Source: Planctomycetota bacterium (GTDB taxonomy: Bacteria > Planctomycetota > UBA1135 > UBA2386). From it: 64,000 nucleotides of DNA. The stretch covers positions 1,280,001-1,344,000 of the forward strand of contig OZ245838.1 of the NCBI GenBank assembly GCA_965228735.1, read 5' to 3'. Shown here piece after piece: positions 1 to 64,000 of the stretch. How positions within the stretch are numbered: the first letter of the stretch is position 1; each line of letters opens with the position of its first letter. Below the pieces are notes generated by a model, which was given only the letters and a program-made list of their open reading frames with translations, was not told the origin of the DNA and did not search any database. The translations under genes and the position numbers were made by a program.

Positions 1-1
1 G

Positions 2-262
2 ATCACCAGCATGCCGCTCGACCTCGGCGCCGGCCCGCTGCCCGCGTATCTCGGATCCGACATCCTCGCGGACGGCTACGACCTGACGTACGAGCCGGGT
101 TGGAACGGCAGTCGCACGAACCGGGGGCGACTGCATCTGATCGTGCGGCTCATGGAGTACGTCCAGCAACACTACGACGAGGTGACGGAGGGCCTGCCGA
201 TCGTCTACGACGGGCCGCTCCACAACGGGGTGAAGCACATCCTCGTCGAGTGGCCGGAGTAG
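2..262 (+). CDS. 3' end of a hypothetical protein (runs off the window start)
   Basis: Open frame with high-GC3 codon usage ending at TAG 262; no recognisable motif. Confidence 0.6.
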   Translation: MTSMPLDLGAGPLPAYLGSDILADGYDLTYEPGWNGSRTNRGRLHLIVRLMEYVQQHYDEVTEGLPIVYDGPLHNGVKHILVEWPE

Positions 263-353
263 CCCGCCGTCGCGGCCGAAGTTGTCCCGCCGCCGTATTG
301 CCCCGAGTCGCACGAGCCAGTACGACAAGCAGGTCAGCCTGCCAGGGCTCCGA

Positions 354-438
354 GCCGGAGTGGCGGAATCGGCAGACGCACAGGTTTCAAAAACCTGCGA
401 GGTAACTCGTGCGGGTTCAAGTCCCGCCTCCGGCACCA
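354..438 (+). tRNA. tRNA-Leu(CAA)
   Basis: GCCGGAG/CTCCGGC acceptor stem, anticodon arm CAGGT-TTCAAAA-ACCTG, long variable arm, GTTCAAGTC T-loop, encoded CCA. Confidence 0.97.
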
Positions 439-440
439 TT
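386..440 (+). repeat. attL direct repeat (55 bp)
   Basis: TTCAAAAACCTG...GGCACCATT, identical to 17746-17800. Confidence 0.97.
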
Positions 441-503
441 CATTGACTGACAACGACTTACGAGCGCTTCGCGACTCGTTTGCGAGGCGGCCGGAAGCAT
501 CCC

Positions 504-524
504 GGGGGCAAATCTGGGGGCAAA
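504..524 (+). promoter_or_regulatory. Putative integrase arm-type sites (GGGGGCAAA x2)
   Basis: GGGGGCAAATCTGGGGGCAAA; near-identical tandem at 17596-17617. Confidence 0.7.
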
Positions 525-564
525 GCCCTGGCCTCACTCGGGCCCGCTCCCCATCATCCGGGGC

Positions 565-1740
565 ATGGTTGGAGCCAAGAAGAAGCGGGCCCGTCGCGGC
601 CGTTCCGCTCTTCCCTCGAACGTCGAGCAACACCGCGGCCGATACCGCGGACGGGTCATGCGCAACGGCACGACCTACCGCTCGCACACGTTCGCGACTG
701 CCGAGGAGGCGGCCGACTGGGTCGAGCACTTCGAGGAAGCGGACGCCGCGGCCGACAACGGCGCGCCGCTGTCGTTGCTCGGCGCGATGGAGCTGCTGAG
801 GCGCGAGCAGATCGCGAACGGCCTCCGCCCCGCGTCAATCGACTTCACCGAGCAGAAGTACGCGATGCTCTGCCGCGCCTGGCCGGAGTCGACCTACCTG
901 CACCGCATCGGCGCACCGCAGGTCATGAGCTACATGGTGAAGCGCCGCGAGCAGAAAGCCGGCGCGCAGACCATCCACCACGAGGTCTCGCTGCTGAAGC
1001 GACTGTTCCGCATCGGGAAGCGGTACCGCCGCCTGCAGCGCTCACCCTTCGACGACGGCGCCGTCCGGCTGCCCAAGGTTCGGAGCAAGCGCTTCGACCA
1101 CCTCCCCCGCGAGCAGCTCGACACGTTCCTCGAACGCATGCGGAACGCGGCCGGCGATGACCCGAAACGATCCTGGGAGGCCGACGTCGTCGAGTTCCTG
1201 TTCCTGACAGGCCTCCGGCGAGCCGAGCTCGCGCGCCTTCGCGTTGACGACGTCGACCCGTTCCGTGGCCAGGTCACCGTCCAAGCGAAGACGGATGACG
1301 CGCAAGTCGTGCACCTGGCCGAGCGCACGAAGCCGATCCTCGGCCGACTGATCGCCGCGGCCGACTCCGACGGCTTCTTGATCCCGACTCCGCAGAAAGA
1401 CCCGAGCAAGGTCGAGAAGTCGCGGGCCAACAAGATCACGCACATCGTCATGCGCTGGAAGGACGAGCTCGGCCTCAAGCTGCACGGCGCCGCGCACGTG
1501 CTCCGGCATTCGTACGGCACGGAGCTCGCGATGACGCCGGGCATGCCGTTCCCGCTGGCGCAGCGCAGCATGCGCCACAAGACGCCGGCGATGACCATGC
1601 GATACTTCCACGAGGCCGGCGAGAACATGCGCGCCGCGGCCGAGGCCGTCGCGAACGGCGAGGCCTTCGAACCGAACACGCCTCGAGCGAAGAAGGGCCG
1701 CAAGAAGACCGTGGCGGCGAAGAAGTCGCGTTCGGGGTAG
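565..1740 (+). CDS. Tyrosine recombinase/integrase
   Basis: TGLRRAEL (Arg), HVLRH (HxxR), MRHKTPAMTMRY (His/Tyr); adjacent to attL. Confidence 0.95.
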   Translation: MVGAKKKRARRGRSALPSNVEQHRGRYRGRVMRNGTTYRSHTFATAEEAADWVEHFEEADAAADNGAPLSLLGAMELLRREQIANGLRPASIDFTEQKYAMLCRAWPESTYLHRIGAPQVMSYMVKRREQKAGAQTIHHEVSLLKRLFRIGKRYRRLQRSPFDDGAVRLPKVRSKRFDHLPREQLDTFLERMRNAAGDDPKRSWEADVVEFLFLTGLRRAELARLRVDDVDPFRGQVTVQAKTDDAQVVHLAERTKPILGRLIAAADSDGFLIPTPQKDPSKVEKSRANKITHIVMRWKDELGLKLHGAAHVLRHSYGTELAMTPGMPFPLAQRSMRHKTPAMTMRYFHEAGENMRAAAEAVANGEAFEPNTPRAKKGRKKTVAAKKSRSG

Positions 1741-1857
1741 AACCAGTCGCGGGGCAACAGCCGCCGCTGATCACGGCGACTGGGCGAGCTCACGTTCCAC
1801 CGAGCTCGCTGCCCCTATTCACGTCAGTGATTGGTGGGACGAGCACGGAGGTGGAAC

Positions 1858-2652
1858 ATGGAGGCAAGCGAGAGGCTGTCAGACGCTGCGCCGCGACTCC
1901 TGTCAGCGTTGCGGACGTACCTTGATGCGCTTCGCGAGTACAGGACGAGTGCAAACCGGTCGGTGGACGAAGAGAACCACGTTCGGCAGCGGATCGCGCG
2001 CACCTACGAACGCGAGGCCCCACCTCCACTGGATGAGAATTCCTGGGTCGAGTACATAGCCGCGCTCCGAGCTAGAGCCGAAAGCGAAGCGAAGCCAGTC
2101 CTCGCCGCTTGGAAGCCGTTCGACCGACTGTTCCGCGAAGCGCGTACGCGGCTCGCTGGCCTGCATCACAAGCCGTGGTTCCAGCTCGGAGAGAAGGTTC
2201 ACCCAAGTGCATCCGCGGCTCTGCATGAGCTAGCGGAGTTCGTTGTTGGCGGGATTCAAACCGGCCCCGAGTGCGTGCTCAGCTGGCACAAAGGCACTGC
2301 CGACTCAAGGGATCTCCGCGTCGGTCTCGAGGTCGAGCTCGCATCGTTTGATCGCGAAGAAAGCTGCGGCATTGAGGAGACCGACGAGAAAGCGGAAGCT
2401 CAGCTTGCTCACCTCGGTGCTCGGGAGGAGGAGGTTCTTCTCGCTCTCCTCGACGCGAAGGAAAGCGGCGCTCACGGCACCAAAACGGAGGCGCTACGGA
2501 GATTGGGTGATCCGAGGCGTGCGCTGGACCGCCTTCGTACAGCTGACCTCGCCGTACAGGTCGGCAGCGGCGACTCGAAGCGTGGAGTGTGGAGGCTGAC
2601 CCCCCTCGGCGTGAGAGTGGCGGCTCTGCTCAAGACCAACCTCCGTCAGTAG
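1858..2652 (+). CDS. Hypothetical protein with C-terminal winged-helix-like region
   Basis: GGAGG before ATG 1858; C-terminus RRALDRLRTADLAVQ...GVWRLTPLG resembles a wHTH wing. Confidence 0.65.
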   Translation: MEASERLSDAAPRLLSALRTYLDALREYRTSANRSVDEENHVRQRIARTYEREAPPPLDENSWVEYIAALRARAESEAKPVLAAWKPFDRLFREARTRLAGLHHKPWFQLGEKVHPSASAALHELAEFVVGGIQTGPECVLSWHKGTADSRDLRVGLEVELASFDREESCGIEETDEKAEAQLAHLGAREEEVLLALLDAKESGAHGTKTEALRRLGDPRRALDRLRTADLAVQVGSGDSKRGVWRLTPLGVRVAALLKTNLRQ

Positions 2653-2723
2653 ATCCTCGACGGGTCGCGAGGAACGGCGAAGGCGCGCCCTCCCGATCCT
2701 TCGGCTTGCTCAGATCGCACGCG

Positions 2724-2984
2724 ATGAGCAAGCACGCCGCATCGCAGCAAGACGCCCCGTGGTGGTCTGGCGAGACCGCCATCGCTCTGGCCGATACGCC
2801 GAGGATGTTCCCGCCTCGGCCTGGCGGCGTCCCGCCCACGCTCGGGACCGTGCGCCGCTGGGTTCGCCACGGAGTGTTTGGCCTCCAGCTGCGCGTATTT
2901 GCGAACGGCCCTACCGGCCTCGCAACCACGCGCGAGGAGATCGAACGGTTCATCGCCCAGCTCAGCCTGCTCAGGGGGCTCTGA
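2724..2984 (+). CDS. DUF1580-like small HTH (excisionase/AlpA-like)
   Basis: PTLGTVRRWVRHGVFGLQL...TTREEIERF pattern; TGATG-coupled to the next gene. Confidence 0.75.
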   Translation: MSKHAASQQDAPWWSGETAIALADTPRMFPPRPGGVPPTLGTVRRWVRHGVFGLQLRVFANGPTGLATTREEIERFIAQLSLLRGL

Positions 2985-3415
2985 TGCCCCAGATCAGGGA
3001 ACTCAGCGAAGCTCGCTTGCGCGCAGCAGTCCGCCAGGCGATCGAGACCGCCATCGAGACGGACGACCCGGACGAGTTCGACTACGTGAACCTGCGGCCG
3101 ATCGCCGAGCGCGCCGGCCTGAAGCAGCGAGAGCTGCTCGCTGCTGTTCGGGCGGGCAACCTGTTCCCCGTGCTCCCTGTGACGCAGCGCATCGTCCTGG
3201 TGCGCCGGCGAGACCTTCGGGACTGGGAGGCACGAGCAGAGGTGTCAGCCGCACGCGCCGCCGCTGTCCGCGGCCACCTGGACGACCGCCCCGCCGAACC
3301 GTTCGCGGAAATGAAAGCGACCCCGACCCCGCGAAAGATGCGAGGCCAGGGCCGCATGGTTGGAGGTCGAGAGAGTAGCGCTCAACGCGCAAGCGCACGA
3401 GGGAGTCGATCGTGA
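2984..3415 (+). CDS. Excisionase-like HTH protein
   Basis: YVNLRPIAERAGLKQRELLAAVRAG...VLVRRRDLRDW; coupled start. Confidence 0.65.
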   Translation: MPQIRELSEARLRAAVRQAIETAIETDDPDEFDYVNLRPIAERAGLKQRELLAAVRAGNLFPVLPVTQRIVLVRRRDLRDWEARAEVSAARAAAVRGHLDDRPAEPFAEMKATPTPRKMRGQGRMVGGRESSAQRASARGSRS

Positions 3416-3460
3416 GTCGGCGATGCTCCACGTCCGCGCTGACGAGCGGGAGGATGCGCG

Positions 3461-4966
3461 ATGCTCGACCGTAGGGCTCGCACACCCGCTCTCCGCGACC
3501 TGCTCGTCGGCCACGACCCAACGTGCTCGGCCGAGGCGACGCTAGTTCTCGCCGCGCGCGCCGCATTCGGTGGGCTGCTCGCAACGGGCAAGCCGATGCC
3601 GGGCGCAGCACCGCGCGTGCCGACGTTGCGCGAGGTTGCGGCCGAACTCGGCCTTTCGTTGGACGCGGTCCGGCGAGCCGATCACGAGCTGATCGAGCGC
3701 GGCCAGGTGTTCGTCGACGGCGCCGGCGACCGCCGAGTTTGCCCACTCGCCATGTCCATTCGGTGGTCCGACCACCGTCGCCGAGTCCGTCTGCCGGCCG
3801 TCGACCGTGAGCGTCGCATGAAGGCGCGCGCTCTGCTCCTCACTGGGCTCTTGCACGGGCAGCTGGACCGCCGCAGCGGGCGTCTCGCGCTCGGACTCGC
3901 CTACCTCGGTGAGCGGCTTGGGATGCCGCGACGGACCCTTCAACGAGCTCTCGCGGCGGCTGAGGAGGCTGGGGCCCTCCATCGCTGGACAGCGCCAATC
4001 GGACAGGGCCAACTGTTCCTGGCACCAGGACCGTCGAGAATAGGCGCACGAGATGGTTCGAGAACAGGCGCACGAGAAGGTGCTGCCTCGACGGAGTCCA
4101 ACGTCGCATCGGCCGAGCGTCGAAACGAGGCGCCGGTCGACGCCGAAAAGGGGCGCAACCCCCGTCCAAAGGAGGCGCACCCCCATGGCGAAACAGGCGC
4201 GCGAAACACGGATTGCCCTCCGGAGTACCCTCCGGATTCACCCTCGGACGCGCGCGCGCTCGCGCGCGGTCAGACCTCGCCCCTGGCTCGAGGTGACACC
4301 AGAGCACGTCGGGACCGAGAGCGGCGGCGCCAGGTGCCGGCCGACGTGCGAACGGTCGGCGGCGCATGGGCGACCCGCCTGATCAGCGATGGCCGTGAGC
4401 GGCTGGAGTCCGACGATGCACCGCAGCTCGCCGCGCTCCTCGACGCGCTCGAACCGCCCGAGTCCGACCCCAAGGTTCGCGATGCGGCGGCCGTGCGCCG
4501 GGAGCGACTGGCCTTTGCCCGCCGCGCCATCCGGTGGGAGCCGTCGCCTGAGCGCCTGGCGCGCTGGCTGGCGGTCGCGGTCCGCCGCTACGGCGTCCGG
4601 CGGGCCGGGGCCTACCTGCGACGGGCGGCCGAACGTGGCGACTCCGGCACGCTGCTCGGCCGCCGCGGCGCCGGCGGGCACGCGCTCGACCCTGATCACG
4701 AGGTCGCGCTGCGTGGACCACGCATGCGCGAGGTTGATGACATCGTCGCCGGCGGGGTGGCCGTCCTCGGTGCGCAGCTCGATGAACGAGCGCGTTTGCG
4801 GCGCGATCTGGCACACCTGCTCGACGTAGGCGACCGACCAGGCGCGCGAGTCGTTCTGCTTCGACTGCTCGGTGATCGGAGTCCAAGCGACACGCTTGCA
4901 TTGGCGCGCGCCATCGAGGGCAGCGGCGTCCCGATCACGCTCGCGCGGGAGGTCCTCGCGGCATGA
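3461..4966 (+). CDS. Putative replication initiator with two HTH domains
   Basis: PTLREVAAELGLSLDAVRRA and LGERLGMPRRTLQRAL HTHs, disordered linker containing tandem DNA repeats, GGAGG RBS. Confidence 0.6.
   Translation: MLDRRARTPALRDLLVGHDPTCSAEATLVLAARAAFGGLLATGKPMPGAAPRVPTLREVAAELGLSLDAVRRADHELIERGQVFVDGAGDRRVCPLAMSIRWSDHRRRVRLPAVDRERRMKARALLLTGLLHGQLDRRSGRLALGLAYLGERLGMPRRTLQRALAAAEEAGALHRWTAPIGQGQLFLAPGPSRIGARDGSRTGAREGAASTESNVASAERRNEAPVDAEKGRNPRPKEAHPHGETGARNTDCPPEYPPDSPSDARALARGQTSPLARGDTRARRDRERRRQVPADVRTVGGAWATRLISDGRERLESDDAPQLAALLDALEPPESDPKVRDAAAVRRERLAFARRAIRWEPSPERLARWLAVAVRRYGVRRAGAYLRRAAERGDSGTLLGRRGAGGHALDPDHEVALRGPRMREVDDIVAGGVAVLGAQLDERARLRRDLAHLLDVGDRPGARVVLLRLLGDRSPSDTLALARAIEGSGVPITLAREVLAA
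4034..4081 (+). repeat. 24-bp tandem repeat x2 (iteron-like) inside the Rep-like gene
   Basis: TCGAGAATAGGCGCACGAGATGGT / TCGAGAACAGGCGCACGAGAAGGT; partial copy near 4189-4206. Confidence 0.75.
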
Positions 4967-5205
4967 CTAGCAACCCGTCTCGAAGTGTTCTCCGCGCCCA
5001 GCTTGTGAAGGCCCTCGATCGCGGTGATCGAGCCGAAGCGGAGCGCTTGCAGGTCCTCTTGCTCGCGGAGCTGCGAGCAGCGTGTCCGAGGTCGACGCCG
5101 CGAACGAGATCGCCATTGGCAGCCAGCATGGCTTCGCGAGGCAACGGCCTACAGCGTCATCCCCTGCGCCTCGTGCCAGACATCGAGAAGGGAACAGGCT
5201 CGTGA
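4963..5205 (+). CDS. Small hypothetical protein
   Basis: ATGA and GTGA overlaps with both neighbours. Confidence 0.55.
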   Translation: MTSNPSRSVLRAQLVKALDRGDRAEAERLQVLLLAELRAACPRSTPRTRSPLAASMASRGNGLQRHPLRLVPDIEKGTGS

Positions 5206-5462
5206 TCGTCGACCCCGAACAAGCTCGTGAGCAACGCGAGGAGATGCGCCAACGCCGCGCCGACCCTGCGGTCGACGTCGCTGTGCGCCGCCGCTGGCTC
5301 GCCCTGGCGCGCACCGACGGGTACTCGTTCGAGCAGATCGCCGAGCTCGACGGCGAACCCGTGTGGCGGATCCGTGATGCGGTGCGGCTGCAGCTCGAGC
5401 TCGATGAGCGGCCAGCGGCGGAGGTCGATCGAGTGCTGGGACGAACGGAGGAAGCGCGATGA
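5202..5462 (+). CDS. Small HTH protein (sigma-70 region 4-like)
   Basis: GYSFEQIAELDGEPVWRIRDAV; coupled on both sides. Confidence 0.65.
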   Translation: MIVDPEQAREQREEMRQRRADPAVDVAVRRRWLALARTDGYSFEQIAELDGEPVWRIRDAVRLQLELDERPAAEVDRVLGRTEEAR

Positions 5463-5971
5463 CGCTCTGGCGACGACAGGCTATCGCTGAAGCGACGTTC
5501 GCGATCGCACCCGTGAGCCCATTCGTCGGGCCAGTGCTCATCGCGGTGTTGGTGGCCGAGCTGCTTCGGTGGAGAGCTCAGACGAGGATACGTGCACGGC
5601 AACAGGCTCCTGCCCCGGCCTTGTGTCCGGGCGCAACGAGGGAACGTCCCAGTCGTGCGACCGTGAGCAGCTGCGCCAACTGTGGCACGCTGTTGGAGCT
5701 CGCCGCCGAGGGAACGTGCGAAGACTGCAAGCACGGTCCGAGCGGTGACTGGATGCCGAACGCGGCATCCGAGTGCCGTGGCTGCGGCCAGATCGCTGAG
5801 TGCTCGCCGAGCCGGCTCTGCCAGTCGTGCCTTGGGCTCATGCTCACGTTCGCGCCATGGAGGGTCCACGCTCGGATGAGACGTGCGCACCGCGGCGGGG
5901 ACCACGCGGAACACCAGCTGCAGCTCGGCGTGCTGCGTTGGTCGGTCATGCCGTGGAGGGCCGGAAAGTAA
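5459..5971 (+). CDS. Membrane-anchored protein with four CxxC motifs
   Basis: Hydrophobic N-terminal stretch; CANC, CEDC, CRGC, CQSC. Confidence 0.6.
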   Translation: MTLWRRQAIAEATFAIAPVSPFVGPVLIAVLVAELLRWRAQTRIRARQQAPAPALCPGATRERPSRATVSSCANCGTLLELAAEGTCEDCKHGPSGDWMPNAASECRGCGQIAECSPSRLCQSCLGLMLTFAPWRVHARMRRAHRGGDHAEHQLQLGVLRWSVMPWRAGK

Positions 5972-6294
5972 TGCGCCTGTTCCGCGACTTCCTCTTGCTC
6001 GCGCCGGTGCGTGTGGCTCGGCGGCTATGCATGGCGAGCGCCTGCGGCCTGTCGCGCCAGTTCGGCCCAGCAAGCGCGCGACGCGAACTCGCCCTTGGGG
6101 GAGTGTGGCGCGGCAAGCGCCGCCCCTGGCCGAGCCTGACCGCGGTGCGGTCCGCTGCGAGATCGACGGGTCCCTTGTCCGGATTCGAAGTGAGTACGTG
6201 GGGGCGGGCTCAACCGCTCTCGGAGTTTGCAGCGGCCCGAAGTGGGGTTGTTGTTTCACCTTCGGGCCGACGGCCAATCGGGAGGGCTTCGTAA
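5971..6294 (+). CDS. Possible small ORF spanning the cos candidate
   Basis: TAATG overlaps at both ends; no recognisable motif. Confidence 0.3.
   Translation: MRLFRDFLLLAPVRVARRLCMASACGLSRQFGPASARRELALGGVWRGKRRPWPSLTAVRSAARSTGPLSGFEVSTWGRAQPLSEFAAARSGVVVSPSGRRPIGRAS
6166..6210 (+). other. Candidate cos packaging site (cosQ/cosN-like)
   Basis: ACGGGTCCCTTGTCCGG...TACGTGGGGGCGG resembles lambda ACGGGTCCTTTCCGG...TACGGGGCGG; lies just upstream of the terS-like gene. Confidence 0.55.
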
Positions 6295-6860
6295 TGCCGC
6301 GCCAGGCGCGCTTCGCCCTCTCGCAGGCCGATATGGCGGCGATCGTCGGTCGCTCGCTGACGACGATTCGGAAGCACATCCATGCGGGCTGCCCTGTTCC
6401 GCGTTGCCGGAGCCGCATCTTGCGCTGGGTTCGCAGCTATCACGCCTGGTGCGCTCGCAACGGAAAGGCATCGAGCGACTCTCGTGAGCCCGACTCCGAG
6501 ACTCGGCAGGTCGCGATCGAGCTGAACGGGCTGCGCAGCCAGTTGATGCAACTGGAGCTCGACAATCGCCGGTCCAGGCTGATCGAGCGGCAGGCCGTCA
6601 TCGACTACTGCGAGAGCGCTGTGCGCGCGCTGCGGGCTCGGCTCCAGACCATCCGTCGCAGGCTCTCGTCCCGCCTCGAGAACTGCACCGCCGACGAGGT
6701 CGACAGCGCGATCAGGATCGAGTTCGACGCGATGTGCGACGACTTCGCCGAGGGAATGACGGGCCATGACCCCGGCCGACCCAACGGAAAGCACGAGAAC
6801 CCTGCTGCCCCGGAACGTCCGGCGGCTGCAAGCCAACCACGACAGGACGACGAACGATGA
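6294..6860 (+). CDS. Terminase small subunit, lambda Nu1-like
   Basis: N-terminal wHTH LSQADMAAIVGRSLTTIRKHIHAGCP, coiled coil RSQLMQLELDNRRSRLIERQAV, helical C-terminus; 188 aa. Confidence 0.75.
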   Translation: MPRQARFALSQADMAAIVGRSLTTIRKHIHAGCPVPRCRSRILRWVRSYHAWCARNGKASSDSREPDSETRQVAIELNGLRSQLMQLELDNRRSRLIERQAVIDYCESAVRALRARLQTIRRRLSSRLENCTADEVDSAIRIEFDAMCDDFAEGMTGHDPGRPNGKHENPAAPERPAAASQPRQDDER

Positions 6861-7543
6861 AGAAGACGACACCCAAGCGGAGCGCGCTCGGCGCGTTCCT
6901 CGATCAGTTCCGGAAAGACCGCAGCGAACGCGGCAAGAGTGACCTCTCGCGATGGTGGGCGGTCGCTGGCGACCTGGCTGCCGGCCGGAAGCCGAAGATT
7001 TCGACGACCGAGATGGCCGAGCTCTCGATCGCCATCGACCGCCCGCCGTCCGAGCTCGAGGCCGACGTGGCCTTGCTCACGCAGCTTCACATCGCGAACG
7101 AGGCCGCCACTGGCCTCGAGAAGGCGAAGGAATCGGTCCGCGAGATGCGACGCGTGCAGGAGAAGGCCCACGCGAAGGCCGCCGAGCTCGAGCGTGAGAT
7201 TGCGCGGATCCGCGGTGAGGCCGACACGGCGCTCGAGAGATCGAAAAGCACTGTTCGCCGGGCGGAGAAGGGTGCCGAAGATGCTGCGCGACTCACCCGC
7301 GACCTGGCGAAGCGCGGACATCCGGGCAGCGTCGAGGCGATCCAGGCCCGCGAAGCAGCGGAGGAGCCCGAGCGGCTTCTCGGTCAGTTGCGCTCGCTGC
7401 GAGCTGGGGTGAACACCAGTGGGACGCAGAGCCGCAGCCAGCGAATCGCAGAGGTCACACAACGGCTTCGCGAACTCGGCGTCCCGATCCCGCCTGACCC
7501 ACGGTTCGAAACGAGCGGCGCGACCGCGGCGGAGGCATCCTGA
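6857..7543 (+). CDS. Coiled-coil hypothetical protein
   Basis: 228 aa, heptad-rich; coupled to terS and to the protease. Confidence 0.75.
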   Translation: MKKTTPKRSALGAFLDQFRKDRSERGKSDLSRWWAVAGDLAAGRKPKISTTEMAELSIAIDRPPSELEADVALLTQLHIANEAATGLEKAKESVREMRRVQEKAHAKAAELEREIARIRGEADTALERSKSTVRRAEKGAEDAARLTRDLAKRGHPGSVEAIQAREAAEEPERLLGQLRSLRAGVNTSGTQSRSQRIAEVTQRLRELGVPIPPDPRFETSGATAAEAS

Positions 7544-8892
7544 TGCCACGGGCGTCATCGCGCGTGCTCGAGTTCGCTTCCCGGCGGTGCTGGGCGATCG
7601 AACCGGACTTCTTCCGTCAGATGACGGCAGTCCTGGCTGGTCGCGCCGAGGGGATCAAGCTCTCCGATTCGGAGATCGCGGCAGCGATCGGCCGTCCCCT
7701 TGGGGGTGACAAGCCCGAGTCGTCGATGCAGGTGAATCGCGGCACCGCTGTGATTCGGATCCATGGAGTGATCGCGCAGCGAGCCAGCGCTGTGCACAAC
7801 ATCTCGATCGGCGCCGGCACGAGCGTCGAGCACATTCGCGCCGACCTGCAGCGCGCGCTGCGCGATCCGAAGGTGCACGCGATCGTGCTGGACATCGACT
7901 CGCCTGGCGGCGCTGTCGACGGCATCACCGAGCTCGCCGAGGATCTGCGTCGTGCGCGTGATCGCAAGCCGATCGTCGCGCACACGGATTCCCTGATGGC
8001 GAGCGCTGCCTACTGGCTCGCGGCGCAGGCGAACCGGGTAGTCGCAACTCGATCTTCTCGTGTCGGCAGTGTAGGCGTGATCGCTTCGTTCCTCGACGAC
8101 CACCGCGCATTGTCGAACCGCGGCTACGACGAGTTCGTCGTGAAATCGACGCCCGGCAAGAGCATGCGCCAGGCCACCGGCACGATCAGCGAGCAGTCCG
8201 TGTCGGACCTGCAGCGCGAGATCGACACGTTCCACGCGATGTTCGTCGCGGACATCGCGGCCGGCCGAGAGATCACGGCCGAAGCAGCGGCGGCGATGGG
8301 CGACGGACGTGTCCGACTGGCCGACGAGGCGCTCTCGGAGGGCTTCATCGACGAGGTCGGCGGTCTTGCCGACGCAATCGCATCCGTATCTGTGCGCGGT
8401 GGTCGCGGCGGCCGCGCGGGATCAAGAACCACAGCCGCATCCAACACCAACCACCGACACCAAGAACCGATGACACAAAGACACGAATCACCCGCGGCGA
8501 GCGACGAGCGCGATCGCGCCAGCGCGATCCTCGAGGCCGCAGCTGACTGCCAGGTCGCACTCGCGACCGAGCTCATCCGCAACGGAACGGACCTGGACGA
8601 GGCGCTCAAGGCCATCACGGCCGATGCCAAGAGGCGCATCGAACGGCAAGCGCCTGCCGCGAATGAGCCGATCGGCCTCGGCAACAGCTCCGAGGTGTTG
8701 CCGAGGGGTCCGAGCTCCACCGACGCCATGCCTGCAGGCCCCGGCAAGTGGGACGCGGAGTGGAACAGCGATCCGGATCTGCGCGCCGAGTTCGGCAACG
8801 ACAAGGAGAGCTACTTCGCCTTCATGAAGGCGGGCGAGGCGGGGCAGATCGTGCTCACGCGTAGCCGCCCCGCGGACGCCGAGCCGTTCTGA
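7543..8892 (+). CDS. S49-family prohead protease with C-terminal scaffold domain (lambda gpC-like)
   Basis: WAIEP N-terminus, LDIDSPGG, MASAAYWLA, VGSVGV; linker followed by a helical C-terminal domain. Confidence 0.9.
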   Translation: MPRASSRVLEFASRRCWAIEPDFFRQMTAVLAGRAEGIKLSDSEIAAAIGRPLGGDKPESSMQVNRGTAVIRIHGVIAQRASAVHNISIGAGTSVEHIRADLQRALRDPKVHAIVLDIDSPGGAVDGITELAEDLRRARDRKPIVAHTDSLMASAAYWLAAQANRVVATRSSRVGSVGVIASFLDDHRALSNRGYDEFVVKSTPGKSMRQATGTISEQSVSDLQREIDTFHAMFVADIAAGREITAEAAAAMGDGRVRLADEALSEGFIDEVGGLADAIASVSVRGGRGGRAGSRTTAASNTNHRHQEPMTQRHESPAASDERDRASAILEAAADCQVALATELIRNGTDLDEALKAITADAKRRIERQAPAANEPIGLGNSSEVLPRGPSSTDAMPAGPGKWDAEWNSDPDLRAEFGNDKESYFAFMKAGEAGQIVLTRSRPADAEPF

Positions 8893-9005
8893 ACCGACTC
8901 GGTAGCTGCACCGTCGATCCGCCGCCGTGACGCCGGCGCGATCGCGCCCCGCGTTGCCGGCGCGGGTGCCCCCTCTCACCCTCAACGACAAACACGCAGC
9001 GAATC

Positions 9006-9290
9006 ATGGCACTCACCAGATCCAGGGCCCGCAAGTACGCACCGGGCGCACTCCAGGTCGACAACCTCATTCCGGTCAAGGCCGCCGCGACAATCCACGC
9101 CGGCGCGGCTCTTGAGTCGAACGGCGGCTACCTCGAACCCGCGTCCGGCGCGGGCACGTTCATGGGCTTCGCGCTGGAGTCCAACGGCACTACCCACGTC
9201 GGCGTCACGGTCGGCAAGGTGATGCGGGTCATCACCCCCGGGGTCGGCGGCCGCGTCCTCGTCTCGTTCCGGGCGCCCTGGCTGCCCTGA
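9006..9290 (+). CDS. Short capsid cement/decoration-like protein
   Basis: PVKAAATIHAGAAL...GYLEPA...FMGFALE; directly after the protease, as in phage head modules; looks internally shortened. Confidence 0.6.
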   Translation: MALTRSRARKYAPGALQVDNLIPVKAAATIHAGAALESNGGYLEPASGAGTFMGFALESNGTTHVGVTVGKVMRVITPGVGGRVLVSFRAPWLP

Positions 9291-9345
9291 CGGGCTGCGT
9301 TCCTGAGCCACGCCCGCCGCCGTCCCCCGCTCCTCGGAGACAACG

Positions 9346-11433
9346 ATGACCGAAGCACGCACCCTCAACATCAACCTGAAGCTGCGCGACGAGCTCTCGC
9401 GGTCGATCAGCCGATCTCGGCAGGCGATCAAGACGTTCGCGACTGCAAGCCGCAACTCACTCCGACGGGTCCGGACCGCCGTCACAGGGCTCACCAAGAC
9501 CATCTTCAGTCTGAAGACCGCGGTTGTTGGCCTCATTGGCGCCAGCGTGATCGCGGGCTTCAAGTCGCTGTCCGACAGCATCGATCGCGTTGCGAAACAG
9601 GCGAAGGCGATCGGCGAGAGCCCCGAGAATCTCAGCGTCCTCGAGGCCGCGTTTGTGCAGGCTGGCGGATCGGCTGATCAGTTGCGTTCGATTCTCAGCA
9701 ACCTGACGAAGGCCTCCCAGTCGGCGCAGGACGAAGGGTCCGCGGCCGCGGAGGCGTTCAAGAAGCTCTCGATCAGCGCGACGGATCTGCGCGACTCGTC
9801 GCCGGCGGCGCTCATCGAGAAGATGGCGGCCGGCCTGGAGAACTTCAACGACGCGGGGCAGCGCGCGCAGGTTCTCTCGCAGATCCTGCCCGAGGGCTTC
9901 GTGCAGATTGGCCCGCTGATCTCACAGGGGCTCGACGACTTCCAGAAGCAGATCGAGCGTGTGCGGAAGCTGGGCGCTGAAGTCACGAGCGAGCAGGCGC
10001 GAGTCGCTGAGGCCGTTTCTGGCGCGTTTGGCGAAGTGAGGATCGCGCTGCAGGGCATCGGCAAGCAGGTCCTCGTCGCCTTCGGGCCTGCCACCGTCGC
10101 CGCCCTCGAGGCAACTGCCGAGTTCCTTGCCGAGAACCGTGACACTGCGCGGCAGGTCGCGGTCGCGGTCGGCGAAGGCGTGGTGACCGCCTTTCGGCTC
10201 GCGGTGCAGGCGGTGATCGGCCTGGTACGGACGATCGAGTCCATTCCAGGCGTGAAGCTCATCGACCTCGAGGAGACCGAGCGCGACATCCGAGCGATCG
10301 AGCGCAAGCTGCGGATCATCGACGAGGCTCGCAACGGCACCCTGAGCCGGCAGGCAGCCCGCGTGCGCGAGCTCGCGAACGCTGATCCGTTCGGAGGCCT
10401 CGGCAGCAAGAACGTCCGCCGTGCGCGGAGGGAACTGCCAGGCCTCGAACGCGACATCGCGCGCGCTCAGGATGACAACCTGGTCGAGCAGCTCGTCGGC
10501 CGGGAGTCGGAGCTTCGACGGAGGCTCGACGAGCTGCGCACGATCGCGAACGGTGGTCTTGCGGCTCAGCTCGAGGACATGCGGAGCACGATCGCGCAGA
10601 GCATCGGCAGCGCTGTGGCGGACGTGCGGAAGCGGGTCGCCGACAGCGACTCGCCGAGCTTGATTGACAGCGTTCTCGGCACCGTGGAGGTGATGCGCAA
10701 GCGCGGCGAGAAGCTCGTATCCGTGTTCAAGAAGACGGCGACGGACGCGGCGAACGCAGTGAAGGCCATCGTTCCCAACGCGAAGAAGGAGAAGGAGGAC
10801 GACAAGAAGAAGGACCCGGAGCCTCTCGGCTTCGAAAAGAGCCTCCAGAACGCGCTCAAACGATCGAAGGACATCATCGCGGACTTCAGCGGCTTCGTCG
10901 GCCGATCGATCGGCCAGGTCGCGGAGCGCAGTCTGGACTCGTTCGCGAATCAGTTCGCCAACGTCGTGACCGGAGTCAGGAACGCGAAGGAGGCATTCCA
11001 GGACTTCGCCCGCGCGTTCCTCGCCGACATCGCGAGAATGATCGCGAAGTCGATCGTGCTCGGAGCAGTCAAGACGCTGTTCAACCTGGCGGACGGCGGC
11101 GTCACCGCACCGGTCGACGAGACACGACCCGTTCGCGCGTTCGCGCGCGGCGGCGTCGCGCGGCGACCAACGCTGGCGGTGTTCGGCGAGGGCCGCAACG
11201 CGGAGGCGTTCGTTCCGTTGCCGGACAACCGCAGCATCCCGGTGACGTTTACCGGCACAAGCGGCGACGGCATGGGTGGCGGCGTCGTGAACCACTTCCA
11301 CATCAACGCGATGGACAGCCAAGACGTCACCCGCGTGCTGACGGATCACCAGGGCGTGCTGCGCAACATCTGGCACGCCCAGGTCGAGACGCGCGTCGGC
11401 ACGCGCCAGGCGATCCAGCGAGCCGCGCGGTGA
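9346..11433 (+). CDS. Phage tail tape-measure protein (695 aa)
   Basis: N-terminal LNINLKLRDELS, long Ala-rich helical body, C-terminal FARGGVARRPTLAVFGEG...EAFVPL and HINAMDSQDV. Confidence 0.88.
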   Translation: MTEARTLNINLKLRDELSRSISRSRQAIKTFATASRNSLRRVRTAVTGLTKTIFSLKTAVVGLIGASVIAGFKSLSDSIDRVAKQAKAIGESPENLSVLEAAFVQAGGSADQLRSILSNLTKASQSAQDEGSAAAEAFKKLSISATDLRDSSPAALIEKMAAGLENFNDAGQRAQVLSQILPEGFVQIGPLISQGLDDFQKQIERVRKLGAEVTSEQARVAEAVSGAFGEVRIALQGIGKQVLVAFGPATVAALEATAEFLAENRDTARQVAVAVGEGVVTAFRLAVQAVIGLVRTIESIPGVKLIDLEETERDIRAIERKLRIIDEARNGTLSRQAARVRELANADPFGGLGSKNVRRARRELPGLERDIARAQDDNLVEQLVGRESELRRRLDELRTIANGGLAAQLEDMRSTIAQSIGSAVADVRKRVADSDSPSLIDSVLGTVEVMRKRGEKLVSVFKKTATDAANAVKAIVPNAKKEKEDDKKKDPEPLGFEKSLQNALKRSKDIIADFSGFVGRSIGQVAERSLDSFANQFANVVTGVRNAKEAFQDFARAFLADIARMIAKSIVLGAVKTLFNLADGGVTAPVDETRPVRAFARGGVARRPTLAVFGEGRNAEAFVPLPDNRSIPVTFTGTSGDGMGGGVVNHFHINAMDSQDVTRVLTDHQGVLRNIWHAQVETRVGTRQAIQRAAR

Positions 11434-11590
11434 GCGGCAATCGAAACTTCGTCGGAGTCGTCGTGTCCGAACTCTCGCCGGGTGCTCCTTCTTGCTTCCC
11501 CGGCTCGGAGTCGTGGCGTGTTCTCTGGTTGCCTGCGCCGGTTCGCCGGCGCGGGCTTTTCTTTCCTCGAGCTTCTGAGCTGCCAGTGCC

Positions 11591-11797
11591 ATGAACGACG
11601 ATCCCGAACCCGTCCGAGCCATCGTGCCATTCGTTCCGTTCGAGTGCCCGACCTGCGGCCGCAAGAAACCGGAGACGTACGGCGTGCATCGACGAATCCG
11701 CTACCACCGGTGCACGGCTTGCGGGATGCGGTTCAAGAGCCTGCAGGTCCCGCCTCAGGCCGTGCACGGGTTCATGCGGCCGCGGCCGCACGCGTAG
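11591..11797 (+). CDS. Ogr/Delta-like zinc-ribbon protein
   Basis: CPTCG...IRYHRCTACGMRFKS. Confidence 0.65.
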   Translation: MNDDPEPVRAIVPFVPFECPTCGRKKPETYGVHRRIRYHRCTACGMRFKSLQVPPQAVHGFMRPRPHA

Positions 11798-11916
11798 GCA
11801 CGCAAGCACCTTCGGGCAGTCTGTGACCGATCGGAGTCCAGCGGTCGGCGCTTGGCGCGGCCGTGGTCGCGCGGTCTGCCATCGCAGGAGCGACCGCGGT
11901 TCCCAGCGAGCAGGGC

Positions 11917-11945
11917 TTGACCAGGGGCAGGCCTCGCGTTGGAAT
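11917..11945 (+). promoter_or_regulatory. Putative sigma70 promoter
   Basis: TTGACC-N17-TGGAAT upstream of the 12066 operon. Confidence 0.5.
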
Positions 11946-11991
11946 CCGCGCACGTCGGCGCATCCACGTCGACCGCTCTTTCCTTCCCTCG

Positions 11992-12034
11992 AATGAAACG
12001 GCCCGCCGCGGTGTTGGACGCACCACGACGAGCC
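11992..12034 (-). terminator. Minus-strand hairpin with U-rich tail (antisense RNA end or terminator)
   Basis: GGCUCGUCGUGGUG-CGUCCAA-CACCGCGGCGGGCC-GUUUCAUU; the 14-bp stem closes only on the minus strand, using three G-U pairs. Confidence 0.55.
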
Positions 12035-12065
12035 TTGCGAACCCCCTGAGTGAACAGGAGACCGC

Positions 12066-12236
12066 ATGAGAAGTTCCGTATCCGCGCGCCGTGACGCGCG
12101 CAACGCCGCTGTGGCGGCAGAACTCGCCCGCAGCCTGTCGTGGCTGCCCCGCCGATCGATCGCGCTGCAGGCCAGCGCCAGAGCCGCCGTCGTGGACGCC
12201 CGCGGGCGTCGCGTAGCGTCGGGAGGTGAGCGATGA
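12066..12236 (+). CDS. 56-aa small protein (not in the ORF track)
   Basis: AGGAG RBS, ATG at 12066, ATGA overlap with 12233. Confidence 0.55.
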   Translation: MRSSVSARRDARNAAVAAELARSLSWLPRRSIALQASARAAVVDARGRRVASGGER

Positions 12237-12886
12237 GGGTGCAGCGATGGGGTGATCCGATTGCGTCGCCGGCAACGGAGTCGAACATCAAGGCGCCTCG
12301 CATCTGGCCGCCGTCGCGTGACGCCGAGGTTCGGCTTGTGCGCCGGGATCAGATCACCTGGGCGATCGAGTACGATTCCCGAGTCGTCGCGCTGCGCGAT
12401 GTCCTCAAGGCAGCATCGAACGACCGCGACGCCGCCGAGCACGCCAGGGCCTGGAGCGTGCTCGGTCAGCTGACCTGGTCGCAGCGCGACGTCGAGCAGC
12501 TCGTCGACGCGCTCCACGAATACCGGGATGTGAACGCCTGGGAGTTGGTGCCGCTCCTCGCGCCGCTCGCAGTCAGGCACGGCGAGATCATCGCCAGGCT
12601 GTTCCCTGATCATCTCGATTGGAGCGTGGCTGCGCTGTGTGGGCGAGCCGGCGTTGTCGCAGCAGAGCGGGAGCTGCGGAGCGGGAACCCGCATCGTCGC
12701 GGCTCAGCGATCGGCATGCTGGACGCCGCGCTGGAGACGGGCTGGCGCGCGGACAGAGCGCTCGTGCTCGAGGCGCTGGCTGTGGAGAGGAACACGGACA
12801 ACGTGGACACGCTCCAGGCTCTCGCCGACGCGCTCAAGCCGCGCGGAGAACCGAACCGGCACGATGAGGGGCACTCCGATGCCTGA
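12233..12886 (+). CDS. Hypothetical helical protein
   Basis: GGAGGT RBS, 217 aa, overlaps the next gene. Confidence 0.65.
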   Translation: MRVQRWGDPIASPATESNIKAPRIWPPSRDAEVRLVRRDQITWAIEYDSRVVALRDVLKAASNDRDAAEHARAWSVLGQLTWSQRDVEQLVDALHEYRDVNAWELVPLLAPLAVRHGEIIARLFPDHLDWSVAALCGRAGVVAAERELRSGNPHRRGSAIGMLDAALETGWRADRALVLEALAVERNTDNVDTLQALADALKPRGEPNRHDEGHSDA

Positions 12887-13148
12887 CCGCGAACCGGCCT
12901 ACATCAAGCTCGAGGACCTCGCGCACGACCTGCAGGTCGACAAGTCGATCCTCGTGCGCCGTTCTCGGCTGGGCAAGTTCGTCAAGATGACCGAGATCGG
13001 CCCCGGCATCTGGCGGATCCTGCGCACGGACTGGGACGAGTGGCTGCTCGACAACTGCACGCACAACGCCGGCAAGATCGCGGGCATCACGGCAGCTGCG
13101 GTGAACGGCACTATCCAGAACCCGCGGCCGAGGAACCGAGGCCTGTGA
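12879..13148 (+). CDS. AlpA/excisionase-like HTH
   Basis: YIKLEDLAHDLQVDKSILVRRSRLGKF...WRILRTDWDEW. Confidence 0.7.
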   Translation: MPDREPAYIKLEDLAHDLQVDKSILVRRSRLGKFVKMTEIGPGIWRILRTDWDEWLLDNCTHNAGKIAGITAAAVNGTIQNPRPRNRGL

Positions 13149-13442
13149 CCGACTTCGGCCATGACCACGAGCTACTGACGCTGGAGGAGGTCGCCGCCTA
13201 CCTCCGCGTCGACAAGGCGAAGCTCGTCCAGATGTCGCGATGCGGCAAGTTCCCAGGCATCCTCGAGATCACGACCCGCGAGAAGCGCGTGCGGCGCGCC
13301 GAGTTCGAGGAGTGGGAAAGCGGACCGCTGGAGCTCGAATGCGATCGTGCTTAGCGCGCTCACGAAGGCCGCGATCAACGGCACGCTGCCGATGAATCGG
13401 CAGGCGAACAGCCGGAACAACCGATCTCGGCGGCGCGGGTAA
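13145..13442 (+). CDS. Excisionase-like HTH paralogue with an apparent one-base frameshift near 13317 (as read, stops at 13354)
   Basis: LLTLEEVAAYLRVDKAKLVQMSRCGKFP; similarity to the upstream paralogue (TKAAINGT vs TAAAVNGT) continues in another frame. Confidence 0.7.
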
Positions 13443-13459
13443 CGGCGAACTCGGCCGGC

Positions 13460-14257
13460 TCAGCGCATGATCGCATGCGGCCCCATGAGGTAGAATTCGC
13501 TCAGGAACTTCACGAACTCCGACGCTTGGACCACAAACACGGACTGTACCGAGCCTTCAGTCCAGGATGCCAGGTCGACGATTGGCTGTGCGACGTTCGA
13601 GAAGCGCGGGAACGGTTTCTCGTAGCGCAGCCAGGGGAGCTTCTCTCCCTCTTCATCGCCGTTCTCGATCTCGCCCGTGGTGAGGTTGACCTGCCCGATC
13701 TCAAGTCGCCTGAGTTCGGCATTGGTCACGATCACTGGAATGAAAGCGAACGGCTCCTCTCTTGCCTGGAACGGCACATCGCTCATCTGAGACAGGAGCT
13801 CTGCCACGACTGAATCCAGATCGTGGTTGCCCTTTCGCTCTTCGAATAGGCAGTGCTCGGCGGCCACGTCGTGGGTTGTCGAGTTGTACTCCGCCGTAAG
13901 CAAGCTGGGCGGTCCGGGGCCGCCAGGCTGTCGATACGGCACGATGGGGGTGCGCGCCCTTCGCTGCTGGCTCTTCGATGGAGCCATGAACAGCAGTCGC
14001 ATCGGGCGTTCATGGTTCTTCATCCAGTGGCGTTTAACTTCAACTGCCATCCGCGCCCGCTCGCCGTCGCCGCCTCGATAGCGAAGCACCATGTCAATGA
14101 AGCCGTCTCCGGCAGGGACCTCCTCGGCTTCGAGCTTCCAGGGATGCTGTCCGACTTTGCCGCTTAGGCTGACCCTTCGGGCCAAGTCTCGCTGGAGCGG
14201 GATGCCGGAGCTGCATGCGCGCTTGCGGTCAGATTGCCCGCCGTTGGCCGGAGTCAT
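13460..14257 (-). CDS. PD-(D/E)XK restriction-endonuclease-like protein
   Basis: SGIPLQ...FIDMVL...AVEVKR, IPVIVTNA; ATGA overlap with the upstream gene. Confidence 0.65.
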   Translation of the reverse strand: MTPANGGQSDRKRACSSGIPLQRDLARRVSLSGKVGQHPWKLEAEEVPAGDGFIDMVLRYRGGDGERARMAVEVKRHWMKNHERPMRLLFMAPSKSQQRRARTPIVPYRQPGGPGPPSLLTAEYNSTTHDVAAEHCLFEERKGNHDLDSVVAELLSQMSDVPFQAREEPFAFIPVIVTNAELRRLEIGQVNLTTGEIENGDEEGEKLPWLRYEKPFPRFSNVAQPIVDLASWTEGSVQSVFVVQASEFVKFLSEFYLMGPHAIMR

Positions 14258-14928
14258 GGCCCGCCCCGCGATTGGGGAGATCGCTGTGCGTTGCGCTTCG
14301 ACTCGAGCGAATCGACTCCTGCGCGAAGAACCTTGCACAGCGTGCTTGCGTCGCCTTCTCCGCGGGACGATTGGAAGTCCAACGGTCCCGCGCCGACCGC
14401 TCGACCAACTTCGTCGTTGTAGCTCTGCAAGTCAGCGAAGAACGCTTGAACGTCCTCGGCGCTGTGTTGCCCGAGCAACTTGGGCTTGAGGTGAACCGTC
14501 TTGTCCAGGTGTGCTCCGAGCTTGTGTCGCGCCGGCAGAACGAGCTCGCGGTAGCGCAAGAGCCCGGCTGAGGACTGTGCCATCGACTCCGTAAACAACT
14601 GCTCGGCCTTCAGCTGTTCGTTCAGGTTGTCGACAGTCAGGCACTCCTTGCCACACACGTTCGCCGGGTCTGTCAGGCGACACACGGTGACGATGATGTT
14701 TAGGTGGAGGACCTGGTGGAGCTCATTGAAGAAGTGGAACGCCGCATCCTTGAGCAGCTCTTGCCTTCGGTCGTCGTGGTAGAGGTCGACGAACGTGTTG
14801 AAGCAGTTACGCAGCCAGATGCACTGATCGCGGAATGCGTCGAACGTCTTTCGGAGGTGTGGCGATGCTGTCACTGCTACCTGGGTGTGCGGTTGAGGCC
14901 TGGGCCGTGCGCGAGGCCGACTACTCAC
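14254..14928 (-). CDS. HEPN-domain protein, AbiU2-like
   Basis: FFNELHQVL...VCRLTDP...LTV and RHKLGAH (R-x4-6-H) motif. Confidence 0.75.
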   Translation of the reverse strand: MSSRPRARPRPQPHTQVAVTASPHLRKTFDAFRDQCIWLRNCFNTFVDLYHDDRRQELLKDAAFHFFNELHQVLHLNIIVTVCRLTDPANVCGKECLTVDNLNEQLKAEQLFTESMAQSSAGLLRYRELVLPARHKLGAHLDKTVHLKPKLLGQHSAEDVQAFFADLQSYNDEVGRAVGAGPLDFQSSRGEGDASTLCKVLRAGVDSLESKRNAQRSPQSRGGP

Positions 14929-16012
14929 AGCCCCACGTGAACTTCCGCTTGAGCTGGTTCCCGTGGCTGTGTGGCCACACCCTGTCGTGCTGCAGTCGAC
15001 CAGCCACGATTCCCGGTGCGATGCCGATCTGGTCGGCGAAAGCGGCCGCAGCTCTCTTCGAAGGCGCCGGGTGCTGTTCTCGGAACTCTTGGTACTGCTC
15101 GGGAGGGATCAGCTTGTCACGAGCGAATTCATTGGCGCGGGCTTCTACGGGGTCGTCTCCCGAGTAGGAGTGGGCGTCGTCGATGAAGATCGCTTGGGAT
15201 GAGTGCTCGAGAACGTGGCATGCTTCATGAAAGAGGCTGAACCACATCTGGTCATCAGTGCGGCCCCGAAGACTCAGGTGGATTGCGGCCCGCTTCGGCC
15301 CGAACCATCGAGTCGCTCCATTGATCGAGAGCCTGGGGAGTGACGGGGTGAACGTCAGTGCGACTCCAGCTGCCGAGCACTGCGCCACGGCCTGCTTTGC
15401 GAACTCCTTCGCGGGCAGGCGGGTCATACCGCGGATGGCGCTGACGGCTTGGCTAAAGCGCGATTCGTCGTATGGCGCGCAATCGATCTGTTGAGCGTTC
15501 AGCTCTGAGAGCCTCAACCAAGCTGTGAGTGCGTGTCGGTTGGGGTGGAAGGTCGGTGACTTTCTGAACCGGGCCGTTACTGGTGCCCAAGCGGCTTGCC
15601 ACGCGTCGGGGGTTGCCACTCCGAAGAACCGAAGCAGTGCCTCAACTCGGTCGATCGCCGCCTGGCCAACGTCAGCGACGTACCCAAAGCGAACCATCTC
15701 TCTGAAGGGGAAGGAGCGCATCCACCCCGCGAAATCGCGCAGGGCAGAGCGCTCGGCCGCGCGTTGCTGCTCGGCTCGATACGCGACCTCGAGATTCATC
15801 CAGAACGTGGCAGGGATCTGTAGGACGCGCTCCAGAAGCAATGCGGTGCTGTAGCTGAGCGTGGCCTTTGCGTTCATGACTTGGCTGACGTGCTTCTCGC
15901 TCAGGCCGGTCCGGCGCGACAGCTCCGCGCTCGACATGGAGCGTTCCTCCAACGCCTCGGCGAGAATCTCGCCGGGTGGCGACAGGTCTCGGATGTCGGG
16001 CGAGTCAGCCAT
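14921..16012 (-). CDS. higA: HigA-family antitoxin: XRE HTH fused to ImmA/IrrE-type metallopeptidase
   Basis: PPGEILAEALEERSMS...FWMNLE; WFSLFHEACH, EARANEFA. Confidence 0.88.
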   Translation of the reverse strand: MADSPDIRDLSPPGEILAEALEERSMSSAELSRRTGLSEKHVSQVMNAKATLSYSTALLLERVLQIPATFWMNLEVAYRAEQQRAAERSALRDFAGWMRSFPFREMVRFGYVADVGQAAIDRVEALLRFFGVATPDAWQAAWAPVTARFRKSPTFHPNRHALTAWLRLSELNAQQIDCAPYDESRFSQAVSAIRGMTRLPAKEFAKQAVAQCSAAGVALTFTPSLPRLSINGATRWFGPKRAAIHLSLRGRTDDQMWFSLFHEACHVLEHSSQAIFIDDAHSYSGDDPVEARANEFARDKLIPPEQYQEFREQHPAPSKRAAAAFADQIGIAPGIVAGRLQHDRVWPHSHGNQLKRKFTWGCE

Positions 16013-16328
16013 GGTAGTCGACGATTTCAGTAATTAGGACGTGCGAGATATGACCCCAGTCGTCGCCGATGGCGACCCCCGGGGCGAGAACCGGTTTGAA
16101 GATCAATCGATACGGTCCATCCAAGGACGCGGCGAAGAACCCTGCACGGTCGCCGGTCAGCTGGTGAAAGCGGCCGGGAACGTGTCGAAGAGCTTCGAGA
16201 TTCGAGGCGGCCTTGAGTGACGAGAGTCGGCGCTTCAGCTTCTCTGCGCGATCGCGCCCAAACGCCCGAAGTCGGCTTCGGGCGTCGACGCACTGCTTCT
16301 CGAGCTTTCCGTGGAAGTCGATCTTCAC
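16005..16328 (-). CDS. higB: HigB/RelE-family toxin
   Basis: PGRFHQLTGDRAG...LDGPYRLIF...EIVDYH; upstream of the antitoxin. Confidence 0.88.
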   Translation of the reverse strand: MKIDFHGKLEKQCVDARSRLRAFGRDRAEKLKRRLSSLKAASNLEALRHVPGRFHQLTGDRAGFFAASLDGPYRLIFKPVLAPGVAIGDDWGHISHVLITEIVDYHG

Positions 16329-16347
16329 ATCGGCGTTTCGATAGAGG

Positions 16348-16377
16348 ATCTTTACCGGATTGGTAAAGATGATTCAA
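16348..16377 (-). promoter_or_regulatory. higBA promoter with palindromic operator
   Basis: Perfect inverted repeat ATCTTTACC-N5-GGTAAAGAT (16348-16370) just downstream of a TTGAAT -35 box. Confidence 0.65.
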
Positions 16378-16419
16378 GCCCCAGATGCCTCAGAGTCCTG
16401 AGCGAACTGCGCGTCCGCG

Positions 16420-16992
16420 CTACCGCCCGCGCAACGGACCACCGAGCGGAGAACCGAGAAGGTCCAGCATGCGCGAGTCCCGCCTCGGCGTTTCCTCGAA
16501 CGCGACCAACCGGCCTTCCCGGTAGCCAAGGACCTTCGCAACCGTTCGCAGAAGCTCCCTCGCGAGCGCGGACTCAGCCACGCCGAATCCCCAATCGTGG
16601 TCTTCTCCTGTGATCGGGTAGACCAGGCGGCGCCGCCCCTTGTTCTCGCCGGACTTCGTCACCGTGTAGTTGCGATCCAGCCGCTGAACGGTCTCCCGGA
16701 CTGCATCGCTCTTGAGGCTCGGGTTGAGCTCGCCGAGTCCGGACTCGAGTGCTTTGTCGAGCGCCCTGCAGAGGTCGTGCCCAACTCGCTTGAGGTCCGA
16801 CTCGCTTGCACCGCAGTGCACTAGATAGGACTTCAGCACGAGCTCGATCCCGGTCCCGAGCGCCTGTAGTAAAGGCGGCATCAGTCGGTCGTCGCAACTG
16901 CGAACGAGCTGGAAGGCTGCCGCAATGTAGAGGTCACCAAACCAGAGAAACGACTCGGCTTCCTGCCAGTCTGCAGGAACTGGATCTCGCAT
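16420..16992 (-). CDS. HEPN-like protein
   Basis: GIELVLKSYL...GHDLCRAL pattern. Confidence 0.65.
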   Translation of the reverse strand: MRDPVPADWQEAESFLWFGDLYIAAAFQLVRSCDDRLMPPLLQALGTGIELVLKSYLVHCGASESDLKRVGHDLCRALDKALESGLGELNPSLKSDAVRETVQRLDRNYTVTKSGENKGRRRLVYPITGEDHDWGFGVAESALARELLRTVAKVLGYREGRLVAFEETPRRDSRMLDLLGSPLGGPLRGR

Positions 16993-16999
16993 GGCAAAC

Positions 17000-17554
17000 C
17001 TACGCGTCGCGATGGGCGTCACGGATGTCCGAAAGGTTCGCGACGGTCCCGAAGTCGAGGCGCAACAGCGCGTCGTCAAGCAAGATGGTCACAGCGTCGC
17101 GATACGTGTCGGCTTGACGGACTCCCATGACCAACTTGTTCTCGGTCTGTTGGTTGCCCTGCACCGCTCCTTCGTACCGCGCAGCAGCGGCAGTGATGGC
17201 AGCGCTGAGCAGCGTCGCCTCCCGTTGGCTCTCTGCCGCATCCGCCTGCCGCTTCAGCTCGCCCCTCGTGTCATGGAGTTCCTGCCGCTGCAGGCGTAGC
17301 TCCTCCCGCTGGAGACGTAGCTCCGTGCGTTGCAGCAGGATCGCAACCACGACGCCGGCCAGCGCGAGACCGGAGAACAGCGCGTTGACCGCGCCGAAGG
17401 CGTCACCAAGCTGCCCGCGGGCCTCGATGTTCTCGCCGAACCAAGCGAGCACCGGCACGCTGGCCAGCCAGATGGCAATGATCGCGAGCGCCAGCACAGC
17501 GAGCCGTCCCAGGGGCAGCGCGCTGCTCCCTCCGACCTGGTCGTCCTTCGTCAT
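17000..17554 (-). CDS. Two-TM membrane protein with coiled coil (resembles the N-terminus of putative Abi proteins)
   Basis: RGQLGDAFGAVNALFSGLALAGVVVAILLQRTELRLQREEL. Confidence 0.7.
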   Translation of the reverse strand: MTKDDQVGGSSALPLGRLAVLALAIIAIWLASVPVLAWFGENIEARGQLGDAFGAVNALFSGLALAGVVVAILLQRTELRLQREELRLQRQELHDTRGELKRQADAAESQREATLLSAAITAAAARYEGAVQGNQQTENKLVMGVRQADTYRDAVTILLDDALLRLDFGTVANLSDIRDAHRDA

Positions 17555-17595
17555 TACGGCAGAGTAACCAGCGCCAAACAGTCGCCTGGCCGCGT

Positions 17596-17617
17596 GGGGG
17601 CAAATCCGGGGGCAAAT
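17596..17617 (+). promoter_or_regulatory. Putative integrase arm-type sites near attR
   Basis: GGGGGCAAATCCGGGGGCAAAT, matching 504-524. Confidence 0.7.
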
Positions 17618-17745
17618 GGTCGCCGAAACTCGACCAAACTGGCCATTCTGCCCCCGCACCCCCTCTCGTCGGCGCGCTCCCAGACACCGCTTGCTGCAGA
17701 CCTATTCCACGCATTCGCAGTTGGCTTCGCTCCCCATCGGGCTGA

Positions 17746-17800
17746 TTCAAAAACCTGCGAGGTAACTCGTGCGGGTTCAAGTCCCGCCTCCGGCACCATT
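17746..17800 (+). repeat. attR direct repeat (tRNA 3' fragment)
   Basis: Identical to 386-440; lacks the tRNA 5' half. Confidence 0.97.
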
Positions 17801-17816
17801 TCAACTGCGCACGCGG

Positions 17817-18191
17817 CTACCGCCGCGGCTTCGGCCGCACGATCTCGCCCTTCAGCCCCGCGATGATCGCCATCACGTCCGCGGCCTCTTCGACCCCGAC
17901 GTCGACCGCTTCGAGCGCGCGCCGCAGGTGCCCGGCCACGGCCACGAAGTGCGCGGCCTCGAGCTTCAGGTCCTCGTGCGCGGAGCGCAGATCCTCACCC
18001 GTGTATTGCTCCGGCCCGCCGAGCGCCGACGACAGAAACGAGATCTGGTGCGCCCGCAGCGTCTCCATGTCGGTGTCCTCGAAGAACGGCGCGAGCAGCG
18101 GGTCGGCCAGCACCCGACGGTAGAACTCGTCGACGACGATCTCGAGCGCGCCCGTGCCGCCGAGCCGCTGCCAGAGAGATGGGGTTTGCAT
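17817..18191 (-). CDS. Group I truncated haemoglobin
   Basis: SLWQRLGG...VDEFYRRVLADPLLAPFF...HQ...LGGP.QYTG..LRSAH. Confidence 0.92.
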   Translation of the reverse strand: MQTPSLWQRLGGTGALEIVVDEFYRRVLADPLLAPFFEDTDMETLRAHQISFLSSALGGPEQYTGEDLRSAHEDLKLEAAHFVAVAGHLRRALEAVDVGVEEAADVMAIIAGLKGEIVRPKPRR

Positions 18192-18351
18192 GGAAGAGGG
18201 CCGCAGCACGCTCAGAGAGCGTCGGGAACGGTCGTAAGCGGACTGATAACCGCAACTTTCTACCGCTACGGATCCTCGAGGTGGGGTCGCGCGGACCAAT
18301 TGGTCGCGATTTTCCCTGGTCGGCACGACACCACACCGCGTAGCGCCCACC

Positions 18352-21165
18352 GTGACGCAGTCCGCCACCATCGAGAGCCCGACCGTGCGCCGCGTCCTGA
18401 AGACCGGCGCGTTCCTCCTGCTGCTCGCCGTCGGCGCCAGCTTCGCTCGGGCGCAATCCTCTTGCCCGCCGACGACGCTCTACGGCACGGGCACCGCGGG
18501 CACGGGCGGCCTCGCCCCGGCTCTCGAAGCGCTGAGCGTCCCCGTGCTCGGCAACGCCGGGTTCGGTTTCCGGGCCACGGGCGCGCCCGCCAACGCCCCC
18601 GTCGGCCACCTGCTCGGCACGACCCCGACGAGCCAGCCGATCCTCGGCTTCCAGCTCCTCGTCAACGCACCGCTCACGCGGCTCGCGTTCGCCGACCCGA
18701 CCGGCACGAGTGCCGTCGTTCTCGGACTGCCGCTCGACCCGCTGTTCGCCGGCCTCGTGATCCGCTCGCAGGCGATCACGCTGGATCCCGGTGCACCGCA
18801 GGGCATCGCGTCGACCCAGGGCCTCGCGGTCCCGCTGTGCGCCGCGTCGATGACCGACGTCACGGTGAGCAACGCGGTCCGCGTGCCCGCGGTCAAGCGC
18901 CTCGGTCTCAACCTCGGAACGCACGATCGCTGGGGCGCGGCCAAGCTGCTGCAGAACCAGCTGCCCAACCCCGGCTTCGAACCCGGCCTCTTCGGCACCG
19001 TGTGGCTCGCGGACAGCAGCTCGACGACGGACCGCTTCGTCGTCCGGGACTGGACGCCGGGCAACGCCGCGCACGCGCCCGGATTCTGGAACGGCGCCGA
19101 GTTCGAGATCGCGCACGGCCCGGGTGCAGGCACCGCGGGCTACGTGCAGGCGTTCACGCACCAGAACGGGCGCCTCGTGTTCGACCTCGGCAATCACGGC
19201 AACGTCGCGCTGCAGGACCGCGACGTGCTGTTCACCCGGCGCAGGGTAGCGGGCACGCACGGCATGAACGGTGGCGCCGGCACCCCCGACCCGAGCAACC
19301 CGCATCGCGGCACCCAGAGCCTGCGCCTGCAGCCGGGCGAGAACTTCGGCTACGTCATGGACACGAGCTGGCGCGACGGGGATCGCAGCAGCCACAAGCT
19401 GCTCGTCGTCGAGGGCGACTGGCGGATCCGACTGCATGCCCGAGCTGCGAACCCGGGCGACGAGGTGCGCGTGCGCCTGCGGCGCGACGGCAGTCCGCCG
19501 TTCAACCCGACGTTCCTCGATCGGGCGTTCGCGCTCGGCTCGGCGTGGACGCAATACGCGGAGACGCGGACGATCGCGGCGGGCACCGACCAGACGCCCG
19601 ATCCGTGGCCGGTCAACACGTATCGGCCGGCGCTGGTGTTCGAGGTGATCGTGCCGAGCAGCAACTCCGGCCCGGTCTGGATCGATGACGTCGAGCTCTA
19701 CCGCGTGGACGAAGCGACGAACCCGACGGTGTTCACGGACCGACTCGTGCAGCGGCTGGCCGACTACCGCCCCGGCGTGTTGCGCTGGTGGGGTGGGCAG
19801 CTCGGCAGCACGCTCGAGAACATGACGCGCAGCTGGCCCGAACGGCTGAGCACCGGGTTCAAGCCGAACGGCAGCAGCCCGGGCAGCTGGAACTACGGCG
19901 CCCCGGACTTCCTCGAGCTGTGCGACCACCTCGATGCCGAGCCGTGGATCGTCATGCCGCCGACCGCGACGGCCGCGGACCTGCAGGGGTTCGTCGAGTA
20001 CCTCGCGGGCACGAGCGGCCCGATGGCCGCGCGCCGCCAGGCTCAGGGCCGCGCAGCACCGTGGACGACCGCGTTCGATCGCATCCACCTCGAGTGGAGC
20101 AACGAGGCGTGGGGTTCGGGCGCGCCCGGGGACCCGTTCGCGGGCTCGTCGGTGAACGGCGGCGTGCGACTCGGCCGCCTCGCGGATCGCGCGTTCGAGT
20201 TCGTCAAGGCCAGCCCGTGGTATGCGCCGAACGCCGCGCGCTTCGACCTCGTGATCGGCGGGCAGGCCGGGTACAGCGGCCGACAGGCGGAGATCGAGGC
20301 CAACGCGGACGACCACGACAGCACGGCGTTGGCCCCCTACTTCGGCCGGCTCGACACGTTCGGCAACGCGGCCGAGATCTACGGCCCGCTGTTCGCCAAT
20401 CCGCTCTACGAGTCGCTCGCGCCGGGCGGCCGGATGCGCCAGAGCTGGCAGCACCTGCAGAACGCCAGCCAGGGCACCGAACTCTCGATCTACGAGGTCA
20501 ACTACCACACGACGGGCATCATCCCGGGGTTGAGCGCGACCCTGCGGAACGACTTCGTCGCGGGCAGCAGCGGCGCCCTCGCGCTGCCGCTGACGATGCT
20601 CGTGCACCTGACCGAGCTCGGCGCCAGGAACCAGTGCGCGTTCAGCGCGCTGCAGTACTCCTATCGGTTCGACACGTCGGGCGGCTGGCCGCCGCAGCAG
20701 CATCAGTTCGTGCAGGTCTGGGGCATGCTGCGCGACCTCTATCACTTCGACGTGCGGCGCCCCACCTGGGTCGGCGTCGAGGTCTGCAACCGCGCGATCT
20801 TCGGTGACGCGATCACGACGACGCACGGCGGCGACGATCCGGAATGGACGCAGACGCCCATGAACGGCATCGGCACGCCGACCACCGTCGGCTACATCCA
20901 GTCCTTCGCGTTCCGCGACGGCAGCGACTACGGCATCGTGCTGTTCAACCTGAGCCTCGATGAACACCACGGCGTGCGCCTCGTCGTGCCGGGCAGCCCG
21001 CAACCGAACGCGACGATGCACCGGCTCGAACCCGCCGACCTCGCGCTGCGCAACGACCGCACGGAGCTCGTCGCCCCGACGACGGAGCCGATCACCGACT
21101 TCGGCACCGGCTACGAGATGCTGTTGCCGCCGCACAGCGTGCGGGTCGTCACCTGGAACCAGTGA
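18352..21165 (+). CDS. Secreted clan GH-A glycoside hydrolase (GH51-like)
   Basis: Signal peptide, PGVLRWWGG, HLEWSNEAW (acid/base), IYEVNYH (nucleophile), C-terminal LPPHSV beta-sandwich. Confidence 0.7.
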   Translation: MTQSATIESPTVRRVLKTGAFLLLLAVGASFARAQSSCPPTTLYGTGTAGTGGLAPALEALSVPVLGNAGFGFRATGAPANAPVGHLLGTTPTSQPILGFQLLVNAPLTRLAFADPTGTSAVVLGLPLDPLFAGLVIRSQAITLDPGAPQGIASTQGLAVPLCAASMTDVTVSNAVRVPAVKRLGLNLGTHDRWGAAKLLQNQLPNPGFEPGLFGTVWLADSSSTTDRFVVRDWTPGNAAHAPGFWNGAEFEIAHGPGAGTAGYVQAFTHQNGRLVFDLGNHGNVALQDRDVLFTRRRVAGTHGMNGGAGTPDPSNPHRGTQSLRLQPGENFGYVMDTSWRDGDRSSHKLLVVEGDWRIRLHARAANPGDEVRVRLRRDGSPPFNPTFLDRAFALGSAWTQYAETRTIAAGTDQTPDPWPVNTYRPALVFEVIVPSSNSGPVWIDDVELYRVDEATNPTVFTDRLVQRLADYRPGVLRWWGGQLGSTLENMTRSWPERLSTGFKPNGSSPGSWNYGAPDFLELCDHLDAEPWIVMPPTATAADLQGFVEYLAGTSGPMAARRQAQGRAAPWTTAFDRIHLEWSNEAWGSGAPGDPFAGSSVNGGVRLGRLADRAFEFVKASPWYAPNAARFDLVIGGQAGYSGRQAEIEANADDHDSTALAPYFGRLDTFGNAAEIYGPLFANPLYESLAPGGRMRQSWQHLQNASQGTELSIYEVNYHTTGIIPGLSATLRNDFVAGSSGALALPLTMLVHLTELGARNQCAFSALQYSYRFDTSGGWPPQQHQFVQVWGMLRDLYHFDVRRPTWVGVEVCNRAIFGDAITTTHGGDDPEWTQTPMNGIGTPTTVGYIQSFAFRDGSDYGIVLFNLSLDEHHGVRLVVPGSPQPNATMHRLEPADLALRNDRTELVAPTTEPITDFGTGYEMLLPPHSVRVVTWNQ

Positions 21166-21232
21166 CGACGCGTCGGGACGGCAGCCCGCGTCGATCGCCC
21201 CGCCCGCCGGCAAGACCGGCTACCATGGCGCG

Positions 21233-22381
21233 ATGGACTCCGCCCTTGCAGCTGCCGCCGCCACGGCCCTCTCCGCAGCCGCCCTCGGCGCGCAACAGTC
21301 CTGGATCGTGGACCCGAACGGCACGGGGCAGTTCACGAGCCTCGCCCCGGCGATCGCAGCGTCGAACCCCGGCGATCTGATCCTGCTTCGCGGTGGCGGC
21401 TCGTATTCGGCCGTTCACCTCGTCGACAAACCACTGCAGATCATCGGCGAGGGGCCGACCCGCTCCTCCGTCCAGTCTCTCGTGCAGTCCGGGCAGACGG
21501 TCATGGGCACCAGCTCGTACCGCGGTTTCGACGTGCAGGAGATCCGCCTCGAGCAACCGACCACGATGGCGGACCTGCGTGTCCGAGCCATCGCGGTCAC
21601 CAATGGCGCCGTCCTCGCGGCCCACGACTGCGACGTCGGCAGTTCCTGGTCGACCACCCCGTGGTTCGGCCCGGCCCTCGTCGTCGTTGCGGGTACCGCG
21701 ACACTCAACGACTGTCGGGTGCGCGGCAACCTGCCGACGCTGGCGAACCCGCTGTTCTGCACGCACTGGCCGAGCCCCGGCCTGGCGGTTCAGCCGAGCA
21801 GCACGCTGACACTCTCCGACTGCGTCGTCGAAGGCGGACCGGACACCACCGTGTTCTGCTCGTCGCCACCGGCGCCCCCCGGGGTCGGCATCGTGGCCAA
21901 CGGCACGGTCCGCGTCACGCGCTCGGACATTCGCGGCGGCGCCCGCCAGAACGGAGTTCGAGTCGCTGCGGTCAGCGTGGGACCGACCGGTGTGGTGCTC
22001 CACGACGCCTCGGCGACGTTCGACCCGCCCTCGTTCCAGCCGACCCTCGAGTTCCTGCCCGGCACGGTCGCCAGCGACGCCCTGCCGGGACAGACGATCT
22101 TCGCCAGCGCCGTGAGCCAGCCGGGGCTGCCCGCCGCGCTCATCGCCGGACTCGGCCTGCGAGCCCCGACGCCAACGGGGCTCGGCGAGGCCTGGGTCGC
22201 CCCGAACGCGTTCGTCGTCCTGGCGATCGGCCTGACCGATGGGACCGGCAAGCTCGACAGCTCCGTCGTGCTCCCGCCGACCAGCCCAAGAGGCCTGCCG
22301 ATCACGTTCCAGGGCCTGGCCGCACCGAGCCTGAACGCACCGCCAGCGCTCGGTGTTCCCGCCATCGTGCATGTGCTCTGA
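21233..22381 (+). CDS. Secreted beta-helix-like hypothetical protein
   Basis: Signal peptide, WIVDPNGTGQFTSLAPAIAASNPGDLILLRGGGSY. Confidence 0.75.
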   Translation: MDSALAAAAATALSAAALGAQQSWIVDPNGTGQFTSLAPAIAASNPGDLILLRGGGSYSAVHLVDKPLQIIGEGPTRSSVQSLVQSGQTVMGTSSYRGFDVQEIRLEQPTTMADLRVRAIAVTNGAVLAAHDCDVGSSWSTTPWFGPALVVVAGTATLNDCRVRGNLPTLANPLFCTHWPSPGLAVQPSSTLTLSDCVVEGGPDTTVFCSSPPAPPGVGIVANGTVRVTRSDIRGGARQNGVRVAAVSVGPTGVVLHDASATFDPPSFQPTLEFLPGTVASDALPGQTIFASAVSQPGLPAALIAGLGLRAPTPTGLGEAWVAPNAFVVLAIGLTDGTGKLDSSVVLPPTSPRGLPITFQGLAAPSLNAPPALGVPAIVHVL

Positions 22382-22403
22382 CGGGTCGGGCGAGCACGAC
22401 GAG

Positions 22404-23534
22404 TCAGTTCGCCTCCGGCCGCTCGAGCGCGTCCGCGAGCGCGCTCCGCACCTCGGGGCGGACGATCCGGACCGGAGCCGGCGGGCGGGCGCGCGGCCCG
22501 GCACGATCGATCGCGAGATCCAGCAGCCGGTCGAGCAGTTGCGTGAACGAGTAGCCCGCCGCGCGCGCGGCCTGCGGCAGCAGACTCTCGGCCGTCATGC
22601 CAGGGATCGTGTTGACCTCGAGCACGCGCGGGCCGGCCTCGGTGACGATCATGTCCGTGCGTGACATCCCATCGCACACGAGCGCGATGTGACAGCGCTT
22701 GCCGAGCTCGGCGACTTCCTCGAGCTGCAGGTTCGACAGCCCGCGCGGCGGGATGACCTCCTCCGTCGCGCCCGGGGTGTACTTGGCTTCGTGCGTGAAG
22801 TAGTCCGCGTTCCGTGGGTAGATCCCGATCGCGGGCAATGCTTCGAGGTCGTCGCCGGTGTTGCCGAGCACCGCGACCGTGATCTCCTCGCCGACCAGTT
22901 CTTCCTCCGCGTGCCAGCGCCGAAACGTCGCGCTGAACTCCTCGCAGAACTTCGCGAGCTCCACCGCCGAGCCGACCCGACGAACGCCGACCGTGCTGCC
23001 GGACAGGTCCGCCTTCACGAACGCCGGCGCACCGACGGCCGCGCTCAGCGCCGCGAACTCGAGCTTGGCGTTGGCCGCGGCGAGCGGCCGGCGCGACTCG
23101 TAGGCGCGCGGCATCGGCACGTCGGCCTGCGCGAGCGCCGCACGCGTGCGCAGCTTGTCCATCGCCACGGCGGACGCAGCCGCACCCGAGCCGACGCACG
23201 GCAGGTCGTGCAGCGCGAGCATCCCCTGGATCGTCCCGTCCTCGCCGAACGGGCCGTGCAGCACCGGGAACACCGCTCGCAACGCGGCGCGTTCCAGCAG
23301 ATGATCGAGCGCGGCCCCGGGGCGCATCGGTCCGTCACAGCTGCCGTCCGCCGGCCGCCACACGACGTCCGCCCCGAGCGGTTCACGCCGCGGCCACCAG
23401 CCACCGTCGCGGTCGAGATAGACCGGCCAGACGCGCCAACGCGCGCGATCGAGATGCTGCAACACCTGCGCTGCCGAGCGCAGGGAGACGTCGTGTTCCG
23501 GCGAACGCCCGCCGGCGAGAACCGCGATATCCAT
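22404..23534 (-). CDS. ddl: D-alanine--D-alanine ligase
   Basis: GGRSPEHDVSLRS, LHGPFGEDGTIQG, LEVNTIPGMT. Confidence 0.95.
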   Translation of the reverse strand: MDIAVLAGGRSPEHDVSLRSAAQVLQHLDRARWRVWPVYLDRDGGWWPRREPLGADVVWRPADGSCDGPMRPGAALDHLLERAALRAVFPVLHGPFGEDGTIQGMLALHDLPCVGSGAAASAVAMDKLRTRAALAQADVPMPRAYESRRPLAAANAKLEFAALSAAVGAPAFVKADLSGSTVGVRRVGSAVELAKFCEEFSATFRRWHAEEELVGEEITVAVLGNTGDDLEALPAIGIYPRNADYFTHEAKYTPGATEEVIPPRGLSNLQLEEVAELGKRCHIALVCDGMSRTDMIVTEAGPRVLEVNTIPGMTAESLLPQAARAAGYSFTQLLDRLLDLAIDRAGPRARPPAPVRIVRPEVRSALADALERPEAN

Positions 23535-23599
23535 GGGCCACCCTCCCAGGTGTCCCGCTCAAACTACGACATCGGGTCGGCGATATCGAGCCAGCCGAA

Positions 23600-23650
23600 G
23601 CAGCCGGCTTCGTGGGCAGCCGGCTTCGTGGGCAGCGCGCTTCGTGGGCA
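23600..23650. repeat. 16-bp tandem repeat x3
   Basis: GCAGCCGGCTTCGTGG x2 plus GCAGCGCGCTTCGTGG, intergenic upstream of ddl. Confidence 0.8.
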
Positions 23651-23708
23651 CCTGGCAGCGATCGCGGCGCAGGCAACGGGTTGCGGGTGTTCGACCACCC
23701 GCAAGGCA

Positions 23709-24632
23709 TCAGCTCGCGAACGCGCCGGTCGCGGCGGCCGCCCCCCAGAGGATCGCATCCGAGCCGCCGAGGCTTTCGACGAAGCACAGGTCCTCGTGGA
23801 TGACCTCCCGGGTGTGCTCGCGCACGTGCCGCTCGATGCGGCCGCGCAGCTCCGGCCAGCCCTCGAGCACGCCGCCGCCGAGGACGATGGCGTTGGGATC
23901 GAGCGTCGTGCAGAGATTCTCGACGAGCACGCATGCGGCGATCGCGGCGTCCTCGAGCACCTCCTGCGCGCGCCCGTCGGTCCGCGCCGCGTCGACGACG
24001 TCACCGACGGTCCATCGGCTCTCGCCATCGGAACGCGGACCGAGGACCTCCGCGGCACGCTCGGTGATCGCTCGCCCGCCGCAGTAGGCCTCGAAGTGCC
24101 CGGGTTGCCCGCACGGGCACGTTCGCCCACCCGGACGGAACGTCGTGTGACCGATCTCACCCGCGGCGTTGCTGCCGCCGCCGTAGGGCCGGCCGTCGAC
24201 GATGATGCCGATCCCGATGCCGGTGCCGAAGAACAGGCACACGAGCGGGTCCTTGCCGCTGGCGTGGCCGCGCAGGTACTCGCCCCACGCGCTCGCGCGC
24301 CCGTCGTTGATCAACGTCGTCGGCACGTCGAGTCGTTCGCTCACGTGGCGGCCGAGCGAGAAGTCGTGCAGCGGCACGTTCGTCGCGTTACGCACCCGTT
24401 GACCGTCGGGCGGGATCACGCCGGCGACACCGAACGCGGCAGCGCAGGGCGCCTCGAAGCCGGCCGGTCGCGCGGCCAAGGTCGCATCGATACCCCGGTC
24501 CAGCGCGGCGAGGAACTCCGCCTGGTCCCGCACGGTCTCGATCTTGGTGATGCCGTGGACGCCGAGGTCCTCGCTGACGAGCGCGAACCGACACTTCGTG
24601 CCGCCGAGGTCGCCGGCGAGGACCGTGCGCAT
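23709..24632 (-). CDS. ROK family sugar kinase
   Basis: DLGGTK, GTGIG, AGEIGH, CPCG..GHFE. Confidence 0.92.
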   Translation of the reverse strand: MRTVLAGDLGGTKCRFALVSEDLGVHGITKIETVRDQAEFLAALDRGIDATLAARPAGFEAPCAAAFGVAGVIPPDGQRVRNATNVPLHDFSLGRHVSERLDVPTTLINDGRASAWGEYLRGHASGKDPLVCLFFGTGIGIGIIVDGRPYGGGSNAAGEIGHTTFRPGGRTCPCGQPGHFEAYCGGRAITERAAEVLGPRSDGESRWTVGDVVDAARTDGRAQEVLEDAAIAACVLVENLCTTLDPNAIVLGGGVLEGWPELRGRIERHVREHTREVIHEDLCFVESLGGSDAILWGAAAATGAFAS

Positions 24633-24970
24633 CAGTCCTCCGAGAGGATCTCCATGAGCTCGTCGAGCAGCTTCACGAGCTCCTGGTTCTGGCGCTCGAG
24701 CACCGTCACGCGCAGCATCACCTTCTCCAGCACGGGCGGCAGGATCGTCTCCAGCGTGACCTGCTTGATCATCTGGAAGGTCTCGACCTGATGCGGATTG
24801 GTCTGTTCCTTGCCGTCGAAGTGGAAGTGGTAGGCGTTCTGCATCGCCTCGGCCGTGTGGCCGAGGATCTCGCGCGCGACGTCGGCGTCCTGCTGCTCGG
24901 TCGAGTGGTGCGTGAGTTTGAAGGCCTCGACCTTGTAGCGATGGAGAGCTTCCTTGAGCTGGTGCTTCAC
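24632..24970 (-). CDS. Hypothetical protein
   Basis: AAGGA RBS with GTG start, strong codon bias, TGATG-coupled to the ROK gene. Confidence 0.7.
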   Translation of the reverse strand: MKHQLKEALHRYKVEAFKLTHHSTEQQDADVAREILGHTAEAMQNAYHFHFDGKEQTNPHQVETFQMIKQVTLETILPPVLEKVMLRVTVLERQNQELVKLLDELMEILSED

Positions 24971-25237
24971 GGGGGTCCTTGGTCTTTCGGGGCCAGAACG
25001 GCCGGCGCTGCGGCGGGCCGATCGGCAGTCAGGGAGAGGGCAATTCGCGGCCTCATTGCTATCCCAGCGGTCGCGCCGCCGCAATGGGGCACTCTCCGGA
25101 GACCGCGTCTCGGGCACCGGAATACGCGCCCGACGCGCCTGCTACGCGACCACCGCCCAGCCGCCAAAACCGGGCGAGCGAGAACCGGGCGGGCCGAAAC
25201 CCGGGCGGCCAGAATCCCGGCAATCCAAACCTACCCG

Positions 25238-26488
25238 TCAGATCGCGCCGACGAGCAGGCAGGTGTTGTGGCCGCCGAAGCCCAGGGAGTTGCTGATCGC
25301 GTACCGGACCGGCATCTCGCGCGCCTCGTTCGGCACGTAGTCGAGGTCGCAGTCCGGATCCGGCGTCTCCTGGTTGATCGTCGGGTGCACCGCGCCGCGC
25401 TGGATCGACTGCGCGCAGGCCGCGAGTTCGACCGCGCCCGAAGCCCCGAGCAGATGGCCGACCATCGACTTGCTCGACGATACCGCGAGCTTCCTGGCGT
25501 GATCGCCGAACACCTTCTTCAGCGCCAGCGTCTCGATCTTGTCGTTGAGTGCCGTGCTCGTGCCGTGCGCGTTGACGTAGTCGATCTTGTCGCCGTCGAT
25601 GCCGCCGTCACTCAGCGCCATGCGCATCGCGCGACTCGGACCATCGGCGTCCTCGTTGGGCGCCGTGATGTGATGCGCATCATCGGTCGAGCCGTAGCCG
25701 AGCACTTCGCAGAGGATCGGCGCACCGCGCTTCTTGGCGTGCTCGTACTCCTCGAGCACGAGGGCCGCGGCCCCTTCGCCCATCACGAAGCCGTCGCGCT
25801 CCTTGTCGAACGGCCGCGACGCGCGCTTGGGATCGTCGTTGCGCGTCGACAGCGCCTTGAGCGAGCAGAAGCCCGCGAGACCGAGCTCGGTCGTCGCGCC
25901 TTCGGACCCGCCCGTCAACACCATGTCGGCCTCGCCCCACTGGATCGTCCGCAGCGCCAGCCCGAGCGCGTGGCTCGCGCTCGCGCACGCCGACGACGTC
26001 ACGTAGCACGTGCCCTGCAGGTTGAAGCGAATGGCCGCCTGACCGGCCATCGCGTTCGACATGATCTTGGGAATGAAGAACGGGCTGACGCGGTTGGCGC
26101 CGCGCTCAAGCTGCAGCTTGCGCGATGCCTCGATCTCCCAGATGCCGCCGATGCCGGTGCCGAGGATGCAGCCCATGCGCGTGCGATCCCCGCTGGCCAC
26201 CGCATCGTCGCCGGCCAGCCCCGAGGCCTTCATCGCCTCGTCGGCCGCGACGAGGTAGTACATCGTGAACTTCTCGAGTCGCTTGGCCTCCGACCTCGGG
26301 AACCACCGCTCCTCGTCCCAGTCCCACACGTCGCACGCGAACTTCGTCGTGTGCTTGGACGTGTCGAAGCGGGTGATCGGGCCGGCCCCGGACTTGCCCG
26401 CGAGCAGGCTGTCCCAGGTCGACTGGAGATCGAGACCGAGGCTCGTGACGGCCCCGGCGCCCGTGATGACTACGCGCCGTCGTTGCAT
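25238..26488 (-). CDS. fabF: 3-oxoacyl-ACP synthase II
   Basis: SACAS, NAHGTST, GHLLGA, NSLGFGGHN. Confidence 0.96.
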   Translation of the reverse strand: MQRRRVVITGAGAVTSLGLDLQSTWDSLLAGKSGAGPITRFDTSKHTTKFACDVWDWDEERWFPRSEAKRLEKFTMYYLVAADEAMKASGLAGDDAVASGDRTRMGCILGTGIGGIWEIEASRKLQLERGANRVSPFFIPKIMSNAMAGQAAIRFNLQGTCYVTSSACASASHALGLALRTIQWGEADMVLTGGSEGATTELGLAGFCSLKALSTRNDDPKRASRPFDKERDGFVMGEGAAALVLEEYEHAKKRGAPILCEVLGYGSTDDAHHITAPNEDADGPSRAMRMALSDGGIDGDKIDYVNAHGTSTALNDKIETLALKKVFGDHARKLAVSSSKSMVGHLLGASGAVELAACAQSIQRGAVHPTINQETPDPDCDLDYVPNEAREMPVRYAISNSLGFGGHNTCLLVGAI

Positions 26489-26507
26489 CCGTGCCCAGCG
26501 ACCTCGC

Positions 26508-26759
26508 TCAGGCGAGCTTGCCGGAGATGTAGTCGACGGCAGCGCCGACGGTCTGGATCTTCTCGGCGTCCTCGTCCGGGATGTTGATCTCGAACTCGTC
26601 CTCGAACTCCATCACGAGCTCGACGGTATCCAGCGAGTCCGCCCCGAGGTCGTTGATGAACGACGTCTCCGGGGTGATCTTGTCGCGGGTCGTCCCGAGC
26701 TGCTCGCAGACGATGTTGTGGACGCGTTCTTCGATGTTCTCTGTCTTCGACACTGTCAT
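26508..26759 (-). CDS. acpP: Acyl carrier protein
   Basis: [14 protein letters not shown]. Confidence 0.97.
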
Positions 26760-26816
26760 TCCTCGTTCACAAGGTGTGATGCTGCCGCCTGGCCGGGGGC
26801 CGGCGGCGCGCGAAAT

Positions 26817-27566
26817 CTACATGGTCATGCCGCCGTCCACCACGAGCGTTTGCCCCGTGATGTAGGACGCGGCGTCCGAGCACAAAAATGCAACCACGCC
26901 GGCCACGTCGCCAGGACTCCCCGGGCGCTGCAGCGGAATTCGTTCTTGCATCCGCGCCCTGGCCTCTTCTGGGACCTCGGCGGTCATGTCCGTCTCGATG
27001 AACCCGGGCGCCACGACGTTGACCGTGAGCCCGCGGCCGGCGAACTCCTGGGCCAGCGACTTGCTGAGTCCGACGAGACCGGCCTTGCTCGCGGCGTAGT
27101 TGGCCTGGCCCGTGTTGCCGGTGATGCCGACGACCGAGCCGACGTTGACGATGCGCGCGCCACCGCCCTTGGGCAGCTTGCGCACGAAGGCCTTGCAGAC
27201 GAGGAACGCGCCGCGCAGGTTCGTCTGGACGACGGCGTCGAAGTCCTCCTCGCCCATGCGCAGGAACGGCCCGTCGCGGGTGATGCCGGCGTTGTTGACC
27301 ACGAAGTCGACGTGCTTGTGGCTGCCGAGCACGAACTCCTGCAGCGCCGCCACGCTCGCCGGATCGGTCACGTCGCACGCGACCGCCACGCCCTCGCCGT
27401 GGCCCGCGGGCAGATCGTCGATCGCGGCCAGCGTCGCATCGCAACCGCCCGCGCGGGTCGACGTGCAGAACACCTTGGCGCCGCGACTGGCGAGCGCGAC
27501 GGCGATGGCCCGCCCGATGCCGCGCGAGGCGCCGGTCACGACCGCGATCTTGTTCTCGAACTCCAT
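26817..27566 (-). CDS. fabG: 3-oxoacyl-ACP reductase
   Basis: [21 protein letters not shown]; operon context. Confidence 0.95.
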
Positions 27567-27642
27567 CACCTATCCTTCGGCGGGGTGCCTTCCGGGGGAT
27601 ACATCGCCAGGGGAATACTCATCGCAGCGGCGCAGAACGCCC

Positions 27643-28632
27643 CTACCACCGGACAACGATATGGCCCCAGGTCATGCCGGCACCGAACGCGGGCATGACG
27701 ACGAGCTTGCCCTTCTCGAGCCGCCCTTCGTCGTAGGCTTCCCGCAGCGCCATCGGCACCGAGGCCGCGGACGTGTTGCCGTACTTCTCGATGTTGCAGA
27801 ACAGCTTGTCCATCGGGACGTCGATCTTCTCCATCGCGTTCTCGATGATCCGCTGGTTGACCTGGTGCGGGATGATCACGCCGATCTCGTCCATCCCGTA
27901 CTCGTCGATCACCTTCTGCACGAGCTCGGCGAAGATGCGCACGGCGAACTTGTAGACCTTCGTGCCGCCCATCTTCATGAAGTGCAGCCCGGCCTCGACC
28001 GTCGCCGCCGTCGCCGGGTGCCGACTGCCGCCGGCCGGCTGCGCGAGCACGTCCTCGGCGTTGCCCTCCATGCCCATCGAACCGCCGAGGTACTCACCCT
28101 GGCCGGCGCGATCGAGCGTCGAGAACACGGCCGCCCCGGCGCCGTCGCCGAACAGCACGCACGTGTTGCGATCCTTGTAGTCGAGGATGCGACTCAGGAC
28201 CTCCGCGCCGACGACGAGCACGTTCTTCGCCTGGCCGGTCGCGATCAGGCTCGTCGCGTTCTGCGCCGCGAGCACGAAGCCGCTGCACGCGGCCCCCAGG
28301 TCGTAGCCCCCGGCGTTCTTCGCGCCGAGGTCGTAGCCGATGCGGCACGCGGTCGCGGGGAACAGCTGGTCCGGCGTGACCGTCGCGCAGAAGATCATGT
28401 CGAGCTCCTCGGGCGCCATGTTGGCGTCCGCGAGGGCCTGCTGCGCGGCCTTGGTCGACATCGAGCTCGTGACCTCGTCCGGCGCGGCGATGCGACGCGC
28501 GCCGATGCCGGTGCGCTGCATGATCCACTCGTCGGACGTGTCGACGATCTTCTCGAGATCGTGGTTCGTGAGCGTCTTCTCGGGCACGTACTTGCCCATG
28601 CCCGCGATGCCTACAGGGATCAGTTCTGGCAT
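27643..28632 (-). CDS. fabH: 3-oxoacyl-ACP synthase III
   Basis: AACSGF, PHQVN, GNTSAAS. Confidence 0.95.
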   Translation of the reverse strand: MPELIPVGIAGMGKYVPEKTLTNHDLEKIVDTSDEWIMQRTGIGARRIAAPDEVTSSMSTKAAQQALADANMAPEELDMIFCATVTPDQLFPATACRIGYDLGAKNAGGYDLGAACSGFVLAAQNATSLIATGQAKNVLVVGAEVLSRILDYKDRNTCVLFGDGAGAAVFSTLDRAGQGEYLGGSMGMEGNAEDVLAQPAGGSRHPATAATVEAGLHFMKMGGTKVYKFAVRIFAELVQKVIDEYGMDEIGVIIPHQVNQRIIENAMEKIDVPMDKLFCNIEKYGNTSAASVPMALREAYDEGRLEKGKLVVMPAFGAGMTWGHIVVRW

Positions 28633-28698
28633 TCGACCGTTCCGTTCAGTGTTGGCTCTTCTGTGACTCGACTGAGTGACTCGACTGGCTTGGCGCGC

Positions 28699-29718
28699 TC
28701 AGCCGTTGGCATCCGCGGCCGGCGGCTCCATCCCCTCGGCCGCCTGGACGATGTGCTGGTTGACGTTGCTCTCGAGCGCGCGCTTGGCGAAGCGGATCGC
28801 GTTGGCGAACGCCGGCGCTTCCGAGCGACCGTGACAGATCGTGACGATGCCCTCGACGCCGAGCAGCAACGCGCCGCCGTACTCCGAGAAGTCGACCTTC
28901 GGCATCACGCTGTGGAACACCTGCTGGATCGCGGCCGGCGCGATCCCGGCCTCGAGCATCGCGCTCTTGAAGTTGTGCAGCAGGTACTCGGCCGCGCCCT
29001 CGCTCGACTTCAGCAGGACGTTGCCGGAGAAGCCATCGGTGACGACGACGTGGCAGTCGCCGGAGAAGATCTCCGTGCCCTCGATGTTGCCGTGAAACTC
29101 GATGGGCATCGCCTTGATGAGCTCCCGCGCCTGCTGCACGAGCGAGTTGCCCTTGCCCTCCTCGCTGCCGATGTTCAGGATCCCGACGCGGGGCGAATCG
29201 ACCTCGAGCGTGCCCTGATAGTACGCCGATCCCATGATCGCGAACTGCGCCAGGTGGTGCGCCTTGGGCTGCGCGTTGGCGCCGACGTCGAGCACGAGGA
29301 ACGGGTTCTTCTGCCCGTGGATGATCGCCGCGATCGCCGGCCGGCGGATGCCCTTGAGGCACCGCAGCCCGAGCGTCGCGCTCGCGACCACGGTGCCGGT
29401 CGAACCCGCGCTGATGAACGCTCCGGCGTGGCCTGCCTTCACGAGCCCGACGCCGACCGCGATGCTGTTCTTCGGCTTCCTGCGGACGGCGTCCATCGGC
29501 GAGTCGCTGCACGTCAGCACGTCGGGCGCGTCGTGCACCTCGACCTCGGCAGGATCGAGGCCGGCCTCGCCGAGCGCGGCCTCGACCGCGACCTTCGGCC
29601 CGGTCAGCACGACCTCCGAAGCGGCGACATAGCCACGTTCCACCGCCAGCGCCACGCCGGCGACGGCCTCCTTCGGGGCGTGATCGCCTCCGACGGCATC
29701 GAGCACAACCTTGGTCAC
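28699..29718 (-). CDS. plsX: Phosphate acyltransferase PlsX
   Basis: DAVGGDHAP, LLNIG-type ILNIGSEEGKG, DGFSGNVLLK. Confidence 0.95.
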   Translation of the reverse strand: MTKVVLDAVGGDHAPKEAVAGVALAVERGYVAASEVVLTGPKVAVEAALGEAGLDPAEVEVHDAPDVLTCSDSPMDAVRRKPKNSIAVGVGLVKAGHAGAFISAGSTGTVVASATLGLRCLKGIRRPAIAAIIHGQKNPFLVLDVGANAQPKAHHLAQFAIMGSAYYQGTLEVDSPRVGILNIGSEEGKGNSLVQQARELIKAMPIEFHGNIEGTEIFSGDCHVVVTDGFSGNVLLKSSEGAAEYLLHNFKSAMLEAGIAPAAIQQVFHSVMPKVDFSEYGGALLLGVEGIVTICHGRSEAPAFANAIRFAKRALESNVNQHIVQAAEGMEPPAADANG

Positions 29719-29916
29719 ACGTACGACTCCACTAGGACTTGAGACGAGAACGATCCGCCAGGGACCGGTCGGGTGTCGGCTGGCCGACATCCCGAGCACG
29801 CTCACGACGCGGGCTCCGCTGCCGCACGCCGTCGCCAGGCCGCCCGCGGTGCGACTGCCGAGCGGCGAGACCCCCGCTCGGCCGCCCTCGCGGCGCCCGT
29901 GGCTTCAGAGCGCCGA

Positions 29917-30096
29917 CTAGTCGGCCGCCCGCAGGATCTGACGGCCGCGGTAGTGGCCGCAGGCCTTGCAGATCGTGTGGGGTCGAATCATCGCGCCGCA
30001 GTGGGTGCAACGCACGAGCTGAGCCCGCTGGAGGTGCAGGTGGGCACGACGGTGGCCCTTGTTGGCGCGGCTGATCTTTCGCTTGGGTACTGCCAT
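29917..30096 (-). CDS. rpmF: 50S ribosomal protein L32
   Basis: MAVPKRKIS...CTHCG...PHTICKACGHY. Confidence 0.96.
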   Translation of the reverse strand: MAVPKRKISRANKGHRRAHLHLQRAQLVRCTHCGAMIRPHTICKACGHYRGRQILRAAD

Positions 30097-30296
30097 TTGG
30101 AGTGCCGTAGGTCGGGGCGCGGCTCGCTGGCGGGCCGTCACCCGGAAATGAAGGGCGAGGACTGTACGCCGAGTGCCGGCGAAGTCAACGCGTCGTCTGG
30201 CTTTGTAGCGGCCGGGAACCGGGGTGGCCGACGGCACCCGCGAAACCTCGAACTGGTCCGGCCGCCCGGGTTTGCGCCGAGTCGCCGGGCGGCGGG

Positions 30297-33047
30297 TCAG
30301 CGCAATCCGGCTGCCGTCAGCGCGGCCAGGGCGGCCTCGCGCGCGGCGGGCAGCTGGGCCGGGTTCTTGCCCTTGCCCTGCGCCATCTCCGGCCGGCCGC
30401 CGCCGCCGCCGCCGAGCACGGTCGCGACCGCCTTGACCAGAGCGCCGGCCTTTACCTTGTCCGTCAGCGACTTGCTCACGACCGCGCAGACGTGGACCGC
30501 GTCGTCGTGAGCGCTCAGGCCGACCCCGACGAACGGCTCGCAGCTCTGCTGCGCGCGACTCATCACCTCCTGCAGGTCCTTGGACTGCAGCTTCGGACGT
30601 TCGTAGATCGCGGTGCGCACCCCGTCCTTCTCGGTCGCGTCGGCCTTGATGCGCTCGACCTCGGCGCCGAAGTCCGGCGCCAGCGCCTTCTCCAGCTCCT
30701 TGCGCGTCGCCTTCAGCTCGTCGGCGAGTTCGTGCACGCGCTCGGCCACGCGCGTCGGCGGGACCTTGAGCGATTGCGCGAGGCTGTTCAGCTCGCGTTG
30801 CTCAGCGCGCGCATGGTGCAATGCGGTCTGCCCCGTGACGGCCTCGAGCCGGCGCGTGCCGGCCGCGACCGCGGTCTCCGCGACGATTCGAAACGTGCCG
30901 ATATTGCCCGTGTTCGCGACGTGCGTGCCGCCGCAGAGTTCCTTGCTGAACTCACCCACCTGCAGGGTGCGCACCTCATCGCCGTACTTCTCGCCGAAGA
31001 GCGCGACGAAGCCGCTCTGGCGCGCCTCGGTCAGCGGCCGCAAACGCGCTTCGACCTGCGTCGCCGCGAGCACCTCCGCATTGACCATGTCCTCGACGGC
31101 GTCGAGTTGCGCGGTCGTCGGCTTCTCGGGTTGGGTGTAGTCGAACCGCAGCCGCTCCGGCGCGACCTCCGACCCGGCCTGGCTCACGTGGTCACCGAGC
31201 ACGCGCTTCAGCGCCTCGTGCAGCAGGTGCGTCGCGGTGTGATTGCGTTCGGTCGCGCGCCGCGCGTTCGCATCGACCGCGAGCATCGCCGGCTGGCCGA
31301 CCTCGAACGTGCCCTGCTCGACCTCGAGTTCGTGCAGGTGATAACCGTCGAGCGCCGTGGTGTTGACGATGCGGCCGCGGCCGGTCGCCGTCGTGACGGT
31401 GCCGCGATCGCCGACCTGACCGCCACCCTGCGCGTAGAACGGCGTCGTGCCGACGACGAGCAGCGCCTTCGCCGGCATCTCAGCCCCACCGCTCTTCGAT
31501 CCGGCCCCGGCCGCCACCTTCGACAACATGACGTCACCCTCGCCGACGAGCGCCTGGATCTTGGCCTCGGTCGTGAGCCGCTCGTAGCCGACGAACTTGC
31601 TGACGTCGTGACCGTCGTCGCGCAGCTTGACCGCGACGCTCGCCGTGAACACCGCCTCGGACGTGCTCGCGCTCGCGCGCGCACGCTCGCGCTGCGCCGA
31701 CATCGCGGCCTCGAACCCGTTGCGGTCGAGCTTGAACCCGCGCTCGCTGAGCACCTTCTCGGTGATGTCGATCGGGAAGCCGTAGGTGTCGTGCAATTCG
31801 AAGGCGAACTCGCCCGTCCCGGGCGTCGCCGAGCCTTCGATCACGCTGCCGCGCGCCGTGACGTTGCCGCCGCCGTCGCCACCGGCGCGATCGCCCGCGA
31901 GCTCGGCGAGGAACTTGTCGAGCCGCTGCATGCCCTGACGATAGACCGTGAGGAACGTCTCCTCCTCGCCGCGGATCACCGCGCGGCACTGGCCGGCGCT
32001 CTCGCGCACCTCGGGATACGCCGCGCCCATCACCTCGCCGACGACGTCGACCATCGCGAAGAGGAACGGCTGCTCGAGTCCGAGTTCGTAGCCGTCACGC
32101 GCCGCGCGCCGCAGGATCTTGCGCACGACGTAGCCACGCCCTTCGTTGCTCGGCAGCGCGCCGTCGGCGATGCAGAAGCAGAGCGCGCGCACGTGATCGG
32201 CGATGCGCCGCATCCGCACGTCGCGGTGGTCGTCCTTGCCGTAGGCCGTGCCCGTGCGCTCCCCGAGCCAGTCGAGGTACGGCCGGAACAGGTCGGTCTC
32301 GAAGTTGTTCTTCGCGCCCTGCAGCACCGCGACGATGCGCTCGAGCCCGAGCCCGACGTCGATGTTCTTCTGCGGCAGCGGTTCGAGCTTGCCGCCGTCC
32401 TGCCGGTCGAACTGCGTGAACACGCAGTTGCCGATCTCGGTGAAGCGGTCGTCCGGCAGGTCGACGAGCCCCTCCCGATCCGGGTACGGCTCACCCGGGC
32501 GCGCATCGAAGTAGATCTCCGAGCACGGTCCACACACGCCGTTGGGGCCCTTGCTCGGCGCCTCGGCCGGCCAGAAGTTCTCCTTCTCGCCGAAGCGGAA
32601 CACCTTCTCCGGTGCGAGCCCGATGTCCTTCGTCCAGATCTCGAACGCCTCGTCGTCGTCCTGATAGATCGTGACGACCATCTGCTCGGCCGGGATGCCG
32701 CACACGTCCTTGAAGAACTCCCACTCCCAGGCGATGCACTCCTTCTTGAAGTAGTCGCCGAACGAGAAGTTGCCGAGCATCTCGAAGAACGTGTGGTGCC
32801 GCGCCGTGAACCCGACGTTGTCGAGATCCGGCACGCGCAGACACTTCTGCGAGGTCGTCACGCGCTTGTCCGGCAGCGAGCCGCGCCCGAGGAACATGTC
32901 CTTGAACTGGTTCATCCCGGCCCCCGTGAACAGCAGCGTCGGGTCGTTGGCCGGCACGAGCGAGTCGGAGGCCATCTGCTTGTGGCCTCGCTCGACGAAG
33001 AACTGCAGGAAGCGGGCGCGGACCTCGGCGGCGGGGAGCGGTTTCAT
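30297..33047 (-). CDS. alaS: Alanine--tRNA ligase
   Basis: RHHTFFEMLGNFSFGDYFK, HTATH, ELCGGTH, GGGGGRP. Confidence 0.98.
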   Translation of the reverse strand: MKPLPAAEVRARFLQFFVERGHKQMASDSLVPANDPTLLFTGAGMNQFKDMFLGRGSLPDKRVTTSQKCLRVPDLDNVGFTARHHTFFEMLGNFSFGDYFKKECIAWEWEFFKDVCGIPAEQMVVTIYQDDDEAFEIWTKDIGLAPEKVFRFGEKENFWPAEAPSKGPNGVCGPCSEIYFDARPGEPYPDREGLVDLPDDRFTEIGNCVFTQFDRQDGGKLEPLPQKNIDVGLGLERIVAVLQGAKNNFETDLFRPYLDWLGERTGTAYGKDDHRDVRMRRIADHVRALCFCIADGALPSNEGRGYVVRKILRRAARDGYELGLEQPFLFAMVDVVGEVMGAAYPEVRESAGQCRAVIRGEEETFLTVYRQGMQRLDKFLAELAGDRAGGDGGGNVTARGSVIEGSATPGTGEFAFELHDTYGFPIDITEKVLSERGFKLDRNGFEAAMSAQRERARASASTSEAVFTASVAVKLRDDGHDVSKFVGYERLTTEAKIQALVGEGDVMLSKVAAGAGSKSGGAEMPAKALLVVGTTPFYAQGGGQVGDRGTVTTATGRGRIVNTTALDGYHLHELEVEQGTFEVGQPAMLAVDANARRATERNHTATHLLHEALKRVLGDHVSQAGSEVAPERLRFDYTQPEKPTTAQLDAVEDMVNAEVLAATQVEARLRPLTEARQSGFVALFGEKYGDEVRTLQVGEFSKELCGGTHVANTGNIGTFRIVAETAVAAGTRRLEAVTGQTALHHARAEQRELNSLAQSLKVPPTRVAERVHELADELKATRKELEKALAPDFGAEVERIKADATEKDGVRTAIYERPKLQSKDLQEVMSRAQQSCEPFVGVGLSAHDDAVHVCAVVSKSLTDKVKAGALVKAVATVLGGGGGGRPEMAQGKGKNPAQLPAAREAALAALTAAGLR

Positions 33048-33239
33048 CGGTATTCAGGCGGACAGTCGGGCGAAAGGTTGTACCGACCGCCCGCCCCCGA
33101 CGAAAGGGCGCCGCGACGTCCTGAACGAGGGACGGGGCAAACGCCCGCGCCGAACGGCGGGCCGCGAATGGCAGCCTCCGCGCGCGGCCTCACGCCCGGG
33201 CTCGGCGCCCGACTGCGCAGGGGTCAGCGGCTCAGCGAC

Positions 33240-34409
<1,170 letters not shown>

Positions 34410-34799
34410 CGAGCTCCCTCCCTGGGATGCCTCTGGCTGGTGTGGCCGGAGATCGCGGTGCTGTCGCGGTTACGGAATTCTGTGATTCGCTGCACGGTAG
34501 CGCGGACCCGAACAAAGACCAAACGGTTTCTTTGACGCTACTACCGATTGCGGCGATCCACCGGTGTTGTGGCCCGGATGGCCCCACTGGTTACACCAAC
34601 TCGCCCGACCGTTCACGGGCGCATTCCGGCCCGGACCCCGCCGGCCCGGGTGCCGTCGCGGCAGATCCGCGCCGGAACGGGACTTCGGTCTCACCCATGG
34701 CACCGGCACGAGGCGTCCGCGGGTCGGGTTTTTCCGCAGTCCCGCTCAAGGGCCCCGGGGTCACGCACGATAGCCCGGCGCCCAACCAGGGAGATCACC

Positions 34800-35291
34800 A
34801 TGATTCGCGTCCTCGGCATCGCCTCGTTGTTCACGGCCATCGCGCTCACGCCGGCCACCGCCACGGCCCAGTTCGTGGAGAACCCGTTCGTCCAGAACCC
34901 GGTGAACGGGCCCGTCGTCGAGGATCCGGTCGTCGAGGGCCCGGTCGTGGAGGACCCGGTCATCGAAGGCCCGGTCGTCGAAGACCCCGTGGTCGAGGAC
35001 CCCGTCGTGGAGGACCCAGTGGTCGAGGACCCAGTGGTCGAGGATCCGGTCACCGAGCCCGGCAAGAAGAAGCGCTGCAAGCAGCGCCTGCGCGAACGCC
35101 TGCAGAAGATCCGAGCCAAGCTGCAGCAGAAGCGCGCGCGCATGCAGCAGAGCAAGGAACGGTGCAAGCAGAAGAAGAGCTGCCGGTCCGACATCTTCGA
35201 GGTCATCCGCAAGCACAAGGAACGCCTCGCGAAGCGCAAGGCCGCCCTCAAGGCGAAGCTGCAGGCGAAGAAGAAGCGCGGCCGCAAGTAG
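34800..35291 (+). CDS. Secreted protein with acidic PVVED repeats and a Lys/Arg-rich tail
   Basis: GGGAG RBS, signal peptide ending ATA, about 10 pentapeptide repeats. Confidence 0.8.
   Translation: MIRVLGIASLFTAIALTPATATAQFVENPFVQNPVNGPVVEDPVVEGPVVEDPVIEGPVVEDPVVEDPVVEDPVVEDPVVEDPVTEPGKKKRCKQRLRERLQKIRAKLQQKRARMQQSKERCKQKKSCRSDIFEVIRKHKERLAKRKAALKAKLQAKKKRGRK
34911..35060 (+). repeat. 15-bp coding tandem repeat x10
   Basis: Units encode PV(V/I/T)E(D/G/P) with synonymous variation. Confidence 0.9.
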
Positions 35292-35321
35292 CGGCCCGCC
35301 CGCTCGGCCCGATCAACGGGC

Positions 35322-37136
35322 TCAGCTCTGCTCCTGCAGCCGTCGCAGGGCCTTGAGCTTCTGCGAATAGGCGCGGTTGATCGCGCGCCGGCGCAAGCGC
35401 CCGAGCAGCTGGTTCGGGTCGTCCGCGGCCACGACCGGCAGCTCGTCGAGCAGCACGGCGTCGAACGTCTCGATCGCGCGGTGCAGATCGTCCGTCGGCC
35501 GCACGACGACCGGCGGACTCGACATCACGTCCGCGGCGGTCGCGAGCTGATAGATCTCGCGGTCGAACGTGAACTGCCGCACGTCGTTGGCCGAGAACAC
35601 GCCGACGAAGCGATCGTCCTGATCGAGCACGGGGAAGTAGTCCTCGCGGCGCTCGACGAGCAGCTGCACGATCTCCCGCAGCGGCGTGTTCGAGCGCACG
35701 GCGAACACCTCGCTCGGCTCGAAGACGTCCTGCACCGTCATCTTCTCGAGCAGCGCGACCTGATACTCGCCCGCGTGCGCCGGCGACAGCGCGCGATGCG
35801 GCACCTGCTTGACGTAGAGCGCGGTGCCGCGGCTCAGCAGGAACGTGAGCCCGCAGACCCACATCGCGGGCAGCAGCAGCGCGTAGCTGCCGGTCATCTC
35901 GGTGACCATGACGATCGTGCTGATCGGCGTCTTGGCCGCGCCGGCGAAGAACCCGCACATGCCGACGACGACGAAACTGGCGGGGTGCGAGACGAGGCCG
36001 AGCTCCTGCCCGATGAGGCCGACAGCGCCCCCGATCGCGCCGCCGACGACCATGCTCGGGCCGAACACGCCGCCGCTGCCGCCCGCCGCGATCGTGCACG
36101 ACGTCGCGACGATCTTGGCGAGCGCGATCACGATCAGCAGGCGCACGCCCTCCCACCCGAGCACGGCGCCATCGAGCGACTCCTGCAGGATGCCGTAGCC
36201 GTTGCCCGCCGCGCAGAGCCCGAGCTCGTCACCCGTGAGCTGCCACGCGAGAACGGCGATGCCGCCGCAGAGCAGGCCGCCGATCAGCGCCACGAGCGGG
36301 CGCGGCAGCGGCAGCCGGTGGAACCAGCCTTCGCTCGCGTAGAAGAACTTCACGAACAGGAAGATCACCGGCACGAGCGTCAGCGCGAGCACGGTATGCG
36401 GCAGCAGCTCCGCGAGGTCGGAGAAGCGGAAGCCCTCGCCGAGTTCGAAGAGCGTGCCGAACTCACCGACGAACCCGCAGTAGACGCAGTACGACACCGC
36501 CGACGACAAGAACGACGGCATCACGACCTCGCCCTCGAACTCGGCGTCGCGGTAGAGGATCTCGGACGCGAACAGCGCACCTGCGAACGGCGCCCGGAAG
36601 ATCGCGCCGACGCCGCCCGCCATGCCGCACGCGAGGAGGATGCGGCACTGGCTGTCGCGCAGCCCGAGCTTCTGTCCGAGCCAGGAGCCCGTACCGGCGC
36701 CGATCTGCGCGATCGGCCCCTCCCGACCGCCGCTGCCGCCCATGCCGATCGTCAGCGCCGACGTGATCGCCTTGACGAACGGCACGCGACCGCGGACTCG
36801 ACCGCCCTTGTGGTGATACGACTCGATCGCGGCATCCGTGCCGTGCCCCGTCGCCTCGGGCGCGAGCCACCGGCAGATCAGCGCGCTGAGCGAGCAGCCG
36901 ATCGCCGGCAGGAGCAGCAGCCACAGGATGCTCGGCTCGCCGGCGCCCTCGCCGTGCGGGAAGAACTGCACCTCGCCGCGCGGGCCCTCGGGCGCGTAGT
37001 TGGCGAGCCCGCTGAGCGTGAACTTCGTGATCAGGCCGCTGAGGAACTCGAACGCGATCGCGCCGAGACCCGCGAGCAGCCCGACGAGCATCGCGAGCGG
37101 GTAGATGGAAGTGCGAAGCGAGCGGAACGAAGCCAA
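35322..37136 (-). CDS. ClC-family chloride channel/transporter with CBS pair
   Basis: GSGGREGP, GVFGP, many TM helices, C-terminal CBS domains. Confidence 0.93.
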   Translation of the reverse strand: MASFRSLRTSIYPLAMLVGLLAGLGAIAFEFLSGLITKFTLSGLANYAPEGPRGEVQFFPHGEGAGEPSILWLLLLPAIGCSLSALICRWLAPEATGHGTDAAIESYHHKGGRVRGRVPFVKAITSALTIGMGGSGGREGPIAQIGAGTGSWLGQKLGLRDSQCRILLACGMAGGVGAIFRAPFAGALFASEILYRDAEFEGEVVMPSFLSSAVSYCVYCGFVGEFGTLFELGEGFRFSDLAELLPHTVLALTLVPVIFLFVKFFYASEGWFHRLPLPRPLVALIGGLLCGGIAVLAWQLTGDELGLCAAGNGYGILQESLDGAVLGWEGVRLLIVIALAKIVATSCTIAAGGSGGVFGPSMVVGGAIGGAVGLIGQELGLVSHPASFVVVGMCGFFAGAAKTPISTIVMVTEMTGSYALLLPAMWVCGLTFLLSRGTALYVKQVPHRALSPAHAGEYQVALLEKMTVQDVFEPSEVFAVRSNTPLREIVQLLVERREDYFPVLDQDDRFVGVFSANDVRQFTFDREIYQLATAADVMSSPPVVVRPTDDLHRAIETFDAVLLDELPVVAADDPNQLLGRLRRRAINRAYSQKLKALRRLQEQS

Positions 37137-37243
37137 GGGACTGGCGTTGGAGTAACGAAAGCCGACGCGGGCGAAAAGACTCTCATGCCTGTTTCCCGCC
37201 CGGGGATCGGCGATAGTGCGCTCGTATGGCGGGTTCTTGGACG

Positions 37244-40200
37244 ATGCGGATCGGTACGGCCGTGTTCCTGGTGCTGGCGTTCGTCGGCGGTTGGTGGCTC
37301 TGGGAACTCCTCGGGGGCGGCCCGGACGAGATCACGGCGCCGCGGCCGGACGTGATCCCCGGCAGCATCGAGATGGCGCCGTTGCGGGACCGGGTCCTCG
37401 GCGACGAGCGCACGTTCGTGCGGCTCGGCGCGACCGAGTGCGGCATCGACTTCCAGAACGTGCTGCGACGCGAGAACCGCTTCCAGTACCTGACGAACGG
37501 CGCCGGCCTCGCCGCTGGTGACTACGACGGCGACGGCCTCGTCGACCTCTACCTCGTGTCGCAGGACACCAAGGACCGGCTCTACCGCCAGGTCGCGCCC
37601 ATGAAGTTCGAGGACGTGACCGCGGCGGCCGGCGGCGTCGACGGCGGCGACGCCTGGGGCACGGGCGCGACGTTCGCCGACGTCGACGGCGACGGCGATC
37701 TCGATCTCTACGTGTGCCGCCTCGAGGCGAAGAACCTGCTCTACGAGAACCAGGGCGACGGCACGTTCGTCGAGAACGGCAGCAAGTACGGCCTCGACAT
37801 CGTCGCCGCGTCGATGATGGCCGCGTTCTGCGACTACGACAACGACGGCGCGCTCGACGTCTACCTGCTGACGAACCGCGCGCTGCACGCGGGCTGGGCG
37901 CAGACGCCGCCCGTGCTCGGTGGGTTCACGCCGGGCCGGGACACCGTGCGCGCGCCCGCCGCGATGGTGCCGACGATCCAGCAGGCAGCTCAGATCGGCG
38001 ACCTCGTGCGCAGCGATCGGCTGCAGGACAGCAGCATCCCGGGACCGCTGCGCGAGCACTACATGGCGTTCCGCGGCCGGCCCTACATGACCGGGCAACA
38101 GGACAAGCTGCTGCGCAACGTCAACGGCAAGTTCGTCGACGTGTCGGCGAGCGCCGGCATCGCCGGTCACGGCATGGGGCTGTCGGCGACCTGGTGGGAC
38201 TACGACGGTGACGGGCGGCCCGACCTCTACGTCGCCAACGACCTCGAGTCACCGGACCGGCTCTACCACAACGAGGGCTCTGGCACGTTCCGCGAGGTCG
38301 CGGCCGACGTGCTGCCGCACACCGCCTACTACGGCATGGGGAGCGACGCGGGCGACGTCGACGGCGACGGCCACCTCGACTTCCTCGTCGCCGACATGTC
38401 GATGCGCACGCACGAGAAGGCCAAGGTGCTCATGGGTGACATGGACACCCAGCGCCCGGTGCTGATGCACAGCAGTCCGCCGCAGTACATGCGGAACGCG
38501 CTGCTGCTCAACACCGGCGCGCGGCCGCGGCGCTTCCAGGAGGCCGCGAAGATCGCCGGCCTGTCGAGCACGGACTGGACGTGGAGCGTGCTGTTCGGCG
38601 ATCTCGACAACGACGCGCGGCTCGATCTCTTCGCCACCAACGGCATCGCGCGGTTCGACACGGACCCCGACCTCAAGATCCAGGTCGACAAGCTGTGGGC
38701 GCAGAACCGCCACCAGGCCGCCTACCAGCTGATCCAGAACGTCGGCAAGGTCGCGGAGCCGAACGTGGCGCTGCGCAACGCGGGCGACCTGCAGTTCGAG
38801 CGTCACGCCGACTGGGGGCTCGAGCTCGAGTCCGTGACCCACGGCGCGGTGCTCGTCGACCTCGACGGCGACGGTGACCTCGACGTCGTCACCAACAACT
38901 GGAACGCGGACTTCGGCGTCTGGGAGAACCGCGCCGCGACCGGCAACGCGCTGCTCGTCGAGCTGCGGGGGCGCCAGAGCGATCGCTTCGGCGTCGGCTC
39001 CCGGGTGATCGCGGTGCTGCCAGGTGGACAGCGGATCGTGCGCGAGAACTGGCTGTCGCGCGGCTACCTGTCCGGCCAGGCACCGGTCGTCCACCTCGGG
39101 ATCGGTGACGCAGACGCGGTCGACAGGCTCGAGGTGCAGTGGCCCTCGGGCCAACGCTCGACCTACTACACCATCGCCAGTAACCAGCGCGTGACGATCA
39201 CCGAGCCGGGTGGTCCCGTCCCGAAGCACGCGGTCGAACCGGCGACTCCATGGTTCGAAGCCGCGGCCGCGCCGGCGTTCGGCCACGTCGAGAACGACTT
39301 CGATGACTACGCGGATCAACCGCTGCTGCCGGCGCGGGTGTCGCGACTCGGACCGGGGATCGCGTGCGCCGACGTCGACGGCGACGGCGACGACGACGCG
39401 TTCGTCGGCGGGGCGATTGGTCAGGCCGGCGTGCTGTTCCTGCGGGACGGTGCTGGTTGGCAGCCGCGGCCGGGACCGTGGGACGACGACGCGGCGAGCG
39501 AGGACATGGGGCTCGTGTTCTTCGACTTCGACGGCGACGGCGACGTCGACCTGTTCGTGAGCAGCGGCGGAGCGGCCCGGGCGGCCGGGGATCCGGCGCT
39601 GCAGGATCGGCTCTACGAGAACGACGGTAACGGCAACTTCGAGAGGGTCACCGGCGCACTGCCCGAGATTCGCGAATCGTCGGGCCACGCCACGGTCGCC
39701 GACTTCGACGGGGACAACGACCTCGACCTGTTCGTCGCCGGCCGCATCGTCCCCGGCCAGTTCCCCGACGCGCCTTCGAGCCGGCTGTATCAGAACGACG
39801 GCGGCCGCTTCACCGACGTGACCGCGGAGCTCGCGCCGGCGCTGGGGACCGCGGGCATGGTGACGAGCGCGCTCTTCACGGACGTCGACGCCGACGGCCG
39901 CATCGATCTGCTGCTCGCCGCGCGCTGGCAGCCGATCCGGCTGCTGAAGAACGTGGGCGGCAAGTTCACCGACGCGACGGACAGCGCGGGCCTGCTGCCC
40001 CACACCGGCTGGTGGAACTCGCTCTGCGCGGTCGACGTCGACCACGACGGCGACCTCGACTACCTGGCCGGCAATCGCGGCCACAACACGAAATACAAGG
40101 CCGACCGCGAGCACCCGGCCGTCCTCTACTACGGCGACTTCGACGACAACGGCACGCGCGATCTCGTCGAGGCCAAGTATCGCGGCGACACGCTGCTGCC

Positions 40201-40927
40201 CGTCCGCGGCCGCAGCTGCAGCAGCGGCGCGATGCCGTTCGTGGCGCAGAAGTTCGAGACCTACGAGAAGTTCGCGCGGTCCACGCTCGCCGAGATCTAC
40301 ACGCCCCAGAAGCTCGACGCCTGTGGCGAGCTGCGGGCGACGACGTTGAGCAGCAGCCTGCTGCGCAACGACGGCACCGGCAGGTTCACGTTGGAGCCGC
40401 TGCCGCGCCGAGCGCAGCTCGCGCCGATCGACGGCATGGTCGTGCTCGGCGACCTCGTGATCTGCGCGGACAACTGCAGCTCGCCGGAGCCCGAGACCGG
40501 CAACCACGACGGCAGCACCGGCCTCGTGCTGCGCGTCGCCAATGGCAACCTCGAGGTCGTGCCCACGAGCGAACACGGCATCGCGATGCTCGGCGACCGC
40601 CAGGGCGTGGCGCTCGCCCGCACGCAGAGCGGCGACATCGACATCCTGTTCGCCCGCAACGCGGGCACCGTGACCTCGTATCGCCGATCGACCGACGCGA
40701 GGATGCCGACGCTTTGGCGCCGGATCGACTGGCCGGAGCACCAACCGCGCCCGGCCCCGGGCACGCGACTCACGTTCGAACTGCTGGACGGCTCATCAGC
40801 CGCGGCCGAGATCCACGCCGGCTCCGGCTACCTCTCCCACACCTCGATCATCACGGCCCCCACCACCGCCAAGACCGTGACATGGGCACCCAGCACCGGC
40901 GGCCGCGCCACGATCCCGCTGCGATAG
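37244..40927 (+). CDS. FG-GAP repeat / ASPIC-UnbV (CRTAC1-like) protein
   Basis: Numerous DxDGDGDLD repeats; GYLSGQ..VHLGIG...LEVQWPSG. Confidence 0.9.
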   Translation: MRIGTAVFLVLAFVGGWWLWELLGGGPDEITAPRPDVIPGSIEMAPLRDRVLGDERTFVRLGATECGIDFQNVLRRENRFQYLTNGAGLAAGDYDGDGLVDLYLVSQDTKDRLYRQVAPMKFEDVTAAAGGVDGGDAWGTGATFADVDGDGDLDLYVCRLEAKNLLYENQGDGTFVENGSKYGLDIVAASMMAAFCDYDNDGALDVYLLTNRALHAGWAQTPPVLGGFTPGRDTVRAPAAMVPTIQQAAQIGDLVRSDRLQDSSIPGPLREHYMAFRGRPYMTGQQDKLLRNVNGKFVDVSASAGIAGHGMGLSATWWDYDGDGRPDLYVANDLESPDRLYHNEGSGTFREVAADVLPHTAYYGMGSDAGDVDGDGHLDFLVADMSMRTHEKAKVLMGDMDTQRPVLMHSSPPQYMRNALLLNTGARPRRFQEAAKIAGLSSTDWTWSVLFGDLDNDARLDLFATNGIARFDTDPDLKIQVDKLWAQNRHQAAYQLIQNVGKVAEPNVALRNAGDLQFERHADWGLELESVTHGAVLVDLDGDGDLDVVTNNWNADFGVWENRAATGNALLVELRGRQSDRFGVGSRVIAVLPGGQRIVRENWLSRGYLSGQAPVVHLGIGDADAVDRLEVQWPSGQRSTYYTIASNQRVTITEPGGPVPKHAVEPATPWFEAAAAPAFGHVENDFDDYADQPLLPARVSRLGPGIACADVDGDGDDDAFVGGAIGQAGVLFLRDGAGWQPRPGPWDDDAASEDMGLVFFDFDGDGDVDLFVSSGGAARAAGDPALQDRLYENDGNGNFERVTGALPEIRESSGHATVADFDGDNDLDLFVAGRIVPGQFPDAPSSRLYQNDGGRFTDVTAELAPALGTAGMVTSALFTDVDADGRIDLLLAARWQPIRLLKNVGGKFTDATDSAGLLPHTGWWNSLCAVDVDHDGDLDYLAGNRGHNTKYKADREHPAVLYYGDFDDNGTRDLVEAKYRGDTLLPVRGRSCSSGAMPFVAQKFETYEKFARSTLAEIYTPQKLDACGELRATTLSSSLLRNDGTGRFTLEPLPRRAQLAPIDGMVVLGDLVICADNCSSPEPETGNHDGSTGLVLRVANGNLEVVPTSEHGIAMLGDRQGVALARTQSGDIDILFARNAGTVTSYRRSTDARMPTLWRRIDWPEHQPRPAPGTRLTFELLDGSSAAAEIHAGSGYLSHTSIITAPTTAKTVTWAPSTGGRATIPLR

Positions 40928-40935
40928 ATCCCGGC

Positions 40936-40958
40936 GTACGGTACCCGGTTCGAGCTGC
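40936..40958 (+). repeat. REP-like intergenic repeat copy
   Basis: GTACGGTACCCGGTTCGAGCTGC; related copies at 41776-41874. Confidence 0.6.
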
Positions 40959-40972
40959 AAGTTCCGCGTCAC

Positions 40973-41752
40973 TCACACGAGGGGGAAGTGCTCACCCTCG
41001 ATGCGCGCGCCCTTCGCCAGGTGCGGCACGCCGCGCAGCAGCGGCCCGGTGTCGTCGGCGACCCGAACGTCCGCGGCCATGTAGTTGAGCACGACCGCGC
41101 GCCGCCAGCGTGAGCTGCGATTCGGCCCGCTGCCGTGCAGCGTGTGGCTGTGGTGCAGCGTTGCTTCGCCAGCGCGACACGCGACCGGTTGCGGGTCCCA
41201 CGTCAGCTCCGCCGCGACGTGCTCCCGAATCGACTCGAGATCGGCGTCGAACGGAATCGCGGGCAGCAGTGGCAGGCGGTGGCTGCCGGGCAGGAACTGC
41301 AGGCACCCGCTCTCCTCGTCGCTGTCGTCGAGCAGCAGGTTCACGGTCACGTGGTGCGCGGGCGCGGTGCGCTGCCAGTACGAGTAGTCCTGGTGCCACG
41401 GCACGACGCCCGGGTGGCCCGGCGGCTTCGCGAACACCTGGTCGTGGAAGAACCGCAGTTCGTCGACTCCGAGCGCCGCCTTGGCCGCGCCCGTGATGCG
41501 CGGGTCGAACACCAGTTCCCGGAGCGCCGGTTGCACGCGCCAGCCGCCGAGGAAATGCGCCACGACCTCGTCGGGCCGGTCACGATGCGCGGCCTCGACC
41601 TCGTAGAGCTCGGGCTCGTAGCGCTCGAGATCGTCGAGGATCGCGGCGACCGCCCCGCGAACGCGCTCCACCTCGCCGGCGTTCAACAGCCCGATCGGCC
41701 CGCAGAACCCGTCCGCTTCGAACCGCGCCCGCTCGGCCTCGGAGATCGCCAT
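40973..41752 (-). CDS. Phytanoyl-CoA dioxygenase family (2OG-Fe(II)) protein
   Basis: PWHQD, GCLQFLPGSH, LHGSGPNRS...RR. Confidence 0.92.
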   Translation of the reverse strand: MAISEAERARFEADGFCGPIGLLNAGEVERVRGAVAAILDDLERYEPELYEVEAAHRDRPDEVVAHFLGGWRVQPALRELVFDPRITGAAKAALGVDELRFFHDQVFAKPPGHPGVVPWHQDYSYWQRTAPAHHVTVNLLLDDSDEESGCLQFLPGSHRLPLLPAIPFDADLESIREHVAAELTWDPQPVACRAGEATLHHSHTLHGSGPNRSSRWRRAVVLNYMAADVRVADDTGPLLRGVPHLAKGARIEGEHFPLV

Positions 41753-41775
41753 CCCACCGTCTTACCGCCGACGCC

Positions 41776-41874
41776 GTTCGGTACCGGGTTGAAACCGGCC
41801 GAGCTCGAACTGCGGATCCGGCAGCTTGCACGCGGTACCGTACGGGGCCCGGCAACTTGAACCCGGTACCGTAC
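41776..41874. repeat. Cluster of REP-like repeats
   Basis: One + copy (41776-41798) and two - copies (41821-41843, 41852-41874) of a GTACGGTACC-containing 23-mer. Confidence 0.65.
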
Positions 41875-41953
41875 GGCTGCCTTGTGGAACGCTTCCGCTG
41901 GTTGCAGGCGAGGGCGCCGTGGGACAACATGGTGCTGCCCCTCCCCCTCACGC

Positions 41954-44900
41954 ATGCCGTTCCCCGGTCGCCGTCCGTTCGTCCTCGCCGTCGCTGCGAT
42001 TCTCAGTCTCGGCGCCGGCGCCTCTGCCCAGTGCCCGCCCGGTGCGCCGATGCCGACCGACCTCGCGTCGCTGTCCGCGGACCCGGTCGACGGCAGCCCG
42101 GCGCACGTGCGCTGGACGCTGGGCCGGAAGGCCATCGACGGCGGCGATCTCGCGACCGCTCGCGAGCATCTGCGGGCGGCGCTCGCGCTGCACCCTTGTT
42201 CGGCCGCGGTGCTGCTCGACCTGCTGCGCGCGAGCGCCGGGGACGCCGACCTGCTCGCCTACTGGACCGACCGCTTCGTGCGCGCCGCGACCGGACCGCG
42301 CGGCCGCCTGAAGCTCGACGGCCAGACCAAGAAGCTGCTGCCGGACGGCGTCGACCTCGGCCCGGCCCAGAAGCTCGCGCAGCAGCGCGCCGGCGCGATC
42401 GCGGAGCTCGCCCGCTTCGCGCAGAAGCAGCGCCCGAGCGGCGGCAGGAACGCGGCCCGCGCGCAGCTGCTCGCCTACGCGAGCGAGCTGCTCCTCGCCA
42501 TCGGTGACGGCACGCCGGGCCCGCTCGACGAAGTCGCGGACAAGGTGCGCCGCGCGCGGTCGGCGATCGAGCCCGACTACGACGAGGTGTTCGACGCGCT
42601 CGAACGCGTCATGCGCACGACCCCGACGGGCGGCGGCGGCGGCGAAGAGGACGCGACCGCGATCGAAGAACGCGCCCTGCGCGCGGCCCGCATCCTGGCC
42701 GGCCTCGCGCGCCAGGCCACCTTCAAGGACCTGCAGGGGCCACAGCCGCCCGACATGACCGCCATCGGCCGCCGCGCGCGCGAGTTCCTCGCGGGCAAGG
42801 ACGCGGACGCGCAGGGCGAAGCCAGGGTGTGGACGATCGCCGAGCTGGAAGCGCTCGACGAAGAACAGCGCGTCCAGTTCACCGACTCCCACGACACGTG
42901 GCGGCGACCCGGCGTCGCCGAGAGCCTGACGGGCAAGTATCGCATCGAGACCATCTGCGGGTTCGAGACACTGCTCGGCACGGCCCGCACCATCGAACTG
43001 CACCACGACCGCCTCGCCGGCCACTTCGGCAAGGACCCGTTCGGTTCCCGCCAGGGCATCGTGCGGATCGTGCCGGAGGACTCCGGGCTCGAGACCGAGG
43101 GCGCGCCGTACTGGTGGGCCGCCGGGTTTCAGAGCGGCGACCGCACGACCGTGCGGTTCGCGTGGAGCACGATCCCGCGGCTGGGCAAGGTCCTGACGCA
43201 CGAGCTCACGCACCGCTTCGACGGCGTCCTGCGCCCGTTCCTCGGCGCCTGGTACAAGGAAGGCCACGCGTCCTGGACCGGCGGTCACTACGCGCAGATG
43301 GCGGACACCGAGTTCGTCGAGGACCACCTCGACAAGGGCGCCGTCGACCAGACGTGGCGCAAGGACTACGGCCGGAAGCGCGAGTTCACGAAACTCATCG
43401 AGGGCACGATCGAGGAGTACCGCGACAACTATGCCGCGGGCTACGCGCTCTACTCGTATCTCCGCACGTTCCCGCCCGGCGAACGCCCGCTCTTCCGCGA
43501 CGCGCTCGAGCGCTACGAGAAGAACTCGCGGGCGGGACAGAAGAACCCGCTGCGCTACTTCGAGCAGACCTTCTGCGACGGCGAGAACGGCCGCCCCGAG
43601 TCGCTCGACGACTTCCTCGACGGCTGGCAGGCGTTCTTGAACGGGGTCGGCATGTGGCTCGTGCGCAACCGTGACGACAGCAACCGTTGGGTCGCGCGCT
43701 ACGGCAGCGTCGGCCCCGGCGACTCGGGCAAGAAGGTCTCGGATCGCCCGACCTGGTCGTGGGCGAGGAAGCGCGCGGAGCCGTTCTTCGGCCAGGATCA
43801 CGCCGCCGCGGCGACGCGTCTGCTCGCCGAGGTCGGAGATCACGCCGGCACGGTCGCGGCCGGCACGTGGTCGCTCACGGTCGACGGCTGGCGGCCGGAC
43901 ACGGTGACGCGCGCGGTGCACGCCGCGCAGCAGCTGCCGAGCAAGAGCTCGGCGCACGCGATCACCGCGCTGGCGCGCACGCGTTTTCCCGGCATCGGCA
44001 GCCCGCCGGCCACGCCGCTCGCGAGCCAGCTGGCGCGCACGAGCGGCTTCGTCACGGCACTCGCGGAGCGCGCGGTCGAGCTCGGCCAGGCCGGTCACAG
44101 CAAGGCCGCGACGGCGCTCGCCGCGGATCACGATCGGATCGCGCGCCTGCTCGATCTGCCGGCGCTCGACCGGGCCAGACTCCAGAGCGCGGCGGAATCC
44201 ACGCCGCCGCCGACCGTCGCGGAGTATCTCGGCGGCCACGGCTGGACCGAGTCGGGCCTCACGGGCTTCGAGGATCGCCGGCGCGAGGGCCTGTGGTACG
44301 TCGAACGGAACGGCGACGTGCACGTCGGTCGCGAGCGACCGCGCGAGACGACGGGTTCGGTCGATCGCCGCGCGCACCAGCGCGACGCGTTCGTGCACAC
44401 CGTGCGCTGGATCGCCCCGGGCAGCTACGTCCTGCGCGGGCGGGTCCACTTCACCACGTCGTACGTGCGCGGCGCGATCGTGTTCGGGCACGCCCGCCGC
44501 GACCGCGACCTGCGGCTGCGATTCACGTCGGGCGACTTCGAGTACGCGGTCGGCCGACGCGAGACGAGCCGCGCGTCCGGCAAGGTCTCGTTCCGCTTCG
44601 ACGGGCTCTGGGAACGCGACCCCGAGATGCCGCGCAACAACACCAACACGAGCGCCGAGGTCCGCGACGAAGCCGCGTGGTTCGACTACGAGATCGTCGT
44701 CCACGGGCCGCGCGTCGAGATCAAGATCAACGACGGCAAACGCAAGTCGATCCTGTACGCGGTGCACGACGGCGCGCCCATCGAGGGTCACGTCGGGTTC
44801 GCGATGGCGATGGGCGCGATCCGGGTGCAGGAACCGACGGTGCAGCGCCTCGACGCCGCCGACCCGCACGCGCTGATCGGCCTCGACATCGGCCGCCAGC

Positions 44901-45325
44901 CGACGCGGTCACTGACCGACCTCCTCGACCTGCCGACCCGCGGGCTGCCGACCGCCCCCGACGGCACGATCGTCGTGTGGATTCCGCCCGGCCGCGAGGA
45001 GCTCGCCGACATGACGATGCCGCGCGTGCTCCCGTCGCTCAGGGAGGCCGTCGGCGAGGCCCACGAGCACCCGCAGGAGTGGGTCCTCGTGGTGCCGGAG
45101 GGCCTCCCCGCCGAGGACCGGGCCGCGATCGCGGAGCAGCTGGCGGAGGTTCGCGGCACGGAGCTGCGGGTGCTCACGCACGCGATCGACGAACCGTTCG
45201 ACGGGCGCTACCCGTGGGTCCTGTTCGTCGACGGCCTCGGGGTGCTCCGCGCGGCCGCCAGCGCCGCGTCGCCCCACCTCTTCACCAAGGTCGCGCGCTG
45301 GTCCCGGCGCTTCCGCGGCCGCTGA
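41954..45325 (+). CDS. Large secreted protein with a gluzincin metallopeptidase motif
   Basis: Signal peptide; THELTH...WYKEG; beta-rich region and thioredoxin-like C-terminal region. Confidence 0.75.
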
Positions 45326-45384
45326 GCCGAACGGGTCTTCAACCTGGCGAGGGCGGCTCCTATAACGTTCGCCCCCGCAATCGC

Positions 45385-48240
45385 ATGGCCAGCACAAGTA
45401 CTCGCTTTCCCCGCCTCGACAACTTCGTGAGCCGACACCTCGGCCCGAGCGAATCCGAGCTCGCGGCGATGCTGCAGACGCTCGGGTGCAAGGACCTCGA
45501 AGAACTCACCGACAAGGCGATCCCCGGCAAGATCCGCTGGTCGGGCGAGCTGCAGCTGCCGGCCGCGCGCAGCGAACGCGACGCGCTCGCCGACCTCACG
45601 GCGCTGGCCGCGCAGAACGAGGTCCACCGCAGCTACATCGGGATGGGCTACCACGGCACGCTGACGCCGGCGGTCATCCAGCGCAACATCCTCGAGAATC
45701 CGGGCTGGTACACGCAATACACCCCCTACCAGGCCGAGATCTCGCAGGGCCGCCTCGAGGCGCTGCTGAACTATCAGACGCTCGTCATCGACCTCACGGG
45801 CCTCGAGGTCGCGAACAGCTCGCTGCTCGACGAGGCGACGGCGGCCGCCGAAGCGATGGCGATGAGCCACCGGCTGCACAAGGGCAAGGCCGAGACGTTC
45901 TTCGTGGACCGCAACTGCCACCCGCAGACGCTCGCGGTCGTGCAGCAGCGCGCCGAGCCGCTCGGCATCCAGGTGCAGGTCGGCGACCCCGAAACGGCCA
46001 CGTTCGGCGACGAGCACTTCGGCGTGCTGCTCTACTACCCGGGCAGCGACGGCACCGTCAAAGACCTGACCGGGACCATCGGCAAGGCCAAGGCCGCCGG
46101 CGCGTACAGCACGGTCGTCGCCGACCTGCTCGCCCTCTGCGTGCTCAAGCCGCCGGGCGAGATGGGCGCCGACATCGTGTGCGGCAGCTCGCAGCGTTTC
46201 GGCGTGCCGCTCGGCTACGGCGGCCCGCACGCGGGCTACATGGTCGCGACGAAGGAGTTCCAGCGCCAGCTGCCGGGCCGCATCGTCGGCATGACGATCG
46301 ACGCGACCGGCAAGCCCGCGCTGCGCCTCGCGCTCGGGACCCGCGAGCAGCACATCCGTCGCGAACGCGCGACCTCCAACATCTGCACGGCGCAGGTGCT
46401 GCTCGCCGTCATGGCCAGCATGTATGCCGTCTATCACGGCCCCGAGGGCCTGACGGCGATCGCCGAGCGCGTGCGCGCGCAGACCGACTGCCTCGCCGAC
46501 AGCCTCGCGCAGCTCGGCCACGACGTGCAGGGCGGCCTGCGCTTCGACACGATCCGCGTGCGGCCGAGGGACGACGCGCAGAAGGTGCTCGCCGCGGCGG
46601 AGCAGAACGGCATCAACTTCCGTGACTTCGGCGACGGCAGCCTCGGGATCACGCTCGACGAGACGGTGGACGACGAGGACCTCGTGGACATCCTCGCGGC
46701 GTTCGGCGGCTCGGCGGATGCGCTCGGCAACGCCGAGCCCCAGGACCTCGGCGCTCTCGCCCGCACGGCCGCGTTCTGCGAGCACCCGACGTTCCACAGC
46801 TACCGCAGCGAGCACGAGATCCTGCGCTACATGCACCGGCTGCAGCAGCGCGACCTGTCGCTGACGACGTCGATGATCCCGCTCGGCTCGTGCACGATGA
46901 AGCTCAACGCGACGACCGAGATGTATCCGGTCTCGCTGCCGGGCTTCGGCGGCATCCACCCGTTCGCCCCGGTCTCGCAGACCAAGGGCTACCAGACGCT
47001 GTTCGACAACCTGGAGAACTGGCTCAACGAGATCACCGGCTTCGACGGCTGCTCGCTGCAGCCCAACGCCGGCTCGCAGGGCGAGTACTCGGGCCTGTCG
47101 ATCATCCGGGCCTACCACCGCAGCAACGGTCAGGAGCAGCGCGACATCTGCCTGATCCCGAGCAGCGCGCACGGCACCAACCCGGCTACCGCTTCGATGT
47201 GCGGCATGACGGTCGTCGTCGTGAAGTGCGACGACGACGGCAACATCGACATGGCGGACCTCAACAAGAAGGCCGCCGAACACCAGGACCGCCTCGCGGC
47301 GCTGATGGTGACCTACCCGTCGACGCACGGCGTGTTCGAGGAGGCGATCCAGCAGATCTGCGCGGTCGTCCACGAGCACGGCGGCCAGGTCTACATGGAC
47401 GGCGCCAACATGAACGCGCAGGTCGGCCTGCTGCGACCGGGCGACCTCGGCGCCGACGTGTGCCACCTCAACCTGCACAAGACGTTCTGCATCCCGCACG
47501 GCGGCGGCGGCCCGGGCATGGGCCCGATCTGCTGCAAGGCGCACCTGGCGCCGTTCCTGCCCGGTCACCCCGTGATCGAGACGGGCGGCGAGAAGGCGAT
47601 CGGCGCCGTGAGCGCGGCGCCGTGGGGCAGCGCATCGATCCTCACGATCAGCTACGCCTACATCGCGATGATGGGCCCCGAGGGTCTGCGGCGCGCGACG
47701 CAGGTCGCGATCGCGGGCGCGAACTACATCGCCAAACGGCTCGAGGGCCACTACCCCGTGCTCTACACGGGCCAGAACGGCATGGTCGCGCACGAGTGCA
47801 TCGTCGACGTGCGCGACCTCAAGAAGTCGGCCGGCATCGAGGTCGGTGACATCGCGAAGCGCCTGATGGACTACGGCTTCCACGCGCCGACCGTCAGCTT
47901 CCCGGTCGCGGGCACGATGATGATCGAGCCGACCGAGAGCGAGTCGCAGGCCGAGATGGACCGCTTCTGCGACGCGCTGATCGCGATCCGCGAGGAGATC
48001 CGCGCGATCGAGGACGGCAAGGCCGACCGCGAGACCAACGTCGTCAAGGGCGCGCCGCACACCGCCGAGGCGGTCACGAGCGACAGCTGGGACAAGCCCT
48101 ACTCGCGCGAGCAGGCCGCGTTCCCGGCACCGTGGACCAAGGAGCACAAGTTCTGGCCCGCGGTCGCGCGCGTCAACGACGTGCACGGCGACCGCAACCT
48201 CGTCTGCGCGTGCCCGCCGGTCGAGGCCTACGAGGCCTGA
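45385..48240 (+). CDS. gcvP: Glycine dehydrogenase (decarboxylating)
   Basis: [41 protein letters not shown]. Confidence 0.98.
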
Positions 48241-48259
48241 GCCCTGACCTGCCGGGTCA

Positions 48260-48277
48260 CCGGCGGCTCACCGCCGG
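48260..48277. terminator. Hairpin between convergent genes
   Basis: CCGGCGG-CTCA-CCGCCGG; no U-tract. Confidence 0.3.
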
Positions 48278-48297
48278 GCCCCTGCGGGCGGCCCCCG

Positions 48298-49482
48298 CTA
48301 CTGCCAGGCGTGCAGGGCCTCGGCGACGGTCGGCGTCGGATCGCCGCTCCAGCTGTGCGGCGGGTTGATGCCGAAGTCGCCCGTGTGGCAGAACGAGGTC
48401 GCGCGGAACGGCGAGTTGTTCAGCACGAACTCGCTGCGCGGCACGAACAACAGGATCGAATCGCCACGGACGATGAATCGCGCGGCGGTCGGCACCGTCG
48501 AGATCGAGTTACCGGCTCCCACCGTCTTGCACGTCGCGGACCACCCGCCCGTCGGCGTGTAGTTGAGTTCGTACCAGCGGTCCGTGCCGTCGTAGAAGTC
48601 GTTCGGGAAGCTCGGGCTCGCGGCGTAGTTGTTCGCGACGTTCGCGTCCGAGTCCACGACGAACGCATAGGTGTAGCGCTGGGTCTGGTCGTTCAGCGGC
48701 ACGGCCTCCGATACGGACATCCAGAACGTGCAGTACTCCCCTTCGGTCAGCGGCAGGGTCGGCGTCCCCGCAACGGTGTAGCCGTTCGGCCCCTGCCCAT
48801 CGGGGAACGGCACGTTGTCCTGCGTGCCCTCGAACGTCGCGGCCAGCTGGGCCAGGCTCCAGAACAGGACCATCGCGCCCATGAGGCGAATCTCGGTGAT
48901 CAGACTCGGCAGCTTCGGCGGCACGAGAGCCGAGCTGTGCCGCGTCAGCACGGCGATCGGCGCGAGGACCGTGGCGGTGAACCAGAGCAGCTGCAGCTGC
49001 GGGTTGCCGAACAGTGCGAACATCGCCCCGACGTCACTGTTGAACGCGGCGTTCACCCATTCGATCGTGAAGTTCTGGACCAGGCCCGAGACGACGAGCT
49101 CGGCGATCACGACGACCGACAACGTCGCCAGCAGCACGGCGGCGGGTAATGCGCGCACGAAGACCTGCCGGGACTCACCCGGTGCGAGCACGACCTCGGA
49201 CTGATCGGCCTCGATGTCGGTGCCCTGCACCCGGAACCGGATGTCGCCATCGACGGTCCCGGCCGCCAGCGTGTTCGTCAAGACGATCGTGCCGAGCGCG
49301 ACCGCGGCGACGGCCAGCGGGCTCAGCAGGACACGACCGCCCCCCGTTACGGTAGCCGAGACGCTGCCGGGGCCGGCGCCGCCCGGAGTCCCGGAGCCAC
49401 CGCTGCTGTGGAAACAACCGCCGACGAACAGCAGCGCGAACAGCAGCGTGAACAGGACGGGGCACGAACGGAGGAGATTCAT
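48298..49482 (-). CDS. Putative lipoprotein
   Basis: Hydrophobic leader ending VGGC, then a Gly/Ser linker. Confidence 0.7.
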   Translation of the reverse strand: MNLLRSCPVLFTLLFALLFVGGCFHSSGGSGTPGGAGPGSVSATVTGGGRVLLSPLAVAAVALGTIVLTNTLAAGTVDGDIRFRVQGTDIEADQSEVVLAPGESRQVFVRALPAAVLLATLSVVVIAELVVSGLVQNFTIEWVNAAFNSDVGAMFALFGNPQLQLLWFTATVLAPIAVLTRHSSALVPPKLPSLITEIRLMGAMVLFWSLAQLAATFEGTQDNVPFPDGQGPNGYTVAGTPTLPLTEGEYCTFWMSVSEAVPLNDQTQRYTYAFVVDSDANVANNYAASPSFPNDFYDGTDRWYELNYTPTGGWSATCKTVGAGNSISTVPTAARFIVRGDSILLFVPRSEFVLNNSPFRATSFCHTGDFGINPPHSWSGDPTPTVAEALHAWQ

Positions 49483-49640
49483 GTCCCCAGAGGCGAGATC
49501 CGTGCCGCTCGACCGCCCGGGTTTTCCCCGCCGCGCGCCCGATCCGGATCGAACGGCCCACCGAACGATCCTGGCATTGGCGCGGCAGGTTTCTCACAAT
49601 GCCCGGCCACAACACTCGTAGAGTCCTCCGGAGACCCTGC

Positions 49641-50381
49641 ATGACCGATACCGAGTCGCAAAGTCAGACCCCGTCGCCCCCTGCTGCCGCGCCGCAGAAG
49701 CCGGCCGCAGAGCCGGCTCACATGGCGGAGAACGTCATCATCCGGCCGTGGCCGAAGGTCGTGTTCCTGTATCCGACGTTCGTCTGCGCGACGATCTTCT
49801 TCCTGCTGTCGTGGCTGGAGCTCGTCACGCCATCGACGCTCGGCAACGTGTTCATGGGCGTGTTCTTCCTGAACCTGCTCGTGTTCTCGTTCGACTTCTC
49901 CCGCATCAAGTCGATCACGATCGTGATCGCCATCGTCGCAGTCGTGCTCGGCGTTCTCTGGGTCGACAGTCAGTGGAAGATCACCGACTTCCTCGGCAAT
50001 GTCGCGGAATCGGTCGACATCCAGATGAACTCGGCGTTCTACGGCTTCCTGAGCGCCGGCCTCGGCTTCCTGCTGCTGCTCGTGTTCATCAACACGCGCT
50101 TCAACTACTACGAGGTCAACGCGCGCGAGGTCATCCATCACCACGGTTACCTCGGCGACACCCAGCGGTGGTCCACCGAGGGCCTCGAGATGAACAAGGA
50201 GATCTACGACATTGCGGAGTACATCCTGCTCCGCAGCGGTCGCCTGGTCTTCCAGCCGATGACGAGCAAGAAGGCGATCGTGCTCGACAACGTGCCGAAC
50301 GTGACGCGCATCGAGAAGTCGACGAACGACCTGTTGAGCCACATCGCGGTCCGCATCAACCAGCGACCCGGGCCGGGCTAA
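49641..50381 (+). CDS. Membrane protein, about 4 TM plus soluble C-terminal domain
   Basis: GGAG RBS, hydrophobic segments, strong codon bias. Confidence 0.8.
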   Translation: MTDTESQSQTPSPPAAAPQKPAAEPAHMAENVIIRPWPKVVFLYPTFVCATIFFLLSWLELVTPSTLGNVFMGVFFLNLLVFSFDFSRIKSITIVIAIVAVVLGVLWVDSQWKITDFLGNVAESVDIQMNSAFYGFLSAGLGFLLLLVFINTRFNYYEVNAREVIHHHGYLGDTQRWSTEGLEMNKEIYDIAEYILLRSGRLVFQPMTSKKAIVLDNVPNVTRIEKSTNDLLSHIAVRINQRPGPG

Positions 50382-50403
50382 CTGCCGGGCCCACCCCCCG
50401 ATC

Positions 50404-51609
50404 GTGCAGCTCCCCTCGGACGGCGACCACACGGGTCGCACCCTCGGCCAGGAAGAACTCGACCGCCTCACGAAAGTCGTCGCGAGCGGCACGCTGAACT
50501 CCACCAAGGGCTCGGCCGTCACGGAGTTCGAGCGGTCGTTCGCGCGCTGGCTCGGCACTTCGCACGCGATCGCCTGCGCGTCGGGTTCTGCCGCCGTGCA
50601 CTGCGCGATCACGGCGATCGGGTTGCGAGCCGGCGACGAGGTGATCACCACGCCCATCACCGACATGGGCGCCCTGACCCCGATCCTCTACGAGGGCGGC
50701 GTCCCGGTGTTCTGCGACGTCGATCCGGTCACCCTCAACGTCACCGCCGACACGATCCGGGCCCAGCTCACCGATCGCACGCGCGCCATCGTCGTCACGC
50801 ACCTCTTCGGCATGCCGTGCGCGATGGACGACATCGCCGCGGTCGCGAGCGAACGCGACCTGCCGATCATCGAGGACTGCGCGCAGGCGTACGGCGCGAC
50901 CTGGCGGGGCCGCAAGGTCGGCACGCTCGGCCAGATCGCGTGCTTCTCGCTGCAGCAAGGCAAGCACATCACGACCGGCGAAGGCGGGTTCGTCACGGCC
51001 TCCGACGACGACGTCGCGCGGCGCCTGTTCCTCGCCGTGAACAAGGCCTGGGGCTACGGCGACGAACGACCCGACCACTACTTCCCGGCGCTCAACTATC
51101 GGCTCAGTGAACTGCAAGGCGCGGTCGGGCTCGCGCAACTCGACAAGCTCGATGACGTCATCGCGCGGCGCCGCGCCGTCGCGGGCCAGCTGCGCGAGCG
51201 TCTCGCAAGCGTGCCCGGGCTGATCCTGCCAAGGGACACGGAGCACACCGAACACGCCTGGTGGAAGTTCGCGTTCCACGTCGACTCCGAACGCGTCCCC
51301 GGCGGCGCGGTCGAGCTCGGCGGCCGGATGCGCGCCCAGGGTGTCGCGTGCGCGCCGCGCTACGTGCAAAAACCCGCGTTCGAATGCGCGCTCTTCCAGG
51401 ACTGGTCGCGTTCGCCCGTCACCGCGATGCCGCTGCAGCACAACCCGCGCCGCGACGGCCCGCAGCCTCCGTTCGACCGTCGGGACTACCCCGGCGCGGT
51501 GCAGGGTCTCGACAGCGTCATCGTCCTGCCGATCAACGAGAACTACGAACCCGCGCACGTCGATCACGTCGCGCGCGTGATCGCATCGGCGGTCGAGGGC
51601 CGTGACTGA
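50404..51609 (+). CDS. DegT/DnrJ/EryC1/StrS aminotransferase
   Basis: IEDCAQA, FSLQQGKHITTGEGG. Confidence 0.93.
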   Translation: MQLPSDGDHTGRTLGQEELDRLTKVVASGTLNSTKGSAVTEFERSFARWLGTSHAIACASGSAAVHCAITAIGLRAGDEVITTPITDMGALTPILYEGGVPVFCDVDPVTLNVTADTIRAQLTDRTRAIVVTHLFGMPCAMDDIAAVASERDLPIIEDCAQAYGATWRGRKVGTLGQIACFSLQQGKHITTGEGGFVTASDDDVARRLFLAVNKAWGYGDERPDHYFPALNYRLSELQGAVGLAQLDKLDDVIARRRAVAGQLRERLASVPGLILPRDTEHTEHAWWKFAFHVDSERVPGGAVELGGRMRAQGVACAPRYVQKPAFECALFQDWSRSPVTAMPLQHNPRRDGPQPPFDRRDYPGAVQGLDSVIVLPINENYEPAHVDHVARVIASAVEGRD

Positions 51610-52612
51610 TTCGGCCGCACCACTGCCGACGCTGCTCGTCGGCTGCGGCTTGATCGCCCGCGCCTACGTCGACGCGCTCGCGCGCACGCCGGAGCTGGAG
51701 CTCGTCGGCGTGATCGACCCCGACGCGGCAGCGCGCGCCCGCATCGCCAATGCGACCGATCCGGCCGTGCCGGCGTTCGCCGATCTCGACAGCGCGTTCG
51801 TCGCCGGCGTGGAGCCGCAGGCCGCGCTCGTCCTGACCCCACCGAACACGCACGAGGCGATCGCGACCGACCTCCTCGGCCGCGGCCTGCACGTGCTGTG
51901 CGAGAAGCCGCTCGCGCCCACGCTCGCCGCCGCCGGCCGCATGATCGCCGCCGCGCGAGCCGCCGACCGTCGCCTCATGATGGGCAGCAAGTTCCGCTAC
52001 ACCGCCGATGTGCTCGCGGCGCGGCGGCTGCTCGACGACGACTACTGCGGCGACATCGTGCTCTACGAGAACGTGTTCTGCGCGCCCGTCGACATGGCCG
52101 ACCGCTGGAACGCCCACCCGCGAACGAGCGGTGGCGGCGTGCTCATCGACAATGGCTGCCACTCGGTCGACGTCGCGCGCTACCTCCTCGGTCCGATCGC
52201 GCGGGTCCAGGCGCAGTTCGGCCGCGTCACGCAGGACATCATGGTCGAGGACACCGCGCGGCTGCTGTTCGAGAGCAAGAGCGGCGCGCTCGGCTCGATC
52301 GACCTGTCGTGGAGCGTGCACAAGGCGACGGCGGCCTACGTTCGGATCCACGGCACCCGCGGCACGATCGAGATCGGCTGGCAGGAGTCGCGCTGCCAGG
52401 AGGTGCAGAGCGCCGAATGGCATCGCTTCGGCGACGGCTACGACAAGGTCAGCGCATTCGCCGCCCAGCTCGGCGACTTCGCCACGGTCGCCCGCACGGG
52501 CGCCCCCGGCAACATCGACGACGACGACGCGCTCGCGTCCGTCGCCGTGATCGAACGCGCCTACGAGTCCCAGCGCGAAGAACGCTGGCTGCCGATCGAG
52601 GGCGACGCGTGA
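51602..52612 (+). CDS. Gfo/Idh/MocA oxidoreductase
   Basis: VGCGLI, HVLCEKP, GGGVLIDNGCH. Confidence 0.92.
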   Translation: MTDSAAPLPTLLVGCGLIARAYVDALARTPELELVGVIDPDAAARARIANATDPAVPAFADLDSAFVAGVEPQAALVLTPPNTHEAIATDLLGRGLHVLCEKPLAPTLAAAGRMIAAARAADRRLMMGSKFRYTADVLAARRLLDDDYCGDIVLYENVFCAPVDMADRWNAHPRTSGGGVLIDNGCHSVDVARYLLGPIARVQAQFGRVTQDIMVEDTARLLFESKSGALGSIDLSWSVHKATAAYVRIHGTRGTIEIGWQESRCQEVQSAEWHRFGDGYDKVSAFAAQLGDFATVARTGAPGNIDDDDALASVAVIERAYESQREERWLPIEGDA

Positions 52613-53202
52613 GCGGCCCCCGCATTCATCCGACGGCGATCGTCGAGGACGACGTCACGATCGGGGACGGCACCGCGATCTGGGACCACGCCCACCTGCG
52701 AGAGGGCGCCGTCGTCGGCCGCGACTGCATCATCGGCGAGAAGACCTGCATCGCGGGCGGCGCCCGCATCGGTGATCTCTGCAAGCTCAACACGGCGGTC
52801 TACGTCTGCGCCGGCGTCACGATCGCGGACGGCGTCATGGTCGCCGCGCACGTGGTGTTCACCAACGAGCTCGCACCGCGCGCGACCGATCCGGAGGTGC
52901 AGTCGCTGCGCGAAAGCTCCGCCACGGCCCGCACGCTCACGACGACGGTCGAACGCGGCGCGACCATCGGCGCCAACGCGACGATCGGCCCCGGGCTCAC
53001 GATCGGAGCGTGGTGCATGGTCGGCATGGGCAGCGTCGTGACCCGCGACGTCCCGCCCCACACCCTCGTCGCCGGTAACCCGGCAACGGTCCGCGGCATC
53101 GTGTGCCGCTGCGGCGAGGTGCTGGCGCGCGGCGCGGCCGACGACCTGCGCGCCGGGAACCACCGGTGCGCCTGCGGCCTCGAGATCAGCTGGCAGCCGT
53201 GA
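52609..53202 (+). CDS. Hexapeptide-repeat sugar N-acetyltransferase
   Basis: IHPTAIVE...VFTNE..PRA...GATIGANATI...GNPA. Confidence 0.9.
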   Translation: MSGPRIHPTAIVEDDVTIGDGTAIWDHAHLREGAVVGRDCIIGEKTCIAGGARIGDLCKLNTAVYVCAGVTIADGVMVAAHVVFTNELAPRATDPEVQSLRESSATARTLTTTVERGATIGANATIGPGLTIGAWCMVGMGSVVTRDVPPHTLVAGNPATVRGIVCRCGEVLARGAADDLRAGNHRCACGLEISWQP

Positions 53203-53250
53203 TTCCGCGCGCCTTGGCGCCGGCCGCCGCGGCCGCCCCGGCGGCCGCTC

Positions 53251-55527
53251 TCATTGGTCGAACTCTTCGGGCAGGCAGTAGTTCCACTTGATCCAACGGT
53301 TCATCGTCGCCGGACTCCCGAGCAGATGACCGCCGTACTCGAGCGCCTTCGCCCGTTTGGCGCTGTCGTTCGTCATCGCCGCCAGATGATAGAGGCCGAC
53401 GGTGAGGAACGTGTGCACGCCGCCGAGCGGGTTGCTGCCCCACCGCACGCCGACGCCCGCGGTCAGATCCCAATGGTTGGCCGGGATCGGGTTGTGATTG
53501 TGGGTCACGGGCACGTAGTAGCGCAGACCGTTCTCCACGAGACCGAAGTTGGGGTCGTTGAAGTTGCGGACCCACGAGTAGTCCAGGGTCACGAGGACGT
53601 CTTCGGCGATCTCGAGCAGCTTCGGTTCGCCCCAGATCTTGTAGGCACCGAGGAAGCCGTAGAGCACCGCGCCGTGTTGCCACGGCATGAAGTACTCGTG
53701 GTCGAGCGGGAACTTCGTGCCCGGGTAGTTCGGCTGGAACTTCATCGCGCGGCTCTCGTGCGACAAGTTGCGTCCCGGCTCGATCACCTCGTTCACGCGG
53801 CGCATCGCGTAGACCCTGATGTCCTCGTCCTGGGTGACCTGATACGTCTGCGCGAACGCCTGCATGCACCAACCCTCGGCGCGCGCGGCCTGCACGTTGG
53901 CCGTGCCGTAGTCGCGCAGGCGCATGAGCCCCTTGAGGCACTCGCCGAGGAGACGGATCTCCTCCTTCGCCCACTCGTCGCCGCTGATGCACCAGTAGTC
54001 GAACAGCAGATCGATCGCGAAGTGCTCGTGGTCGTACTGATACCACCCGTGCGCGCGCGACGAGCCGTTGCGGTTCGTCCGGTAGCCCGGGTATGGGTCG
54101 CTGGCGACGATCGCGCGACGGCCGCGCGATTCGTGCGACAGGTCGCGAGAACCGGGATACACGGGCGGGCTGTCCCACAGCAGGATGCGTTCTTCCGCGC
54201 CGACCGTGAGCCCCCAGTAGTGATAGGGTCGCACGGCCTGGATCCAGGCCATGCCCTCGAGCTTCTGCAAGAGCCGCGGGTAGTTGCCCTGGATCGCGTG
54301 CGCGAGCTCGGGGCTCAGCGGATGGTTGCGCGGCGTGCCCGTGGTCGCGGTGACCGGCAGATCGCCGTGCGAACCCCAGGTGCCGAAATGGCTGTCGCCG
54401 ATCCAGCCCTGATACTCGGCGACCGCCTGACCCGTGGCATCCGACGGGCCATCGACCGGTCCGCCGAGCAGCCCCGCGGCCGCGGTCTCCTTCCAGGTCT
54501 GGTGCGTCGCGAGCGGGAAGATCGGGTGCTCGAGCATCGCCGTCGCGACGTTCTGCCACTGCGCGACCTGCGCGCCGCTCGCGCTGCCCGGTTCGAACCG
54601 CAGCAGGAAGCGGTAGCGCCGCGTCTGGCAGTCGTCGATGAACGTGTCCGTCATCACCTGCACCGCCGAGTAGCCGTCGTGGGTGAAGACCGTGCCCATG
54701 CCCTCCTCGTCGGGCATGTAGCGCATGAGACCGTCATGACCCTTGGCCAAGAACAGCGCCTTCTTGACGTCGACCGGACCGAGCGGGAACAGGTTGGGAT
54801 CCGTGCTGCTGCCCGGGTCGTCGACGCCGAGGTAGTCGTTGCCGATCACCCAATCGACGACGACGAACGGCATGTCCCGGAACTCGGTCGTGTAGAACAC
54901 CGACGTCAGGTAGTCACGCCCGATGCCGGGCGGGCCGAGCGCCTCGTGATACGTGCGCCAACGCTGCACGCGCACGAGCGGCGATTCCTGCAGCGTCTCG
55001 CCCGCCCCGGTGGCGACGCCGCGATAATCGACACCGAACGTGTCCTCGACCTCGGCGGCGAGCTGCAGCCCGGCGCCCGCACTCCGGACCCATTCGTTCT
55101 GCGTGAACGGCCCGACCATCGCGGTCTCGTCGCGCGTGACCTCGTAGGTCTTCTGCTCGTTCGGCGCCAGCGTGTCGGTGAACTGCGCCTGCGCCATCTT
55201 GATCGTGCCGTCGGGCCAGAGCTGCATGGGCAGCCACGCCGTATGAAACCCGCTGACGATCAGGTTGGCCGTGGTCAGATAACCACCCTGCGGGAACGGC
55301 ACCGTGGCGCGGATGGTCTCGGTGCGTTCGGTCGAGCTGTCGTTGTGAACCTCGAACCTCAGCTCGACCTCGAGCGGATTGCCGGACCCGTTGGAGCCGC
55401 TGTTGCCGCCACCGCCGCCGCTCCCGCCGACACCGTCCTCGCCGACCGAGCACCCGGCCAGCAACGCCAGCGCGCACGCCGCGATCCGTCGAAACCCGAA
55501 GCGAATAGAATGACGCCCGTCGCTCAT
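53251..55527 (-). CDS. Large lipoprotein, possibly carbohydrate-active
   Basis: LLAGC lipobox, Gly linker, ATVPFPQG N-domain, Trp/Tyr/His-rich helical C-domain. Confidence 0.7.
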   Translation of the reverse strand: MSDGRHSIRFGFRRIAACALALLAGCSVGEDGVGGSGGGGGNSGSNGSGNPLEVELRFEVHNDSSTERTETIRATVPFPQGGYLTTANLIVSGFHTAWLPMQLWPDGTIKMAQAQFTDTLAPNEQKTYEVTRDETAMVGPFTQNEWVRSAGAGLQLAAEVEDTFGVDYRGVATGAGETLQESPLVRVQRWRTYHEALGPPGIGRDYLTSVFYTTEFRDMPFVVVDWVIGNDYLGVDDPGSSTDPNLFPLGPVDVKKALFLAKGHDGLMRYMPDEEGMGTVFTHDGYSAVQVMTDTFIDDCQTRRYRFLLRFEPGSASGAQVAQWQNVATAMLEHPIFPLATHQTWKETAAAGLLGGPVDGPSDATGQAVAEYQGWIGDSHFGTWGSHGDLPVTATTGTPRNHPLSPELAHAIQGNYPRLLQKLEGMAWIQAVRPYHYWGLTVGAEERILLWDSPPVYPGSRDLSHESRGRRAIVASDPYPGYRTNRNGSSRAHGWYQYDHEHFAIDLLFDYWCISGDEWAKEEIRLLGECLKGLMRLRDYGTANVQAARAEGWCMQAFAQTYQVTQDEDIRVYAMRRVNEVIEPGRNLSHESRAMKFQPNYPGTKFPLDHEYFMPWQHGAVLYGFLGAYKIWGEPKLLEIAEDVLVTLDYSWVRNFNDPNFGLVENGLRYYVPVTHNHNPIPANHWDLTAGVGVRWGSNPLGGVHTFLTVGLYHLAAMTNDSAKRAKALEYGGHLLGSPATMNRWIKWNYCLPEEFDQ

Positions 55528-55706
55528 GACTGTCCCCTCGGCGCGCGCGGCAGCAAGCCGTGCTGCGTCCATCGAACGGAATCGACAGTCGCAGGGGCCG
55601 GTCTGAACGTGAGACCCCCGCCAGTCTCAATCCGAGCTTGTCGGCCGCGCCTGCACGGCTAGCGTGGCGCTCTACGGGTCCGCGGCAACGGCGGGTCCGC
55701 CCCCAC

Positions 55707-55795
55707 GCGAGAGTGGCGGAATTGGCAGACGCACGGGCTTTAGGTGCCCGCGGGCATCACAGCCCATGAGGGTTCGAGTCCCTCCTCTCGCACCA
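55707..55795 (+). tRNA. tRNA-Leu(TAG)
   Basis: GCGAGAG/CTCTCGC acceptor stem, CGGGC-TTTAGGT-GCCCG anticodon arm, long variable arm, CCA. Confidence 0.97.
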
Positions 55796-55879
55796 TTCAC
55801 TCGAAGTCCGTGGCGGTGAGCGCAAGCTGCGCTGATCGCCGACGTTGAGCACGAGCCCGGCCAGCCGGTGGCCTGGGAA

Positions 55880-55900
55880 TCCTGACAGTCACTGTCAGGA
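55880..55900. promoter_or_regulatory. 21-bp palindrome between tRNA and integrase
   Basis: TCCTGACAGT-C-ACTGTCAGGA. Confidence 0.55.
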
Positions 55901-56039
55901 ACCCCACCACCAAGCACGGCGAGGTTCGAGAATGGAGATCAGCACGACGACCGGCGCGGCGCGCCCAACCCGGTCCCAGCGCGAACGGCGAACGAGCGGC
56001 GACCGCTCGTCGCCGCTCGGTGCGCTGCACTGCACGGGC

Positions 56040-57221
56040 ATGACGCGCAGCGCGAAGAACAAGAGGCAGCAGAGGCTTCCAAAGATGGGCCGCCACAGCA
56101 GCGGACAGGCCCGCATCACCCTGAACGGCAAGGTGCACTACCTGGGCCTCTACGGCAGCCCGGAGGCCCACCAACGCTACGCCGAGCTGATCCAGCGGTG
56201 GCTCGACGGCGGCCGCCGTCCGCTTCACGCCCTGCCCCATCCGGGGCAGGTCACGTTGACCGTGCGCGAGCTGTTCGAGCACTACCGCGCCTGGATCGTC
56301 TCCACCGGTCGCTACACGAAGAACGGCGTGGTCACGCCGCAGCGCGGCCTGATCGAGCGGTCGCTCACCGAGTTCGAGCAGTTCGCCGGCAACCTGCGGG
56401 TAACCCAGCTCTCCGAAGCCGTGATCGTGCAGTGGCGTGACCGCATCGAGCTCAACCGGAAGCTGACGCGCGGTGGCGTCAACCGCAAGGTGCAGATGCT
56501 GCTCGGTGCGCTTCGGTGGGGAAAGACCCGCGGACTGCTGCCGAAGACGGCCTGGGCCGACTGCCGCGATATCGAACCCCTGAAGAAGGGCGAATGCGGC
56601 AACCGCCGCGAACGCCTGCGCGACCGGCGCGCGGTCACCCTCGATGAGGTCGAGAAGGTCGCGGCGGCCTGCTCGTGCCGCCACGTCGCGGCGATGCTGC
56701 GCGTCCAGGCCCTGGTCGGGTGCCGCCCCGGCGAGGTCGCGGCCATGCGCTGGGTGGACATCGACAAGACCCCGGTCGTCGTCGACGGCGTGACCCTCTG
56801 GACCTACCGGGTCGCCGAGGCGGCGGCGAAGACCGCGCACCACGGCCGGTCGATCAGCTACCCGATCCCGCCGAGGGTGCAGGCGATCCTCGCCGAGTTT
56901 TCGGCGTTCCCTAACGCGCTGATCTTCTCGCCGGCGCAGTCCATGGCGGAGCGCGGGCGATCGCGGAAGAGCGCGCCGGCGTTCGGCCACATGTGGACCG
57001 CGCGGGCCTACCGCAACGCCGTCGTGCGGGCCTGCGCCGCGGCCGGCGTGGCCTACTTCACCCCACACGAGGTCCGCCACGGTGCGATCACGCGCGCTGC
57101 CGAACAGCACGGCGTGCTGGCCGCGCAGCGGCTCGCCAACCACAGCAGCGCCGCGACGACGGCGCGCTACCTGCACACCACCGACGACGACGCCTACCGG
57201 GTGGCGGCGCGGATCGGGTAG
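56040..57221 (+). CDS. Tyrosine integrase
   Basis: HSSGQARITLNGKVHYLG arm domain; GCRPGE, HEVRH, LANH...TARY; start uncertain (55932 possible). Confidence 0.93.
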   Translation: MTRSAKNKRQQRLPKMGRHSSGQARITLNGKVHYLGLYGSPEAHQRYAELIQRWLDGGRRPLHALPHPGQVTLTVRELFEHYRAWIVSTGRYTKNGVVTPQRGLIERSLTEFEQFAGNLRVTQLSEAVIVQWRDRIELNRKLTRGGVNRKVQMLLGALRWGKTRGLLPKTAWADCRDIEPLKKGECGNRRERLRDRRAVTLDEVEKVAAACSCRHVAAMLRVQALVGCRPGEVAAMRWVDIDKTPVVVDGVTLWTYRVAEAAAKTAHHGRSISYPIPPRVQAILAEFSAFPNALIFSPAQSMAERGRSRKSAPAFGHMWTARAYRNAVVRACAAAGVAYFTPHEVRHGAITRAAEQHGVLAAQRLANHSSAATTARYLHTTDDDAYRVAARIG

Positions 57222-57322
57222 AACACCACTCGGGGCAACGGCGCGCCTCATGAACGTGCCGGGCCGTGCTCGCCTGCGCGGCCGCCCCTGTTTCTCCAGC
57301 AGGCGAACCGATCGAGGCGACG

Positions 57323-58086
57323 ATGGTCAAGAAGACGGACAGCCCGCTCGACTGGGACTCGTGGCAGGCCGAGTTCAGCGAGGCAGCGCGCGCTTGGGAG
57401 CGGCTCGTCCCCGGCAGCACGCACGTAGGAGTGCTCGACGGCACGATCTACCTCGTGCGCGGCCCCGCCGGCACCAGCGAGGAGATGGCGGCCCTGGGCT
57501 GGGAATACTCTGCGGACGGCGTCCGGTCGATGCATCCGACGCCGAACAAGAAGTCGGCTCTGGCGAAGGCGAATCGCCGACTTCTGACCATCAGCAAACG
57601 CCTGCCCTGCCTGGACGGCGTCGTCGATCCGCGGCTCGTGGCGCGCCTCCAGCACGTGATAAGCGCCCTGGTCGTCCAGCTCGATGGGCAGCCCGACCCT
57701 CCCACACAGCAACAGCGGGACGCAGTGCGAAAGGTCGACGATCGCCTCCTCGATATCCGAAGTGCCGCCGCCCGCGACCGCGCCATCGCGGCAGAGGCCG
57801 AGCGCAAGCTCGCAGACGAGCGTCGGCAAGCCCGGCTCCTCGCGGAGGAGCTGCACCGGCTGCAGGGCGGCCCCAGCGACACCTCCACAGAGGCCGAGCT
57901 CGCGCTGCAGGAGCGGCACGCCCGGCAACTCCGGGCCGCGGACACCGCATTCGGTCGCGAGGCGCTCCAGCTCCTCGCCGCAACGCACGAGCGTGGCCCC
58001 GGCGCGTGGCGACAGCTCTCGGCCTTCAACGGATGCGGCGGTCAGAAGTGGGACGGGAACGCGCCGGTCAAGAAGTGCGGCAAAGG
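57323..58086 (+). pseudogene. Hypothetical gene apparently truncated by a deletion junction (frame reads on to 58297)
   Basis: After 58086 the frame reads the antisense strand of hsdR. Confidence 0.5.
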
Positions 58087-60682
58087 CTTGGACAGGTCGA
58101 GCGGCGGCGGCCCCTTCTCGCGCACCTCGATGCCGAGGATCGACTCGTCCAGCAGCTCGCCGATGCCGGCGAGCACGGCCGAGATGTCGGCCTTCTCGGG
58201 GTTGAGCTGGTTGCGGATCTCTCCGGCGATCGTGCCGATGCACGCTACCCGCCCGCTGAACTCCAGCGCTGCCGGGTCCGGCTTGATCGCCGCGTAGAGG
58301 GTGCGCACGACGCGGTCGTGGGCGAAGAAGTCGCGTCGCACCTCGTCCGGGCCGATCAGCGCGTTCACCGCGTCGCCAATCGCGGCGAGCCGGTCCATGC
58401 CGCTCGCCGGCAGGCCTTCGATGTCCGCCAGCTTCACGCCGTGCTCGCCGCAGAACGTCGTGGCCTCGCCGAGCGCCTGGCGCAGCTCGTCGACGAGCTT
58501 CTGCTTGTCCTTGACCGGGTTCTTGCCGCCGCGACCCGCGCCGTAGATGGCCAGCGCCTGCTCCAGCGACGCGAAGACGTTGGCGTAGTCGACGATCACG
58601 CCGCTGTGCTTGCCCGGGAACACGCGGTTGGCCCGCGCGATGGTCTGCATGAGCGTGTGGTTGCGCATCGGCTTGTCGAGGTAGACCGTCGAGCAGCTCG
58701 GCGCGTCGAACCCGGTCAGCCACATCGCGCAGACGAACACGAGCCGCAGCGGGTCGTCGGTGTCCTTGAACTTCTCGTCGAGCCCCGGCTTGCTGTCGTT
58801 CATGCGCCGCCGGTGCGGCTCGATGTCGATGCCGAGCTGCTGCATCTCGGTGATCTCGTTCTGCGCCGCCGACACGATCACCGCCATGTCGGTGGTCCTG
58901 AGCACGTTCAGCCGCCGCTCCAGCTCCGCCTTCTGGTCGCGGTTCTCGAATGATGTCGGCCCCAGCTTGGCAAGCTCCCGCTCGGCTCGCGCCGTCTCCG
59001 CCGCCCACTCGGCCCGAACCTTGTCGTGCATCCGCAGCGCGGTCGCCTTGTCGATCGACACGACCATCGCCTTGCCGACGAACCCCCGGCCCAGGAAGTG
59101 CCGCACGACATCCTTGGCGACGGTGTCCAACCGGTCGTCGCGGGTCAGGATGTGGTATTGCCGGCGCAGCTCCTGCTCCAGCTTGGCCTCCTGCTCGGGA
59201 TCGAGGCCTGCCGCCTCGATCACGGCATACATCTCGTCGTTGAGGTCCGGGTTGGCGAGCTGCAGCTCTGGGGTGCGGTTCTCGTAGAACAGCGGCACCG
59301 TCGCGCCGTCCTCGACCGACTGCTGGAAGTCGTAGATCGACACGTAGTCGCCGGAAGACATCCTTGGTGCGCTCCTCGCCGGCGATCAGCGGCGTGCCGG
59401 TGAACGCCAGGAACGTCGCTTTCGGCAGCGCCGCGCGCATGTTGACCGCCAGCGTATCGTATTGGCTGCGGTGCGCCTCGTCGGTCAGCACGATCACGTC
59501 GGTCCGGTCGCACAGCCGCTCGCTCGTCTGGAACTTGTGGACCAGCGTGAACACGTAGCGGTGGTTCTCCGACAGCAGCTTGCGCAAGTGCGCGCCGCTC
59601 TCCGCGTGGCACTCGTCGCCCTCGGTCTCGGACACCGCACCCACCGCCTTGAACGTCTTGGCGATCTGGTCGTCGAGTTCGACGCGGTCGGTCACGATCA
59701 CGAACGACCAGTTGCCGGTGAGCTTGCGCAGCACCTTCTGCGCGAAGAACACCATCGAGAAGCTCTTGCCGCTGCCCTGGGTCTGCCAGAAGACGCCGCC
59801 GCGGCCGTGGCCGAGCTTCTGCGCCTCCTGCATCGAGGCGATCGCGTTGTTGACGCCGAGGAACTGGTGGTTCTGGCCGAGGATCTTGACGAGCCCGGCC
59901 TTGTGCTCGCTGAACAGCGTGAAGTTCTCGACGAGGTCGAACAGCCGCGCCTTGTCGCAGGTGCCGCGCAGCATGACCTCCAGCGACACCCGCCGCGGCT
60001 CGTCTTCGCGCTCGACGCGCTTCCACTCGAAGAACCGGTCCCAGTCGGCGGTCAGGGAGCCGACGCGGCTGTCCGTGCCGTTGCTGGCGATCAGTAGCGC
60101 GTTGCAGGAGAACAGCGCCGGGACCTGCTGCTTGTAGTGGGTCAGGTTCTCGTCGAACGCCGCGCGCGCCGGCACGCCCGGCTTCTTTAGCTCGATGACG
60201 ACCCAGGGCAGGCCGTTGACGAAGCCGACGAGGTCGGGGCGGCAGGTGTAGAGCGGGCCGGTCACGCTGAGCTGGCTGACCAGCAGGAAGTCGTTGTTGG
60301 TCGGGTCGGCCCAGTCGACGACGCGGACGCGCTCGGCCTTCTGGCCGCCGTGCTCGGTGTCGGGGACGGAGACCTGGATGCCGCCCTTGAGGTGTCGGTA
60401 GACCTCGCGGTTGGCGGCCTCCAGGCTCATCGCCGAGCGGTCGTGGGCCAACTCGTCGATCGCGGTGGTGATGGCCTCGGATGGCAGCGTCGGGTTGAGC
60501 TTGGTCAGGGCGGCGCGCAGGTTGCGCACCAGCACGACCTCGCCCTTGGTCTCGCGCCCGAGCGTGCCGTCCGGGCCGAAGGTCTCCTCCATCGCGGAGA
60601 CCGTGGCCCAGCCGAGACCGGCGAACAACGCGATCGCGGGCTGCTCGACGAGTTGGTCCTCGGAGTAGGCGTGCGGGCTCAT
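58087..60682 (-). pseudogene. hsdR: Type I restriction subunit R, frameshifted (~59353) and 3'-truncated
   Basis: PDLVGFVNGLP..IELK, QTQGSGKS, DEAHRSQY, FTGTP; continues in another frame with [27 protein letters not shown]; ends at PLDLSK. Confidence 0.9.
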
Positions 60683-60790
60683 GGTTCAGGCCGCGCCGAC
60701 GTCGATCTGGCCGGAGAGTAGTCGTGGGAGCAGGAGGTCGCGTGTGCGGCGGAGGTTGGCAGCTTGGCAACGAAGCACTTCGGCCTTCGT

Positions 60791-62154
60791 GGGAGTGTGC
60801 GATGAACGGTGTATTCGCGTGACGGCTGGTGGGATCCTCTGACCCGTAGGGAGCCCACCGATGACCCCGAAGAAGAATGACCGCCACCGAATCCCGGACG
60901 AGCTGATCGACCAGCTCCTCGCCAACTACGAGAAGCCAGAAGACCTGACAGGAAAGGACGGCATCCTCAAGGAGCTGACGGCCCGGCTGCTCGGCCGAGC
61001 CCTCGAAGGCGAGATGACCGAGCACCTCGGCTACGAGAAGCACGCACCGCGTGCCGAGGGCACGAGCAACGCGCGCAACGGATCACGCAGCAAGACGATC
61101 AAGGTCGAGGACGGCGAGCTCGAGATCGAGGTGCCGCGCGATCGCGACAGCACGTTCGAGCCCGAGATCGTCAAGAAGCGCCAGAGACGCTTCGCGGGCT
61201 TCGACGAGAAGATCCTGGCGCTCTACGCCCGCGGCATGACCGTCCGCGACATCCAGGGCCACCTGGAGGAGCTGTACGGCGTCGAGGTCTCGCCATCGCT
61301 GATCTCGAGCGCCACGTCGGCGGTCCACGAAGACGTCCTGGCCTGGCAGAGCCGGCCGCTCGAGCCGGTCTACCCGATCGTCTTCCTCGATGCGCTCGTC
61401 GTGAAGGTGCGCGACGAAAGCGTCGTCCGAAACAAGTCGGTTTACCTGGCGATCGGCGTCACGCTCGACGGCCGCCGCGAAGTCCTCGGGATCTGGATCG
61501 AGCAGACGGAGGGCGCGAAGTTCTGGCTGAAGGTCATGAACGAGCTGAAGACGCGCGGCGTCCAGGACATCCTGATTGCGTGCTGCGATGGCCTGAAGGG
61601 CTTCCCGGACGCGATCGAGCACGTGTTCCCGCAGGCCACCGTGCAGACCTGCATCGTGCACATGATCCGGAACTCGCTGCGCTTCGTCAGCTACAAGGAT
61701 CGCAAGGCCGTCGCCAAGGACCTCAAGCCGATCTACACGGCCGCCAACCGCGAAGCGGCCGAGGCAGCGCTGGATGCCTTCGACAAGAAGTGGGGCCGCC
61801 GCTACGAGATGATCACCTCGTCCTGGCGAGCGAACTGGGAGCGTGTCGTGCCGTTCCTCGACTTCCCGCCCGAGGTCCGGCGCGTGATCTACACGACCAA
61901 CCAGATCGAGGCGCTCAACTCGAGCCTGCGCAAGCTGCTGCAGTACCGCGGCCACTTCCCGGACGACAAGTCCGTCACCAAGCTGCTCTACCTCGCGCTG
62001 CGTCGCTTCGAGAAGAAGTGGACGCGTGCGCTCTGGAATTGGAGCGCCGTCCTCGGGCAGCTCGCTATCTTCTTTCAAGGCAGGATACCTGCCCTGTAAC
62101 CGTGACCTCACTCCGCCAGCTGGTCGCCGTTTACACCGTTAGCTGCACACTCCC
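60791..62154 (+). mobile_element. Complete IS256-family element (1,364 bp)
   Basis: TIRs GGGAGTGTGC(GATG/AGCT)AACGGTGTA; 8-bp target duplication GCCTTCGT at 60783-60790 and 62155-62162. Confidence 0.96.
60861..62099 (+). CDS. IS256-family (Mutator) transposase
   Basis: VPRDR, LYARGM, VFLDA, DGLKG, QTCIVH, YTTNQIE. Confidence 0.96.
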   Translation: MTPKKNDRHRIPDELIDQLLANYEKPEDLTGKDGILKELTARLLGRALEGEMTEHLGYEKHAPRAEGTSNARNGSRSKTIKVEDGELEIEVPRDRDSTFEPEIVKKRQRRFAGFDEKILALYARGMTVRDIQGHLEELYGVEVSPSLISSATSAVHEDVLAWQSRPLEPVYPIVFLDALVVKVRDESVVRNKSVYLAIGVTLDGRREVLGIWIEQTEGAKFWLKVMNELKTRGVQDILIACCDGLKGFPDAIEHVFPQATVQTCIVHMIRNSLRFVSYKDRKAVAKDLKPIYTAANREAAEAALDAFDKKWGRRYEMITSSWRANWERVVPFLDFPPEVRRVIYTTNQIEALNSSLRKLLQYRGHFPDDKSVTKLLYLALRRFEKKWTRALWNWSAVLGQLAIFFQGRIPAL

Positions 62155-62828
62155 GCCTTCGTCAGCATGGGCGCCACCAGTGCTGAGAACCGTTGGATTG
62201 GCTCCCTGTTGGGCACCGTGCAACTCATCGCCATCAGACTATCGGGCTTGACGCGCTGGTGACTCGTAGACGTTCCAATCGCCAACCCCCCGAACTGGCC
62301 AGCGAACTCCTCTGACAGGCATTTGGCATAGAGGAACTCGCGCGTCACCGCGTGCACGGGATCAAGCACCAGGAACTCGGTCGACGTGATCGCCTCGGCC
62401 TGCTTCACGAGCTCCTCGACGATGCTCTTACCGAAGGGCAGCAGGCTGCGCAGAGCCGCGAACGCTGCCGACCGGCACTGGCGAGCCCTTGATCGCCCGA
62501 AGGAGTGTGTCCAAGCGGTCCTCCTCGCCTTCCTCGCGTTCGTCCTGTTCCGATTGTTCCTGGTCGTGATCGGACCCGACTGCGATCCGACCCTGATCCG
62601 ACTCGGTGTCCGGTCCGGTTGCGACTCCGACGACAGTCGTGTCGGGGATGGGGGCGTCCGGAGACGCCCCATCCGACCCGACTCGGAGTCCCCCTATAGG
62701 GGCGGGTTCGCCGCCATCAGAACTGTCAGGTGGCCTTGGACGGTGCGATGGCAGGGGTTGACGGGGTCCCGAAAGACACGTCAGCTAACAGTTCGAAGTG
62801 GGAACATCCCACGTCCCAGGAGGAAGCC

Positions 62829-63418
62829 ATGCCGCGGATCGTGTTGCTGGTGCTGATCGTTGTGTTCTCGCTGTGTCTGGCCAATCCTCAGCCATTGCGG
62901 GCTCAGGGCGCGTGGAACGTGGCTTTCGACCATGTCCCCAACGGAGCGAATGTGCATCCGTCGTCGGATTCGATCGCCAACCCCGGTCGATGGATCACGC
63001 AGAACCCGACGGTGCCGAATGGACCTTCCCCGACGCCGGGCCAGGGGATGAACACCGTGCATGTGTGCCTGATCCCGTCCGGCGTTCATCGCGGCGAGGT
63101 GCTGGTCTGGGACGGCAACCTGTTCAACTACGGGACTCGAGCCTACCAGCCGTGGGCGATCGTGAATCCCTACTGGCCGTCGCTCAACCCGAACTCCTGG
63201 CCGGGGCAGTCGGCCACCCAGTATCGGTTCCACAACGCGACGCTTCAGATGCCGCCGGGGCAGGGCGAGATGTTCTGTGCCGGCCAAGACTGGATGGCGG
63301 ACGGCCGGCTGCTGGTCGCTGGAGGCACGAAGGAGTATCCGCTACAGAACCAGACCCCCACGACGAACGGCGGCTTCATCGGCACGCGCTTCGTTTACCA
63401 GTGGGATCCCGTGCCGAC
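62829..63418 (+). pseudogene. Secreted galactose-oxidase/kelch-like protein truncated by an IS
   Basis: Signal peptide; MFCAGQDWMADGRLLVAGG; frame ends just after a probable IS end. Confidence 0.65.
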
Positions 63419-64000
63419 GGTAGTGCAGCATGCGTTCTGTAAACCGCCCGAGGCAGCTTGACGCAGTCGGCGGTGGTCGTCGCGGTCGGTCTGGGCGCTG
63501 CACCCTGGGTGCAGTGGCCAGGCCGACCGCGACGACCACCGCCGGCGCGGACGGATGCTTCAAGTCGGCGAGTCACGACGCTCAGCTTTTGTTAACCACA
63601 ACGAAAGCAGAACGAAGTGACCCACCAATCCGAAAGTAGCACGCTCGACACCGTCTTGGAATCCATCGCAACGCAGGGTCTGGGAGGGATCGCGGACGCG
63701 ATCCGCGTCCTCGTGAACGAGGCCATGAAGATCGAGCGATCCGCGTTCCTGGGCGCCGGTCCAAACGAGCGTACCGAGTCACGACGGGGCTACGCCAACG
63801 GCTTCAAGCCGAAGACCGTGGCGACTCGCGTCGGCGCGATCGAGTTCGCCGTCCCGCAGGTCCGCGAGGCCGTCGACGGCGAACGCTTCTATCCGACGGC
63901 ACTCGAACGCGGGATTCGCTCGGAGCGCGCCCTGAAGCTCGCGGTCGCCGAGATGTACGTCCAGGGCGTCTCGACCCGCAAGGTCGCCGCGATCACCGAG
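63419..64000 (+). mobile_element. Second IS256-family element (left part only)
   Basis: GGTAGTGCAGCATGCGTTCTGTAA as probable left TIR, followed by a transposase. Confidence 0.75.
63617..64000 (+). CDS. IS256-family transposase, N-terminal part (not in the ORF track)
   Basis: GTG start; RRGYANGFKPKTV.TRVG....VPQVR...AEMYVQGVSTRKV. Confidence 0.9.
   Translation, partial: MTHQSESSTLDTVLESIATQGLGGIADAIRVLVNEAMKIERSAFLGAGPNERTESRRGYANGFKPKTVATRVGAIEFAVPQVREAVDGERFYPTALERGIRSERALKLAVAEMYVQGVSTRKVAAITE

Follow-up and report, generated by a model that had tools for sequence, protein, structure and literature searches.

Late phage genes in a Planctomycetota island lacking recognisable capsid, portal and large terminase genes suggest a probable satellite of lambda-like phages

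The 64,000-nt window analysed here raises the question of what kind of element carries phage genes for packaging and for head and tail assembly while having no recognisable gene for a capsid. The att-bounded element, 17.36 kb in size, lies inside a tRNA-Leu(caa) gene (354..438, forward strand; ARAGORN), the 3′ part of which forms attL (386..440) and is repeated perfectly over 55 nt as attR (17746..17800). Its forward strand encodes an integrase, a replication initiator (Rep), a small terminase (TerS), a coiled-coil protein (cc228), an S49 protease, a cement protein, a tail tape measure protein (TMP), a zinc ribbon and two AlpA/Xis-like proteins; defence cargo occupies the opposite strand. Genes were called from open reading frames together with GC3, and at 68% GC long frames arise commonly by chance (e.g. 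an antisense 483-aa ORF at 4967-6418), such that open frames mean little.

The 391-aa tyrosine integrase (565..1740, forward; PF00589 1e-21, phrog_1 7e-40) is 68% identical to that of L037, a 7.7-kb relative at the same tRNA, and a tandem pair of AlpA/Xis-type HTH_17 genes with uncertain starts, sharing 43% identity, lies at about 12873-13148 and about 13160-13354 (forward; PF12728 1.7e-7, PF09035, phrog_66). Judged by these genes and the intact att pair, the island is shown to possess the means to integrate and excise, and both the att pair and the integrase of the preliminary description hold. The Rep-like gene proposed there is also supported, by fold and not by sequence families: the model of rep501 (3461..4966, forward) begins with two winged-helix domains and ends in a helical C-terminus, with a disordered linker at 192-292, and Foldseek aligns it with the iteron initiators RepE54, Rep 8ac8 and pi (probability 1.0, E 4e-3 to 0.14, TM about 0.48). 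Iteron-like repeats, consisting of a 24-nt tandem and scattered AGGCGC motifs, lie inside rep at about 4022..4200, and arrays occur at the same place in rep of L033, L035, L036, L037 and L040; the replication origin is likely to be inside the gene. This RepE/pi-like initiator with iterons within its own gene shows that the island is equipped for autonomous replication. The surrounding early ORFs, all on the forward strand, are less conspicuous. A 273-aa ORF (1831..2652; no Pfam or PHROGs family match), possibly a regulator, has a weak coding signal (GC3 0.69) and 29% identity over 180 aa to an ORF of L036. Two small ORFs upstream of rep (2589..3415), o131 and o218, are conserved only C-terminally (about 2730-2984 and 2981-3415); the C-terminus of o131 has paralogues in genome G000 and resembles the pre-rep ORF of L033, and that of o218 shares 53% identity with L037 across 72 aa. 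Directly after rep, a 126-aa ORF (5082..5462; no family match) is conserved in the post-rep ORF of L038 (33% identity over 99 aa), followed by a 170-aa Cys-rich ORF (5459..5971) with no match in Pfam, PHROGs or PADLOC.

The late block begins after a 322-nt non-coding gap (5972..6293), which contains a 10-bp hairpin (6233-6269) besides short repeats of the TGGCGCG type and, from its position, may be a candidate cos/pac region. The 188-aa TerS (6294..6860, forward) matches phrog_57 (5.7e-13, profile positions 11-171 of 199), as do TerS of the full prophage of G013 and of L037; the whole ORF 5883-6860 was rejected as terS. The 228-aa coiled-coil protein cc228 (6857..7543, forward) overlaps the start or stop codons of both neighbours, and has no homologue in Pfam, PHROGs, PADLOC, a 5.8-billion-protein search or the Atlas. 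It shows a weak, collinear similarity (32% identity) to a 235-aa protein encoded upstream of S49 in L040, with a Smith-Waterman z of 10.7 and a score reached by 0/300 shuffles; BLAST gives an E-value of 2.6e-5 one way round and 3.5 the other, a dependence on direction that counts against a satellite. The 449-aa S49 head-maturation protease (7543..8892, forward; phrog_53 1.4e-77, PF01343 4e-28), which bears a C-terminal scaffold-type tail, is alignable from end to end with its G013 prophage counterpart (44% identity) and conserves the catalytic Ser154 and Lys206 and the DSPGG motif. Its nearest homologue is only 48% identical, and in the S49 tree the island (1.01) and L040 (2.49) have long branches, the median being 0.49, and do not form a resolved sister pair, which likewise counts against a satellite. 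The C-terminal motif W..E[WF]...L.AEF...Y is present in one copy, compared to three in both L040 and L035.

The next gene, 114 nt downstream, encodes a shortened cement (capsid decoration) protein of 94 aa (9006..9290, forward), identified by family alignment and structure model. It aligns to both ends of a 141-148-aa family found 3′ of the capsid gene in five related phages, with about 54 central residues absent in frame, an outcome with a 1 in 3 chance without selection. The family model (pLDDT 87) matches capsid decoration proteins, the best being that of Pam3 (8hdt_G, E 3e-4), with phiCD508, HFTV1, T1 and TW1 among further matches and lambda gpD lower in the list. After another 56 nt, the 695-aa TMP (9346..11433, forward; PF10145, PF09718 and 20 PHROGs, 16 of them TMP/tail families) shares 27% identity across 590 aa with its 669-aa counterpart in the G013 prophage and falls within the 642-713 aa of phage TMPs. 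As far as sequence can tell, the kept late genes look whole, with S49 catalytic residues, a full-length TMP and both cement ends preserved. The late block described earlier, from TerS through the coiled-coil, protease-scaffold and cement proteins to the TMP, is confirmed, with start/stop overlaps at 6857/6860 and 7543 and the two gaps given above; the label Ogr-like for its last member is not supported. That 68-aa protein (11591..11797, forward) is a 4-Cys zinc ribbon with only weak zinc-finger matches and no Ogr/Delta family match in Pfam or PHROGs, and shares 40-52% identity with small TerL-adjacent genes of four full prophages as well as with genes of L037 and L040. It is preceded, 3′ of the TMP gene, by a terminator-like hairpin and T run (11531..11566, forward; 11 pairs, 10 of them G-C), although the overall count of terminator-like sites is not above that of shuffles.

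Beyond the zinc ribbon, a 217-aa helical protein (o217; 12233..12886, forward) shares 31% identity across 196 aa with an L037 ORF that likewise adjoins an AlpA/Xis-like gene, and gives a weak HEAT-repeat-like lead in the Atlas (0.93). The cargo comprises six reverse-strand ORFs (13460..17659) of lower GC (0.62-0.63): o292 (13460-14338), AbiU2-HEPN (14254-14928; PF18734 1.4e-15), an HTH+M78 protein (14921-16012; PF01381, PF06114; PADLOC PD-Lambda-2_B 9e-37), a HigB-like protein (16005-16328; PF05015, phrog_3066), a 219-aa ORF (16420-17079) and a DUF6082-like protein (17000-17659).

None of the 29 ORFs scanned matched a capsid, portal, large terminase (TerL), tail tube or lysis family in Pfam or PHROGs, and tblastn with proteins of related full prophages (E≤0.5) revealed no capsid, portal or TerL fragment and no tube or lysis gene; the absence of these genes reported from the sequence is thus borne out, and no hidden capsid, portal or TerL was detected among the ORFs. 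A lambdoid helper was also proposed, and a search for a co-resident prophage suggested. The complete host genome contains no match to a GpA-type TerL, a lambda-type or HK97-type portal or an HK97 capsid family, and none to the G013 prophage head and tail proteins by tblastn. The single prophage region it carries belongs to a different type and encodes a T7-like portal and a Terminase_6N TerL. The want of a cognate helper in a complete genome speaks against a satellite.

The recognisable late genes are all closest (27-58% identity) to those of full prophages from this bacterial family, and comparison with these phages indicates what is unusual about the island. Among nine S49 loci found in the order at E≤1e-30, the gene sits in full phages between the portal and capsid genes: all five loci with downstream sequence have an adjoining capsid gene of about 308 aa and then the cement gene, and two more end downstream of S49 and have a portal gene upstream. 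Only the island and L040 have neither capsid nor portal. In metagenome contigs, likewise, a recognisable capsid gene lies within 2.5 kb of S49 in 36 of the 43 loci having at least 2.5 kb downstream. The distance from S49 to the TMP gene is at least 3460 nt in the eight loci with a TMP match, versus 454 nt in the island. Late-gene order otherwise follows that of phages, except for two genes: cc228, which has no counterpart in nine phage loci (nor does an HMM of cc228 and the L040 protein match there), and the zinc ribbon, which lies 3′ of the TMP gene in the island versus 3′ of TerL in the four full-phage loci covering that region. L040 is arranged rep, S49, TerS. As read from these gene maps, the order of retained genes in the island and L040 does not follow from that of full phages by deletion alone.

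The Rep family numbers 62 representatives (E≤1e-30) out of 1.84 billion. Of the 339 genomes of the order, 12 contain it, and every one of these belongs to the bacterial family of the island (12/91, or 11/91 with a single-protein query; 0/248 elsewhere). Nine contexts were fetched by Rep, so that retention of rep is a matter of ascertainment. Att pairs delimit five further members (L033, 8.3 kb; L036, 15.7 kb; L037, 7.7 kb; L038, 14.8 kb; L040, 15.0 kb), all keeping int, both att copies and rep, which is broken in L038 and contains iterons in every case. L037, at tRNA-Leu(caa), carries rep, a phrog_57 TerS, the zinc ribbon, an o217 homologue and an AlpA/Xis gene. L040, at tRNA-Phe and with a different integrase, encodes Rep along with S49, TerS and the 235-aa coiled-coil protein, and gave no match to a capsid, portal or TerL. 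The preliminary description had weighed a one-off deletion from a full prophage; the family of small att-bounded, Rep-bearing islands, in which L040 repeats this capsid-less combination, argues otherwise. L035 pairs rep with a 701-aa TMP and a 169-aa protein consisting of the three S49 C-terminal motif copies without the protease domain. The virion genes kept vary: TerS only in L037, portal and TerS in L038, a neck and a tail-tip protein in L036, and none in L033, a sister island in the genome of the present one. The second island of G000 encodes a Rep paralogue (48%). The absence of virion genes from L033 indicates that the island backbone is independent of them. The spread of virion genes kept would also be expected from random decay of Rep-sharing phages, and a Rep relative occurs in a seemingly full prophage (L039); these observations, and the broken rep, weigh against a satellite. 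Viral and metagenome contigs scanned with Rep alignments yielded no relative, so that virus-particle data give no hint of the family, a further point against a satellite.

Taken together, these results suggest that the island is probably a PICI-like satellite of lambda-like phages. The satellite proposed in the preliminary description is thus partly supported: it survives as regards the missing genes and its recurrence, and no resident lambda-like helper was found. Upon infection by such a helper, or its induction, the island would excise and replicate, and island-encoded TerS would steer the helper's large terminase onto island DNA. The protease-scaffold, perhaps with its coiled-coil partner, may join or redirect assembly of the helper capsid protein; a smaller shell would suit the island, whose length is roughly one third that of a 40-kb phage genome, and the island cement protein would decorate that shell. 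The TMP could be built into helper tails, as in PLEs, and the opposite-strand cargo (PD-Lambda-2_B-like HTH/M78, HigB-like, AbiU2) may repay the host through phage defence.

We consider it rather unlikely that the island is instead a defective prophage, left by a Rep-using temperate lambda-like phage at tRNA-Leu that has lost its TerL-to-portal segment, capsid gene, connector-to-chaperone block, distal tail and lysis genes, with the surviving late genes as unexpressed leftovers whose decay is still to come. Prophage relatives of the late genes, the largely phage-like order, the internal deletion in the cement gene, the disparate virion-gene subsets, the broken rep and the L039 Rep would all fit such decay, as would a host without helper; moreover, the perfect attR suggests recent insertion, in which case intact ORFs are no proof of selection. 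Yet at least four separate deletions would be needed, each clean at gene borders and leaving start/stop coupling, together with cc228, which is unmatched in phages, and relocation of the zinc-ribbon gene, and capsid, portal and TerL have left no fragments detectable at E≤0.5. Decay would also have to account for L040, again capsid-less with S49 and a similar coiled-coil gene in an S49-before-TerS order impossible by deletion, and for the consistent int and att content of all five further bordered members (7.7-15.7 kb), their rep being subject to ascertainment.

Considerably less probable still is an integrative island, replicating by iterons, in which the phage-derived genes mainly act as decoys and spoil the assembly of infecting lambda-like phages, TerS, scaffold-protease and TMP poisoning packaging, head and tail assembly respectively, with no need for packaging of its own. 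Defence-type cargo and the virion-gene-free sister island are compatible with this role, the triple S49 motifs of L040 and L035 would suit competitive binding of capsid protein, and passages of PMC12987554 on Rta and its references 26-28 describe satellite and defence proteins that act on the TMP to block tail assembly. However, TerS has no obvious use as a decoy unless the island has its own packaging site, and the catalytic residues of S49 are kept. Interference and own transfer are coupled in known cases (PICI, PLE), so that this alternative overlaps with the satellite reading.

The novelty of a satellite with protease-scaffold and TMP, as claimed from the sequence, is out of date. In the available excerpts of recent reports, PLEs (2026) encode TMPs, build chimeric tails and need these TMPs for 96-99% of transduction (PMC12987554), and EPIPs (2025) combine TerS with a scaffold and a TMP and form small heads (PMC12822802); both offer precedent for the satellite reading. 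With satellite TMPs and TerS-scaffold-TMP satellites already described, the novelty of the island is reduced. A serine protease is, in the excerpted text of PMC10085698, 'occasionally' present in PICIs.

The source genome (G000) is complete (7.19 Mb, ~68% GC), the window covering C1:1280001–1344000 of it, and its tRNA-Leu(caa) gene, located by ARAGORN at 354–438, forms one border of the element. The last 53 bases of this tRNA and the following 2 (386–440) recur as a perfect repeat at 17746–17800, and the two copies therefore delimit a 17.36-kb insert flanked by attL and attR. Genes were called from open reading frames and third-position GC, with reliance restricted to ORFs with homologues or family matches because chance ORFs are long at this GC content. 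An antisense ORF of 483 aa (4967–6418, – strand) lacks any family match, and its GC is nearly equal at the three codon positions (0.67/0.69/0.68); it most probably arose by chance in GC-rich DNA, and open frames are therefore poor proof of genes here. On the + strand, a tyrosine integrase (565–1740; PF00589, 1e-21; phrog_1, 7e-40) is followed by a 273-aa ORF, two small ORFs conserved in their C-terminal parts only, a 501-aa Rep-like protein (3461–4966), a 126-aa ORF and a Cys-rich 170-aa ORF. Beyond a 322-nt gap, the same strand carries TerS (6294–6860; phrog_57, 5.7e-13), a 228-aa coiled-coil protein (cc228; 6857–7543), an S49 head-maturation protease (7543–8892; phrog_53, 1.4e-77), a 94-aa cement-type ORF (9006–9290) and a 695-aa tape measure protein (TMP; 9346–11433; PF10145, PF09718 and 20 PHROGs). 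A terminator-like hairpin (11531–11566) lies 3′ of TMP, ahead of a 68-aa Zn ribbon (11591–11797), a 217-aa helical protein (12233–12886) and two AlpA/Xis-type HTH_17 genes (~12873–13354; PF12728, 1.7e-7; phrog_66), all on the + strand. The remaining cargo, of lower GC and on the – strand, comprises a 292-aa ORF, AbiU2 HEPN, HTH+M78 and HigB-like genes and two 219-aa ORFs. A promoter scan returned none.

The preliminary description of an att-bounded island that carries TerS, S49, cement and TMP genes and lacks capsid, portal and TerL is borne out by both family and translated searches. Among the 29 ORFs, Pfam and PHROGs gave no match to families of capsid, portal, large terminase, tail tube, holin or lysin, and tblastn with phage proteins at E ≤ 0.5 likewise detected no capsid, portal, TerL or head-tail adaptor/connector gene in the element. 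Its Ogr-like label, by contrast, is not supported, as the Zn ribbon has no Ogr/Delta family match in Pfam or PHROGs.

Phage-type S49 proteins (E ≤ 1e-30) provide a reference for this arrangement, occurring at 9 loci in 8 of the 339 genomes searched from the bacterial order. Genome G013 contains a complete lambda-like prophage with the order TerS (phrog_57), TerL (phrog_15), Zn ribbon, ~1150-aa protein, portal, S49, capsid (309 aa, phrog_371), cement, connectors, tube, TMP, distal tail and J-like protein; its S49 and TMP are 44% and 27% identical to those of the element. The order S49, capsid, cement recurs in G002, G031 (two loci) and G029, and the loci in G042 and G094, which are cut downstream, have a portal gene upstream. 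Among the nine loci, only the element and an island in G085 (L040) lack both portal and capsid beside S49. A wider base rate came from metagenome contigs, in which 570 S49 loci were confirmed and the best 80 of them taken; in 43 of these 80 the sequence continues for at least 2.5 kb beyond the S49 ORF. A capsid gene was recognisable within 2.5 kb of S49 in 36 of these 43 (12 by the family-capsid HMM and 24 by PHROG 'major head protein') and was not recognised in 7 (L062, L090, L091, L107, L114, L115 and L116), most of which hold unassigned 260–559-aa ORFs there. A TMP HMM, narrow enough that misses are likely, matched downstream of S49 in 8 metagenome loci, the nearest at 3460 nt, compared with 454 nt in the window. 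Scanning genome contigs with S49 alone gave one distant locus. In metagenome contig L114 (5868–10290), genes for a primase and a DnaB-like helicase take the place of the capsid gene after the S49 homologue. A second S49 gene in the source genome was ruled out as a prophage gene; it is of the cellular SppA type and lies among acyl-CoA dehydrogenase genes.

The lambda-like prophages of the bacterial family (G013, G002 and two loci in G031) represent the source lineage of the late genes, as judged from a TerS of the same PHROG and from identities of 35–44% for S49, 24–27% for TMP, 35–58% over the cement N-terminus and 27–45% for the Zn ribbon; the nearest relatives are at most 48% identical. Together, the prophage loci hold a full virion set, most completely in G013 (TerL, ~1000-aa protein, portal, capsid, connectors, tube and J-like tip), whereas the complete lambda-like set of TerL, portal, major capsid protein, tube, tip and lysis genes is absent from the element. 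Conversely, the prophages have neither cc228 nor this Rep.

Ser154, Lys206 and the DSPGG motif are conserved in the S49 proteins of both the element and L040. A quick tree of 36 rows placed the two in the phage clade (SH-aLRT 100), leaving their position within it unsettled, and on long branches (1.01 for the element and 2.49 for L040, compared with a median of 0.49). The C-terminus of phage S49 proteins carries one conserved motif, W..E[WF]...L.AEF...Y.A[FY].R, and the element's protein has a single copy of it. The L040 protein has three C-terminal copies, encoded at 11234–11551 as a 159-nt tandem duplication, and a 169-aa protein of the related locus L035 (7709–8218) has three copies and no protease domain, its alignment with the L040 S49 C-terminus showing 35% identity across 142 aa. 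From the example of scaffold proteins, we infer that this motif may constitute the capsid-binding end. In SaPIs, CpmB copies the capsid-binding end of the helper scaffold, and the idea that the element would supply a competing scaffold resembles that case.

The cement family is defined by the gene that follows capsid in five related phages, with products of 141–148 aa. The 94-aa ORF aligns to the N-terminal 60 and C-terminal 32 residues of this family, ~54 middle residues being missing in frame. A model of the family (pLDDT 87) gave its best structural matches to decoration proteins of cyanophage Pam3 (8hdt_G, E 3e-4), phiCD508, HFTV1, T1 and TW1, with lambda gpD lower. Because the alignment covers both ends and the family model matches decoration proteins, the cement-like label holds, and the 94-aa product is predicted to be a trimmed, end-complete capsid decoration protein. 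The possibility that the ORF is a fusion at a deletion joint was rejected, the alignment showing an in-frame internal deletion instead.

Sequence libraries gave only weak wHTH matches for the Rep-like protein. A model built from seven family members contains two confident winged-helix domains (residues 1–190, pLDDT ~90), a disordered stretch (192–292) and a helical C-terminal domain. In Foldseek, the N-terminal half matched RepE54, Rep (8ac8) and pi (2nra) with probability 1.0, albeit with modest scores (E 4e-3 to 0.14, target TM ~0.48). In addition, the DNA coding for the disordered stretch contains iteron-like repeats, and repeats occur at the same place within rep of five relatives. The winged-helix model, the Foldseek matches and the intragenic repeats together support a plasmid-type iteron initiator (RepE/pi-like), with a predicted origin inside the gene, and so give substance to what had been labelled simply as Rep-like.

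A profile of the Rep family detected members in 12 of the 339 genomes of the order, all within the host's bacterial family (12/91, compared with 0/248 elsewhere); the single Rep protein as query found 11 of the 91. HMMER returned 62 representatives at E ≤ 1e-30 among 1.84 billion entries. Rep had no match in phage or plasmid collections, and its alignment found no relative in viral or metagenome contigs. The gene offers a simple marker for the whole island family. Outside the source genome, 8 of 15 Rep places were examined (G001:C12 counted once), the others being short or partial contigs (G105:C32, G114:C807, G005:C158, G062:C147, G002:C383 and G109:C32). These contexts answer the earlier call for relatives among genomes of the host group: the island belongs to a Rep-marked family and is not a one-off. 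Four of the eight have att pairs. L037 is a 7.7-kb island with a perfect 52-nt att repeat at tRNA-Leu(caa), and encodes, in addition to rep and an AlpA/Xis gene, an integrase 68% identical to that of the element, a phrog_57 TerS, a Zn ribbon and a protein homologous to the 217-aa one. L040 (15.0 kb, att 50/51, tRNA-Phe) encodes int, rep, a 235-aa coiled-coil protein, S49 (phrog_53, 1.3e-56; PF01343), a TerS 35% identical to that of G013, a Zn ribbon and a PIN protein. L038 (G001:C12, 456–15327; 14.8 kb, 28-nt att) has a rep split by a TGA stop, a T7-type portal (PF12236, 2e-94), an Sf6-type TerS, and DprA-like and Lar-like genes, and is without a TerL or capsid gene. Besides rep and a Phd antitoxin, L036 (G084:C16, 4053–19795; 15.7 kb, 46-nt att) encodes a neck/tail-completion protein (phrog_169) and a GTA-like tail protein of 1142 aa (PF23666, PF13550); just beyond its att site there is another integrase. 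For L039 and L041 no att pair was found within 20 kb, and L034 and L035 run to contig ends. L035 contributes int, rep, the 169-aa scaffold-motif protein and a 701-aa TMP (PF09718), and L039, with TerS, TerL, portal and capsid genes and a partial Rep relative, appears to be a full prophage. In the small islands, tblastn at 1e-3 found no counterpart of the capsid, portal or TerL of G013.

The source genome itself encodes a Rep paralogue (48% identical) within an 8.3-kb island, L033 (4288–12615, equivalent to G000:C1:6934288–6942615), bounded by a 48-nt att pair (47/48) at tRNA-Gln(ttg). It comprises an integrase, a rep that contains four 24-nt iterons, and some eight further ORFs without Pfam or PHROG match, and nothing phage-like was matched in it.

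Signs of construction are seen around cc228, the start of which overlaps the terS stop and the stop of which overlaps the S49 start. No counterpart exists in the nine phage loci, and no homologue was found in a 5.8-billion-protein search or in the Atlas. The 235-aa gene at the same place in L040 encodes a protein of similar size that is collinear with cc228 and 32% identical. The Smith–Waterman score of 161 was reached by none of 300 shuffles (69 ± 8.6), and the BLAST E value depended on the direction of the comparison (2.6e-5 one way, 3.5 the other); the two proteins are likely homologous, as judged from these comparisons. Gene order also departs from that of the phages. S49 precedes TerS in L040, portal precedes TerS in L038, and the Zn ribbon of the window follows TMP rather than TerL; none of these three orders can be derived from the phage order by deletion alone.

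On this evidence, the best-supported reading is that the element is probably a phage satellite. A decayed prophage is a rather unlikely alternative. It would draw on the kinship of the late genes with lambda-like prophages, and it has to accommodate the rearranged gene orders and a cc228 gene that has no counterpart in the phage loci. A defence or decoy island, improbable in our estimation, would draw instead on the cargo, in which the HTH+M78 protein matches PADLOC PD-Lambda-2_B at 9e-37, and would have to account for TerS and for an S49 protein with conserved catalytic residues. The HigB-like, HTH+M78 and AbiU2-HEPN genes (14254–16328, – strand), the middle one being the PD-Lambda-2_B match, overlap end to end, and may form a single three-gene defence system.

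Judged by its gene content, the putative satellite is PICI-like in architecture and logic, but it combines an iteron Rep and a TMP with a full S49 protease-scaffold and a trimmed cement protein, and its host group is unexplored. The PICI core used by SatelliteFinder consists of an integrase, an alpA/merR/stl regulator, a primase-replicase, a capsid morphogenesis gene and TerS (PMC10085698). Three of these five are present by homology (integrase, putative AlpA-type regulator and TerS), although the two HTH_17 genes may serve in regulation or in excision alone. No primase or helicase was matched in Pfam or PHROGs, the RepE/pi-like initiator being a functional analogue rather than a homologue of the primase-replicase, and the S49, cc228 and cement proteins are candidate analogues of the capsid morphogenesis gene. 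The same model forbids tail and holin genes (PMC10085698); the bona fide TMP at 9346–11433 breaks the tail-gene rule, while no holin or lysin was matched. The element further resembles PICIs in its size, att integration, own replication module, putative capsid-acting genes, accessory or defence cargo and lack of capsid, portal, TerL and lysis genes. It differs in its iteron Rep, its complete S49 protease-scaffold with cement, its TMP, and a host outside the Proteobacteria and Firmicutes, which hold >99.9% of predicted PICIs; a serine protease is described as 'occasionally' present in PICIs (PMC10085698). The cf-PICIs are small islands as well, with a phage-derived TerS and head protease, but they also carry their own capsid, portal and TerL and genes for head-tail adaptors and connectors (PMC10085698), all of which are absent from the element (29 ORFs; tblastn, E ≤ 0.5). 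VEIMEs are reported to have TerS homologues and, in some cases, serine proteases (PMC9618062). P4-like Sid/Psu/Delta, alpha primase and epsilon had no Pfam or PHROG match in the element.

Two other satellite groups also encode a TMP. The EPIPs of Mycolicibacterium aichiense, small satellites described in a preprint, have TerS, scaffold and TMP, lack tail and lysis genes, and form small heads with long tails (PMC12822802). They have a serine integrase, a head-to-tail adaptor and a stopper, and no protease is mentioned for them; the preprint lists a major capsid protein yet states that capsid proteins are lacking (PMC12822802). TerS, scaffold and TMP are common to both, the scaffold of the element being on the protease, whereas the element has a tyrosine integrase and no adaptor or stopper match, and its host belongs to another phylum. 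The PLEs of Vibrio cholerae build their own TMP into otherwise helper-made, chimeric tails, and tmp deletions cut transduction by 96–99% (PMC12987554, Nature 2026). The PLE TMP is paired with a tail assembly chaperone, often also a baseplate hub, and putative tmp genes occur in PLE-like elements and some cf-PICIs (PMC12987554, Extended Data Fig. 10). The element likewise encodes a TMP of its own; no tail assembly chaperone was recognised in it with Pfam or PHROGs, its integrase is of the tyrosine type where PLEs use a large serine recombinase, and the helper of PLEs is a myovirus. The external scaffold of PLEs is TcaP. No paper listed by a literature search dealt with a capsid-less satellite that has an S49 protease, or with satellites of Planctomycetota.

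A bolder and less probable reading is that of an iteron-replicating, tRNA-integrating satellite lineage, perhaps restricted to this bacterial family (likely Planctomycetota), each member of which would carry different accessory virion parts: S49 with one or three copies of the motif, a protease-free scaffold with three motifs, trimmed cement, TMP, portal or tail-tip. Chimeric particles would then be assembled from helper capsid and tail proteins. No satellite before this element would have been shown to take over head assembly by means of a complete S49 protease-scaffold without having a capsid gene itself. If this reading, drawn from sequence comparison, is correct, satellite biology would reach a new host group. 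A full protease-scaffold, with the motif tripled in relatives, would be a third route of head hijacking beside external scaffolds and small internal scaffold mimics, and the TMP would be an independent case for the recent finding that satellites bring their own.

Ten public runs from several studies contain at least half of the sampled words, and no RNA runs are among the public runs containing the element. In runs X2, X3 and X4 it forms one 17,365-nt Logan contig with 0 differences to the window; such contigs collapse the att repeat, so that integrated and excised forms, circles and empty sites look alike. As contig means, depth over the element (411–17775) in X2 was 12.6, compared with 12.3 and 12.9 for the flanks. 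The mean k-mer depths in X3 (28.9 versus 23.7 and 19) and X4 (7.04 versus 3.6 and 3.0), one figure per contig, show an excess too weak to read as extra copies. For an empty-site comparison, same-genus genomes are ~74% identical over the window flank, with unclear synteny.

The proposed lambdoid helper was not found as a resident prophage. The complete source genome has no match to GpA-type TerL (PF05876), TerL_ATPase (PF03354), Phage_portal (PF04860), lambda portal (PF05136) or HK97 capsid (PF05065), and the head and tail proteins of the G013 prophage gave no tblastn match there. The hosts of L040 and L037 have no second phage-type S49. A lambda-like prophage is nevertheless present in the same genus (G002, L025). 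The one Terminase_6N TerL of the source genome falls within a prophage region of another type at 1.887–1.918 Mb. This region (G000:C1, ~1887000–1918200) contains a capsid-like match, a protein homologous to the 808-aa one of the G013 phage, and portal and TerS genes of the T7 and Sf6 types, respectively, the TerL lying ~19 kb away from these genes on the other strand. Just beyond the window end, locus L044 contains a short TerS-like fragment (4116–4343; G000:C1:1348116–1348343), which shares 39–40% identity with the Sf6-type TerS proteins of L038 and L039, as well as a paralogue of the small ORF found ahead of rep (7320–7538; G000:C1:1351320–1351538); the two may mark another small element or remnant.
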